Shown here: positions 1 to 64,000 of the stretch, piece after piece | How the letters are laid out: the number at the start of each line of letters is the position of its first letter | Position numbering within the stretch: the stretch's first letter is position 1 | Assembly (NCBI GenBank): GCA_964016885.1 | Contig: OZ024757.1 | Coordinates: 43,090,001-43,154,000, forward strand | DNA: 64,000 nucleotides | Direction: 5' to 3' | Origin: Eledone cirrhosa | Taxonomy: Eukaryota | Position numbers and translations under genes: made by a program | Notes under the pieces: generated by a model | The model's database searches: none | Told to the model about the DNA's origin: nothing | The model's input: only the letters and a program-made list of their open reading frames with translations

Positions 1-187
1 GACCTTGATGCATGCGCAGTACAGTCAGGCGGCCTTGGCGCATGCGCATTACGGACCGGCGGCCTTGGCGCATGCGCAGTACGGTCCGGCGGCCTTAGCG
101 CATGCGCAGTTCGGTACTGCGACCTTGACGCATGCGCAGTACAGTCAGGTGGCCTTGGCGCATGCGCAGTACGGTCCGGCGGCCTTG

Positions 188-243
188 AAAATGGTTAAAC
201 TGCATCATAAATTACTAAAATAACTCAAAATGGCTAAATATGG
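188..243 (+). repeat. AT-rich spacer, short (56-bp) form, at F->R flip
   Basis: AAAATGGTTAAACTGCATCATAAATTACTAAAATAACTCAAAATGGCTAAATATGG lies between ggccttg (F) and actgtactgcgc (R). Confidence 0.95.
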
Positions 244-1049
244 ACTGTACTGCGCATGCGCCAAGGCCACCAGGACGTAGTGCGCATGCGCCAAGGCCAT
301 CGGACCGTAGTGCGCATGCGCCAAGTCTGCCAGACCGTAGTGCGCATGCGCCAAAGCCACCGGACCGTACTGCGCATGTGCCAAGGCCACCGGAACGTAG
401 TGCGCATGCGGCAAGGTCGCCGGACCGTAGTGCGCATGCGCCAAGACCGCCGGACCGTAGTGCGCGTGCGCCAAGGCCGCCAGACCGTAGTGCGCATGCG
501 CCAAGGTCGCCGGGCCGTACTGCGCATGCGCCAAGGCCGCCGGGCTGTAGTGCGCATGCCCCAATGCTGCTAGACCGTAGTGCGCATGCACCAAAGCCAC
601 CGGACCGTAGTGCGCATGCGCCAAGGCTGCCGGACCGTAGTGCGCATGCACCAAGGCCGCCGGACCGTTGTGCGCATGCGCAAAGAACGATGGCCATCTT
701 AGTGAGCATGCGCCAAGGCCGCCGGAACGTACTGCGCATGCGCTAAGGCCGCCCGACCTTACTGCGCATGCGCCAAGGCCACTGGACAGTACTGCGCATG
801 CGTCAAGGCCACCAGAACGTAGTGCGCATGCGCCAAGGCCGCCGTACCGTTGTGCGCATGCGCAAAGACAGCTGGCCCTTAGTGCGCATGCGCCATGGCC
901 GCCGGACCGTAGTGCGCATGCGCCAAGGCTGCCAGACCGTAGTGCGCATGCGCCAAAGCCGCCGGACCGTACTGCGCATGTGCCAAGGCCACCGGAACGT
1001 AGTGCGCATGCGGGAAGGTCGCCGGACCGTAGTGCGCATGCTCCAAGGC

Positions 1050-1080
1050 CGCCGAACCGCATGCGCACAAAGGTCCGGCG
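1050..1080. other. Recurrent R->F inversion junction J1 (gccgaacc|gcatgcgcacaaaggtcc); representative of 20 copies
   Basis: The same junction or its reverse complement occurs near 1058, 3296, 5316, 8928, 10523, 13395, 15377, 20497, 22479, 27269, 30770, 34075, 36157, 37980, 40122, 42603, 45391, 47563, 50196 and 54921. Confidence 0.9.
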
Positions 1081-4000
1081 GCCTTGGCGCATGCGCAGTA
1101 CGGTTCGGCGGCCTTGGCGCATGCGCACTACGGTCTGGCGGCCTTGGCACATGCGCACTACGGTCCGACGGCCTTGGGGCATGCGCAGTAAGATCCGGCG
1201 GTCTTGGAGCATGCGCACTACGGTCTGGCAGCCTTGGCGCATGCGCACTACGGTCCGGCGGCCTTGGCGCATGCGCACTACGTTCCGGCGGCCTTGGCGC
1301 ATGCGCACTACGTTCCGGTGGCCTTTGCGCATGCGCAGTACGGTCCAGCGGCCTTGGCGCATGCGCACAACGGTACGGCGGCCTTGGCGCATGCGCACTA
1401 CGTTCCGGTGGCCTTGACGCATGCGCAGTACTGTCCAGTGGCCTTGGGGCATGCGCACTACAGTCCAGTGGCCTTGGCGCATGCGCAGTAAGGTCCGGCG
1501 GCCATGGCGCATGCGCACTAAGGGCCAGCTGTCTTTGCGCATGCGCACAACGGTACGGCGGCCTTGGCGCATGCGCACTACGTTCTGGTGGCCTTGACGC
1601 ATGCGCAGTACTGTCCAGTGGCCTTGGCGCATGCGCAGTAAGGTCGGGCGGCCTTAGCGCATGCGCAGTACGGTCTGGCGGCCTTGGCACATGCGCACTA
1701 CGGTCCGACGGCCTTGGGGCATGCGCAGTACGATCCGGCGGTCTTGGTGCATGCGCAGTACCGTCCGGTGGCCTTGGCGCATGCGCACTACGGTGCAGCT
1801 GCTTTGGGGCATGCGCAGTACGGTTCGGCGGCCTTAGCGCATGCGCACTACGGTCCGGCGGGCTTGGCACATGCGCAGTATGGTCCGGCGACCTTGACGC
1901 AGGCGCACTACGGTTCGGCGGCTCTGGCGCATGCGCACTGCGGTCCGGCGGTCTTGGCGCATACGCAGTACGGTCCGGCGGCCTTAGCGCATGCGCAGTT
2001 CGGTACTGGGACCTTGACGCATGCGCAGTACAGTCAGGCGGCCTTGGCGCATGCGCACTACGGTCCGGCGGCCTTGGCGCATGCGCAGTATGGTCCGACG
2101 GCCTTGGCGCATGTGCACTATGTATCGGCGGCCTTGGCGCATGCGCACTACGGTTCGGCGGCTTTGGCGCATGCGCACTACGATCCGGCGGCCTTGGCGC
2201 ATGCGCACTACGGTCCGGCAGCCTTGGCGCATGCGCACTACGGTCATGTGGCCTTGGCGCATGCGCACTGCGGCCTTGTCGCATGCGCACTACGGTCCGG
2301 TGGCTTTGGCGCATGCGCACTACGGTCCGGCGTCCTTGGCGCATGTGCAGTACGGTCCGGTGGCCTTGGCGCATGCGCACTACGGTCCAGCTGCTTTGGC
2401 GCATGCGCAGTACGGTTCAGCGGCCTTAGCGCATGCGCACTACGGTCCGGCGGGCTTGGCGCATGCGCAGTATGGTCCGGCGACCTTGACGCATGCGCAC
2501 TACGGTTCGGCGGCTCTGGCGCATGCGCACTGCGGTCCGGCGGCCTTGGCGCATGCGCACTACGTTCCGGTGGCCTTGGCGCATGCGCAGTACGCTCCAG
2601 TGGCCTTGGCGCATGCGCAGTAAGGTCCGGCGGCTTTGGCGCATGCGCACTATGGTCTGTCAGTCTTGGCGCATGCGCACTACGGTCCGGCTGCCTTCGT
2701 GGATGCGCACTACGTTCCGGCGGCCTTGCCGCATGCGCACTACGGTCCGGTGGCTTTGGCGCATGCGCACTACGGTCTGGCAGACTTGGCGCATGCGCAC
2801 TACGGTCCGATGGCCTTGGCGCATGCGCACTACGTCCTGGTGGCCTTGGCGCATGCGCAGTACAGTCCAGTGGCCTTGGCGCATGCGCAGTGAGGTCCGG
2901 CGGCCTTAGCGCATGCGCAGTAAGGTCCGGCGGCCATGGCGTATGCGCACTAAGGGTCAGCGGTCTTTGCGCATGCGCACAACGGTCCGGCGGCCTTGGC
3001 GCATGCACACTACGGCCCGGCGGCCTTGGCGCCTGCGCACTACGGTCCGGCGGCTTTGGTGCATGCGCACTACGGTCTGGCAGCATTGGCGCATGCGCAC
3101 TACGGTCTGGCAGACTTGGCGCATGCGCACTACGGTGCGATGGCCTTGGCGCGTGCGCACTACGTTCTGGTGGCCTTGGCGCATGCACAGTACGGTCCAG
3201 TGGAACGTAGTGCGCATGCGCCAAGGCCGCCGGAACGTAGTGCGCATGCGGGAAGGTCGCCGGACAGTAGTGCGCATGCGCCAAGGCCACCGAACCGCAT
3301 GCGCACAAAGATCCGGCGGCCTTGGCGCATGCGCAGTACGGTTCGGCGGCCTTGGCACATGCGCACTACGGTCTGGCGGCCTTGGCACATGCGCACTACC
3401 ATCCGACGGCCTTGGGGCATGCGCAGTAAGATCCGGCGGCCTTGGAGCATGCGCACTACGGTCTGGCAGCCTTGGCGCATGCGCACTACGGTCCGGCGGC
3501 CTTGGCGCATGCGCACTACGTTCCGGTGGCCTTGGCGCATGCGCAGTACGCTCCAGTGGCCTTGGCGCATGCGCAGTAAGGTCCGGCGGCTTTGGCGCAT
3601 GCGCACTATGGTCTGTCAGTCTTGGCGCATGCGCACTACGGTCCGGCGGCCTTGGCGCATGCGCACTACGTTCCGGCGGCCTTGGCGCATGCGCACTACG
3701 TTCCGGTGGCCTTTGCGCATGCGCAGTACGGTCCAGCGGCCTTGGCGCATGCGCACATCGGTACGGCGGCCTTGGCGCATGCGCACTACGTTCCGGTGGC
3801 CTTGACGCATGCGCAGTACTGTCCAGTGGCCTTGGGGCATGCGCACTACAGTCCAGTGGCCTTGGCGCATGCGCAGTAAGGTCCGGCGGCCATGGCGCAT
3901 GCGCACTAAGGGCCAGCCGTCTTTGCGCATGCGCACAACGGTACGGCGGCCTTGGCGCATGCGCACTACGTTCTGGTGGCCTTGACGCATGCGCAGTACT

Positions 4001-4512
4001 GTCCAGTGGCCTTGGCGCATGCGCAGTAAGGTCCAGCGGCCTTAGCGCATGCGCAGTACGTTCCGGCGGCCTTGGCGCATGCGCACTAAGGGCCATCGTT
4101 CTTTGCGCATGCGCACAACGGTCCGGCGGCCTTGGTGCATGCGCACTACGGTCCGGCAGCCTTGGCGCATGCGCACTACGGTCCGGTGGCTTTGGTGCAT
4201 GCGCACTACGGTCTAGCAGCATTGGGGCATGCGCACTACAGCCCGGCGGCCTTGGCGCATGCGCAGTACGGCCCGGCGACCTTGGCACATGCGCACTACG
4301 GTCTGGCGGTCTTGGCGCATGCATACTACGGTCCGGCGACCTTGCCGCATGCGCACTACTTTCCGGTGGCCATGGCACATGCGCAGTACGGTCCGGTGGC
4401 TTTGGCGCATGCGCACTACGGTCTGGCAGACTTGGCGCATGCGCACTACGGTCCGATGGCCTTGGCGCATGCGCACTACGTCCTGGTGGCCTTGGCGCAT
4501 GCGCAGTACAGT

Positions 4513-4568
4513 CCATATTTAGCCATTTTGAGTTATTTTAGTAATTCATGATGCAGTTTAACCATTTT
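4513..4568 (-). repeat. AT-rich spacer, short (56-bp) form, reverse orientation
   Basis: Reverse complement of 188-243 with one substitution (aattcatg); F upstream, R downstream. Confidence 0.95.
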
Positions 4569-5760
4569 CAAGGCCGCCGGACCGTACTGCGCATGCGCCA
4601 AGGCCGCCTGACTGTACTGCGCATGCGTCAAGGTCGCAGTACCGAACTGCGCATGCGTTAAGGCCGCCGGACCGTACTGAGCATGTGCCAAGGCCGCCGG
4701 ACCGTAGTGCGCATGCGCCAAAGCCGCCGAACCGTACTGCGCATGCGCCAAGGCCGCCGGACCGTAGTGCGCATGCGCCAAGACCGACTGACTGTACTGC
4801 GCATGCGTCAAGGTCCCAGTACCGAACTGCGCATGCGCTAAGGCCGCCGGACCGTACTGCACATGCGCCAAGGCCGCCGGACCGCAGTGCGCATGCGCAA
4901 GAGCCGCCGAACCGTAGTGCGCATGCGTCAAGGTCGCCGAACCATACTGCGCATGCGCCAAGCCCGCCGGACCGTAGTGCGCATGCGCTAAGGCCGCCGA
5001 ACCGTACTGCGCATGCGCCAAAGCAGCTGGACCGTAGTGCGCATGCGCCAAGGCCACGGGACGGTACTGCGCATGCTCCAAGACCGATGGATCGTACTGC
5101 GCATGCCCCAAGGCCGTCGGACAGTAGTGCGCATGTGCCAATGCCGCCAGACCGTAGTGCGCATGCTCCAAGACCGCCGGATCTTACTGCGCATGCCCCA
5201 AGGCCGTCGGACCGTAGTGCGCATGTGCCAAGGCCGCCAGACCGTAGTGCGCATGCGCCAAGGCCGCCGAACCGTACTGCGCATGCGCCAAGGCCACCGG
5301 ACCTTTGTGCGCATGCGGTTCGGCGGCCTTGGCGCATGCGCACTACGGTCCGGCGACCTTCCCGCATGCGCACTACGTTCCGGTGGCCTTGGCACATGCG
5401 CCGTACGGTCCGGCGGCCTTAGCGCATGCGCAGTTCGGTACTGCGACCTTGACGAATGCGCAGTACAGTCAGGTGGCCTTGGCGCATGCGCAGTACGGTC
5501 CGGAGGCCTTAGCGCATGCGCAGTTCGGTACTGCGACCTTGACGCATGCGCAGTAAGTCAGGCGGCCTTGGTGCATGCGCACAACTGTCCGGCGCCCTTG
5601 GCGCATGCGCAGTATGGTCCGACGGCCTTGGCGCATGTGCACTATGTATCGGCGGCCTTGGCGCATGCGCACTACGGTTAGGCGGCTTTGGCGCATGCGC
5701 ACTACGATCAGGCCGTATCGACGCGTGCGCAGTACGGTCTGGCGGTCTTGGCGCATGGGC

Positions 5761-6028
5761 ACGTCATCAAAAAGGACTAACATGGCCGAAATGTCATCAT
5801 GTATGTCTGAAATTACAACAAAGTGGCTAAGACGGCATAATAAATGACTAAAGTGACAATAAAATGCTAAAACCGTATCATAATTGACTAGAATGACTCT
5901 AACACGACTGAAACGTCTAAAATGACTATAAATGGCTCTAAAATGGTTAAACTGCATCATAAATTACTAAAATAACTCAAAATGGCTAAATATGGCAACA
6001 CAAAGGCTTAAAATGGCTAAAAAGTCAT
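5761..6028 (+). repeat. AT-rich spacer, full-length (268-bp) form, at F->R flip
   Basis: acgtcatcaaaaaggactaa...aaaatggctaaaaagtcat; contains the 56-bp core at 5940-5995. Confidence 0.95.
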
Positions 6029-8679
6029 CCGGACCGTACTGCACATGCGTCAAGAACGTCGGACCGTAGTGCGCATGCGCCAAGGCCTCCGAACCGTAGT
6101 GCGCATGCGCCAACGCCGCCGGACCGTAGTGCGCATGCGCCAAGGCCGCCGGACCGTAGTGCGCATGCGCCAAGGCCGCCAGACCATAGTGCGCATGCGC
6201 CAAGGCCGCCGGGCCGTACTGCGCATGCGCCAAGGCCGCCGGACCGTAGTGCGCATGCGCCAATGCTGCCAGACCGTAGTGCGCATGCACCAAAGCTGCC
6301 GGACCGTAGTGCGCATGCGCCAAGGCCGCCGGACCGTTGTGCGCATGCGCCAAGGCCACTGGACCGTACTGTGCATGCGCCAAGGCCACCAGAACGTAGT
6401 GCGCACGCGCCAAGGCCATCGGACCGTAGTGCGCATGCGCCAAGTCTGCCAGACCGTAGTGCGCATGCGCCAATGCTGCCACACCGTAGTGCGCATGCAC
6501 CAAAGCCGCCGGACCGTAGTGCGCAGGCTCCAAGGCCGCCGAGCCGTAGTGTACATGCGCCAAGGCCGCCGGACCGTTGTGCGCATGCGCAAAGACCGCT
6601 GACCCTTAGTGCGCATGCGCCATGGCCGCCGGACCTTACTGCGCATGCACTAAGGCCGCCGGACCTCACTGCGCATGCGCCAAGGCCACTGGACTGTACT
6701 GCGCATGCGCCAAGGCCACCAGGACGTAGTGCGCATGCGCCAAGGCCATCGGACCGTAGTGCGCATGCGCCAAGTCTGCCAGACCGTAGTGCGCATGCGC
6801 CAAAGCCACCGGACCGTACTGCGCATGTGCCAAGGCCACCGGAAAGTAGTGCGCATGCGGCAAGGTCGCCGGACCGTAGTGCGCATGCGCCAAGACCGCC
6901 GGACCGTAGTGCGCGTGCGCCAAGGCCGCCAGACCGTAGTGCGCATGCGCCAAGGTCGCCGGGCCGTACTGCGCATGCGCCAAGGCCGCCGGGCTGTAGT
7001 GCGCATGCTCCAATGCTGCTAGACCGTAGTGCGCATGCACCAAAGCCGCCGGACCGTAGTGCGCATGCGCCAAGGCCGCCGGACCGTAGTGCGCATGCAC
7101 CAAGGCCGCCGGACCGTTGTGCGCATGCGCAAAGAACGATGGCCCTTAGAGCGCATGCGCCAAGGCCGCCGGAACGTACTGCGCATGCGCTAAGGCCGCC
7201 GGACCTTACTGCGCATGCGTCAAGGCCACCGGAACGTAGTGCGCATGCGCCAAGGCCGCCGTACCATTGTGCGCATGCGCAAAGACCACTGGCCCTTAGT
7301 GCGCATGCGCCATGGCCGCCGGACCTTACTGCGCATGCGCCAAGGCCGCCGGACCGTAGTGCGCATGCGCCAATGCTGCCAGACCGTAGTGCGCATGCAC
7401 CAAAGCTGCCGGACCGTAGTGCGCATGCGCCAAGGCCGCCGGACCGTTGTGCGCATGCGCCAAGGCCACTGGACCGTAGTGCGCACGCGCCAAGGCCATC
7501 GGACCGTAGTGCGCATGCGCCAAGTCTGCCAGACCGTAGTGCGCATGCGCTAAAGCCACCGGACCGTACTGCGCATGTGCCAAGGCCACCGGAACGTAGT
7601 GCGCATGCGGCAAGGTCGCCGGACCGTAGTGCGCATGCGCCAAGACCGCCGGACCGTAGTGCGCATGCGCCAAGTCTGCCAGACCGTAGTGCGCATGCGC
7701 CAAAGCCACCGGACCGTAGTGCGCATGCGGCAAGGCCGCCGGAACGTAGTGCGCATCCACGAAGGCAGCCGGACCGTAGTGCGCATGCGCCAAGACTGAC
7801 AGACCATAGTGCGCATGCGCCAAAGCCGCCGGACCTTACTGCGCATGCGCCAAGGCCACTGGAGCGTACTGCGCATGCGCCAAGGCCACCGGAGCGTAGT
7901 GCGCACGCGCCAAGGCCGCCGGACCGCAGTGCGCATGCGCCAGAGCCGCCGAACCGTAGTGCGCATGCGTCAAGGTCGCCGGACCATACTGCGCATGCGC
8001 CAAGCCCGCCGGACCGTAGTGCGCATGCGCTAAGGCCGCTGAACCGTACTGCGCATGCGCCAAAGCAGCTGGACCGTAGTGCGCATGCACCAAGGCCACC
8101 GGACCGTACTGCACATGCGCCAAGGACGCCGGACCGTAGTGCGCATGCGCCAAAGCCACCGGACCGTAGTGCGCATGCGACAAGGCCGCAGTACCGTAGT
8201 GCGCATGCGCCAAGGCCACATGACCGTAGTGCGCATGCGCCAAGGCTGCCGGACCGTAGTGCGCATGCGCCAAGGCCGCCGGACCGTAGTGCGCATGCGC
8301 CAAAGCCGCCGAACCGTAGTGCGCATGCGCCAAGGCCGCCGATACATAGTGCACATGCGCCAAGGCCGTCGGACCATACTGCGCATGCGCCAAGGCCGCC
8401 GGACCGTAGTGCGCATGCGCCAAGGCCGCCTGACTGTACTGCGCATGCGTCAAGGTCCCAGTACCGAACTGCGCATGCGCTAAGGCCGCCGGACCGTACT
8501 GCGCATGCGCCAAGGCCGCCGGACCGCAGTGCGCATGCGCCAGAGCTGCCGAACCGTAGTGCGCCTGCGTCAAGGTCGCCGGACCATACTGCGCATGTGC
8601 CAAGCCCGCCGGACTGTAGTGCGCATGCGCTAAGGCCGCCGAACCGTACTGCGCATGCGCCAAAGCAGCTGCACCGTAG

Positions 8680-11600
8680 TGCGCATGCGCCAAGGCCACC
8701 GGACGGTACTGCGCATGCACCAAGACCGCCGGATCGTACTGCGCATGCCCCAAGGCCGTCGGACCGTAGTGCGCACGTGCCAAAGCCGCCAGACCGTAGT
8801 GCGCATGCTCCAAGGCCGCCGGATCTTACTGCGCATGCCCCAAGGCCGTCGGACAGTAGTGCTCATGCGCCAAGGCCGCCGAACCGTACTGCGCATGCGC
8901 CAAGGCCGCCGGATCTTTGTGCGCATGCGGTTCGGTGGCCTTGGCGCATGCGCACTACTGTCCGGCGACCTTCCCGCATGCGCACTACGTTCCGGCGGCC
9001 TTGGCGCATGCGCACTACGTTCCGGCAGCCTTGGCGCATGCGCACTACGGTCATGTGGCCTTGGCGCATGCGCAGTACTGTCCAGTGGCCTTGGCGCATG
9101 CGCAGTAAGGTCCGGCAGCCTTAGCGCATGCGCACTACGGTCCAGTGGCCTTATCGCATGCGCAGTAAGGTCCGGCGGCCATGGCGCATGCGCACTAAGG
9201 GCCAGCGGTCTTTGCGCATGCGCACAACGGTCCGGCGGCCTTGGCGCCTGCGCACTACGGTCCGGCGGCTTTGGTGCATGCGCACTACGTTCCGGTGGCC
9301 TTGGCGCATGCGCAGTACTGTCCAGTGGCCTTGGCGCATGCGCAGTAAGGTCCGGCAGCCTTAGCGCATGCGCACTACGGTCCAGTGGCCTTATCGCATG
9401 CGCAGTAAGGTCCGGCGGCCATGGCGCATGCGCACTAAGGGCCAGCGGTCTTTGCGCATGCGCACAACGGTCCGGCGGCCTTGGCGCCTGCGCACTACGG
9501 TCCGGCGGCTTTGGTGCATGCGCACTACGTTCCGGTGGCCTTGGCGCATGCGCAGTACTGTCCAGTGGCCTTGGCGCATGCGCAGTAAGGTCCGGCAGCC
9601 TTAGCGCATGCGCAGTACGTTCCGGCGGCCATGGCGCATGCGCACTAAGGGCCAGCGGTCTTTGCGCATGCGCACAATGGTACGGCGTCCTTGGCGCATG
9701 CGCACTACGTTCCGGTGGCCTTGACGCATGCGCAGTACTGTCCAGTGGCCTTGGCGCATGCGCAGTAAGGTCCGGCGGCCTTAGCGCATGCGCAGTACGT
9801 TCCGGCGGCCTTGGCGCATGCGCACTAAGGGCCATCGTTCTTTGCGCACCGTACTGCGCATGCGCCAAGGCCGCCGGAACGTAGTGCGCATGCGCCAAGG
9901 TCGCCTGACTGTACTGCGCATGCATCAAAGTCCCAGTACCGTACTGCGCATGCACCAAGACCGCCGGACCGTAGTGCGCATGCGCCAGAGCCGCCGAACC
10001 GTAGTGCGCATGCGCCAAGGCCGCCAGACCATACTGCGCATGCGCCAAGGCCGCCGGGCCGTAGTGAGCATGCGCCAAAGACGCGGGCCCGTAGTGCGCA
10101 TGCGCCAAGGCCACCTGACTGTACTGCGCATGCGTCAAGGTCGCAGTACTGAACTGCGCATGCGCTAAGGCCGCCGGATCGTAATGCGCATGCGCCAAGG
10201 CCGCCTGACTGTACTGCGCATGCGTCAAGGTCGCAGTACCGAACTGCGCATGCGTTAAGGCCGCCGGACCGTACTGCGCATGCGCCAAGGCCACCGGACG
10301 GTACTGCGCATGCACCAAGACCGCCGGATCGTACTGCGCATGCCCCAAGGCCGTCGGACCGTAGTGCGCACGTGCCAAAGCCGCCAGACCGTAGTGCGCA
10401 TGCTCCAAGTCCGCCGGATCTTACTGCGCATGCCCCAAGGCCGTCGGACAGTAGTGCTCATGCGCCAAGGCCGCCGAACCGTACTGCGCATGCGCCAAGG
10501 CCGCCGGATCTTTGTGCGCATGCGGTTCGGTGGCCTTGGCGCATGCGCACTACTGTCCGGCGACCTTCCCGCATGCGCACTACGTTCCGGCGGCCTTGGC
10601 GCATGCGCACTACGTTCCGGCAGCCTTGGCGCATGCGCACTACGGTCATGTGGCCTTGGCGCATGCGCAGTACTGTCCAGTGGCCTTGGCGCATGCGCAG
10701 TAAGGTCCGGCAGCCTTAGCGCATGCGCACTACGGTCCAGTGGCCTTATCGCATGCGCAGTAAGGTCCGGCGGCCATGGCGCATGCGCACTAAGGGCCAG
10801 CGGTCTTTGCGCATGCGCACAACGGTCCGGCGGCCTTGGCGCCTGCGCACTACGGTCCGGCGGCTTTGGTGCATGCGCACTACGTTCCGGTGGCCTTGGC
10901 GCATGCGCAGTACTGTCCAGTGGCCTTGGCGCATGCGCAGTAAGGTCCGGCAGCCTTAGCGCATGCGCACTACGGTCCAGTGGCCTTATCGCATGCGCAG
11001 TAAGGTCCGGCGGCCATGGCGCATGCGCACTAAGGGCCAGCGGTCTTTGCGCATGCGCACAACGGTCCGGCGGCCTTGGCGCCTGCGCACTACGGTCCGG
11101 CGGCTTTGGTGCATGCGCACTACGTTCCGGTGGCCTTGGCGCATGCGCAGTACTGTCCAGTGGCCTTGGCGCATGCGCAGTAAGGTCCGGCAGCCTTAGC
11201 GCATGCGCAGTACGTTCCGGCGGCCATGGCGCATGCGCACTAAGGGCCAGCGGTCTTTGCGCATGCGCACAATGGTACGGCGTCCTTGGCGCATGCGCAC
11301 TACGTTCCGGTGGCCTTGACGCATGCGCAGTACTGTCCAGTGGCCTTGGCGCATGCGCAGTAAGGTCCGGCGGCCTTAGCGCATGCGCAGTACGTTCCGG
11401 CGGCCTTGGCGCATGCGCACTAAGGGCCATCGTTCTTTGCGCACCGTACTGCGCATGCGCCAAGGCCGCCGGAACGTAGTGCGCATGCGCCAAGGTCGCC
11501 TGACTGTACTGCGCATGCATCAAAGTCCCAGTACCGTACTGCGCATGCACCAAGACCGCCGGACCGTAGTGCGCATGCGCCAGAGCCGCCGAACCGTAGT

Positions 11601-11885
11601 GCGCATGCGCCAAGGCCGCCGGACCATACTGCGCATGCGCCAAGGCCGCCGGGCCGTAGTGAGCATGCGCCAAAGACGCGGGCCCGTAGTGCGCATGCGC
11701 CAAGGCCACCTGACTGTACTGCGCATGCGTCAAGGTCGCAGTACTGAACTGCGCATGCGCTAAGGCCGCCGGATCGTAATGCGCATGCGCCAAGGCCGCC
11801 TGACTGTACTGCGCATGCGTCAAGGTCGCAGTACCGAACTGCGCATGCGTTAAGGCCGCCGGACCGTACTGCGCATGCGCCAAGG
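8680..11885 (+). repeat. Tandem duplication, unit 1595 bp, each unit containing two inversion junctions
   Basis: ORF pairs offset by exactly 1595 (8863/10458, 8917/10512, 9128/10723, 9788/11383); private variants gtgctcatgc, ttatcgcatg and gtaatgcgc are repeated. Confidence 0.9.
9830..9860. other. Recurrent spacer-less F->R junction J2 (catcgttctttgcgca|ccgtactgcgc); 5 copies
   Basis: Seen near 9848 and 11443, and as reverse complement near 32722, 41294 and 51981. Confidence 0.88.
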
Positions 11886-14800
11886 CCGCCGGACCGTAGT
11901 GCGCATGTGCCAAGGCCGCCTGACTGTACTGCGCATGCGTCAAGGTCCCAGTACCGAACTGCGCATGCGCTAAGGCCGCCGGACCGTACTGCGCATGCGC
12001 CAAGGCCGCCGGACCGCAGTGCGCATGCGCCAGAGTCGCCGAACCGTAGTGCGCCTGCGTCAAGGTCGCCGGACCATACTGCGCATGCGCCAAGCCCGCC
12101 GGACCGTAGTGCGCATGGGCCAAAGCCGCCTGACCGTACTGCGCATGCGCCAAGTCCGCAGTACCGTACTGCGCATGCGACAAGGCCGCAGTACCGTAGT
12201 GCGCATGCGCCAAGGCCATATGACCGTAGTGCGCATGCGCCAAGGCCGCCGGACCGTAGTGCGCATGCGCCAAGTCCGCCGGATCGTAGTGCGCATGCGC
12301 CAAAGCCGCCGAACCGTAGTGCGCATGCGCCAAGGCCGCCGATACATAGTGCACATGCGCCAAGGCCGTCGGACCATACTGCGCATGCGCCAAGGCCGCC
12401 GGACCGTAGTGCGCATGTGCCAAGGCCGCCTGACTGTACTGCGCATGCGTCAAGGTCGCAGTACCGAACTGCGCATGCGCTAAGGCCGCCGGACCGTACT
12501 GCGCATGCGCCAAGGCCGCCGGACCGTAGTGCGCATGCGCCAAGGCCGCCTGACTGTACTGCGCATGCATCAAGGTCCCAGTACCGTACTGCGCATGCAC
12601 CAAGACCGCCGGACCGTAGTGCGCATGCGCCAGAGCCGCCGAACCGCAGTTCGCATGCGCCAAGGCCGCCGGAACGTACTGCGCATGCGCTAAGGCCGCC
12701 GGACCTTACTGCGCATGCGCCAAGGCCACTGGACAGTACTGCGCATGCGTCAAGGCCACCAGAACGTAGTGCGCATGCGCCAAGGCCGCCGTACCGTTGT
12801 GCGCATGCGCAAAGACCGCTGGCCCTTAGTGCGCATGCGCCATGGCCGCCGGACCTTACTGCGCATGCGCCAAGGCCACTGGACTGTAGTGCGCATGCCC
12901 CAAGGCCACTGGACAGTACTGCGCATGCGTCAAGGCCACCGGAACGTAGTGCGCATGCGCCAAGGCCGCCGTACCGTTGTGCGCATGCGCCAAGGCCGCT
13001 GGACCGTACTGCGCATGCGCAAAGGCCACCGGAACGTAGTGCGCATGCGCCAAGGCCGCCGGAACGTAGTGCGCATGCGCCAAGGCCGCCGGACCGTAGT
13101 GCGCATGCGCCAAGACTGACAGACCATAGTGCGCATGCGTCAAAGCCGCCGGACCTTACTGCGCATGCGCCAAGGCCACTGGAGCGTACTGCGCATGCGC
13201 CAAGGCCACCGGAACGTAGTGCGCATGCGCCAAGGCCGCCGGACCGTAGTGCGCATGCGCCAAGGCTGCCAGACCGTAGTGCGCATGCGCCAAAGCCGCC
13301 GGACCGTACTGCGCATGTGCCAAGGCCACCGGAACGTAGTGCGCATGCGGGAAGGTCGCCGGTCCGTAGTGCGCATGCGCCAAGGCCGCCGAACCGCATG
13401 CGCACAAAGGTCCGGCGGCCTTGGCGCATGCGCAGTACGGTTCGGCGGCCTTGGCGCATGCGCACTACGGTCTGGCGGCCTTGGCACATGCGCACTACGG
13501 TCCGACGGCCTTGGGGCATGCGCAGTAAGATCCGGCGGTCTTGGAGCATGCGCACTACGGTCTGGCGGCCTTGGCGCATGCGCACTACGGTGGGGCAGCC
13601 TTGGCGCATGCGCACTACGGTCCGGCGGCCTTGGCGCATGCGCACTACTTTCCGGTGGCCTTGGCGCATGCGCAGTACGCTCCAGTGGCCTTGGCGCATG
13701 CGCAGTAAGGTCCGGCGGCTTTGGCGCATGCGCACTATGGTCTGTGAGTCTTGGCGCATGCGCACTACGGTCCGGCGGCCTTGGCGCATGCGCACTACGT
13801 TCCGGCGGCCTTGGCGCATGCGCACTACGTTCCGGTGGCCTTTGCGCATGCGCAGTACGGTCCAGCGGCCTTGGCGCATGCGCACAACGGTACGGCGGCC
13901 TTGGCGCATGCGCACTACGGCCCGGTGGCCTTGACGCATGCGCAATACTGTCCAGTGGCCTTGGGGCATGCGCACTACAGTCCAGTGGCCTTGGCGCATG
14001 CGTAGTAAGGTCCGGCGGCCATGGCGCATGCGCACTAAGGGCCAGCGGTCTTTGCGCATGCGCACAACGGTACGGCGGCCTTGGCGCATGCGCACTACGT
14101 TCTGGTGGCCTTGACGCATGCGCAGTACTGTCCAGTGGCCTTGGCGCATGCGCAGTAAGGTCCGGCGGCCTTAGCGCATGCGCAGTACGTTCCGGCGGCC
14201 TTGGCGCATGGTCACTAAGATGGCCATCGTTCTTTGCGCATGCGCACAACGGTCCGGCGGCCTTGGTGCATGCGCACTACGGTCCGGCAGCCTTGGCGCA
14301 TGCGCACTACGGTCCGCTGGCTTTGGTGCATGCGCACTACGGTCTAGCAGCATTGGGGCATGCGCACTACAGCCCGGCGGCCTTGGCGCATGCGCAGTAC
14401 GGCCCGGCGACCTTGGCGCATGCGCACTACGGTCTGGCGGCCTTGGCGCACGCGCACTACGGTCCGGCGGTCTTGGCGCATGCGCACTACGGTCCGGCGA
14501 CCTTGCCGCATGCGCACTACGTTCCGGTGGCCTTGGCACATGCGCAGATGGACCGTAGTGCGCATGCGCCAAGGCCACCGGACCGTACTGCACATGCGCC
14601 AAGGACGCCGGACCGTAGTGCGCATGCGCCAAAGCCACCGGACCGTAGTGCGCATGCGACAATGCCGCAGTACCGTAGTGCGCATGCGCCAAGGCCACAT
14701 GACCGTAGTGCGCATGCGCCAAGGCTGCCGGACCGTAGTGCGCATGCGCCAAGGCCGCCGGATCGTAGTGCGCATGCGCCAAAGCCGCCGAACCGTAGTG

Positions 14801-17800
14801 CGCATGCGCCAAGGCCGCCGGACCGTAGTGCGCATGCGCCAAGGCCGCCTGACTGTACTGCGCATGCGTCAAGGTCCCAGTACCGAACTGCGCATGCGCT
14901 AAGGCCGCCGGACCGTACTGCGTATGCGCCAAGGCCGCCGGACCGCAGTGCGCATGCGCCAGAGCCGCCGAACCGTAGTGCGCCTGCGTCAAGGTCGCCG
15001 GACCATACTGCGCATGTGCCAAGCCCGCCGGACCGTAGTGCGCATGCGCTAAGGCCGCCGAACCGTACTGCGCATGCGCCAAAGCAGCTGCACCGTAGTG
15101 CGCATGCGCCAAGGCCACCGGACGGTACTGCGCATGCACCAAGACCGCCGGATCGTACTGCGCATGCCCCAAGGCCGTCGGACCGTAGTGCGCATGTGCC
15201 AAGGCCGCCAGACCGTAGTGCGCATGCTCCAAGGCCGCCGGATCTTACTGCGCATGCCCCAAGGCCGTCGGATGGTAGTGCGCATGTGCCAAGGCCGCCA
15301 GACCGTAGTGCGCATGCGCCAAGGCCGCCGAACCGTACTGCGCATGCGCCAAGGCCGCCGGATCTTTGTGCGCATGCGGTTCGGTGGCCTTGGCGCATGC
15401 GCACTACTGTCCGGCGACCTTCCCGCATGCGCACTACGTTCCGGCGGCCTTGGCGCATGCGCACTACGTTCCGGTGGCCTTGGCGCATGCGCAGTACTGT
15501 CCAGTGGCCTTGGCGCATGCGCAGTAAGGTCCGGCAGCCTTAGCGCATGCGCACTACGGTACAGTGGCCTTATCGCATGCGCAGTAAGGTCCGGCGGCCA
15601 TGGCGCATGCGCACTAAGGGCCAGCGGTCTTTGCGCATGCGCACAACGGTCCGGCGGCCTTCGCGCCTGCGCACTACGGTCCGGCGGCTTTGGTGCATGC
15701 GCACTACGTTCCGGTGGCCTTGGCGCATGCGCAGTACTGTCCAGTGGCCTTGGCGCATGCGCAGTAAGGTCCGGCAGCCTTAGCGCATGCGCAGTACGTT
15801 CCGGCGGCCTTGGCGCATGCGCACGAAGGGCCATCGTTCTTTGCGCATGCGCACAACGGTCCGGCGGCCTTGGTGCATGCGCACTACGGTCCGGCGGCCT
15901 TGGCGCATGCGCACTACGGTCCGGCGGCTTTGGTGCATGCGCACTACGGTCTAGCAGCATTGGGGCATGCGCACTACAGCCCGGCGGCCTTGGCGCATGC
16001 GCAGTACGGCCCGGCGACCTTGGCGCATGCGCCCTACGGTCTGGCGGCCTTGGCGCACGCGCACTACGGTCCGGCGGTCTTGGCGCATGCGCACTACGGT
16101 CCGGCGACCTTGCCGCATGCGCACTACGTTCCGGTGGCCTTGGCACATGCGCAGTACGGTCCGGTGGCTTTGGCGCATGCGCACTACGGTCTGGCAGACT
16201 TGGCGCATGCGCACTACGGTCCGATGGCCTTGGCGCATGCGCACTACGTCCTGCTGGCCTTGGCGCCTGCACAGTACAGTCCAGTGGCCTTGGCGCATGC
16301 GCAGTAAGGCCCGGCGGCCTTAGCGCATGCGCAGTAAGGTCCGGCGGCCATGGCGCATGCGCACTAAGGGCCAGCGGTCTTTGCGCATGCGCACAATGGT
16401 ACGGCGGCCTTGGCGCATGCGCACTACGTTCCGGTGGCCTTGACGCATGCGCAGTACTGTCCAGTGGCCTTGGCGCATGCGCAGTAAGGTCCGGCGGCCT
16501 TAGCGCATGCGCAGTACGTTCCGGCGGCCTTGGCGCATGTGCACTAAGGGCCATCGTTCTTTGCGCATGCGCACAACGGTCCGGCGGCCTTGGTGCATGC
16601 GCACTACGGTCCGGCGGCCTTGGCGCATGCGCACTACGGTCCGGCGGCTTTGGTGCATGCGCACTACGGTCTAGCAGCATTGGAGCATGCACACTACAGC
16701 CCGGCGGCCTTGGCGCATGCGCAGTACGGCCCGGCGACCTTGGCGCATGCGCACTACGGTCTGGCGGCCTTGGCGCACGCGCACTACGGTCCGGCGGTCT
16801 TGGCGCATGCGCACTACGGTCCGGCGGCCTTGCCGCATGCGCACTACGTTCCGGTGGCCTTGGCACATGCGCAGTACGGTCCGGTGGCTTTGGCGCATGC
16901 GCACTACGGTCTGGCAGACGTGAAGCATGCGCACTACGGTCCGATGGCCTTGGCGCATGCGCACTACGTCCTGGTGGCCTTGGCGCATGCGCAGTACAGT
17001 CCAGTGGCCTTGGCGCATGCGCAGTGAGGTCCGGCGGCCTTAGCGCATGCGCAGTAAGGTCCGGCGGCCATGGCGCATGCGCACTAAGGGTCAGCGGTCT
17101 TTGCGCATGCGCACAACGGTACGGCGGCCTTGGCGCATGCACACTACGGCCCGGCGGCCTTGGCGCCTGCACACTACGGTCCGGCGGCTTTGGTGCATGC
17201 GCACTACGGTCCGGCGGCGCGCACTACGTTCCGGTGGCCTTGGCGCATGCGCAGTACGCTCCAGTGGCCTTGGCGCATGCGCAGTAAGGTCCGACGGCTT
17301 TGGCGCATGCGCACTATGGTCTTTCAGTTTTGGCGCATGCGCACTACGGTCCGGCGGCCTTCGCGCATGCGCACTACGTTCCGGCGGCCTTGGCGCATGC
17401 GCACTACGTTCCGGTGGCCTTTGCGCATGCGCAGTACGGTCCAGCGGCCTTGGCGCATGCGCACAACGGTACGGCGGCCTTGGCGCATGCGCACTACGTT
17501 CCGGTGGCCTTGGCGCATGCGCAGTACTGTCCAGTGGCCTTGGCGCATGTGCAGTAAGGTCCGGCGGCCTTAGCGCATGCGCAGTACGTTCCGACGGCCT
17601 TGGCGCATGCGCACTAAGGGCCATCGTTCTTTGCGCATGCGCACAACGGTCCGGCGGCCTTGGTGCATGCGCACTACGGTCCGGCGGCCTTAGCGCATGC
17701 GCAGTTCGGTACTGCGACCTTGACGCATGCGCAGTACAGTCAGGTGGCCTTGGCGCATGCGCACAACGGTCCGGCGCCCTTGGCGCATGCGCAGTATGGT

Positions 17801-17942
17801 CCGACGGCCTTGGCGCATGTGCACTATGTATCGGCGGCCTTGGCGCATGCGCACTACGGTTAGGCGGCTTTGGCGCATGCGCACTACGATCAGGCCGTCT
17901 CGGCGCGTGCGCAGTACGGTCTGGCGGTCTTGGCGCATGGGC

Positions 17943-18210
17943 ACGTCATCAAAAAGGACTAACATGGCCGAAATGTCATCATGTATGTCTGAAATTACAA
18001 CAAAATGGCTAAGACGGCATAATAAATGACTAAAGTGACAATAAAATGCTAAAACCGTATCATAATTGACTAGAATGACTCTAACACGACTGAAACGTCT
18101 AAAATGACTATAAATGGCTCTAAAATGGTTAAACTGCATCATAAATTTCTAAAATAACTCAAAATGGCTAAATATGGCAACATAAAGGCTTAAAATGGCT
18201 AAAAAGTCAT
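17943..18210 (+). repeat. AT-rich spacer, full-length (268 bp)
   Basis: Near-identical to 5761-6028; F->R flip. Confidence 0.95.
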
Positions 18211-21200
18211 CCGGAGCGTACTGCACATGCTTCAAGGACTTCGGACCGTCGTGCGCATGCGCCAAGGCCTCCGAACCGTAGTGCGCATGCGCCAACGCCG
18301 CCGGACCGTAGTGCGCATGCGCCAAGGCCGCCGGACCGTAGTGCGCATGCGCCAAGGCCGCCAGACCGTAGTGCACATGCGCCAAGGCCGCCGGGCCGTA
18401 CTGCGCATGCGCCAAGGCCGCCGGACCGTAGTGCGCATGCGCCAATGCTGCCAGACCGTAGTGCGCATGCACCAAAGCTGCCGGACCGTAGTGCGCATGC
18501 GCCAAGGCCGCCGGACCGTTGTGCGCATGCGCCAAGGCCACTGGACCGTAGTGCGCACGCGCCAATGCCATCGGACCGTAGTGCGCATGCGCCAAGTCTG
18601 CCAGACCGTAGTGCGAATGCGCTAAAGCCACCGGACCGTACTGCGCATGTGCCAAGGCCACCGGAACGTAGTGCGCATGCGGCAAGGTCGCCGGACCGTA
18701 GTGCGCATGCGCCAAGACCGCCGGACCGTAGTGCGCATGCGCCAATGCTGCCAGACCGTAGTGCGCATGCGCCAAGGCCGCCGTGCCGTAGTGTGCATGC
18801 GCCAAGGCCGCCGGACCGTTGTGCGCATGCGCAAAGACCGCTGGCCCTTAGTGCGCATGCACCAAGGCCGCCGGACCGTTGTGCGCATGCGCAAAGAACA
18901 ATGGCCCTTAGTGCGCATGCGCCAAGGCCGCCGTAACGTACTGCGCATGCGCTCAGGCCGCCGGACCTTACTGCGCATGCGCCAAGGCCACTGGACAGTA
19001 CTGCGCATGCGTCAAGGCCACCGGAAAGTAGTGCGCATGCGCCAAGGCCGCCGTACCGTTGTGCGCATGCGCAAAGACCGCTGGCCCTTAGTGCGCATGC
19101 GCCATGGCCGCCGGACCTTACTGCGCATGCGCCAAGGCCACTGGACTGTACTGCGCATGCGCCAAGGCCACCAGGACGTAGTGCGCATGCGCCAAGGCCA
19201 TCGGACCGTAGTGCGCATGCGCCAAGTCTGCCAGACCGTAGTGCGCATGCGCCAAAGCCACCGGACCGTACTGCGCATGTGCCAAGGCCACCGGAACGTA
19301 GTGCGCATGCGGCAAGGTCGCCGGACCGTAGTGCGCATGCGCCAAGACCGCCGGACTGTAGTGCGCGTGCGCCAAGGCCGCCAGACCGTAGTGCGCATGC
19401 GCCAAAGCCGCCGAACCGTAGTGCGCATGCGCCAAGGCCGCCGATACATAGTGCACATGCGCCAAGGCCGTCGGACCATACTGCGCATGCGCCAAGGCCG
19501 CCGGACCGTAGTGCGCATGTGCCAAGGCCGCCTGACTGTACTGCGCATGCGTCAAGGTCGCAGTACCGAACTGCGCATGCGCTAAGGCCGCCGGACCGTA
19601 CTGCGCATGCGCCAAGGCCGCCGGACCGTAGTGCGCATGCGCCAAGGCCGCCTGACTGTACTGCGCATGCATCAAGGTCCCAGTACCGTACTGCGCATGC
19701 ACCAAGACCGCCGGACCGTAGTGCGCATGCGCCAGAGCCGCCGAACCGCAGTTCGCATGCGCCAAGGCCGCCGGAACGTACTGCGCATGCGCTAAGGCCG
19801 CCGGACCTTACTGCGCATGCGCCAAGGCCACTGGACAGTACTGCGCATGCGTCAAGGCCACCAGAACGTAGTGCGCATGCGCCAAGGCCGCCGTACCGTT
19901 GTGCGCATGCGCAAAGACCGCTGGCCCTTAGTGCGCATGCGCCATGGCCGCCGGACCTTACTGCGCATGCGCCAAGGCCACTGGACTGTAGTGCGCATGC
20001 CCCAAGGCCACTGGACAGTACTGCGCATGCGTCAAGGCCACCGGAACGTAGTGCGCATGCGCCAAGGCCGCCGTACCGTTGTGCGCATGCGCCAAGGCCG
20101 CTGGACCGTACTGCGCATGCGCAAAGGCCACCGGAACGTAGTGCGCATGCGCCAAGGCCGCCGGAACGTAGTGCGCATGCGCCAAGGCCGCCGGACCGTA
20201 GTGCGCATGCGCCAAGACTGACAGACCATAGTGCGCATGCGTCAAAGCCGCCGGACCTTACTGCGCATGCGCCAAGGCCACTGGAGCGTACTGCGCATGC
20301 GCCAAGGCCACCGGAACGTAGTGCGCATGCGCCAAGGCCGCCGGACCGTAGTGCGCATGCGCCAAGGCTGCCAGACCGTAGTGCGCATGCGCCAAAGCCG
20401 CCGGACCGTACTGCGCATGTGCCAAGGCCACCGGAACGTAGTGCGCATGCGGGAAGGTCGCCGGTCCGTAGTGCGCATGCGCCAAGGCCGCCGAACCGCA
20501 TGCGCACAAAGGTCCGGCGGCCTTGGCGCATGCGCAGTACGGTTCGGCGGCCTTGGCGCATGCGCACTACGGTCTGGCGGCCTTGGCACATGCGCACTAC
20601 GGTCCGACGGCCTTGGGGCATGCGCAGTAAGATCCGGCGGTCTTGGAGCATGCGCACTACGGTCTGGCGGCCTTGGCGCATGCGCACTACGGTGGGGCAG
20701 CCTTGGCGCATGCGCACTACGGTCCGGCGGCCTTGGCGCATGCGCACTACTTTCCGGTGGCCTTGGCGCATGCGCAGTACGCTCCAGTGGCCTTGGCGCA
20801 TGCGCAGTAAGGTCCGGCGGCTTTGGCGCATGCGCACTATGGTCTGTGAGTCTTGGCGCATGCGCACTACGGTCCGGCGGCCTTGGCGCATGCGCACTAC
20901 GTTCCGGCGGCCTTGGCGCATGCGCACTACGTTCCGGTGGCCTTTGCGCATGCGCAGTACGGTCCAGCGGCCTTGGCGCATGCGCACAACGGTACGGCGG
21001 CCTTGGCGCATGCGCACTACGGCCCGGTGGCCTTGACGCATGCGCAATACTGTCCAGTGGCCTTGGGGCATGCGCACTACAGTCCAGTGGCCTTGGCGCA
21101 TGCGTAGTAAGGTCCGGCGGCCATGGCGCATGCGCACTAAGGGCCAGCGGTCTTTGCGCATGCGCACAACGGTACGGCGGCCTTGGCGCATGCGCACTAC

Positions 21201-24200
21201 GTTCTGGTGGCCTTGACGCATGCGCAGTACTGTCCAGTGGCCTTGGCGCATGCGCAGTAAGGTCCGGCGGCCTTAGCGCATGCGCAGTACGTTCCGGCGT
21301 CCTTGGCGCATGGTCACTAAGATGGCCATCGTTCTTTGCGCATGCGCACAACGGTCCGGCGGCCTTGGTGCATGCGCACTACGGTCCGGCAGCCTTGGCG
21401 CATGCGCACTACGGTCCGCTGGCTTTGGTGCATGCGCACTACGGTCTAGCAGCATTGGGGCATGCGCACTACAGCCCGGCGGCCTTGGCGCATGCGCAGT
21501 ACGGCCCGGCGACCTTGGCGCATGCGCACTACGGTCTGGCGGCCTTGGCGCACGCGCACTACGGTCCGGCGGTCTTGGCGCATGCGCACTACGGTCCGGC
21601 GACCTTGCCGCATGCGCACTACGTTCCGGTGGCCTTGGCACATGCGCAGATGGACCGTAGTGCGCATGCGCCAAGGCCACCGGACCGTACTGCACATGCG
21701 CCAAGGACGCCGGACCGTAGTGCGCATGCGCCAAAGCCACCGGACCGTAGTGCGCATGCGACAATGCCGCAGTACCGTAGTGCGCATGCGCCAAGGCCAC
21801 ATGACCGTAGTGCGCATGCGCCAAGGCTGCCGGACCGTAGTGCGCATGCGCCAAGGCCGCCGGATCGTAGTGCGCATGCGCCAAAGCCGCCGAACCGTAG
21901 TGCGCATGCGCCAAGGCCGCCGGACCGTAGTGCGCATGCGCCAAGGCCGCCTGACTGTACTGCGCATGCGTCAAGGTCCCAGTACCGAACTGCGCATGCG
22001 CTAAGGCCGCCGGACCGTACTGCGTATGCGCCAAGGCCGCCGGACCGCAGTGCGCATGCGCCAGAGCCGCCGAACCGTAGTGCGCCTGCGTCAAGGTCGC
22101 CGGACCATACTGCGCATGTGCCAAGCCCGCCGGACCGTAGTGCGCATGCGCTAAGGCCGCCGAACCGTACTGCGCATGCGCCAAAGCAGCTGCACCGTAG
22201 TGCGCATGCGCCAAGGCCACCGGACGGTACTGCGCATGCACCAAGACCGCCGGATCGTACTGCGCATGCCCCAAGGCCGTCGGACCGTAGTGCGCATGTG
22301 CCAAGGCCGCCAGACCGTAGTGCGCATGCTCCAAGGCCGCCGGATCTTACTGCGCATGCCCCAAGGCCGTCGGATGGTAGTGCGCATGTGCCAAGGCCGC
22401 CAGACCGTAGTGCGCATGCGCCAAGGCCGCCGAACCGTACTGCGCATGCGCCAAGGCCGCCGGATCTTTGTGCGCATGCGGTTCGGTGGCCTTGGCGCAT
22501 GCGCACTACTGTCCGGCGACCTTCCCGCATGCGCACTACGTTCCGGCGGCCTTGGCGCATGCGCACTACGTTCCGGTGGCCTTGGCGCATGCGCAGTACT
22601 GTCCAGTGGCCTTGGCGCATGCGCAGTAAGGTCCGGCAGCCTTAGCGCATGCGCACTACGGTACAGTGGCCTTATCGCATGCGCAGTAAGGTCCGGCGGC
22701 CATGGCGCATGCGCACTAAGGGCCAGCGGTCTTTGCGCATGCGCACAACGGTCCGGCGGCCTTCGCGCCTGCGCACTACGGTCCGGCGGCTTTGGTGCAT
22801 GCGCACTACGTTCCGGTGGCCTTGGCGCATGCGCAGTACTGTCCAGTGGCCTTGGCGCATGCGCAGTAAGGTCCGGCAGCCTTAGCGCATGCGCAGTACG
22901 TTCCGGCGGCCTTGGCGCATGCGCACGAAGGGCCATCGTTCTTTGCGCATGCGCACAACGGTCCGGCGGCCTTGGTGCATGCGCACTACGGTCCGGCGGC
23001 CTTGGCGCATGCGCACTACGGTCCGGCGGCTTTGGTGCATGCGCACTACGGTCTAGCAGCATTGGGGCATGCGCACTACAGCCCGGCGGCCTTGGCGCAT
23101 GCGCAGTACGGCCCGGCGACCTTGGCGCATGCGCCCTACGGTCTGGCGGCCTTGGCGCACGCGCACTACGGTCCGGCGGTCTTGGCGCATGCGCACTACG
23201 GTCCGGCGACCTTGCCGCATGCGCACTACGTTCCGGTGGCCTTGGCACATGCGCAGTACGGTCCGGTGGCTTTGGCGCATGCGCACTACGGTCTGGCAGA
23301 CTTGGCGCATGCGCACTACGGTCCGATGGCCTTGGCGCATGCGCACTACGTCCTGCTGGCCTTGGCGCCTGCACAGTACAGTCCAGTGGCCTTGGCGCAT
23401 GCGCAGTAAGGCCCGGCGGCCTTAGCGCATGCGCAGTAAGGTCCGGCGGCCATGGCGCATGCGCACTAAGGGCCAGCGGTCTTTGCGCATGCGCACAATG
23501 GTACGGCGGCCTTGGCGCATGCGCACTACGTTCCGGTGGCCTTGACGCATGCGCAGTACTGTCCAGTGGCCTTGGCGCATGCGCAGTAAGGTCCGGCGGC
23601 CTTAGCGCATGCGCAGTACGTTCCGGCGGCCTTGGCGCATGTGCACTAAGGGCCATCGTTCTTTGCGCATGCGCACAACGGTCCGGCGGCCTTGGTGCAT
23701 GCGCACTACGGTCCGGCGGCCTTGGCGCATGCGCACTACGGTCCGGCGGCTTTGGTGCATGCGCACTACGGTCTAGCAGCATTGGAGCATGCACACTACA
23801 GCCCGGCGGCCTTGGCGCATGCGCAGTACGGCCCGGCGACCTTGGCGCATGCGCACTACGGTCTGGCGGCCTTGGCGCACGCGCACTACGGTCCGGCGGT
23901 CTTGGCGCATGCGCACTACGGTCCGGCGGCCTTGCCGCATGCGCACTACGTTCCGGTGGCCTTGGCACATGCGCAGTACGGTCCGGTGGCTTTGGCGCAT
24001 GCGCACTACGGTCTGGCAGACGTGAAGCATGCGCACTACGGTCCGATGGCCTTGGCGCATGCGCACTACGTCCTGGTGGCCTTGGCGCATGCGCAGTACA
24101 GTCCAGTGGCCTTGGCGCATGCGCAGTGAGGTCCGGCGGCCTTAGCGCATGCGCAGTAAGGTCCGGCGGCCATGGCGCATGCGCACTAAGGGTCAGCGGT

Positions 24201-25044
24201 CTTTGCGCATGCGCACAACGGTACGGCGGCCTTGGCGCATGCACACTACGGCCCGGCGGCCTTGGCGCCTGCACACTACGGTCCGGCGGCTTTGGTGCAT
24301 GCGCACTACGGTCCGGCGGCGCGCACTACGTTCCGGTGGCCTTGGCGCATGCGCAGTACGCTCCAGTGGCCTTGGCGCATGCGCAGTAAGGTCCGACGGC
24401 TTTGGCGCATGCGCACTATGGTCTTTCAGTTTTGGCGCATGCGCACTACGGTCCGGCGGCCTTCGCGCATGCGCACTACGTTCCGGCGGCCTTGGCGCAT
24501 GCGCACTACGTTCCGGTGGCCTTTGCGCATGCGCAGTACGGTCCAGCGGCCTTGGCGCATGCGCACAACGGTACGGCGGCCTTGGCGCATGCGCACTACG
24601 TTCCGGTGGCCTTGGCGCATGCGCAGTACTGTCCAGTGGCCTTGGCGCATGTGCAGTAAGGTCCGGCGGCCTTAGCGCATGCGCAGTACGTTCCGACGGC
24701 CTTGGCGCATGCGCACTAAGGGCCATCGTTCTTTGCGCATGCGCACAACGGTCCGGCGGCCTTGGTGCATGCGCACTACGGTCCGGCGGCCTTAGCGCAT
24801 GCGCAGTTCGGTACTGCGACCTTGACGCATGCGCAGTACAGTCAGGTGGCCTTGGCGCATGCGCACAACGGTCCGGCGCCCTTGGCGCATGCGCAGTATG
24901 GTCCGACGGCCTTGGCGCATGTGCACTATGTATCGGCGGCCTTGGCGCATGCGCACTACGGTTAGGCGGCTTTGGCGCATGCGCACTACGATCAGGCCGT
25001 CTCGGCGCGTGCGCAGTACGGTCTGGCGGTCTTGGCGCATGGGC

Positions 25045-25312
25045 ACGTCATCAAAAAGGACTAACATGGCCGAAATGTCATCATGTATGTCTGAAATTAC
25101 AACAAAATGGCTAAGACGGCATAATAAATGACTAAAGTGACAATAAAATGCTAAAACCGTATCATAATTGACTAGAATGACTCTAACACGACTGAAACGT
25201 CTAAAATGACTATAAATGGCTCTAAAATGGTTAAACTGCATCATAAATTTCTAAAATAACTCAAAATGGCTAAATATGGCAACATAAAGGCTTAAAATGG
25301 CTAAAAAGTCAT
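25045..25312 (+). repeat. AT-rich spacer, full-length (268 bp)
   Basis: Copy of 17943-18210 at offset 7102. Confidence 0.95.
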
Positions 25313-28300
25313 CCGGAGCGTACTGCACATGCTTCAAGGACTTCGGACCGTCGTGCGCATGCGCCAAGGCCTCCGAACCGTAGTGCGCATGCGCCAACGC
25401 CGCCGGACCGTAGTGCGCATGCGCCAAGGCCGCCGGACCGTAGTGCGCATGCGCCAAGGCCGCCAGACCGTAGTGCACATGCGCCAAGGCCGCCGGGCCG
25501 TACTGCGCATGCGCCAAGGCCGCCGGACCGTAGTGCGCATGCGCCAATGCTGCCAGACCGTAGTGCGCATGCACCAAAGCTGCCGGACCGTAGTGCGCAT
25601 GCGCCAAGGCCGCCGGACCGTTGTGCGCATGCGCCAAGGCCACTGGACCGTAGTGCGCACGCGCCAATGCCATCGGACCGTAGTGCGCATGCGCCAAGTC
25701 TGCCAGACCGTAGTGCGAATGCGCTAAAGCCACCGGACCGTACTGCGCATGTGCCAAGGCCACCGGAACGTAGTGCGCATGCGGCAAGGTCGCCGGACCG
25801 TAGTGCGCATGCGCCAAGACCGCCGGACCGTAGTGCGCATGCGCCAATGCTGCCAGACCGTAGTGCGCATGCGCCAAGGCCGCCGTGCCGTAGTGTGCAT
25901 GCGCCAAGGCCGCCGGACCGTTGTGCGCATGCGCAAAGACCGCTGGCCCTTAGTGCGCATGCACCAAGGCCGCCGGACCGTTGTGCGCATGCGCAAAGAA
26001 CAATGGCCCTTAGTGCGCATGCGCCAAGGCCGCCGTAACGTACTGCGCATGCGCTCAGGCCGCCGGACCTTACTGCGCATGCGCCAAGGCCACTGGACAG
26101 TACTGCGCATGCGTCAAGGCCACCGGAAAGTAGTGCGCATGCGCCAAGGCCGCCGTACCGTTGTGCGCATGCGCAAAGACCGCTGGCCCTTAGTGCGCAT
26201 GCGCCATGGCCGCCGGACCTTACTGCGCATGCGCCAAGGCCACTGGACTGTACTGCGCATGCGCCAAGGCCACCAGGACGTAGTGCGCATGCGCCAAGGC
26301 CATCGGACCGTAGTGCGCATGCGCCAAGTCTGCCAGACCGTAGTGCGCATGCGCCAAAGCCACCGGACCGTACTGCGCATGTGCCAAGGCCACCGGAACG
26401 TAGTGCGCATGCGGCAAGGTCGCCGGACCGTAGTGCGCATGCGCCAAGACCGCCGGACTGTAGTGCGCGTGCGCCAAGGCCGCCAGACCGTAGTGCGCAT
26501 GCGCCAAGGTCGCCGGGCCGTACTGCGCATGCGCCAAGGCCGCCGGGCTTTAGTGCGTATGCCCCAATGCTGCTAGACCGTAGTGCGTATGCACCAAAGC
26601 CGCCGGACCGTAGTGCGCATGCGCCAAGGCCGCCGGACCGTAGTGCGCATGCACCAAGGCCGCCGGACCGTTGTGCGCATGCGCAAAGAACGATGGCCCT
26701 TAGTGCGCATGCGCCAAGGCCGCCGGAACGTACTGCGCATGCGCTAAGGCTGTCGGACCTTACTGCGCATGCGCCAAGGCCACTGGACAGTACTGCGCAT
26801 GCGCCAAGGCCACCGGAACGTAGTGCGCATGCGCCAAGGCCGCCGTACCGTTGTGCGCATGCGCCAAGGCCGCTGGACCGTACTGCGCATGCGCAAAGGC
26901 CACCGGAACGTAGTGTGCATGCGCCAAGGCCGCCGGAACGTTGTCCGCATGCGCGAAGGCCGCCGGACCGTAGTGCGCATGCGCCAAGACTGACAGACCA
27001 TAGTGCGCATGCACCAAAGCCGCCGGACCTTACTGCGCATGCGCCAAGGCCACTGGAGCGTACTGCGCATGCGCCAAGGCCACCGGAACGTAGTGCGCAT
27101 GCGCCAAGGCCGCCGCACCGTAGTGCGCATGCGCCAAGGCTGCCAGACCGTAGTGCGCATGCGCCAAAGCCGCCGGACCGTACTGCGCATGTGCCAAGGC
27201 CACCGGAACGTAGTGCGCATGCGGGGAGGTCGCCGGACCGTAGTGCGCATGCGCCAAGGCCGCCGAACCGCATGCGCACAAAGGTCCGGCGGCCTTGGCG
27301 CATGCGCAGTACGGTTCGGCCGCCTTGGCGCATGCGCACTACGGTCCGGCGGCCTTAGCGCATGCGCAGTTCGGTACTGGGACCTTGACGCATGCGCAGT
27401 ACAGTCAGTCGGTCTTGGCGCATGCACACTACGGTCCGGCGGCCTTGGCGCATGCGCAGTACGGTTCGGCGGCTTTGGCGCATGCGCACTACGGTCCGGC
27501 GGCCTTGGCACATGCGCAGTACGGTCCGGCGGCCTTAACGCATGCGCAGTTCGGTACTGCGACCTTGACGCATGCGCAGTACAGTCAGGCGGCCTTGGCG
27601 CACGCGCAGTACGGTCCGGCGGCTTTAGCGCATGCGCAGTTCGGTACTGCGACCTTGACGCATGCGCAGTACAGTCAGGTGGCCTTGGCGCATGCGCACT
27701 ACGGTCCGGCGTCTTTGGCGCATGCGCACTACGGTCCGGCGGCCCTGGCGCATGCGCAGTATGGTCCGGCGGCCTTGGCGCATGCGCACTACGGTTCGGC
27801 GGCTCTGGCGCATGCGCACTACGGTCCGGCGGTCTTGGTGCATGCGCAGTACGGTACTGGGACCTTGATGCATGCGCAGTACAGTCAGGCGGCCTTGGCG
27901 CATGCGCACTACGGTCCGGCGGCCTTGGCGCATGCGCAGTACGGTCCGGCGGCCTTAGCGCATGCGCAGTTCGGTACTGCGACCTTGACGCATGCGCAGT
28001 ACAGTCAGGTGGCCTTGGCGCATGCGCAGTACGGTCCGGCGGCCTTAGCGCATGCGCAGTTCGGTACTGCGACCTTGACGCATGCGCAGTACAGTCAGGC
28101 GGCCTTGGCACATGCGCACTACGGTCCGGCGGCCTTGGCGCATGCGCAGTATGGTCCGACGGCCTTGGCGCATGTGCACTATGTATCGGCGGCCTTGGCG
28201 CATGCGCACTACGGTTCGGCGGCTTTGGCGCATGCGCACTACGGTTCGGCGGCTTTGGCGCATGCGCACTACGATCCGGCGGCCTTGGCGCATGCGCACT

Positions 28301-29497
28301 ACGGTCCGGCGGACTTGGCGCATGCGCACTACGGTCATATGGCCTTGGCGCATGCGCACTACGGTACTGCGGCCTTGTCGCATGCGCAGTACGGTACTGC
28401 GGACTTGGCGCATGCGCAGTACGGTCAGGCGGCTTTGGCCCATGCGCACTACGGTCCGGCGGGCTTGGCGCATGCGCAGTATGGTCCGGCGACCTTGACG
28501 CATGCGCACTACGGTTCGGCGGCTCTGGCGCATGCGCACTGCGGTCCGGCGGCCTTGGCGCATGCGCAGTACGGTCCGGCGGCCTTAGCGCATGCGCAGT
28601 TCGGTACTGGGACCTTGACGCATGCGCAGTACAGTCAGGCGGCCTTGGCGCATGCGCACTACGGTCCGGCGGCCTTGGCGCATGCGCACTACGGTCCGGC
28701 GGCTTTGGCACATGCGCAGTACGGTCCGGCGGCCTTAACGCATGCGCAGTTCGGTACTGCGACCTTGACGCATGCGCAGTACAGTCAGGCGTCATTGGCG
28801 CATGCGCATTACCGTCCGGCGGCCTTAGCGCATGCGCAGTTCAGTACTGCGACCTTGACGCATGCGCAGTACAGTCAGGTGGCCTTGGCGCATGCGCACT
28901 ACGGGCCCGCGTCTTTGGCGCATGCGCACTACGGCCCGACGGCATTGGCGCATGCGCAGTATGGTCCGGCGGCCTTGGCGCATGCGCACTACGGTTCGGC
29001 GGCTCTGGCGCATGCGCACTACGGTCCGGCGGTCTTGGTGCATGCGCAGTACGGTACTGGGACCTTGATGCATGCGCAGTACAGTCAGGCGGCCTTGGCG
29101 CATGCGTACTACGGTCCGGCGGCCTTGGCGCATGCGCAGTACGGTCCGGCGGCCTTAGCGCATGCGCAGTTCGGTACTGCGTCCTTGACGCATGCGCAGT
29201 ACAGTCAGGTGGCCTTGGCGCATGCGCAGTACGGTCCGGCGGCCTTAGCGCATGCGCAGTTCGGTAATGCGACCTTGACGCATGCGCAGTACAGTCAGGC
29301 GGCCTTGGCGCATGCGCACAACGGTCCGGCGCCCTTGGCGCATGCGCAGTATAGTCCGACGGCCTTGGCGCATGTGCACTATGTATCGGCGGCCTTGGCG
29401 CATGCGCACTACGGTTAGGCGGCTTTGGCGCATGCGCACTACGATCACGCCGTCTCGGCGCGTGCGCAGTAAGGTCTGGCGGTCTTGGCGCATGGCC

Positions 29498-29732
29498 ACG
29501 TCATCAAAAAGGACTAACATGGCCGAAATGTCATCATGTATGTCTGAAATTACAACAAAATGGCTAAGACGGCATAATAAATGACTAAAGTGACAATAAA
29601 ATGCTAAAACCGTATCATAATTGACTAGAATGACTCTAACACGACTGAAACGTCTAAAATGACTATAAATGGCTCTAAAATGGTTAAACTGCATCATAAA
29701 TTACTAAAATAACTCAAAATGGCTAAATATGG
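29498..29732 (+). repeat. AT-rich spacer, medium (235-bp) form
   Basis: Full left end, truncated at aaatatgg|actgtac. Confidence 0.95.
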
Positions 29733-32700
29733 ACTGTACTGCGCATGCGCCAAGGCCACCAGGACGTAGTGCGCATGCGCCAAGGCCATCGGACCGTAGT
29801 GCGCATGCGCCAAGGCCACCGGAACGTAGTGCGCATGCGGCAAGGTCGCCGGACCGTAGTGCGCATGCGCCAAGACCGCCGGACCGTAGTGCGCGTGCGC
29901 CAAGGCCGCCAGACCGTAGTGCGCATGCGCCAAGGTCGCCGGGCCGTACTGCGCATGCGCCAAGGCCGCCGGGCTGTAGTGCGCATGCCCCAATGCTGCT
30001 AGACCGTAGTGCGCATGCACCAAAGCCACCGGACCGTAGTGCGCATGCGCCAAGGCTGCCGGACCGTAGTGCGCATGCACCAAGGCCGCCGGACCGTTGT
30101 GCGCATGCGCAAAGAACGATGGCCATCTTAGTGAGCATGCGCCAAGGCCGCCGGAACGTACTGCGCATGCGCTAAGGCCGCCCGACCTTACTGCGCATGC
30201 GCCAAGGCCACTGGACAGTACTGCGCATGCGTCAAGGCCACCAGAACGTAGTGCGCATGCGCCAAGGCCGCCGTACCGTTGTGCGCATGCGCAAAGACCG
30301 CTGGCCCTTAGTGCGCATGCGCCATGGCCGCCGGACCTTACTGCGCATGCGCCAAGGCCACTGGACTGTAGTGCGCATGCCCCAAGGCCACTGGACAGTA
30401 CTGCGCATGCGTCAAGGCCACCGGAACGTAGTGCGCATGCGCCAAGGCCGCCGTACAGTTGTGCGCATGCGCCAAGGCCGCTGGACCGTACTGCGCATGC
30501 GCAAAGGCCACCGGAACGTAGTGCGCATGCGCCAAGGCCGCCGGAACGTAGTGCGCATGCGCCAAGGCCGCCGGACCGTAGTGCGCATGCGCCAAGGCTG
30601 CCAGACCGTAGTGCGCATGCTCCAAGACCGCCGGATCTTACTGCGCATGCCCCAAGGCCGTCGGACCGTAGTGCGCATGTGCCAAGGCCGCCAGACCGTA
30701 GTGCGCATGCGCCAAGGCCGCCGAACCGTACTGCGCATGCGCCAAGGCCGCCGGACCTTTGTGCGCATGCGGTTCGGCGGCCTTGGCGCATGCGCACTAC
30801 GGTCCGGCGACCTTCCCGCATGCGCACTACGTTCCGGTGGCCTTGGCACATGCGCAGTACGGTCCGGCGGCTTTGGCGCATGCGCACTACGGTCTGGCAG
30901 CCTTGGCGCATGCGCACTACGGTCCGGCGGCCTTGGCGCATGCGCACTACGGTCCGGCGGCCTTGGCGCATGCGCACTACGTTCCGGTGGCCTTGGCGCA
31001 TGCGCAGTACGCTCCAGTGGCCTTGGCGCATGCGCAGTAAGGTCCGGCGGCTTTGGCGCATGCGCACTATGGTCTGTCAGACTTGGCGCATGCGCACTAC
31101 GGTCCGGCGGCCTTGGCGCATGCGCACTACGTTCCGGTGGCCTTTGCGCATGCGCAGTACGGTGCAGCGGCCTTGGCGCATGCGCACAACGGTACGGCGG
31201 CCTTGGCGCATGCGCACTACGTTCCGGTGGCCTTGACGCATGCGCAGTACTGTCCAGTGGCCTTGGGGCATGCGCACTACAGTCCAGTGGCCTTGGCGCA
31301 TGCGCAGTAAGGTCCGGCGGCCATGGCGCATGCGCACTAAGGGCCAGCGGTCTTTGCGCATGCGCACAACGGTACGGCGGCCTTGGCGCATGCGCACTAC
31401 GTTCTGGTGGCCTTGACGCATGCGCAGTACTGTCCAGTGGCCTTGGCGCATGCGCAGTAAGGTCCGGCGGCCTTAGCGCATGCGCAGTACGTTCCGGCGG
31501 CCTTGGCGCATGCGCACTACGGTTCGGCGGCTCTGGCGCATGCGCACTACGGTCCGGCGGTCTTGGTGCATGCGCAGTACGGTACTGGGACCTTGATGCA
31601 TGCGCAGTACAGTCAGGCGGCCTTGGCGCATGCGCACTACGGTCCGGCGGCCTTGGCGCATGCGCAGTACGGTCCGGCGGCCTTAGCGCATGCGCAGTTC
31701 GGTACTGCGACCTTGACGCATGCGCAGTACAGTCAGGCGGCCTTGGCACATGCGCACTACGGTCCGGCGGCCTTGGCGCATGCGCAGTATGGTCCGACGG
31801 CCTTGGCGCATGTGCACTATGTATCGGCGGCCTTGGCGCATGCGCACTACGGTTCGGCGGCTTTGGCGCATGCGCACTACGATCCGGCGGCCTTGGCGCA
31901 TGCGCACTACGGTCCGGCGGCCTTGGCGCATGCGCACTACGGTCATATGGCCTTGGCGCATGCGCACTACGGTACTGCGGCCTTGTCGCATGCGCAGTAC
32001 GGTACTGCGGACTTGGCGCATGCGCAGTACGGTCAGGCGGCTTTGGCCCATGCGCACTACGGTCCGGCGGGCTTGGCGCATGCGCAGTATGGTCCGGCGA
32101 CCTTGACGCATGCGCACTATGGTTCGGCGGCTCTGGCGCATGCGCACTGCGGTCCGGCGGCCTTGGCGCATGCGCAGTACGGTCCGGCGGCCTTAGCGCA
32201 TGCGCAGTTCGGTACTGGGACCTTGACGCATGCGCAGTACAGTCAGGCGGCCTTGGCGCATGCGCACTACGGTCCGGCGGCCTTGGCGCATGCGCAGTAC
32301 GGTCCGGCGGCCTTAACGCATGCGCAGTTCGGTACTGCGAACTTGACGCATGCGCAGTACAGTCAGGCGGCCTTGGCGCATGCGCATTACGGTCCGGCGG
32401 CCTTAGCGCATGCGCAGTTCAGTACTGCGACCTTGACGCATGCGCAGTACAGTCAGGTGGCCTTGGCGCATGCGCACTACGGGCCCGCGTCTTTGGCGCA
32501 TGCGCACTACGGCCCGGCGGCCTTGGCGCATGCGCAGTATGGTCCGGCGGCCTTGGCGCATGCGCACTACGGTTCGGCGGCTCTGGCGCATGCGCACTAC
32601 GGTCCGGTGGTCTTGGTGCATGTGCAGTACGGTACTGGGACTTTGATGCATGCGCAGTACAGTCAGGCGGCCTTGGCGCATGCGCACTACGGTCCGGCGG

Positions 32701-33305
32701 CCTTGGCGCATGCGCAGTACGGTGCGCAAAGAACGATGGCCCTTAGTGCGCATGCGCCAAGGCCGCCGGAACGTACTGCGCATGCGCTAAGGCCGCCGGA
32801 CCTTACTGCGCATGCGCCAAGGCCACTGGACAGTACTGCGCATGCGTCAAGGCCACCGGAACGTAGTGCGCATGCGCCAAGGACGCCGTACCATTGTGCG
32901 CATGCGCAAAGACCGCTGGCCCTTAGTGCGCATGCGCCATGGCCGCCGGACCTTACTGCGCATGCGCTAAGGCCGCCGGGCCTTACTGCGCATGCGCCAA
33001 GGCCACTGGACTGTATTGCGCAGGCTCCAAGGCCAGCAGGACGTAGTGCGCATGCGCCAAGGCCATCGGACCGTAGTGCGCATGCGCCAAGTCTGCCAGA
33101 CCGTAGTGCGCATGCGCCAAAGCCACCGGACCGTACTGCGCATGTGCACTACGTTCCGGTGGCCTTGGCACATGCGCAGTACGGTTCGGTGGCTTTGGCG
33201 CATGCGCACTACGGTCTGGCAGACTTGGCGCATGCGCACTACGGTCCGATGGCCTTGGCGCATGCGCACTACGTCCTGGTGGCCTTGGCGCATGCGCAGT
33301 ACAGT

Positions 33306-33540
33306 CCATATTTAGCCATTTTGAGTTATTTTAGTAATTTATGATGCAGTTTAACCATTTTAGAGCCATTTATAGTCATTTTAGACGTTTCAGTCGTGTT
33401 AGAGTCATTCTAGTCAATTATGATACGGTTTTAGCATTTTATTGTCACTTTAGTCATTTATTATGCCGTCTTAGCCATTTTGTTGTAATTTCAGACATAC
33501 ATGATGACATTTCGGCCATGTTAGTCCTTTTTGATGACGT
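33306..33540 (-). repeat. AT-rich spacer, medium (235 bp), reverse
   Basis: Reverse complement of 29498-29732; F->R flip. Confidence 0.95.
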
Positions 33541-35263
33541 GCCCATGCGCCAAGACCGCCAGACCTTACTGCGCACGCGCCGAGACGGCGTGATCGTAGT
33601 GCGCATGCGCCAAAGCCGCCTAACCGTAGTGCGCATGCGCCAAGGCCGCCGATACATAGTGCACATGCGCCAAGGCCGTCGGACTATACTGCGCATGCGC
33701 CAAGGGCGCCGGACCGTTGTGCGCATGCGCCAAGGCCGCTGGACCGTACTGCGCATGCGCAAAGGCCACCGGAACGTAGTGCGCATGCGCCAAGGCCGCC
33801 GGACCGTAGTGCGCATGCGCCAAGACTGACAGACCTTAGTGCGCATGCGCCAAAGCCGCCGGACCTTACTGCGCATGCGCCAAGGCCACTGGAGCGTACT
33901 GCGCATGCGCCAAGGCCACCGGAACGTAGTGCGCATGCGCCAAGGCCGCCGGACCGTAGTGCGCATGCGCCAAGGCTGCCAGACCGTAGTGCGCATGCGC
34001 CAAAGCCGCCGGAACGTAGTGCGCATGCGGGAAGGTCGCCGGACCGTAGTGCGCATGCGCCAAGGCCGCCGAACCGCATGCGCACAAAGGTCCGGCGGCC
34101 TTGGCGCATGCGCAGTACGGTTCGGCGGCCTTGGCGCATGCGCACTACGGTCTGGCGGCCTTGGCACATGCGCACTACGGTCCGACGGCCTTGGGGCATG
34201 CGCAGTAAGATCCGGCGGTCTTGGAGCATGCGCACTACGGTCTGGCGGCCTTGGCGCATGCGCACTACGGTCTGGCAGCCTTGGCGCATGCGCACTACGG
34301 TCCGGCGCCCTTGGCGCATGCGCACTACTTTCCGGTGGCCTTGGCGCATGCGCAGTACGCTCCAGTGGCCTTGGCGCATGCGCAGTAAGGTCCGGCGGCT
34401 TTGGCGCATGCGCACTATGGTCTGTCAGTCTTGGCGCATGCGCACTACGGTCCAGCGGCCTTGGCGCATGCGCACAACGGTACGGCGGCCTTGGCGCATG
34501 CGCACTACGGCCCGGTGGCCTTGACGCATGCGCAGTACTGTCCAGTGGCCTTGGGGCATGCGCACTACAGTCCAGTGGCCTTGGCGCATGCGCAGTAAGG
34601 TCCGGCGGCCATGGCGCATGCGCACTAAGGGCCAGCGGTCTTTGCGCATGCGCACAACGGTACGGCGGCCTTGGCGCATGCGCACTACGTTCTGGTGGCC
34701 TTGACGCATGCGCAGTACTGTCCAGTGGCCTTGGCGCATGCGCAGTAAGGTCCGGCGGCCTTAGCGCATGCGCAGTACGTTCCGGCGGCCTTGGCGCATG
34801 CTCACTAAGATGGCCATCGTTCTTTGCGCATGCGCACAACGGTCCGGCGGCCTTGGTGCATGCGCACTACGGTCCGGCAGCCTTGGCGCATGCGCACTAC
34901 GGTCCGGTGGCTTTGGTACATGCGCACTACGGTCTAGCAGCATTGGGGCATGCGCACTACAGCCAGGCGGCCTTGGCGCATGCGCAGTACGGCCCGGCGA
35001 CCTTGGCGCATGCGCACTACGGTCTGGCGGCCTTGGCGCACGCGCACTACGGTCCGGCGGTCTTGGCGCATGCGCACTACGGTCCGGCGACCTTGCCGCA
35101 TGCGCACTACGTTCCGGTGGCCTTGGCACATGCGCAGTACGGTTCGGTGGCTTTGGCGCATGCGCACTACGGTCTGGCAGACTTGGCGCATGCGCACTAC
35201 GGTCCGATGGCCTTGGCGCATGCGCACTACGTCCTGGTGGACTTGGCGCATGCGCAGTACAGT

Positions 35264-35319
35264 CCATATTTAGCCATTTTGAGTTATTTTAGTAATTTAT
35301 GATGCAGTTTAACCATTTT
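35264..35319 (-). repeat. AT-rich spacer, short (56 bp), reverse
   Basis: ccatatttagccattttgag...aaccatttt. Confidence 0.95.
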
Positions 35320-37210
35320 CAAGGCCGCCGGACCGTACTGCGCATGCGCCAAGGCCACCTGACTGTACTGCGCATGCGTCAAGGTCGCAGTACCGAACTG
35401 CGCATGCGCTAAGGCCGCCGGACCGTACTGCGCATGCGTCAAGGCCGCCTGACTGTACTGCGCATGCGTCAAGGTCGCAGTACCGAACTACGCATGCGTT
35501 AAGGCCGCCGGACCGTACTGCGCATGTGCCAAGGCCGCCGGACCGTAGTGCGCATGCGCCAAAGCCGCCGAACCGTACTGCGCATGCGCCAAGGCCGCCG
35601 GACCGTAGTGCGCATGCGCCAAGACCGACTGACTGTACTGCGCATGCGTCAAGGTCCCAGTACCGAACTGCGCATGCGCTAAGGCCGCCGGACCGTACTG
35701 CGCATGCGCCAAGGCCGCCGGACCGCAGTGCGCATGCGCCAGAGCCGCCGAACCGTAGTGCGCCTGCGTCAAGGTCGCCGGACCATACTGCGCATGCGCC
35801 AAGCCCTCCGGACCGTAGTGCGCATGCGCTAAGGCCGCCGAACCGTACTGCGCATGCGCCAAAGCAGCTGGACCGTAGTGCGCATGCGCCAAGGCCACGG
35901 GACGGTACTGCGCATGATCCAAGACCGCCGGATCGTACTGCGCATGCCCCAAGGCCGTCGGACAGTAGTGCGCATGTGCCAAGGCCGCCAGACCGTAGTG
36001 CGCATGCTCCAAGACCGCCGGATCTTACTGCGCATGCCCCAAGGCCGTCGGACCGTAGTGCGCATGTGCCAAGGCCGCCAGACCGTAGTGCGCATGCACC
36101 AAGGCCGCCGAACCGTACTGCGCATGCGCCAAGGCTGTCGGACCTTTGTGCGCATGCGGTTCGGCGGCCTTGGCGCATGCGCACTACGGTCCGGCGACCT
36201 TCCCGCATGCGCACTACGTTCCGGTGGCCTTGGCACATGCGCAGTACGGTCCGGCGGCTTTGGCGCATGCGCACTACGGTCTGGCAGCCTTGGCGCATGC
36301 GCACTACGGTCCGGCGGCCTTGGCGCATGCGCACTACGTTCCGGCGGCCTTGGCGCATGCGCAGTACGGTCCAGCGGCCTTGGCGCATGCGCACAAAGGT
36401 ACGGCGGCCTTGGCGCATGCGCACTACGTTCCGGTGGCCTTGACGCATGCGCAGTACTGTCCAGTGGCCGTGGGGCATGCGCACTACAGTCCAGTGGCCT
36501 TGGCGCATGCGCAGTAAGGTCCGGCGGCCTTAGCGCATGCGCAGTAAGGTCCGGCGGCCATGGCGCATGCGCACTAAGGGCCAGCGGTCTTTGCGCATGC
36601 GCACAACGGTACGGCGGCCTTGGCTCATGCGCACTACGTTCCGGTGGCCTTGACGCATGCGCAGTACTGTCCAGTGGCCTTGGCGCATGCGCAGTAAGGT
36701 CCGGCGGCCTTAGCGCATGCGCAGTACGTTCCGGCGGCCTTGGCGCATGCGCACTAAGGGCCATCGTTCTTTGCGCATGCGCACAACGGTCCGGCGGCCT
36801 TGGTGCATGCGCACTACGGTCCGGCAGCCTTGGCGCATGCGCACTACGGTCCGGTGGATTTGGTGCATGCGCACTACGGTCTAGCAGCATTGGGGCATGC
36901 GCACTACAGCCCAGCTGCCTTGGCGCATGCGCAGTACGGCCCGGCGACCTTGGCGCATGCGCACTACGGTCTGGCGGCCTTGGCGCACGCGCACTACGGT
37001 CCGGCGGTCTTGGCGCATGCGCACTACGGTCCGGCGACCTTGCCGCATGCGCACTACGTTCCGGTGGCCTTGGCACATGCGCAGTACGGTCCGGTGGCTT
37101 TGGCGCATGCGCACTACGGTCTGGCAGACTTGGCGCATGCGCACTACGGTCCGATGGCCTTGGCGCATGCGCACTACGTCCTGGTGGCCTTGGCGCATGC
37201 GCAGTACAGT

Positions 37211-37445
37211 CCATATTTAGCCATTTTGAGTTATTTTAGTAATTTATGATGCAGTTTAACCATTTTAGAGCCATTTATAGTCATTTTAGACGTTTCAGTC
37301 GTGTTAGAGTCATTCTAGTCAATTATGATACGGTTTTAGCATTTTATTGTCACTTTAGTCATTTATTATGCCGTCTTAGCCATTTTGTTGTAATTTCAGA
37401 CATACATGATGACATTTCGGCCATGTTAGTCCTTTTTGATGACGT
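37211..37445 (-). repeat. AT-rich spacer, medium (235 bp), reverse
   Basis: Copy of 33306-33540 at offset 3905. Confidence 0.95.
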
Positions 37446-39228
37446 GCCCATGCGCCAAGACCGCCAGACCTTACTGCGCACGCGCCGAGACGGCGTGATC
37501 GTAGTGCGCATGCGCCAAAGCCGCCTAACCGTAGTGCGCATGCGCCAAGGCCGCCGATACATAGTGCACATGCGCCAAGGCCGTCGGACTATACTGCGCA
37601 TGCGCCAAGGGCGCCGGACCGTTGTGCGCATGCGCCAAGGCCGCTGGACCGTACTGCGCATGCGCAAAGGCCACCGGAACGTAGTGCGCATGCGCCAAGG
37701 CCGCCGGACCGTAGTGCGCATGCGCCAAGACTGACAGACCATAGTGCGCATGCGCCAAAGCCGCCGGACCTTACTGCGCATGCGCCAAGGCCACTGGAGC
37801 GTACTGCGCATGCGCCAAGGCCACCGGAACGTAGTGCGCATGCGCCAAGGCCGCCGGACCGTAGTGCGCATGCGCCAAGGCTGCCAGACCGTAGTGCGCA
37901 TGCGCCAAAGCCGCCGGAACGTAGTGCGCATGCGGGAAGGTCGCCGGACCGTAGTGCGCATGCGCCAAGGCCGCCGAACCGCATGCGCACAAAGGTCCGG
38001 CGGCCTTGGCGCATGCGCAGTACGGTTCGGCGGCCTTGGCGCATGCGCACTACGGTCTGGCGGCCTTGGCACATGCGCACTACGGTCCGACGGCCTTGGG
38101 GCATGCGCAGTAAGATCCGGCGGTCTTGGAGCATGCGCACTACGGTCTGGCGGCCTTGGCGCATGCGCACTACGGTCTGGCAGCCTTGGCGCATGCGCAC
38201 TACGGTCCGGCGCCCTTGGCGCATGCGCACTACTTTCCGGTGGCCTTGGCGCATGCGCAGTACGCTCCAGTGGCCTTGGCGCATGCGCAGTAAGGTCCGG
38301 CGGCTTTGGCGCATGCGCACTATGGTCTGTCAGTCTTGGCGCATGCGCACTACGGTCCGGCGGCCTTGGCGCATGCGCACTACGTTCCGGCGGCCTTGTC
38401 GCATGCGCACTACGTTCCGGTGGCCTTTGCGCATGCGCAGTACGGTCCAGCGGCCTTGGCGCATGCGCACAACGGTACGGCGGCCTTGGCGCATGCGCAC
38501 TACGGCCCGGTGGCCTTGACGCATGCGCAGTACTGTCCAGTGGCCTTGGGGCATGCGCACTACAGTCCAGTGGCCTTGGCGCATGCGCAGTAAGGTCCGG
38601 CGGCCATGGCGCATGCGCACTAAGGGCCAGCGGTCTTTGCGCATGCGCACAACGGTACGGCGGCCTTGGCGCATGCGCACTACGTTCTGGTGGCCTTGAC
38701 GCATGCGCAGTACTGTCCAGTGGCCTTGGCGCATGCGCAGTAAGGTCCGGCGGCCTTAGCGCATGCGCAGTACGTTCCGGCGGCCTTGGCGCATGCTCAC
38801 TAAGATGGCCATCGTTCTTTGCGCATGCGCACAACGGTCCGGCGGCCTTGGTGCATGCGCACTACGGTCCGGCAGCCTTGGCGCATGCGCACTACGGTCC
38901 GGTGGCTTTGGTGCATGCGCACTACGGTCTAGCAGCATTGGGGCATGCGCACTACAGCCCGGCGGCCTTGGCGCATGCGCAGTACGGCCCGGCGACCTTG
39001 GCGCATGCGCACTACGGTCTGGCGGCCTTGGCGCACGCGCACTACGGTCCGGCGGTCTTGGCGCATGCGCACTACGTTCCGGTGGCCTTGGCACATGCGC
39101 AGTACGGTTCGGTGGCTTTGGCGCATGCGCACTACGGTCTGGCAGACTTGGCGCATGCGCACTACGGTCCGATGGCCTTGGCGCATGCGCACTACGTCCT
39201 GGTGGACTTGGCGCATGCGCAGTACAGT

Positions 39229-39284
39229 CCATATTTAGCCATTTTGAGTTATTTTAGTAATTTATGATGCAGTTTAACCATTTT
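39229..39284 (-). repeat. AT-rich spacer, short (56 bp), reverse
   Basis: Same sequence as 35264-35319. Confidence 0.95.
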
Positions 39285-42200
39285 CAAGGCCGCCGGACCG
39301 TACTGCGCATGCGCCAAGGCCACCTGACTGTACTGCGCATGCGTCAAGGTCGCAGTACCGAACTGCGCATGCGCTAAGGCCGCCGGACCGTACTGCGCAT
39401 GCGCCAAGGCCGCCTGACTGTACTGCGCATGCGTCAAGGTCGCAGTACCGAACTACGCATGCGTTAAGGCCGCCGGACCGTACTGCGCATGTGCCAAGGC
39501 CGCCGGACCGTAGTGCGCATGCGCCAAAGCCGCCGAACCGTACTGCGCATGCGCCAAGGCCGCCGGACCGTAGTGCGCATGCGCCAAGACCGACTGACTG
39601 TACTGCGCATGCGTCAAGGTCCCAGTACCGAACTGCGCATGCGCTAAGGCCGCCGGACCGTACTGCGCATGCGCCAAGGCCGCCGGACCGCAGTGCGCAT
39701 GCGCCAGAGCCGCCGAACCGTAGTGCGCCTGCGTCAAGGTCGCCGGACCATACTGCGCATGCGCCAAGCCCTCCGGACCGTAGTGCGCATGCGCTAAGGC
39801 CGCCGAACCGTACTGCGCATGCGCCAAAGCAGCTGGACCGTAGTGCGCATGCGCCAAGGCCACGGGACGGTACTGCGCATGATCCAAGACCGCCGGATCG
39901 TACTGCGCATGCCCCAAGGCCGTCGGACAGTAGTGCGCATGTGCCAAGGCCGCCAGACCGTAGTGCGCATGCTCCAAGACCGCCGGATCTTACTGCGCAT
40001 GCCCCAAGGCCGTCGGACCGTAGTGCGCATGTGCCAAGGCCGCCAGACCGTAGTGCGCATGCGCCAAGGCCGCCGAACCGTACTGCGCATGCGCCAAGGC
40101 TGCCGGACCTTTGTGCGCATGCGGTTCGGCGGCCTTGGCGCATGCGCACTACGGTCCGGCGACCTTCCCGCATGCGCACTACGTTCCGGTGGCCTTGGCA
40201 CATGCGCAGTACGGTCCGGCGGCTTTGGCGCATGCGCACTACGGTCTGGCAGCCTTGGCGCATGCGCACTACGGTCCGGCGGCCTTGGCGCATGCGCACT
40301 ACGTTCCGGCGGCCTTGGCGCATGCGCAGTACGGTCCAGCGGCCTTGGCGCATGCGCACAAAGGTACGGCGGCCTTGGCGCATGCGCACTACGTTCCGGT
40401 GGCCTTGACGCATGCGCAGTACTGTCCAGTGGCCGTGGGGCATGCGCACTACAGTCCAGTGGCCTTGGCGCATGCGCAGTAAGGTCCGGCGGCCTTAGCG
40501 CATGCGCAGTAAGGTCCGGCGGCCATGGCGCATGCGCACTAAGGGCCAGCGGTCTTTGCGCATGCGCACAACGGTACGGCGGCCTTGGCGCATGCGCACT
40601 ACGTTCCGGTGGCCTTGACGCATGCGCAGTACTGTCCAGTGGCCTTGGCGCATGCGCAGTAAGGTCCGGCGGCCTTAGCGCATGCGCAGTACGTTCCGGC
40701 GGCCTTGGCGCATGCGCACTAAGGGCCATCGTTCTTTGCGCATGCGCACAACGGTCCGGCGGCCTTGGTGCATGCGCACTACGGTCCGGCAGCCTTGGCG
40801 CATGCGCACTACGGTCCGGCGGCTTTGGTGCATGCGCACTACGGTCTAGCAGCATTGGGGCATGCGCACTACAGCCCGGCGGCCTTGGCGCATGCGCAGT
40901 ACGGCCCGGCGACCTTGGCGCATGCGCACTACGGTCTGGCGGCCTTGGCGCACGCGCACCACGGTCCGGCGGTCTTGGCGCATGCGCACTACGGTCCGGC
41001 GACCTTGCCGCATGCGCACTACGTTCCGGTGGCCTTGGCACATGCGCAGTACGGTCCGGTGGCTTTGGCGCATGCGCACTACGGTCTGGCAGACTTGGCG
41101 CATGCGCACTACGGTCCGATGGCCTTGGCGCATGCGCACTACGTCCTGCTGGCCTTGGCGCCTGCACAATACAGTCCAGTGGCTTTGGCGCATGCGCAGT
41201 ACGGTACTGGGACTTTGATGCATGCGCAGTACAGTCAGGCGGCCTTGGCGCATGCGCACTACGGTCCGGCGGCCTTGGCGCATGCGCAGTACGGTGCGCA
41301 AAGAACGATGGCCCTTAGTGCGCATGCGCCAAGGCCGCCGGAACGTACTGCGCATGCGCTAAGGCCGCCGGACCTTACTGCGCATGCGCCAAGGCCACTG
41401 GACAGTACTGCGCATGCGTCAAGGCCACCGGAACGTAGTGCGCATGCGCCAAGGTTGCCGTACCATTGTGCGAATGCGCAAAGACCGCTGGCCCTTAGTG
41501 CGCATGCGCCATGGCCGCCGGACCTTACTGCGCATGCGCTAAGGCCGCGGGCCTTACTGCGCATGCGCCAAGGCCACTGGACTGTATTGTGCAGGCGCCA
41601 AGGCCAGCAGGACGTAGTGCGCATGCGCCAAGGCCATCGGACCGTAGTGCGCATGCGCCAAGTCTGCCAGACCGTAGTGCGCATGCGCCAAAGCCACCGG
41701 ACCGTACTGCGCATGTGCCAAGGCCACCGGAACGTAGTGCGCATGCGCCAAGACCGCCGGACCGTGGTGCGCGTGCGCCAAGGCCGCCAGACCGTAGTGC
41801 GCATGCGCCAAGGTCGCCGGGCCGTACTGCGCATGCGCCAAGGCCGCCGGGCTGTAGTGCGCATGCCCCAATGCTGCTAGACCGTAGTGCGCATGCACCA
41901 AAGCCGCCGGACCGTAGTGCGCATGCGCCAAGGCTGCCGGACCGTAGTGCGCATGCACCAAGGCCGCCGGACCGTTGTGCGCATGCGCAAAGAACGATGG
42001 CCCTTAGTGCGCATGCGCCAAGGCCGCCGGAACGTACTGCGCATGCGCTAAGGCCGCCGGACCTTACTGCGCATGCGCCAAGGCCACTTGACAGTACTGC
42101 GCATGCGTCAAGGCCACCGGAACGTAGTGCGCATGCGCCAAGGCCGCCGTACCGTTGTGCGCATGCGCAAAGACCGCTGGCCCTTAGTGCGCATGCGCCA

Positions 42201-43441
42201 TGGCCGCCGGACCTTACTGCACATGCGCTAAGGCCGCCGGACCTTACTGCGCATGCGCCAAGGCCACTGGACTGTAGTGCGCATGCCCCACGGCCACTGG
42301 ACAGTACTGCGCATGCGTCAAGGCCACCGGAACGTAGTGCGCATGCGCCAAGGCCGCCGTACCTTTGTGCGCATGCGCCAAGGCCGCTGGACCGTACTGC
42401 GCATGCGCCAAGGCCGCCGGAACGTAGTGCGCATGCGCCAAGGCCGCCGGACCGTAGTGCGCATGCGCCAAGGCTGCCAGACCGTAGTGCGCATGCGCCA
42501 AAGCCGCCGGACCGTACTGCGCATGTGCCAAGGCCACCGGAACGTAGTGCGCATGCGGGAAGGTCGCCGGACCGTAGTGCGCATGCGCCAAGGCCGCCGA
42601 ACCGCATGCGCACAAAGGTCCGGCAGCCTTGGCGCATGTGCAGTACGGTTCGGCGGCCTTGGCGCATGCGCACTACGGTCTGGCGGCCTTGGCACATGCG
42701 CACTACGGTCCGACGGCCTTGGGGCATGCGCAGTAAGATCCGGCGGTCTTGGAGCATGCGCACTACGGTCTGGCGGCCTTGGCACATGCGCACTACTGTC
42801 CGACGGCCTTGGGGCATGCGCAGTACGATCCGGCGGTCTTGGATCATGCGCAGTACCGTCCCGTGGCCTTGGCGCATGCGCACTACGGTCCAGCTGCTTT
42901 GGCGCATGCGCAGTACGGTTCGGCGGCCTTAGCGCATGCGCACTACGGTCCGGAGGGCTTGGCGCATGCGCAGTATGGTCCGGCGACCTTGACGCAGGCG
43001 CACTACGGTTCGGCGGCTCTGGCGCATGCGCACTGCGGTCCGGCGGCCTTGGCGCATGCGCAGTACGGTCCGGCGGCCTTAGCGCATGCGCAGTTCGGTA
43101 CTGGGACCTTGACGCATGCGCAGTACAGTCAGTCGGTCTTGGCGCATGCGCACTACGGTCCGGCGGCCTTGGCGCATGCGCAGTACGGTTCGGCGGCTTT
43201 GGCGCATGCGCACTACGGTCCGGCGGCCTTGGCACATGCGCAGTACGGTCCGGCGGCCTTAACGCATGCGTAGTTCGGTACTGCGACCTTGACGCATGCG
43301 CAGTACAGTCAGGCGGCCTTGGCGCATGCGCAGTACGGTCCGGCGGCCTTAGCGCATGCGCAGTTCGGTACTGCGACCTTGACGCATGCGCAGTACAGTC
43401 AGGTGGCCTTGGCGCATGCGCAGTACGGTCCGGCGGCCTTG

Positions 43442-43497
43442 AAAATGGTTAAACTGCATCATAAATTACTAAAATAACTCAAAATGGCTAAATATGG
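43442..43497 (+). repeat. AT-rich spacer, short (56 bp)
   Basis: Mirror of 39229-39284 about the axis at ~41363. Confidence 0.95.
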
Positions 43498-46229
43498 ACT
43501 GTACTGCGCATGCGCCAAGTCCACCAGGACGTAGTGCGCATGCGCCAAGGCCATCGGACCGTAGTGCGCATGCGCCAAGTCTGCCAGACCGTAGTGCGCA
43601 TGCGCCAAAGCCACCGAACCGTACTGCGCATGTGCCAAGGCCACCGGAACGTAGTGCGCATGCGGCAAGGTCGCCGGACCGTAGTGCGCATGCGCCAAGA
43701 CCGCCGGACCGTAGTGCGCGTGCGCCAAGGCCGCCAGACCGTAGTGCGCATGCGCCAAGGTCGCCGGGCCGTACTGCGCATGCGCCAAGGCCGCCGGGCT
43801 GTAGTGCGCATGCCCCAATGCTGCTAGACCGTAGTGCGCATGCACCAAAGCCACCGGACCGTAGTGCGCATGCGCCAAGGCTGCCGGACCGTAGTGCGCA
43901 TGCACCAAGGCCGCCGGACCGTTGTGCGCATGCGCAAAGAACGATGGCCATCTTAGTGAGCATGCGCCAAGGCCGCCGGAACGTACTGCGCATGCGCTAA
44001 GGCCGCCGGACCTTACTGCGCATGCGCCAAGGCCACTTGACAGTACTGCGCATGCGTCAAGGCCACCAGAACGTAGTGCGCATGCGCCAAGGCCGCCGTA
44101 CCGTTGTGCGCATGCGCAAAGACCGCTGGCCCTTAGTGCGCGTGCGCCATGGCCGCCGGACCTTACTGCGCATGCGCCAAGGCCACTGGACTGTAGTGCG
44201 CATGCCCCAAGGCCACTGGACAGTACTGCGCATGCGTCAAGGCCACCGGAACGTAGTGCGCATGCGCCAAGGTTGCCGTACCATTGTGCGCATGCGCAAA
44301 GACCGCTGGCCCTTAGTGCGCATGCGCCATGGCCGCCGGACCTTACTGCGCATGCGCTAAGGCCGCGGGCCTTACTGCGCATGCGCCAAGGCCACTGGAC
44401 TGTATTGTGCAGGCGCCAAGGCCAGCAGGACGTAGTGCGCATGCGCCAAGGCCATCGGACCGTAGTGCGCATGCGCCAAGTCTGCCAGACCGTAGTGCGC
44501 ATGCGCCAAAGCCACCGGACCGTACTGCGCATGTGCCAAGGCCACCGGAACGTAGTGCGCATGCGCCAAGACCGCCGGACCGTGGTGCGCGTGCGCCAAG
44601 GCCGCCAGACCGTAGTGCGCATGCGCCAAGGTCGCCGGGCCGTACTGCGCATGCGCCAAGGCCGCCGGGCTGTAGTGCGCATGCCCCAATGCTGCTAGAC
44701 CGTAGTGCGCATGCACCAAAGCCGCCGGACCGTAGTGCGCATGCGCCAAGGCTGCCGGACCGTAGTGCGCATGCACCAAGGCCGCCGGACCGTTGTGCGC
44801 ATGCGCAAAGAACGATGGCCCTTAGTGCGCATGCGCCAAGGCCGCCGGAACGTACTGCGCATGCGCTAAGGCCGCCGGACCTTACTGCGCATGCGCCAAG
44901 GCCACTTGACAGTACTGCGCATGCGTCAAGGCCACCGGAACGTAGTGCGCATGCGCCAAGGCCGCCGTACCGTTGTGCGCATGCGCAAAGACCGCTGGCC
45001 CTTAGTGCGCATGCGCCATGGCCGCCGGACCTTACTGCACATGCGCTAAGGCCGCCGGACCTTACTGCGCATGCGCCAAGGCCACTGGACTGTAGTGCGC
45101 ATGCCCCACGGCCACTGGACAGTACTGCGCATGCGTCAAGGCCACCGGAACGTAGTGCGCATGCGCCAAGGCCGCCGTACCTTTGTGCGCATGCGCCAAG
45201 GCCGCTGGACCGTACTGCGCATGCGCCAAGGCCGCCGGACCGTAGTGCGCATGCGCCAAGGCTGCCAGACCGTAGTGCGCATGCGCCAAAGCCGCCGGAC
45301 CGTACTGCGCATGTGCCAAGGCCACCGGAACGTAGTGCGCATGCGGGAAGGTCGCCGGACCGTAGTGCGCATGCGCCAAGGCCGCCGAACCGCATGCGCA
45401 CAAAGGTCCGGCAGCCTTGGCGCATGCGCAGTACGGTTCGGCGGCCTTGGCGCATGCGCACTACGGTCTGGCGGCCTTGGCACATGCGCACTACGGTCCG
45501 ACGGCCTTGGGGCATGCGCAGTAAGATCCGGCGGTCTTGGAGCATGCGCACTACGGTCTGGCGGCCTTGGCACATGCGCACTACTGTCCGACGGCCTTGG
45601 GGCATGCGCAGTACGATCCGGCGGTCTTGGATCATGCGCAGTACCGTCCCGTGGCCTTGGCGCATGCGCACTACGGTCCAGCTGCTTTGGCGCATGCGCA
45701 GTACGGTTCGGCGGCCTTAGCGCATGCGCACTACGGTCCGGAGGGCTTGGCGCATGCGCAGTATGGTCCGGCGACCTTGACGCAGGCGCACTACGGTTCG
45801 GCGGCTCTGGCGCATGCGCACTGCGGTCCGGCGGCCTTGGCGCATGCGCAGTACGGTCCGGCGGCCTTAGCGCATGCGCAGTTCGGTACTGGGACCTTGA
45901 CGCATGCGCAGTACAGTCAGTCGGTCTTGGCGCATGCGCACTACGGTCCGGCGGCCTTGGCGCATGCGCAGTACGGTTCGGCGGCTTTGGCGCATGCGCA
46001 CTACGGTCCGGCGGCCTTGGCACATGCGCAGTACGGTCCGGCGGCCTTAACGCATGCGTAGTTCGGTACTGCGACCTTGACGCATGCGCAGTACAGTCAG
46101 GCGGCCTTGGCGCATGCGCAGTACGGTCCGGCGGCCTTAGCGCATGCGCAGTTCGGTACTGCGACCTTGACGCATGCGCAGTACAGTCAGGTGGCCTTGG
46201 CGCATGCGCAGTACGGTCCGGCGGCCTTG

Positions 46230-46285
46230 AAAATGGTTAAACTGCATCATAAATTACTAAAATAACTCAAAATGGCTAAATATGG
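46230..46285 (+). repeat. AT-rich spacer, short (56 bp)
   Basis: Copy of 43442-43497 at offset 2788. Confidence 0.95.
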
Positions 46286-48098
46286 ACTGTACTGCGCATG
46301 CGCCAAGTCCACCAGGACGTAGTGCGCATGCGCCAAGGCCATCGGACCGTAGTGCGCATGCGCCAAGTCTGCCAGACCGTAGTGCGCATGCGCCAAAGCC
46401 ACCGAACCGTACTGCGCATGTGCCAAGGCCACCGGAACGTAGTGCGCATGCGGCAAGGTCGCCGGACCGTAGTGCGCATGCGCCAAGACCGCCGGACCGT
46501 AGTGCGCGTGCGCCAAGGCCGCCAGACCGTAGTGCGCATGCGCCAAGGTCGCCGGGCCGTACTGCGCATGCGCCAAGGCCGCCGGGCTGTAGTGCGCATG
46601 CCCCAATGCTGCTAGACCGTAGTGCGCATGCACCAAAGCCACCGGACCGTAGTGCGCATGCGCCAAGGCTGCCGGACCGTAGTGCGCATGCACCAAGGCC
46701 GCCGGACCGTTGTGCGCATGCGCAAAGAACGATGGCCATCTTAGTGAGCATGCGCCAAGGCCGCCGGAACGTACTGCGCATGCGCTAAGGCCGCCGGACC
46801 TTACTGCGCATGCGCCAAGGCCACTTGACAGTACTGCGCATGCGTCAAGGCCACCAGAACGTAGTGCGCATGCGCCAAGGCCGCCGTACCGTTGTGCGCA
46901 TGCGCAAAGACCGCTGGCCCTTAGTGCGCGTGCGCCATGGCCGCCGGACCTTACTGCGCATGCGCCAAGGCCACTGGACTGTAGTGCGCATGCCCCAAGG
47001 CCACTGGACAGTACTGCGCATGCGTCAAGGCCACCGGGCCGTAGTGCGCATGCGCCAAGGCCGCCGTACCGTTGTGCGCATGCGCCAAGGCCGCTGGACC
47101 GTACTGCGCATGCGCAAAGGCCACCGGAACGTAGTGCGCATGCGCCAAGGCCGCCGGAACGTAGTGCGCATGCGCCAAGGCCGCCGGACCGTAGTGCGCA
47201 TGCGCCAAGACTGACAGACCATAGTGCGCATGCGCCAAAGCCGCCGGACCTTACTGCGCATGCGCCAAGGCCACTGGAGCGTACTGCGCATGCGCCAAGG
47301 CCACCGGAAAGTAGTGCGCATGCGCCAAGGGCGCCGGACCGTAGTGCGCATGCGCCAAGGCTGCCAGACCGTAGTGCGCATGCGCCAAGGCCGCCAGACC
47401 GTAGTGCGCATGCTCCAAGACCGCCGGATCTTACTGCGCATGCCCCAAGGCCGTCGGACCGTAGTGCGCATGTGCCAAGGCCGCCAGACCGTAGTGCGCA
47501 TGCGCCAAGGCCGCCGAACCGTACTGCGCATGCGCCAAGGCCGCCGGACCTTTGTGCGCATGCGGTTCGGCGGCCTTGGCGCATGCGCACTACGGTCCGG
47601 CGACCTTCCCGCATGCGCACTACGTTCCGGCGGCTTTGGCGCATGCGCACTACGGTCTGGCAGCCTTGGCGCATGCGCACTACGGTCCGGCGGCCTTGGC
47701 GCATGCGCACTACGCTCCGGTGGCCTTGGCGCAATTGCAGTACGCTCCAGTGGCCTTGGCGCATGCGCAGTAAGGTCCGGCGGCTTTGGCGCATGCGCAC
47801 TATGGTCTGTCAGTCTTGGCGCATGCGCACTACGGTCCGGCGGCCTTGGCGCATGCGCACTACGTTCCGGTGGCCTTTGCGCATGCGCAGTACGGTCCAG
47901 CGGCCTTGGCGCATGCGCACAACGGTCCGGCGCCCTTGGCGCATGCGCAGTATAGTCCGACGGCCTTGGCGCATGTGCACTATGTATCGGCGGCCTTGGC
48001 GCATGCGCACTACGGTTAGGCGGCTTTGGCGCATGCGCACTACGATCACGCCGTCTCGGCGCGTGCGCAGTAAGGTCTGGCGGTCTTGGCGCATGGGC

Positions 48099-48333
48099 AC
48101 GTCATCAAAAAGGACTAACATGGCCGAAATGTCATCATGTATGTCTGAAATTACAACAAAATGGCTAAGACGGCATAATAAATGACTAAAGTGACAATAA
48201 AATGCTAAAACCGTATCATAATTGACTAGAATGACTCTAACACGACTGAAACGTCTAAAATGACTATAAATGGCTCTAAAATGGTTAAACTGCATCATAA
48301 ATTACTAAAATAACTCAAAATGGCTAAATATGG
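48099..48333 (+). repeat. AT-rich spacer, medium (235 bp)
   Basis: Mirror of 37211-37445. Confidence 0.95.
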
Positions 48334-51300
48334 ACTGTACTGCGCATGCGCCAAGGCCACCAGGACGTAGTGCGCATGCGCCAAGGCCATCGAACCGTAG
48401 TGCGCATGCGCCAAGTCTGCCAGACCGTAGTGCGCATGCGCCAAAGCCACCGGACCGTACTGCGCATGTGCCAAGGCCACCGGAACGTAGTGCGCATGCG
48501 GCAAGGTCGCCGGACCGTAGTGCGCATGCGCCAAGACCGCCGGACCGTAGTGCGCGTGCGCCAAGGCCGCCAGACCGTAGTGCGCATGCGCCAAGGTCGC
48601 CGGGCCGTACTGCGCATGCGCCAAGGCAGCTGGGCTGTAGTGCGCATGCCCCAATGCTGCTAGACCGTAGTGCGCATGCACCAAATCCACCGGACCGTAG
48701 TGCGCATGCGCCAAGGCTGCCGGACCGTAGTGCGCATGCACCAAGGCCGCCGGACCGTTGTGCGCATGCGCAAAGAACGATGGCCCTTAGTGCGCATGCG
48801 CCAAGGCCGCCGGAACGTACTGCGCATGCGCTAAGGCCGCCGGACCTTACTGCGCATGCGCCAAGGCCACTGGACAGTACTGCGCATGCGTCAAGGCCAC
48901 CAGAACGTAGTGCGCATGCGCCAAGGCCGCCGGACCGTTGTGCGCATGCGCAAAGACCGCTGGCCCTTAGTGCGCATGCGCCATGGCCGCCGGACCTTAC
49001 TGCGCATGCGCCAAGGCCACTGGACTGTAGTGCGCATGCCCCAAGGCCACTGGACAGTACTGCGCATGCGTCAAGGCCACCGGAACGTAGTGCGCATGCG
49101 CCAAGGCCGCCGTACCGTTGTGCGTATGCGCCAAGGCCGCTGGACCGTACTGCGCATGCGCAAAGGCCACCGGAACGTAGTGCGCATGCGCCAAGGCCGC
49201 CGGAACGTAGTGCGCCTGCGCCAAGGCCGCCGGACCGTAGTGCGCATGCGCCAAGACTGACAGACCATAGTGCGCATGCGCCAAAGCCGCCGGACCTTAC
49301 TGCGCATGCGCCAAGGCCACTGGACCGTACTGCGCATGCGCAAAGGCCACCGGAACGTAGTGCGCATGCGCCAAGGCCGCCGGACCGTAGTGCGCATGCG
49401 CCAAGGCCATCGGACCGTAGTGCGCATGCGCCAAGTCTGCCAGACCGTAGTGCGCATGCGCCAAAGCCACCGGACCGTACTGCGCATGTGCCAAGGCCAC
49501 CGGAACGTAGTGCGCATGCGGCAAGGTCGCCGGACCGTAGTGCGCATGCGCCAAGACCGCCGGACCGTAGTGCGCGTGCGCCAAGGCCGCCAGACCGTAG
49601 TGCGCATGCGCCAAGGTCGCCGGGCCGTACTGCGCATGCGCCAAGGCCGCCGGGCTGTAGTGCGCATGCCCCAATGCTGCTAGACCGTAGTGCGCATGCA
49701 CCAAAGCCGCCGGACCGTAGTGCGCATGCGCCAAGGCCGCCGGACCGTAGTGCGCATGCACCAAGGCCGCCGGACCGTTGTGCGCATGCGCAAAGAACGA
49801 TGGCCCTTAGTGCGCATGCACCAAGGCCGCCGGAACGTACTGCGCATGCGCTAAGGCTGCCGGACCTTACTGCGCATGCGCCAAGGCCACTGGACAGTAC
49901 TGCGCATGCGCCAAGGCCACCGGAACGTAGTGCGCATGCACCAAAGCCGCCGGACCGTAGTGCGCAGGCGCCAAGGCCGCCGGACCGTTGTGCGCATGCG
50001 CAAAGACCGCTGGCCCTTAGTGCGCATGCGCTAAGGCTGCCGGACCTTACTGCGCATGCGCCAAGGCCACTGGACAGTACTGCGCATGCGCCAAGGCCAC
50101 CGGAACGTAGTGCGCATGCGCCAAGGCCGCCGGAACGTAGTGCGCATGCGGGAAGGTCGCCGGACAGTAGTGCGCATGCGCCAAGGCCACCGAACCGCAT
50201 GCGCACAAAGATCCGGCGGCCTTGGCGCATGCGCAGTACGGTTCGGCGGCCTTGGCGCATGCGCACTACGGTCTGGCGGCCTTGGCACATGCGCACTACC
50301 ATCCGACGGCCTTGGGGCATGCGCAGTAAGATCCGGCGGCCTTGGAGCATGCGCACTACGGTCTGGCGGCTTTGGCACATGCGCACTACGGTCCGACGGC
50401 CTTGGGGCATGCGCAGTACGATCCGGCGGTCTTGGTGCATGCGCAGTACCGTCCGGTGGCCTTGGCGCATGCGCACTACGGTGCAGCTGCTTTGGCGCAT
50501 GCGCAGTACGGTTCGGCGGCCTTAGCGCATGCGCACTACGGTCCGGCGGGCTTGGCACATGCGCAGTATGGTCCGGCGACCTTGACGCAGGCGCACTACG
50601 GTTCGGCGGCTCTGGCGCATGCGCACTGCGGTCCGGCGGCCTTGGCGCATGCGCAGTACGGTCCGGCGGCCTTAGCGCATGCGCAGTTCGGTACTGCGAC
50701 CTTGACGCATGCGCAGTACAGTCAGGCGGCCTTGGCACATGCGCACTACGGTCCGGCGGCCTTGGCGCATGCGCAGTATGGTCCGACGGCCTTGGCGCAT
50801 GTGCACTATGTATCGGCAGCCTTGGCGCATGCGCACTACGGTTCGGCGGCTTTGGCGCATGCGCACTACGGTCATATGGCCTTGGCGCATGCGCACTACG
50901 GTACTGCGGCCTTGTCGCATGCGCAGTACGGTACTGCGGACTTGGCGCATGCGCAGTACGGTCAGGCGGCTTTGGCCCATGCGCACTACGGTCCGGCGGG
51001 CTTGGCGCATGCGCAGTATGGTCCGGCGACATTGACGCATGCGCACTACGGTTCGGCGGCTCTGGCGCATGCGCACTGCGGTCCGGCGGCCTTGGCGCAT
51101 GCGCAGTACGGTCCGGCGGCCTTAGCGCATGCGCAGTTCGGTACTGGGACCTTGACGCATGCGCAGTACAGTCAGGCGGCCTTGGCGCATGCGCACTACG
51201 GTCATATGGCCTTGGCGCATGCGCACTACGGTACTGCGGCCTTGTCGCATGCGCAGTACGGTACTGCGGACTTGGCGCATGCGCAGTACGGTCAGGCGGC

Positions 51301-53956
51301 TTTGGCCCATGCGCACTACGGTCCGGCGGGCTTGGCGCATGCGCAGTATGGTCCGGCGACCTTGACGCATGCGCACTACGGTTCGGCGGCTCTGGCGCAT
51401 GCGCACTGCGGTCCGGCGGCCTTGGCGCATGCGCAGTACGGTCCGGCGGCCTTAGCGCATGCGCAGTTCGGTACTGGGACCTTGACGCATGCGCAGTACA
51501 GTCAGGCGGCCTTGGCGCATGCGCACTACGGTCCGGCGGCCTTGGCGCATGCGCAGTACGGTCCGGCGGCCTTAACGCATGCGCAGTTCGGTACTGCGAC
51601 CTTGACGCATGCGCAGTACAGTCAGGCGGCCTTGGCGCATGCGCATTACGATCCGGCGGCCTTAGCGCATGCGCAGTTAAGTACTGCGACCTTGACGCAT
51701 GCGCAGTACAGTCAGGTGGCCTTGGCGCATGCGCACTACGGGCCCGCGTCTTTGGCGCATGCGCACTACGGTCCGGCAGCCTTGGCGCATGCGCAGTATG
51801 GTCCGGCGGCCTTGGCGCATGCGCACTACGGTTCGGCGGCTCTGGCGCATGCGCACTACGGTCCGGCGGTCTTGGTGCATGCGCAGTACGGTACTGGGAC
51901 TTTGATGCATGCGCAGTACAGTCAGGCGGCCTTGGCGCATGCGCACTACGGTCCGGCGGCCTTGGCGCATGCGCAGTACGGTGCGCAAAGAACGATGGCC
52001 CTTAGTGCGCATGCGCCAAGGCCGCCGGAAAGTACTGCGCATGCGCTAAGGCCGCCGGACCTTACTGCGCATGCGCCAAGGCCACTGGACAGTACTGCGC
52101 ATGCGTCAAGGCCACCGGAACGTAGTGCGCATGCGCCAAGGTTGCCGTACCATTGTGCGCATGCGCAAAGACCGCTGGCCCTTAGTGCGCATGCGCCATG
52201 GCCGCCGGACCTTACTGCGCATGCGCTAAGGCCGCCGGGCCTTACTGCGCATGCGCCAAGGCCACTGGACTGTATTGTGCAGGCGCCAAGGCCAGCAGGA
52301 CGTAGTGCGCATGCGCCAAGGCCATCGGACCGTAGTGCGCATGCGCCAAGTCTGCCAGACCGTAGTGCGCATGCGCCAAAGCCACCGGACCGTACTGCGC
52401 ATGTGCCAAGGCCACCGGAACGTAGTGCGCATGCGGCAAGGTCGCCGGACCGTAGTGCGCATGCGCCAAGACCGCCGGACCGTGGTGCGCGTGCGCCAAG
52501 GCCGCCAGACCGTAGTGCGCATGCGCCAAGGTCGCCGGGCCGTACTGCGCATGCGCCAAGGCCGCCGGGCTGTAGTGCGCATGCCCCAATGCTGCTAGAC
52601 CGTAGTGCGCATGCACCAAAGCCGCCGGACCGTAGTGCGCATGCGCCAAGGCTGCCGGACCGTAGTGCGCATGCACCAAGGCCGCCGGACCGTTGTGCGC
52701 ATGCGCAAAGAACGATGGCCCTTAGTGCGCATGCGCCAAGGCCGCCGGAACGTACTGCGCATGCGCTAAGGCCGCCGGACCTTACTGCGCATGCGCCAAG
52801 GCCACTGGACAGTACTGCGCATGCGTCAAGGCCACCGGAACGTAGTGCGCATGCGCCAAGGCCGCCGTACCGTTGTGCGCATGCGCAAAGACCGCTGGCC
52901 CTTAGTGCGCATGCGCCAAGGCCACTGGACTGTAGTGCGCATGCCCCACGGCCACTGGACAGTACTGCGCATGCGTCAAGGCCACCGGAACGTAGTGCGC
53001 ATGCGCCAAGGCCGCCGTACCTTTGTGCGCATGCGCCAAGGCCGCTGGACCGTACTGCGCATGCGCCAAGGCCGCCGGAACGTAGTGCGCATGCGCCAAG
53101 ACCGCCGGACCGTGGTGCGCGTGCGCCAAGGCCGCCAGACCGTAGTGCGCATGCGCACAACGGTCCGGCGGCCTTGGCGCATGCACTCTACGGCCCGGCG
53201 GCCTTGGCGCCTGCACACTACGGCCCGGCGGCCTTGGCGCCTGCACACTACGGTCCGGCGGCTTTGGTGCATGCGCACTACGGTCTGGCAGCATTGGCGC
53301 ATGCGCACTACGGTCCGGCGGCGCGCACTACGTTCCGGTGGCCTTGGCGCATGCGCAGTACGCTCCAGTGGCCTTGGCGCATGCGCAGTAAGGTCCGGCG
53401 GCTTTGGCGCATGCGCACTATGGTCTGTCAGTGTTGGCGCATGCGCACTACGGTCCGGCGGCCTTCGCGCATGCGCACTACGTTCCGGCGGCCTTGGCGC
53501 ATGCGCACTACGTTCCGGTGGCCTTGGCGCATGCGCAGTACTGTCCAGTGGCCTTGGCGCATGCGCAGTAAGGTCCGGCGGCCTTAGCGCATGCGCAGTA
53601 CGTTCCGACGGCCTTGGCGCATGCGCACTAAGGGCCATCGTTCTTTGCGCATGCGCACAACGGTCCGGCGGCCTTGGTGCATGCGCACTACGGTCCGGCG
53701 GCCTTAGCGCATGCGCAGTTCGGTACTGCGACCTTGACGCATGCGCAGTACAGTCAGGTGGCCTTGGCGCATGCGCACAACGGTCCGGCGCCCTTGGCGC
53801 ATGCGCAGTATGGTCCGACGGCCTTGGCGCATGTGCACTATGTATCGGCGGCCTTGGCGCATGCGCACTACGGTTAGGCGGCTTTGGCGCATGCGCACTA
53901 CGATCAGGCCGTCTCGGCGCGTGCGCAGTACGGTCTGGCGGTCTTGGCGCATGGGC

Positions 53957-54224
53957 ACGTCATCAAAAAGGACTAACATGGCCGAAATGTCATCATGTAT
54001 GTCTGAAATTACAACAAAATGGCTAAGACGGCATAATAAATGCCTAAAGTGACAATAAAATGCTAAAACCGTATCATAATTGACTAGAATGACTCTAACA
54101 CGACTGAAACGTCTAAAATGACTATAAATGGCTCTAAAATGGTTAAACTGCATCATAAATTTCTAAAATAACTCAAAATGGCTAAATATGGCAACATAAA
54201 GGCTTAAAATGGCTAAAAAGTCAT
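53957..54224 (+). repeat. AT-rich spacer, full-length (268 bp)
   Basis: Shares the aaatttct variant with the 17943 and 25045 copies. Confidence 0.95.
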
Positions 54225-55759
54225 CCGGACCGTACTGCACATGCGACAAGGACTTCGGACCGTCGTGCGCATGCGCCAAGGCCTCCGAACCGTAGTGCGC
54301 ATGCGCCAACGCCGCCGGACCGTAGTGCGCATGCGCCAAGGCCGCCGGACCGTAGTGCGCATGCGCGAAGGCCGCCAGACCGTAGTGCACATGCGCCAAG
54401 GCCGCCGGGCCGTACTGCGCATGCGCCAAGGCCGCCGGACCGTAGTGCGCATGCGCCAATGCTGCCAGACCGTAGTGCGCATGCACCAAAGCTGCCGGAC
54501 CGTAGTGCGCATGCGCCAAGGCCGCCGGACCGTTGTGCGCATGCGCCAAGGCCACTGGACCGTAGTGCGCACGCGCCAATGCCATCGGACCGTAGTGCGC
54601 ATGCGCCAAGTCTGCCAGACCGTAGTACGAATGCGCTAAAGCCACCGGACCGTACTGCGCATGTGCCAAGGCCACCGGAACGTAGTGCGCATGCGGCAAG
54701 GTCGCCGGACCGTAGTGCGCATGCGCCAAGACCGCCGGAGCGTAGTGTGCATGCGCCAATGCTGCCAGACCGTAGTGCGCATGCGCCAAGGCTGCCAGAC
54801 CGTAGTGCGCATGCGCCAAAGCCGCCGGACCGTACTGCACATGTGCCAAGGCCACCGGAACGTAGTGCGCATGCGGGAAGGTCGCCGGACCGTAGTGCGC
54901 ATGCGCCAAGGCCGCCGAACCGCATGCGCACAAAGGTCCGGCAGCCTTGGCGCATGCGCAGTACGGTTCGGCGGCCTTGGCGCATGCGCACTACGGTCTG
55001 GCGGCCTTGGCACATGCGCACTACGGTCCGACGGCCTTGGGGCATGTGCAGTAAGATCCGGCGGTCTTGGAGCATGCGCACTACGGTCTGGCGGCCTTGG
55101 CACATGCGCACTACTGTCCGACGGCCTTGGGGCATGCGCAGTACGATCCGGCGGTCTTGGATCATGCGCAGTACCGTCCCGTGGCCTTGGCGCATGCGCA
55201 CTACGGTCCAGCTGCTTTGGCGCATGCGCAGTACGGTTCGGCGGCCTTAGCGCATGCGCACTACGGTCCGGAGGGCTTGGCGCATGCGCAGTATGGTCCG
55301 GCGACCTTGACGCAGGCGCACTACGGTTCGGCGGCTCTGGCGCATGCGCACTGCGGTCCGGCGGCCTTGGCGCATGCGCAGTACGGTCCGGCGGCCTTAG
55401 CGCATGCGCAGTCCGGTACTGGGACCTTGACGCATGCGCAGTACAGTCAGTCGGTCTTGGCGCATGCGCACTACGGTCCGGCGGCCTTGGCGCATGCGCA
55501 GTACGGTTCGGCGGCTTTGGCGCATGCGCACTACGGTCCGGCGGCCTTGGCACATGCGCAGTACGGTCCGGCGGCCTTAACGCATGCGTAGTTCGGTACT
55601 GCGACCTTGACGCATGCGCAGTACAGTCAGGCGGCCTTGGCGCATGCGCAGTACGGTCCGGCGGCCTTAGCGCATGCGCAGTTCGGTACTGCGACCTTGA
55701 CGCATGCGCAGTACAGTAAGGTGGCCTTGGCGCATGCGCAGTACGGTCCGGCGGCCTTG

Positions 55760-55815
55760 AAAATGGTTAAACTGCATCATAAATTACTAAAATAACTCAA
55801 AATGGCTAAATATGG
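55760..55815 (+). repeat. AT-rich spacer, short (56 bp)
   Basis: ggccttg|aaaatggtt...tatgg|actgtac. Confidence 0.95.
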
Positions 55816-57822
55816 ACTGTACTGCGCATGCGCCAAGTCCACCAGGACGTAGTGCGCATGCGCCAAGGCCATCGGACCGTAGTGCGCATGCGCCAAGTCT
55901 GCCAGACCGTAGTGCGCATGCGCCAAAGCCACCGAACCGTACTGCGCATGTGCCAAGGCCACCGGAACGTAGTGCGCATGCGGCAAGGTCGCCGGACCGT
56001 AGTGCGCATGCGCCAAGACCGCCGGACCGTAGTGCGCGTGCGCCAAGGCCGCCAGACCGTAGTGCGCATGCGCCAAGGTCGCCGGGCCGTACTGCGCATG
56101 CGCCAAGGCCGCCGGGCTGTAGTGCGCATGCCCCAATGCTGCTAGACCGTAGTGCGCATGCACCAAAGCCACCGGACCGTAGTGCGCATGCGCCAAGGCT
56201 GCCGGACCGTACTGCGCATGCGCCAAGGCCGCCGGACCGTAGTGCGCATGCGCCAAGGCCGCCTGACTGTACTGCGCATGCATCAAAGTCCCAGTACCGT
56301 ACTGCACATGCACCAAGACCGCCGGACCGTAGTGCGCATGCGCCAGAGCCGCCGAACCGTAGTGCGCATGCGCCAAGGCCGCCGGACCATACTGCGCATG
56401 CGCCAAGGCCGCCGGGCCGTAGTGCGCATGCGCCAAAGACGCGGGCCCGTAGTGCGCATGCGCCAAGGCCACCTGACTGTACTGCGCATGCGTCAAGGTC
56501 GCAGTACTGAACTGCGCATGCGCTAAGGCCGCCGGACCGTAATGTGCATGCGCCAAGGCCGCCTGACTGTACTGCGCATGCGTCAAGGTCGCAGTACCGA
56601 ACTGCGCATGCGTTAAGGCCGGCGGCCTTGGCGCATGCGCACTACGTTCCGGTGGCCTTGACGCATGCGCAGTACTGTCCAGTGGCCTTGGCGCATGCGC
56701 AGTAAGGTCCGGCGGCCTTAGCGCATGCGCAGTACGTTGCGGCGGCCTTGGCGCATGCGCACTAAGGGCCATCGTTCTTTGCGCATGCGCACAACGGTCC
56801 GGCGGCCTTGGTGCATGCGCACTACGGTCCGGCAGCCTTGGCGCATGCGCACTACGGTCCGGCGGCTTTGGTGCATGCGCACTACGGTCTAGCAGCATTG
56901 GGGCATGCGCACTACAGCCCGGCGGCCTTGGCGCATGCGCAGTACGGCCCGGCGACCTTGGCGCATGCGCACTACGGTCTGGCGGCCTTGGCGCACGCGC
57001 ACTACGGTCCGGCGGTCTTGGCGCATGCGCACTACGGTCCGGCGACCTTGTCGCATGCGCACTACGTCCTGGTGGCCTTGGCGCATGCGCAGTACAGTCC
57101 AGTGGCCTTGGCGCCTGCGCAGTAAGATCCGGCGGCCATGGCGCATGCGCACTAAGGGCCAGCGGTCTTTGCGCATGCGCAAAATGGTCCGGCGGCCTTG
57201 CCGCATGCACACTACGGCCCGGCGGCCTTGGCGCCTGCGCACTACGGTCCGGCGGCTTTGGTGCATGCGCACTACGGTCTGGCAGCATTGGCGCATGCGC
57301 ACTACGGTCCGGCGGTCTTGGCGCATGCGCACTACGGTCCGGCGACCTTGCCGCATGCGCACTACATTCCGGTGGCCTTGGCACATGCGCAGTACGGTCC
57401 GGTGGCTTTAGCGCATGCGCACTACGGTCTGGCAGACTTGGCGCATGCGCACTACGGTCTGATGGCCTTGGCGCGTGCGCACTACGGTCCGATGGCCTTG
57501 GCGCGTGCGCACTACGGTCCAGTGGCCTTGGCGCATGCGCACAACGGTCCGGTGGCCTTGGCGCATGCGCACTACGGTCCGGCAGCTTTGGTGCATGCGC
57601 ACTACGGTCTGGCAACATTGGCGCATGCGCACTACGGTCCGGCGGCCTTGGCGCATGCGCAGTACGGCCCGGCGGCCTTGGCGCATGCGCACTACGGTCT
57701 GGCGGCCTTGGCGCATGCGCACTACGTTCCGGCGGCGTTGGCGCATGCGCACTACGGTTCGGAGGCCTTGGCGCATGCGCACTACGGTCCGACGTCCTTG
57801 ACGCATGTGCAGTACGGTCCGG

Positions 57823-58090
57823 ATGAATTTTTAGCCATTTTAAGCCTTTATGTTGCCATATTTAGCCATTTTGAGTTATTTTAGTAATTTATGATGCAGT
57901 TTAACCATTTTAGAGCCATTTATAGTCATTTTAGACGTTTCAGTCGTGTTAGAGTCATTCTAGTCAATTATGATACGGTTTTAGCATTTTATTGTCACTT
58001 TAGTCATTTATTATGCCGTCTTAGTCATTTTGTTGTAATTTCAGACATACATGATGACATTTCGGCCATGTTAGTCCTTTTTGATGAAGT
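57823..58090 (-). repeat. AT-rich spacer, full-length (268 bp), reverse
   Basis: atgaatttttagcc...ttgatgaagt. Confidence 0.95.
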
Positions 58091-58619
58091 GCCCATGCGC
58101 CAAGACCGCCAGACCGTACTGCGCATGCGCCAAGGGCGCCGGACCGTAGTGCGCATGCGCCAAGGCCGCCTGACTGTACTGCGCATGCGTCAAGGTCGCA
58201 GTACCGAACTGCGCATGCGCTAAGGCCGCCGAACCGCACTGCGCATGCGCCAAGGCCACCTGACTGTACTGCGTATGCGTCAAGGTCGCAGTACCGAACT
58301 GCGCATGCGCTAAGGCCGCCGGACCGTACTGCGCATGCGCCAAGGCCGCCGGACCGTAGTGCGCATGCGCCAAGGCCGCCTGACTGTACTGCGCATGCAT
58401 CAAGGTCCCAGTACCGTACTGCGCATGCACCAAGGCCACCAGGACGTAGTGCGCATGCGCCAAGGCCATCGGACCGTAGTGCGCATGCGCCAAGTCTGCC
58501 AGACCGTAGTGCGCATGCGCCAAAGCCACCGGACCGTACTGCGCATGTGCCAAGGCCACCGGAACGCAGTGCGCATGCGGCAAGGTCGCTGGACCGTAGT
58601 GCGCATGCGCCAAGACCGA

Positions 58620-61460
58620 CGGTCCGGTGGCTTTGGCGCATGCGCACTACGGTCCGGCGTCCTTGGCGCATGTGCAGTACGGTCCGGTGACCTTGGCGCA
58701 TGCGCACTACGGTCCAGCTGCTTTGGCGCATGCGCAGTACGGTTCAGCGGCCTTAGCGCATGCGCACTACGGTCCGGCGGGCTTGGCGCATGTGCAGTAT
58801 GGTCCGGCGACCTTGACGCATGCGCACTACGGTTCGGCGGCTCTGGCGCATGCGCACTGCGGTCCGGCGGCCCTGGCGCATGCGCACTACGTTCCGGTGG
58901 CCTTGGCGCATGCGCAGTACGCTCCAGTGGCCTTGGCGCATGCGCAGTAAGGTCCGGCGGCTTTGGCGCATGCGCACTATGGTCTGTCAGTCTTGGCGCA
59001 TGCGCACTACGGTCCGGCTGCCTTCGTGGATGCGCACTACGTTCCGGCGGTCTTGCCGCATGCGCATTACGGTCCGGTGGCTTTGGCGCATGCGCACTAC
59101 GGTCTGGCAGACTTGGCGCATGCGCACTACGGTCCGATGGCCTTGGCGCATGCGCACTACGGTCTGGCAGCATTGGCGCATGCGCACTACGGTCCGGCGG
59201 TCTTGGCGCATGCGCACTACGGTCCGGCGACCTTGCCGCATGCGCACTACGTTCCGGTGGCCTTGGCACATGCGCAGTACGGTCCGGTGGCTTTAGCGCA
59301 TGCGCACTACGGTCTGGCAGACTTGGCGCATGCGCACTACGGTCCGATGGCCTTGGCGCGTGCGCACTACGGTCCAGTGGCCTTGGCGCATGCGCACAAC
59401 GGTCCGGCGGCCTTGGCGCATGCGCACTACGGTCCGGCAGCTTTGGTGCATGCGCACTACGGTCTGGCAGCATTGGCGCATGCGCACTACGGTCCGGCGG
59501 CCTTGGCGCATGCGCAGTAAGGTCCGGCGGCCATGGCGCATGCGCACTAAGGGCCAGCGGTCTTTGCGCATGCGCACAATGGTACGGCGGCCTTGGCGCA
59601 TGCGCACTACGTTCCGGTGGCCTTGACGCATGCGCAGTACTGTCCAGTGGCCTTGGCGCATGCGCAGTAAGGTCCGGCGGCCTTAGCGCATGCGCAGTAC
59701 GTTCCGGCGGCCTTGGCGCATGCGCACTAAGGGCCATCGTTCTTTGCGCATGCGCACAACGGTCCGGCGGCCTTGGTGCATGCGCACTACGGTCCGGCGG
59801 CCTTGGCGCATGCGCACTACGGTCCGGCGGCTTTGGTGCATGCGCACTACGGTCTAGCAGCATTGGAGCATGCGCACTACAGCCCGGCGGCCTTGGCGCA
59901 TGCGCAGTACGGCCCGGCGACCTTGGCGCATGCGCACTACGGTCTGGCGGCCTTGGCGCACGCGCACTACGGTCCGGCGGTCTTGGCGCATGCGCACTAC
60001 GGTCCGGCGACCTTGCCGCATGCGCACTACGTTCCGGTGGCCTTGGCACATGCGCAGTACGGTCCGGTGGCTTTGGCGCATGCGCACTACGGTCTGGCAG
60101 ACTTGGCGCATGCACACTACGGTCCGATGGCCTTGGCGCATGCGCACTACGTCCTGGTGGCCTTGGCGCATGCGCAGTACAGTCCAGTGGCCTTGGTGCA
60201 TGCGCAGTGAGGTCCGGCGGCCTTAGCGCATGCGCAGTAAGGTCCGGCGGCCATGGCGCATGCGCACTAAGGGTCAGCGGTCTTTGCGCATGCGCACAAC
60301 GGTCCGGCGGCCTTGGCGCATGTACACTACGGCCCGGCGGCCTTGGCGCCTGCGCACTACGGTCCGGCGGCTTTGGTGCATGCGCACTACGGTGTGGCAG
60401 CATTGGCGCATGCGCACTACGGTCTGGCAGACTTGGCGCATGCGCACTACGGTCCGATGGCCTTGGCGCGTGCGCACTACGTTCTGGTGGCCTTGGCGCA
60501 TGCACAGTACGGTCCAGTGGCCTTGGCGCATGCGCACAACGGTCCGGCGGCCTTGGCGCATGCGCACTACGGTCCGTCAGCTTTGGTGCATGCGCACTAC
60601 GGTCTGGCAGCATTGGCGCATGCGCACTACGGTCCGGCGGCCTTGGCGCATGCGCAGTACGGCCCGGTGGCCTTGGCGCATGCTCACTACGGTCTGGCGG
60701 CCTTGGCGCATGCGCACTACGGTCCGGCGGCCTTGGCGCATGCGCACTACGGTCCGGCGGCGTTGGCGCATGCGCACTACGGTTCGGAGGCCTTGGCGCA
60801 TGCGCACTACGGTCCGACGTTCTTGACGCATGTGCAGTACGGTCCGGATGACTTTTTAGCCATTTTAAGCCTTTGTGTTGCCATATTTAGCCATTTTGAG
60901 TTATTTTAGTAATTTATGATGCAGTTTAACCATTTTAGAGCCATTTATAGTCATTTTAGACGTTTCAGTCGTGTTAGAGTCATTCTAGTCAATTATGATA
61001 CGGTTTTAGCATTTTATTGTCACTTTAGTCATTTATTATGCCGTCTTAGCCACTTTGTTGTAATTTCAGACATACATGATGACATTTCGGCCATGTTAGT
61101 CCTTTTTGATGACGTGCCCATGCGCCAAGACCGCCAGACCGTACTGCGCACGCGTCGATACGGCCTGATCGTAGTGCGCATGCGCCAAAGCCGCCTAACC
61201 GTAGTGCGCATGCGCCAAGGCCGCCGATACATAGTGCACATGCGCCAAGGCCGTCGGACCATACTGCGCATGCGCCAAGGGCGCCGGACAGTTGTGCGCA
61301 TGCACCAAGGCCGCCTGACTTACTGCGCATGCGTCAAGGTCGCAGTACCGAACTGCGCATGCGCTAAGGCCTCCGGACCGTACTGCGCATGCGCCAAGGC
61401 CACCTGACTGTACAGCGCATGCGTCAAGGTCGCAGTACCGAACTGCGTATGCGCTAAGGC
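58620..61460 (-). repeat. Inverted copy of ~5410-8170
   Basis: Mirror ORFs 5469..5960(-)/60916..61407(+) and 5967..6563(-)/60313..60909(+) have sum 66876; private variants shared (cagtaagtca deletion, ccgtatcgacg). Confidence 0.87.
60848..61115 (-). repeat. AT-rich spacer, full-length (268 bp), reverse
   Basis: Reverse complement of 5761-6028, including its private variants (aaagtggct, caacacaaagg). Confidence 0.95.
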
Positions 61461-63082
61461 CGCCGGACCGTACTGCGCATGCGCCAAGGCCGCCGGACCG
61501 TAGTGCGCATGCGCCAAGGCCGCCTGACTGTACTGCGCATGCATCAAAGTCCCAGTACCGTACTGCACATGCACCAAGACCGCCGGACCGTAGTGCGCAT
61601 GCGCCAGAGCCGCCGAACCGTAGTGCGCATGCGCCAAGGCCGCCGGACCATACTGCGCATGCGCCAAGGCCGCCGGGCCGTAGTGCGCATGCGCCAAAGA
61701 CGCGGGCCCGTAGTGCGCATGCGCCAAGGCCACCTGACTGTACTGCGCATGCGTCAAGGTCGCAGTACTGAACTGCGCATGCGCTAAGGCCGCCGGACCG
61801 TAATGTGCATGCGCCAAGGCCGCCTGACTGTACTGCGCATGCGTCAAGGTCGCAGTACCGAACTGCGCATGCGTTAAGGCCGGCGGCCTTGGCGCATGCG
61901 CACTACGTTCCGGTGGCCTTGACGCATGCGCAGTACTGTCCAGTGGCCTTGGCGCATGCGCAGTAAGGTCCGGCGGCCTTAGCGCATGCGCAGTACGTTC
62001 CGGCGGCCTTGGCGCATGCGCACTAAGGGCCATCGTTCTTTGCGCATGCGCACAACGGTCCGGCGGCCTTGGTGCATGCGCACTACGGTCCGGCAGCCTT
62101 GGCGCATGCGCACTACGGTCCGGCGGCTTTCGTGCATGCGCACTACGGTCTAGCAGCATTGGGGCATGCGCACTACAGCCCGGCGGCCTTGGCGCATGCG
62201 CAGTACGGCCCGGCGACCTTGGCGCATGCGCACTACGGTCTGGCGGCCTTGGCGCACGCGCACTACGGTCCGGCGGTCTTGGCGCATGCGCACTACGGTC
62301 CGGCGACCTTGTCGCATGCGCACTACGTCCTGGTGGCCTTGGCGCATGCGCAGTACAGTCCAGTGGCCTTGGCGCCTGCGCAGTAAGATTCGGCGGCCAT
62401 GGCGCATGCGCACTAAGGGCCAGCGGTCTTTGCGCATGCGCAAAATGGTCCGGCGGCCTTGCCGCATGCACACTACGGCCCGGCGGCCTTGGCGCCTGCG
62501 CACTACGGTCCGGCGGCTTTGGTTCATGCGCACTACGGTCTGGCAGCATTGGCGCATGCGCACTACGGTCCGGCGGTCTTGGCGCATGCGCACTACGGTC
62601 CGGCGACCTTGCCGCATGCGCACTACATTCCGGTGGCCTTGGCACATGCGCAGTACGGTCCGGTGGCTTTAGCGCATGCGCACTACGGTCTGGCAGACTT
62701 GGCGCATGCGCACTACGGTCTGATGGCCTTGGCGCGTGCGCACTACGGTCCGATGGCCTTGGCGCGTGCGCACTACGGTCCAGTGGCCTTGGCGCATGCG
62801 CACAACGGTCCGGTGGCCTTGGCGCATGCGCACTACGGTCCGGCAGCTTTGGTGCATGCGCACTACGGTCTGGCAACATTGGCGCATGCGCACTACGGTC
62901 CGCGGCCTTGGCGCATGCGCAGTACGGCCCGGCGGCCTTGGCGCATGCGCACTACGGTCTGGCGGCCTTGGCGCATGCGCACTACGTTCCGGCGGCGTTG
63001 GCGCATGCGCACTACGGTTCGGAGGCCTTGGCGCATGCGCACTACGGTCCGACGTCCTTGACGCATGTGCAGTACGGTCCGG

Positions 63083-63350
63083 ATGAATTTTTAGCCATTT
63101 TAAGCCTTTATGTTGCCATATTTAGCCATTTTGAGTTATTTTAGTAATTTATGATGCAGTTTAACCATTTTAGAGCCATTTATAGTCATTTTAGACGTTT
63201 CAGTCGTGTTAGAGTCATTCTAGTCAATTATGATACGGTTTTAGCATTTTATTGTCACTTTAGTCATTTATTATGCCGTCTTAGCCATTTTGTTGTAATT
63301 TCAGACATACATGATGACATTTCGGCCATGTTAGTCCTTTTTGATGAAGT
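63083..63350 (-). repeat. AT-rich spacer, full-length (268 bp), reverse
   Basis: Copy of 57823-58090 at offset 5260. Confidence 0.95.
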
Positions 63351-64000
63351 GCCCATGCGCCAAGACCGCCAGACCGTACTGCGCATGCGCCAAGGGCGCC
63401 GGACCGTAGTGCGCATGCGCCAAGGCCGCCTGACTGTACTGCGCATGCGTCAAGGTCGCAGTACCGAACTGCGCATGCGCTAAGGCCGCCGAACCGCATT
63501 GCGCATGCGCCAAGGCCACCTGACTGTACTGCGCATGCGTCAAGGTCGCAGTACCGAACTGCGCATGCGCTAAGGCCGCCGGACCGTACTGCGCATGCGC
63601 CAAGGCCGCCGGACCGTAGTGCGCATGCGCCAAGGCCGCCTGACTGTACTGCGCATGCATCAAGGTCCCAGTACCGTACTGCGCATGCACCAAGGCCACC
63701 AGGACGTAGTGCGCATGCGCCAAGGCCATCGGACCGTAGTGCGCATGCGCCAAGTCTGCCAGACCGTAGTGCGCATGCGCCAAAGCCACCGGACCGTACT
63801 GCGCATGTGCCAAGGCCACCGGAACGTAGTGCGCATGCGGCAAGGTCGCTGGACCGTAGTGCGCATGCGCCAAGACCGACGGTCCGGTGGCTTTGGCGCA
63901 TGCGCACTACGGTCCGGCGTCCTTGGCGCATGTGCAGTACGGTCCGGTGACCTTGGCGCATGCGCACTACGGTCCAGCTGCTTTGGCGCATGCGCAGTAC

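Follow-up and report, generated by a model that had tools for sequence, protein, structure and literature searches.

The analysed window (the whole stretch of 64,000 nt) consists of a 30-bp tandem repeat that changes strand again and again. Arms and flips were called by a dynamic-programming monomer decomposition of the window, which yields 53 alternating arms on both strands (1..64000; mean length 1,186 bp, range 91-2,908 bp) and 52 orientation flips. This is exactly what the initial annotation had stated, including the switch about every 1.2 kb. Half of the flips lead from a forward to a reverse arm (F>R, 26) and half lead back (R>F, 26). An AT-rich spacer is found at 18 of the F>R flips, while the other 8 and all 26 R>F flips are direct, i.e., the claim that all 18 spacers sit at F>R and none at R>F is likewise exact within the window.

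The spacers point either way, as claimed, with 10 on the plus and 8 on the minus strand. The spacer at 188..241 (+) is a remnant of a 10-bp-period AT satellite; its 54-bp class also comprises 43442..43495, 46230..46283 and 55760..55813 (+) as well as 4515..4568, 35266..35319 and 39231..39284 (-). The 257-bp class is found at 5765..6021, 17947..18203, 25049..25305 and 53961..54217 (+) and at 60855..61111 (-), the 229-bp class at 29497..29730 and 48103..48331 (+) and at 33308..33536 and 37213..37441 (-). A 262-267-bp variant occupies 57823..58089 and 63083..63349 (both -).

The asymmetric junction J1 accounts for 20 of the 26 R>F flips, which agrees with the earlier count. According to the decomposition, it occurs in both orientations within 1054..54921, namely at 1054, 3292, 5317, 8929, 10524, 13391, 15378, 20493, 22480, 27265, 30771, 34071, 36158, 37976, 40123, 42599, 45387, 47564, 50192 and 54917. 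The remaining 6 R>F flips are of 4 types (33144; 53160; 56612 and 61873; 58618 and 63878; span 33144..63881), and the 8 F>R flips without spacer are of 3 types (9848, 11443, 32719, 41291 and 51978; 14547 and 21649; 3198; span 3198..51982). The initial annotation had condensed this layout into a unit J1-F arm-AT loop-R arm-J1. Alternating inverted arms and the reuse of few junctions are indeed found, but J1 flanks both sides of only 11 of the 18 spacers, based on a hand count in which the left junction of the first spacer, located outside the window, is not J1.

The window is the inner part of a 671-kb array of the 30-bp monomer (G000:C18:42,694,595-43,365,807, hereafter the C18 array) with 438 strand flips, i.e., one about every 1.5 kb. 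A telomere is located at the contig end about 0.55 Mb from the array; the host genome has 3 Gb and TTAGGG telomeres. A genome search places 3,002 of 3,004 exact monomer matches inside the array and 14,307 of 14,698 when up to 2 mismatches are allowed (391 outside). The 30-bp satellite is a single-locus, subtelomeric satellite. Its monomer is GC-rich and CpG-rich and contains a 10-bp palindromic core, an NRF1-type motif (the name used in PMC8096230); the 11-bp core has 13,396 matches in the array, NRF1-type by sequence motif. A Rfam search of window positions 4000-7000 gave 0 matches. The build of the array is layered: central spacers are 99-100% alike, edge spacers 82-95%.

The spacer classes of about 257, 229 and about 54 bp match nested parts of a 1,333-bp edge spacer at 92-96% identity, with the 257-bp class corresponding to its positions 1064-1333 (92%). 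At a cut-off of 88%, a further class of about 580 bp matched only with its 222-bp arm, and several long edge spacers had no match to this edge spacer. Judged by these alignments, the window spacers are best read as nested pieces of a long edge spacer, which itself represents a separate AT satellite, present here as a folded patch. This satellite is found free-standing elsewhere, with the GC core in 0 of 12 fetched stretches, and it often flips on its own (7 of 11 patches in the fetched stretches).

Over the whole array, J1 makes up 145 of 219 R>F flips, again in both orientations, and the T|A fold within the AT patch has 43 copies. GC/AT transitions form classes of 95, 78, 61, 39 and 30 copies, and the orientation combinations of spacer and next J1 are distributed 34/22/31/21. 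Among the direct junctions, 7 of 31 types lie at the core dyad where about 1 is expected (p=6e-5), noting that the types are partly dependent: two of the core-dyad types represent either side of a single 30-bp inversion, and several types derive from J1. This enrichment indicates that new flips arise preferentially at the palindromic dyad of the monomer; they may plausibly originate from template switching at palindromes. In silico, cassettes fold long-range, in line with the hairpin capability proposed in the initial annotation (414/518 and 606/722 pairs), compared to 143/455 and 252/621 long-range pairs for co-oriented controls.

The initial annotation had expected no spacer at R>F flips or within co-oriented blocks. 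Of the 161 internal spacers of the whole array, 158 are at F>R flips and none is at R>F, but 3 are located in co-oriented blocks, all of them in outer layers, so that this expectation fails for 3 of 161. Strict polarity had furthermore been taken as evidence for the proposed unit, which we do not uphold. As a statistical rule, polarity carries no evidential weight because inversion leaves it unchanged (F-x-R inverted stays F-x'-R) and a homology-only simulation preserves it, with 0 violations in 5/5 runs (in one run the array was reduced to 6 junctions). The same polarity is observed for a 27-bp sister subfamily, whose patches at 9 other loci show 51 direct R>F flips, 44 F>R flips with spacer, 2 direct F>R flips and 0 R>F flips with spacer; the AT spacer of these patches is unrelated to that of the C18 array. 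Geometry accounts for polarity within each lineage but not for the agreement of the two, for which the chance is about 1 in 2 if they are independent.

We also compared the arms of each inversion. Inverted arms made of tandem repeats are present in the C18 array, and their mirror identity is 0.83-0.85 versus 0.849 for the control, such that mirror-copy arms (TIRs) were rejected. At 156 spacer flips the value is 0.837 with none reaching 0.95, and only 3 of 396 tested junctions show at least 0.95. Even at the edges, the founding folds fall short of mirror identity, with 72-78% for T|A and 83-88% for R|F. Direct reading of both array ends shows co-oriented AT satellite and reveals neither a TIR nor a TSD. 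Among the 391 outside matches at up to 2 mismatches (first 100 places), 12 other loci read by eye show no matching ends; their ends are ragged and pass into other simple repeats, or the loci are located within Helitron flanks.

The units that were duplicated are of a different kind than the proposed cassette. Positions 12285..26506 (+) hold a tandem duplication with a period of 7,102 bp, 99.99% identity and 4 flips per unit; its ends fall within arms, at distances of 843 and 762 bp to the closest flip. At 54440..64000 (+) starts a tandem duplication with a period of 72,213 bp that continues past the window (61 kb matched at 99.97%). The 10 tandem-duplication units listed contain 2-50 flips each. 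The ends of long direct repeats are within 60 bp of a block boundary at a fraction of 0.095, versus 0.112 for random points (432 ends). For a given junction pair, most differences in arm length are multiples of the monomer (e.g., 33/35 in one phase), with one listed pair scattered. Junction orientations are scrambled in the array centre. At the left edge, cassettes of about 3 kb follow one another, and one orientation prevails over 42.72-42.86 Mb (J1- 18, S+ 24). The inverted-repeat cassette as unit of amplification is thus not supported, given units of 2-50 flips, ends not enriched at junctions, scrambled orientations and arms that are not mirror copies.

A relative of the monomer is located within a high-copy Helitron, whose internal 27-bp tandem repeat agrees with the monomer consensus in 23 of 27 positions plus a 3-bp insertion. 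Helitrons are recognized by a 5' TC end following an A and by a 3' hairpin with a CTRR end. Among 20 Helitron copies, picked from the best BLAST matches and not a random sample, the 5' a|TC end is present in 6/6 copies for which the end motif was found, and in 14/20 an array of 3-40 monomers is located upstream of the helicase at one fixed place within the element, 13 of these arrays having the same orientation. One copy encodes Rep and PIF1 helicase domains, with PF14214 (E 1.7e-31) and PF05970 (E 9.7e-38), and PF05970 is also found in a second copy. The edge spacer is absent from the best 30 BLAST matches against the 20 Helitron stretches, such that a Helitron origin of the spacer was dropped. 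The two-flip array at C6:41.01 Mb, an intermediate locus, is bordered on the left by sequence of Helitron flanks. Elsewhere, small fold-back patches consist of the 27-bp subfamily, which at several loci also forms tandem inverted cassettes of about 1 kb. The fetched flanks of the C18 array contain no array-specific Helitron module, only a common interspersed piece. From this homology, the 30-bp monomer likely descends from the Helitron-internal repeat; in the opposite direction, the Helitron could have captured the repeat.

Our preferred reading, with a probability of roughly two in three, is a single-locus subtelomeric macro-dyad satellite with a likely Helitron-derived monomer, in which most of the 438 flips go back to a small set of founding junctions; unequal exchange likely multiplied these, and inversions involving opposite arms likely reshuffled them. 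The high-copy Helitron with its homologous 27-bp array would be the source. A 30-bp derivative would then have come to adjoin a patch of the separate AT satellite, and a fold-back within the AT patch together with a second one within the GC array (J1) would have created AT(-)|AT(+)-R|F, a repeat still present at both array edges. An origin of these folds by fold-back replication is putative, as they lack mirror identity. Exchange between co-oriented arms would duplicate blocks, as seen in the 3.6-72 kb duplications, and exchange between opposite arms would flip the junction between them; neither type is able to shift a spacer onto an R>F flip. Deletions may have shortened the spacer stepwise, starting with about 1.3-1.45 kb as at the edges and passing through about 580, about 258 and 229 to about 53 bp in the centre, with loss of its own fold; the nested series is observed, while its order is our suggestion. 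New flips at the palindromic dyad would be added, probably by template switching. The layout is explicable without any function.

Among the alternatives, a rolling-circle or rolling-hairpin copying of an inverted-dimer circle (an ODIRA-type dog-bone or eccDNA, perhaps with Helitron RepHel) as main maker, edited later by recombination, is quite unlikely in our view. An inverted dimer has one head-to-head and one tail-to-tail junction (PMC4689423, available part), as has the edge layer, i.e., two founding inversion junctions are present while mirror-identical arms are absent, which may have eroded. The uniform cassettes and orientation at the left edge fit circle copying, the small fold-back patches at other loci require some dispersal route, and the Tribolium authors propose eccDNA in the available text of PMC12581902 and PMC13081366. 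Very unequal units, duplication ends inside arms, scrambled central orientations and arms that differ even at the edges argue against it; copying of such a circle fits a seeding step rather than the main amplifier. Considerably less probable still is an origin proposed by the initial annotation, namely tandem amplification of whole cassettes that are non-autonomous foldback elements or MITEs. Edge cassettes do have a two-domain arm (outer GC repeats, inner AT repeats), the 27-bp subfamily forms tandem inverted cassettes, and foldback elements give rise to satellites, e.g., Tetris and Rehavkus (as far as covered by the available text of PMC4079207 and PMC12581902, respectively). Given the co-oriented array ends without visible TIR or TSD, the ragged or Helitron-flanked other loci, non-mirror arms, a free-standing satellite as spacer and the match of the monomer to a Helitron repeat, this origin is largely refuted.

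Least credible of all are assembly or sequencing artefacts. The 61-kb block repeated at 99.97% could be a misassembly, and the raw-read check called for by the initial annotation covers short reads only. Short-read contigs of runs X1 and X3 contain the junctions of F arm and spacer and of spacer and R arm, as do raw reads of X9, in numbers from hundreds to more than 1,000. J1 is found with 0 mismatches in contigs of X1 and X4; its support is below our 31-letter bridging rule because no contig has 31 letters on each side. The runs come from three studies under two organism labels, where X1 and X4 may be the source sample and X3 and X9 belong to other studies (X5-X8, with small or no share, were unused). 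Among the runs listed as containing the sequence there is no RNA data set, which speaks neither for nor against expression. Recurrence of identical asymmetric junctions up to 145 times in both orientations and across these studies argues against artefacts. Selection for the layout, either as centromere of the chromosome or as structural or protein-binding domain via cruciform-prone dyads and about 13,000 NRF1-type sites, is unlikely to be the explanation. It is favoured by the layered build with its near-identical central spacers, the flip density maintained across 671 kb, the number of core matches, an NRF1-family gene found on C15, and a similar role proposed for Tribolium in the available part of PMC13081366. 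Furthermore, CpG transitions in arrays are 0.08-0.11 in the two core CpGs versus 0.16-0.24 at other CpGs, and flat (0.26-0.32, core not spared) in Helitron copies, which hints at constraint on the core, although the contrast is no independent count because the variants have common ancestry. Recent copying explains conserved junctions equally well, the AT satellite alone flips often too, and a general centromeric satellite is precluded because there is one locus only. Since selection concerns persistence, it can go along with the preferred reading. A bolder and equally tentative version takes the Helitron-born NRF1-type palindrome repeat as a self-inverting satellite seed: the palindrome would make any monomer pair both direct and inverted repeats, hence fold-back patches genome-wide, with the C18 array now a protein-bound selected domain and possibly a young chromosome-specific centromere. 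If true, Tribolium would be joined by another macro-dyad system, one whose entire history can be read from a single genome.

The closest known systems are the macro-dyad satellites of Tribolium flour beetles, i.e., TfSat01/TfSat03 of T. freemani (PMC12581902) and TmSat1/TmSat2 of T. madens (PMC13081366), here as described in the available parts of both. Novelty of the architecture can therefore not be claimed. In Tribolium as in the C18 array, tandem monomers make up inverted subarrays that are of kb scale and vary in length, few conserved inversion sites are used many times (here J1 and the T|A fold), and two satellites with conserved transition zones are intermingled (here the GC 30-mer and the 10-bp-period AT satellite, reduced in the centre). 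Tribolium satellites are dominant and cover large regions on all chromosomes; the C18 array works likewise but is not filed there because it is restricted to one locus. It further differs by its short GC- and CpG-rich monomer, the flip interval, a minor satellite of which only 53-258 bp are left in central spacers, a relative in a Helitron that can still be traced, new flips arising at a palindromic core, and its host genome.

Inverted arms of short tandem repeats around a middle piece are also known from Drosophila FB, sea-urchin TU and Xenopus Xstir. The same arrangement is given for Tetris/TIR-220 in the available text of PMC4079207. Unlike foldback elements, the C18 array lacks TIR ends and an 8-10-bp TSD, its arms are not mirror copies and its middle is another satellite. 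Tandem inversion duplications of Salmonella comprise inverted amplicons of the same alternating kind. Yeast ODIRA (PMC4689423, available part) shares alternating orientation, one head-to-head and one tail-to-tail junction and later rearranged palindromic junctions. Both differ in being gene amplicons with near-identical arms and few copies, compared to 438 flips in satellite DNA. Short tandem arrays within transposons that are related to satellites are described for the central repeats of the rolling-circle oyster element Cg_HINE (PMC7492417) and for Helitron-related repeats of the Drosophila virilis group (cited in PMC12581902), each as far as the available text goes. Here, in contrast, pieces of RepHel coding sequence are retained in the carrier, and the derived arrays consist of inverted arms joined in series.

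According to the available part of PMC13081366 (March 2026), Tribolium is the only genus with documented macro-dyad satellites. Our literature search, which mostly did not extend to subscription papers and had Dfam/Repbase outside its scope, gave, among the results listed, no description of the 30-bp family and no macro-dyad array outside Tribolium; the available part of a Caenorhabditis T2T preprint contained no relevant passage. The layout is now seen in an animal distant from Tribolium. PMC13081366, in its available part, regards conserved junctions as possibly functional or as reflecting how arrays spread. As the C18 array shows, the copying of few founding events can produce conserved junctions as well as a fixed polarity, which provides a null model for functional claims. 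Three grades, i.e., the Helitron-internal repeat, small fold-back patches and the giant array, are found together with a layered series of spacer deletions in one assembly, and origin and turnover are therefore testable. The roughly 13,000 NRF1-type sites at one locus also allow for a straightforward transcription-factor-sink test.

Monomer decomposition of the window by dynamic programming, with its commonest 30-mer as template, yields 53 arms, i.e., blocks of co-oriented copies (strand F or R) of the GC-rich 30-bp monomer, and 52 flips. The 26 R>F flips are without exception direct, 20 of them through one junction (J1), and the 26 F>R flips comprise 18 with an AT-rich spacer and 8 direct ones. 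The initial annotation's counts (52 flips, 18/18 spacers at F>R, J1 at 20/26 R>F flips) are exact by this decomposition. As to its proposed unit, J1 - F arm - AT loop - R arm - J1, by hand count only 11/18 spacers have J1 on both sides. Spacer junctions are present in raw reads of run X9 and in contigs from the short-read runs X1 and X3. An opposite-strand joint at J1 is seen in X3, but the X1 and X4 contigs covering J1 (0 mismatches) extend less than 31 letters on one side of it. X1 and X4 possibly represent the source sample; X3 (different organism label) and X9 come from other studies. The strand-flipping array is real and striking.

The window (C18:43,090,001-43,154,000) belongs to a 671-kb array on contig C18 (C18:42,694,595-43,365,807) of this animal's 3.0-Gb assembly, with a TTAGGG telomere about 0.55 Mb from the array end. 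The array holds 19,869 monomers (83% pairwise likeness) and contains 3,002 of the 3,004 exact 23-mer matches found genome-wide; for a 24-mer with up to 2 mismatches allowed, it has 14,307 of the genome's 14,698. Among its 438 flips, the 219 R>F flips are all direct (J1 in 145), and the 219 F>R flips divide into 158 with spacer and 61 direct. Thus, no spacer sits at an R>F flip across the array, but three further spacers lie inside co-oriented blocks in its outer layers, such that the claimed restriction to F>R flips is not absolute. A minisatellite of about 41-bp period, unrelated, adjoins the left end (C18:42,693,600-42,694,594). About 190 kb to the left, tandem coding repeats on the minus strand (C18:42,500,001-42,500,700, by eye) are what we take to be C2H2 zinc-finger-like.

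The strict polarity had been read as an informative rule. The reverse complement of F-x-R is again F-x'-R, i.e., a piece once at an F>R flip remains there under any duplication or inversion ending in arms; the polarity is therefore a geometric consequence and by itself no evidence of mechanism. A toy simulation of homology-only exchange produced 0 violations in 5/5 runs, with orientation combinations about equal in the 4 runs that grew; the observed spacer/next-J1 combinations number 34/22/31/21. Spacers at both array edges are AT satellite folded on itself (1.1-1.46 kb, 82-95% alike), followed by a second layer of about 580 bp and central spacers of 258, 229 and 53 bp (99-100% alike); these central sequences align to nested segments of the edge spacer at 92-96%. 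The array spacers form a single lineage. The AT satellite also occurs alone at many loci (GC core absent in 12/12 fetched stretches) and by itself switches strand in 7/11 patches. Given one nested lineage and a free-standing satellite, the 18/18 reflects one founding event rather than 18. One such solitary stretch, C18:41,881,700-41,888,000, shows 11 strand switches in about 6 kb without GC monomers.

Next, amplification by cassette and a foldback/MITE origin, both suggested initially, were weighed. Cassettes do fold long-range in silico, as stated, which would be expected of any inverted arms 83% alike. Among the tandem duplications, the 10 listed range in period from 3.6 to 72 kb, with 2-50 flips per unit, and 432 ends of long direct repeats show no excess at boundaries (0.095, against 0.112 for random points), which argues against the cassette as unit. 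Arm lengths between a given junction pair differ mostly by whole monomers. Arms facing each other across junctions are 0.837-0.851 identical (direct F>R 0.829) vs. 0.849 for random arms, i.e., they are no mirror copies, array edges included. Nor do the array ends carry TIRs or TSDs, both being co-oriented AT satellite, and the foldback origin is accordingly not upheld. The largest duplication (C18:43,144,440-43,277,677; window 54440-64000 onward; period 72,213 bp, 61 kb at 99.97%) either arose very recently or reflects a misassembly. Another large repeat links 42.81-42.88 Mb and 42.96-43.03 Mb of C18 (offset about 145 kb).

Because of a 10-bp palindrome in the monomer itself, any pair of its copies forms inverted repeats as well. 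Seven of 31 direct junction types lie on the palindrome dyad vs. about 1 expected (p=6e-5, the types not being fully independent), and two of the seven delimit the inversion of a single monomer. J1 lies 7 bp out of the dyad register; a core flip together with a small deletion could account for this.

Switching of strand seems to be shared by several of this genome's repeat families. A loose genome search gave a 27-bp sister subfamily, for which 12 loci were fetched out of 100 places listed. Nine of them show 51 direct R>F flips, many through the palindromic core (by eye), 44 F>R flips with an unrelated, AT-only spacer, 2 direct F>R flips and no R>F flip with spacer, in addition to 8 co-oriented gaps. 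Chains of about 1-kb fold-back cassettes occur at C2:229.95, C3:150.93, C8:30.88, C8:31.03 and C14:23.92 Mb; they combine 27-bp arms, two short GC modules and self-folding AAATT/AATTT repeats, and several directly adjoin arrays that are TTAGGG-like or resemble degenerate telomeres, well away from contig ends. Self-folding is also seen in a GCAC/GCAATCAC simple repeat that lies between 27-bp arrays (C4:101,468,800-101,479,200).

At two loci, a more diverged, one-directional array lies next to Helitron sequence. In a first look, the Helitron's helicase piece gives about 1,466 candidates genome-wide. Twenty copies were selected from the best hits, and 3-40 monomers lie upstream in 14 of these, 13 of them in one orientation; the 27-bp array of the copy at C4:193.39 Mb is inverted together with its downstream flank relative to the other 13. 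One scanned copy contains PF14214 and PF05970, and the 5' end reads a|TC in all 6 copies where it was found. Aligned to the C18 monomer, the Helitron consensus agrees at 23/27 positions, with a 3-bp insertion in addition. At C6:41.01 Mb, a two-flip array of the sister type, flanked by Helitron sequence on its left, is plausibly an intermediate, and we infer that the Helitron repeat would have given rise to the satellite monomer. An array-specific Helitron module was not found beside the C18 array.

The architecture had been put forward as novel; it is already known. T. freemani (PMC12581902) and T. madens (PMC13081366) each have two intermingled satellites in macro-dyads, with conserved inversion sites, transition zones and 'cassettes', documented exclusively in Tribolium according to the latter. 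The array works alike, but sits at one locus instead of spreading over all chromosomes. Tetris-type foldback elements differ by their TIR and TSD features, oyster Helitrons are a precedent for Helitron-borne repeats, and the edge layer shares the two-junction form of yeast ODIRA amplicons. No earlier description of this repeat family appeared in the literature searched. The novelty lies in the taxon, the density of flips, the link to a Helitron and a history that is still visible.

The layout needs no function to explain it. Centromeres show a layered build, which the edge/centre spacer layering resembles; being at a single locus, the array cannot be a general centromere repeat. The monomer core corresponds to the NRF1 motif (PMC8096230); the array has 13,396 copies of the NRF1-type 11-mer core, and the genome has an NRF1-family gene. 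In the arrays, transitions at core CpGs are about half as frequent as at other CpGs, a contrast absent in Helitron copies. Motif, gene and CpG contrast hint weakly at constraint. There are also sequence hints that the C18 array may be transcribed. At C6:31,463,597-31,463,770, about 6 monomers that share 98.8% identity with the C18 array are joined to a LINE-like retroelement copy, which differs from its inverted neighbour by 58 substitutions (37 A>G, 17 C>T) and looks like ADAR-edited RNA returned to DNA.
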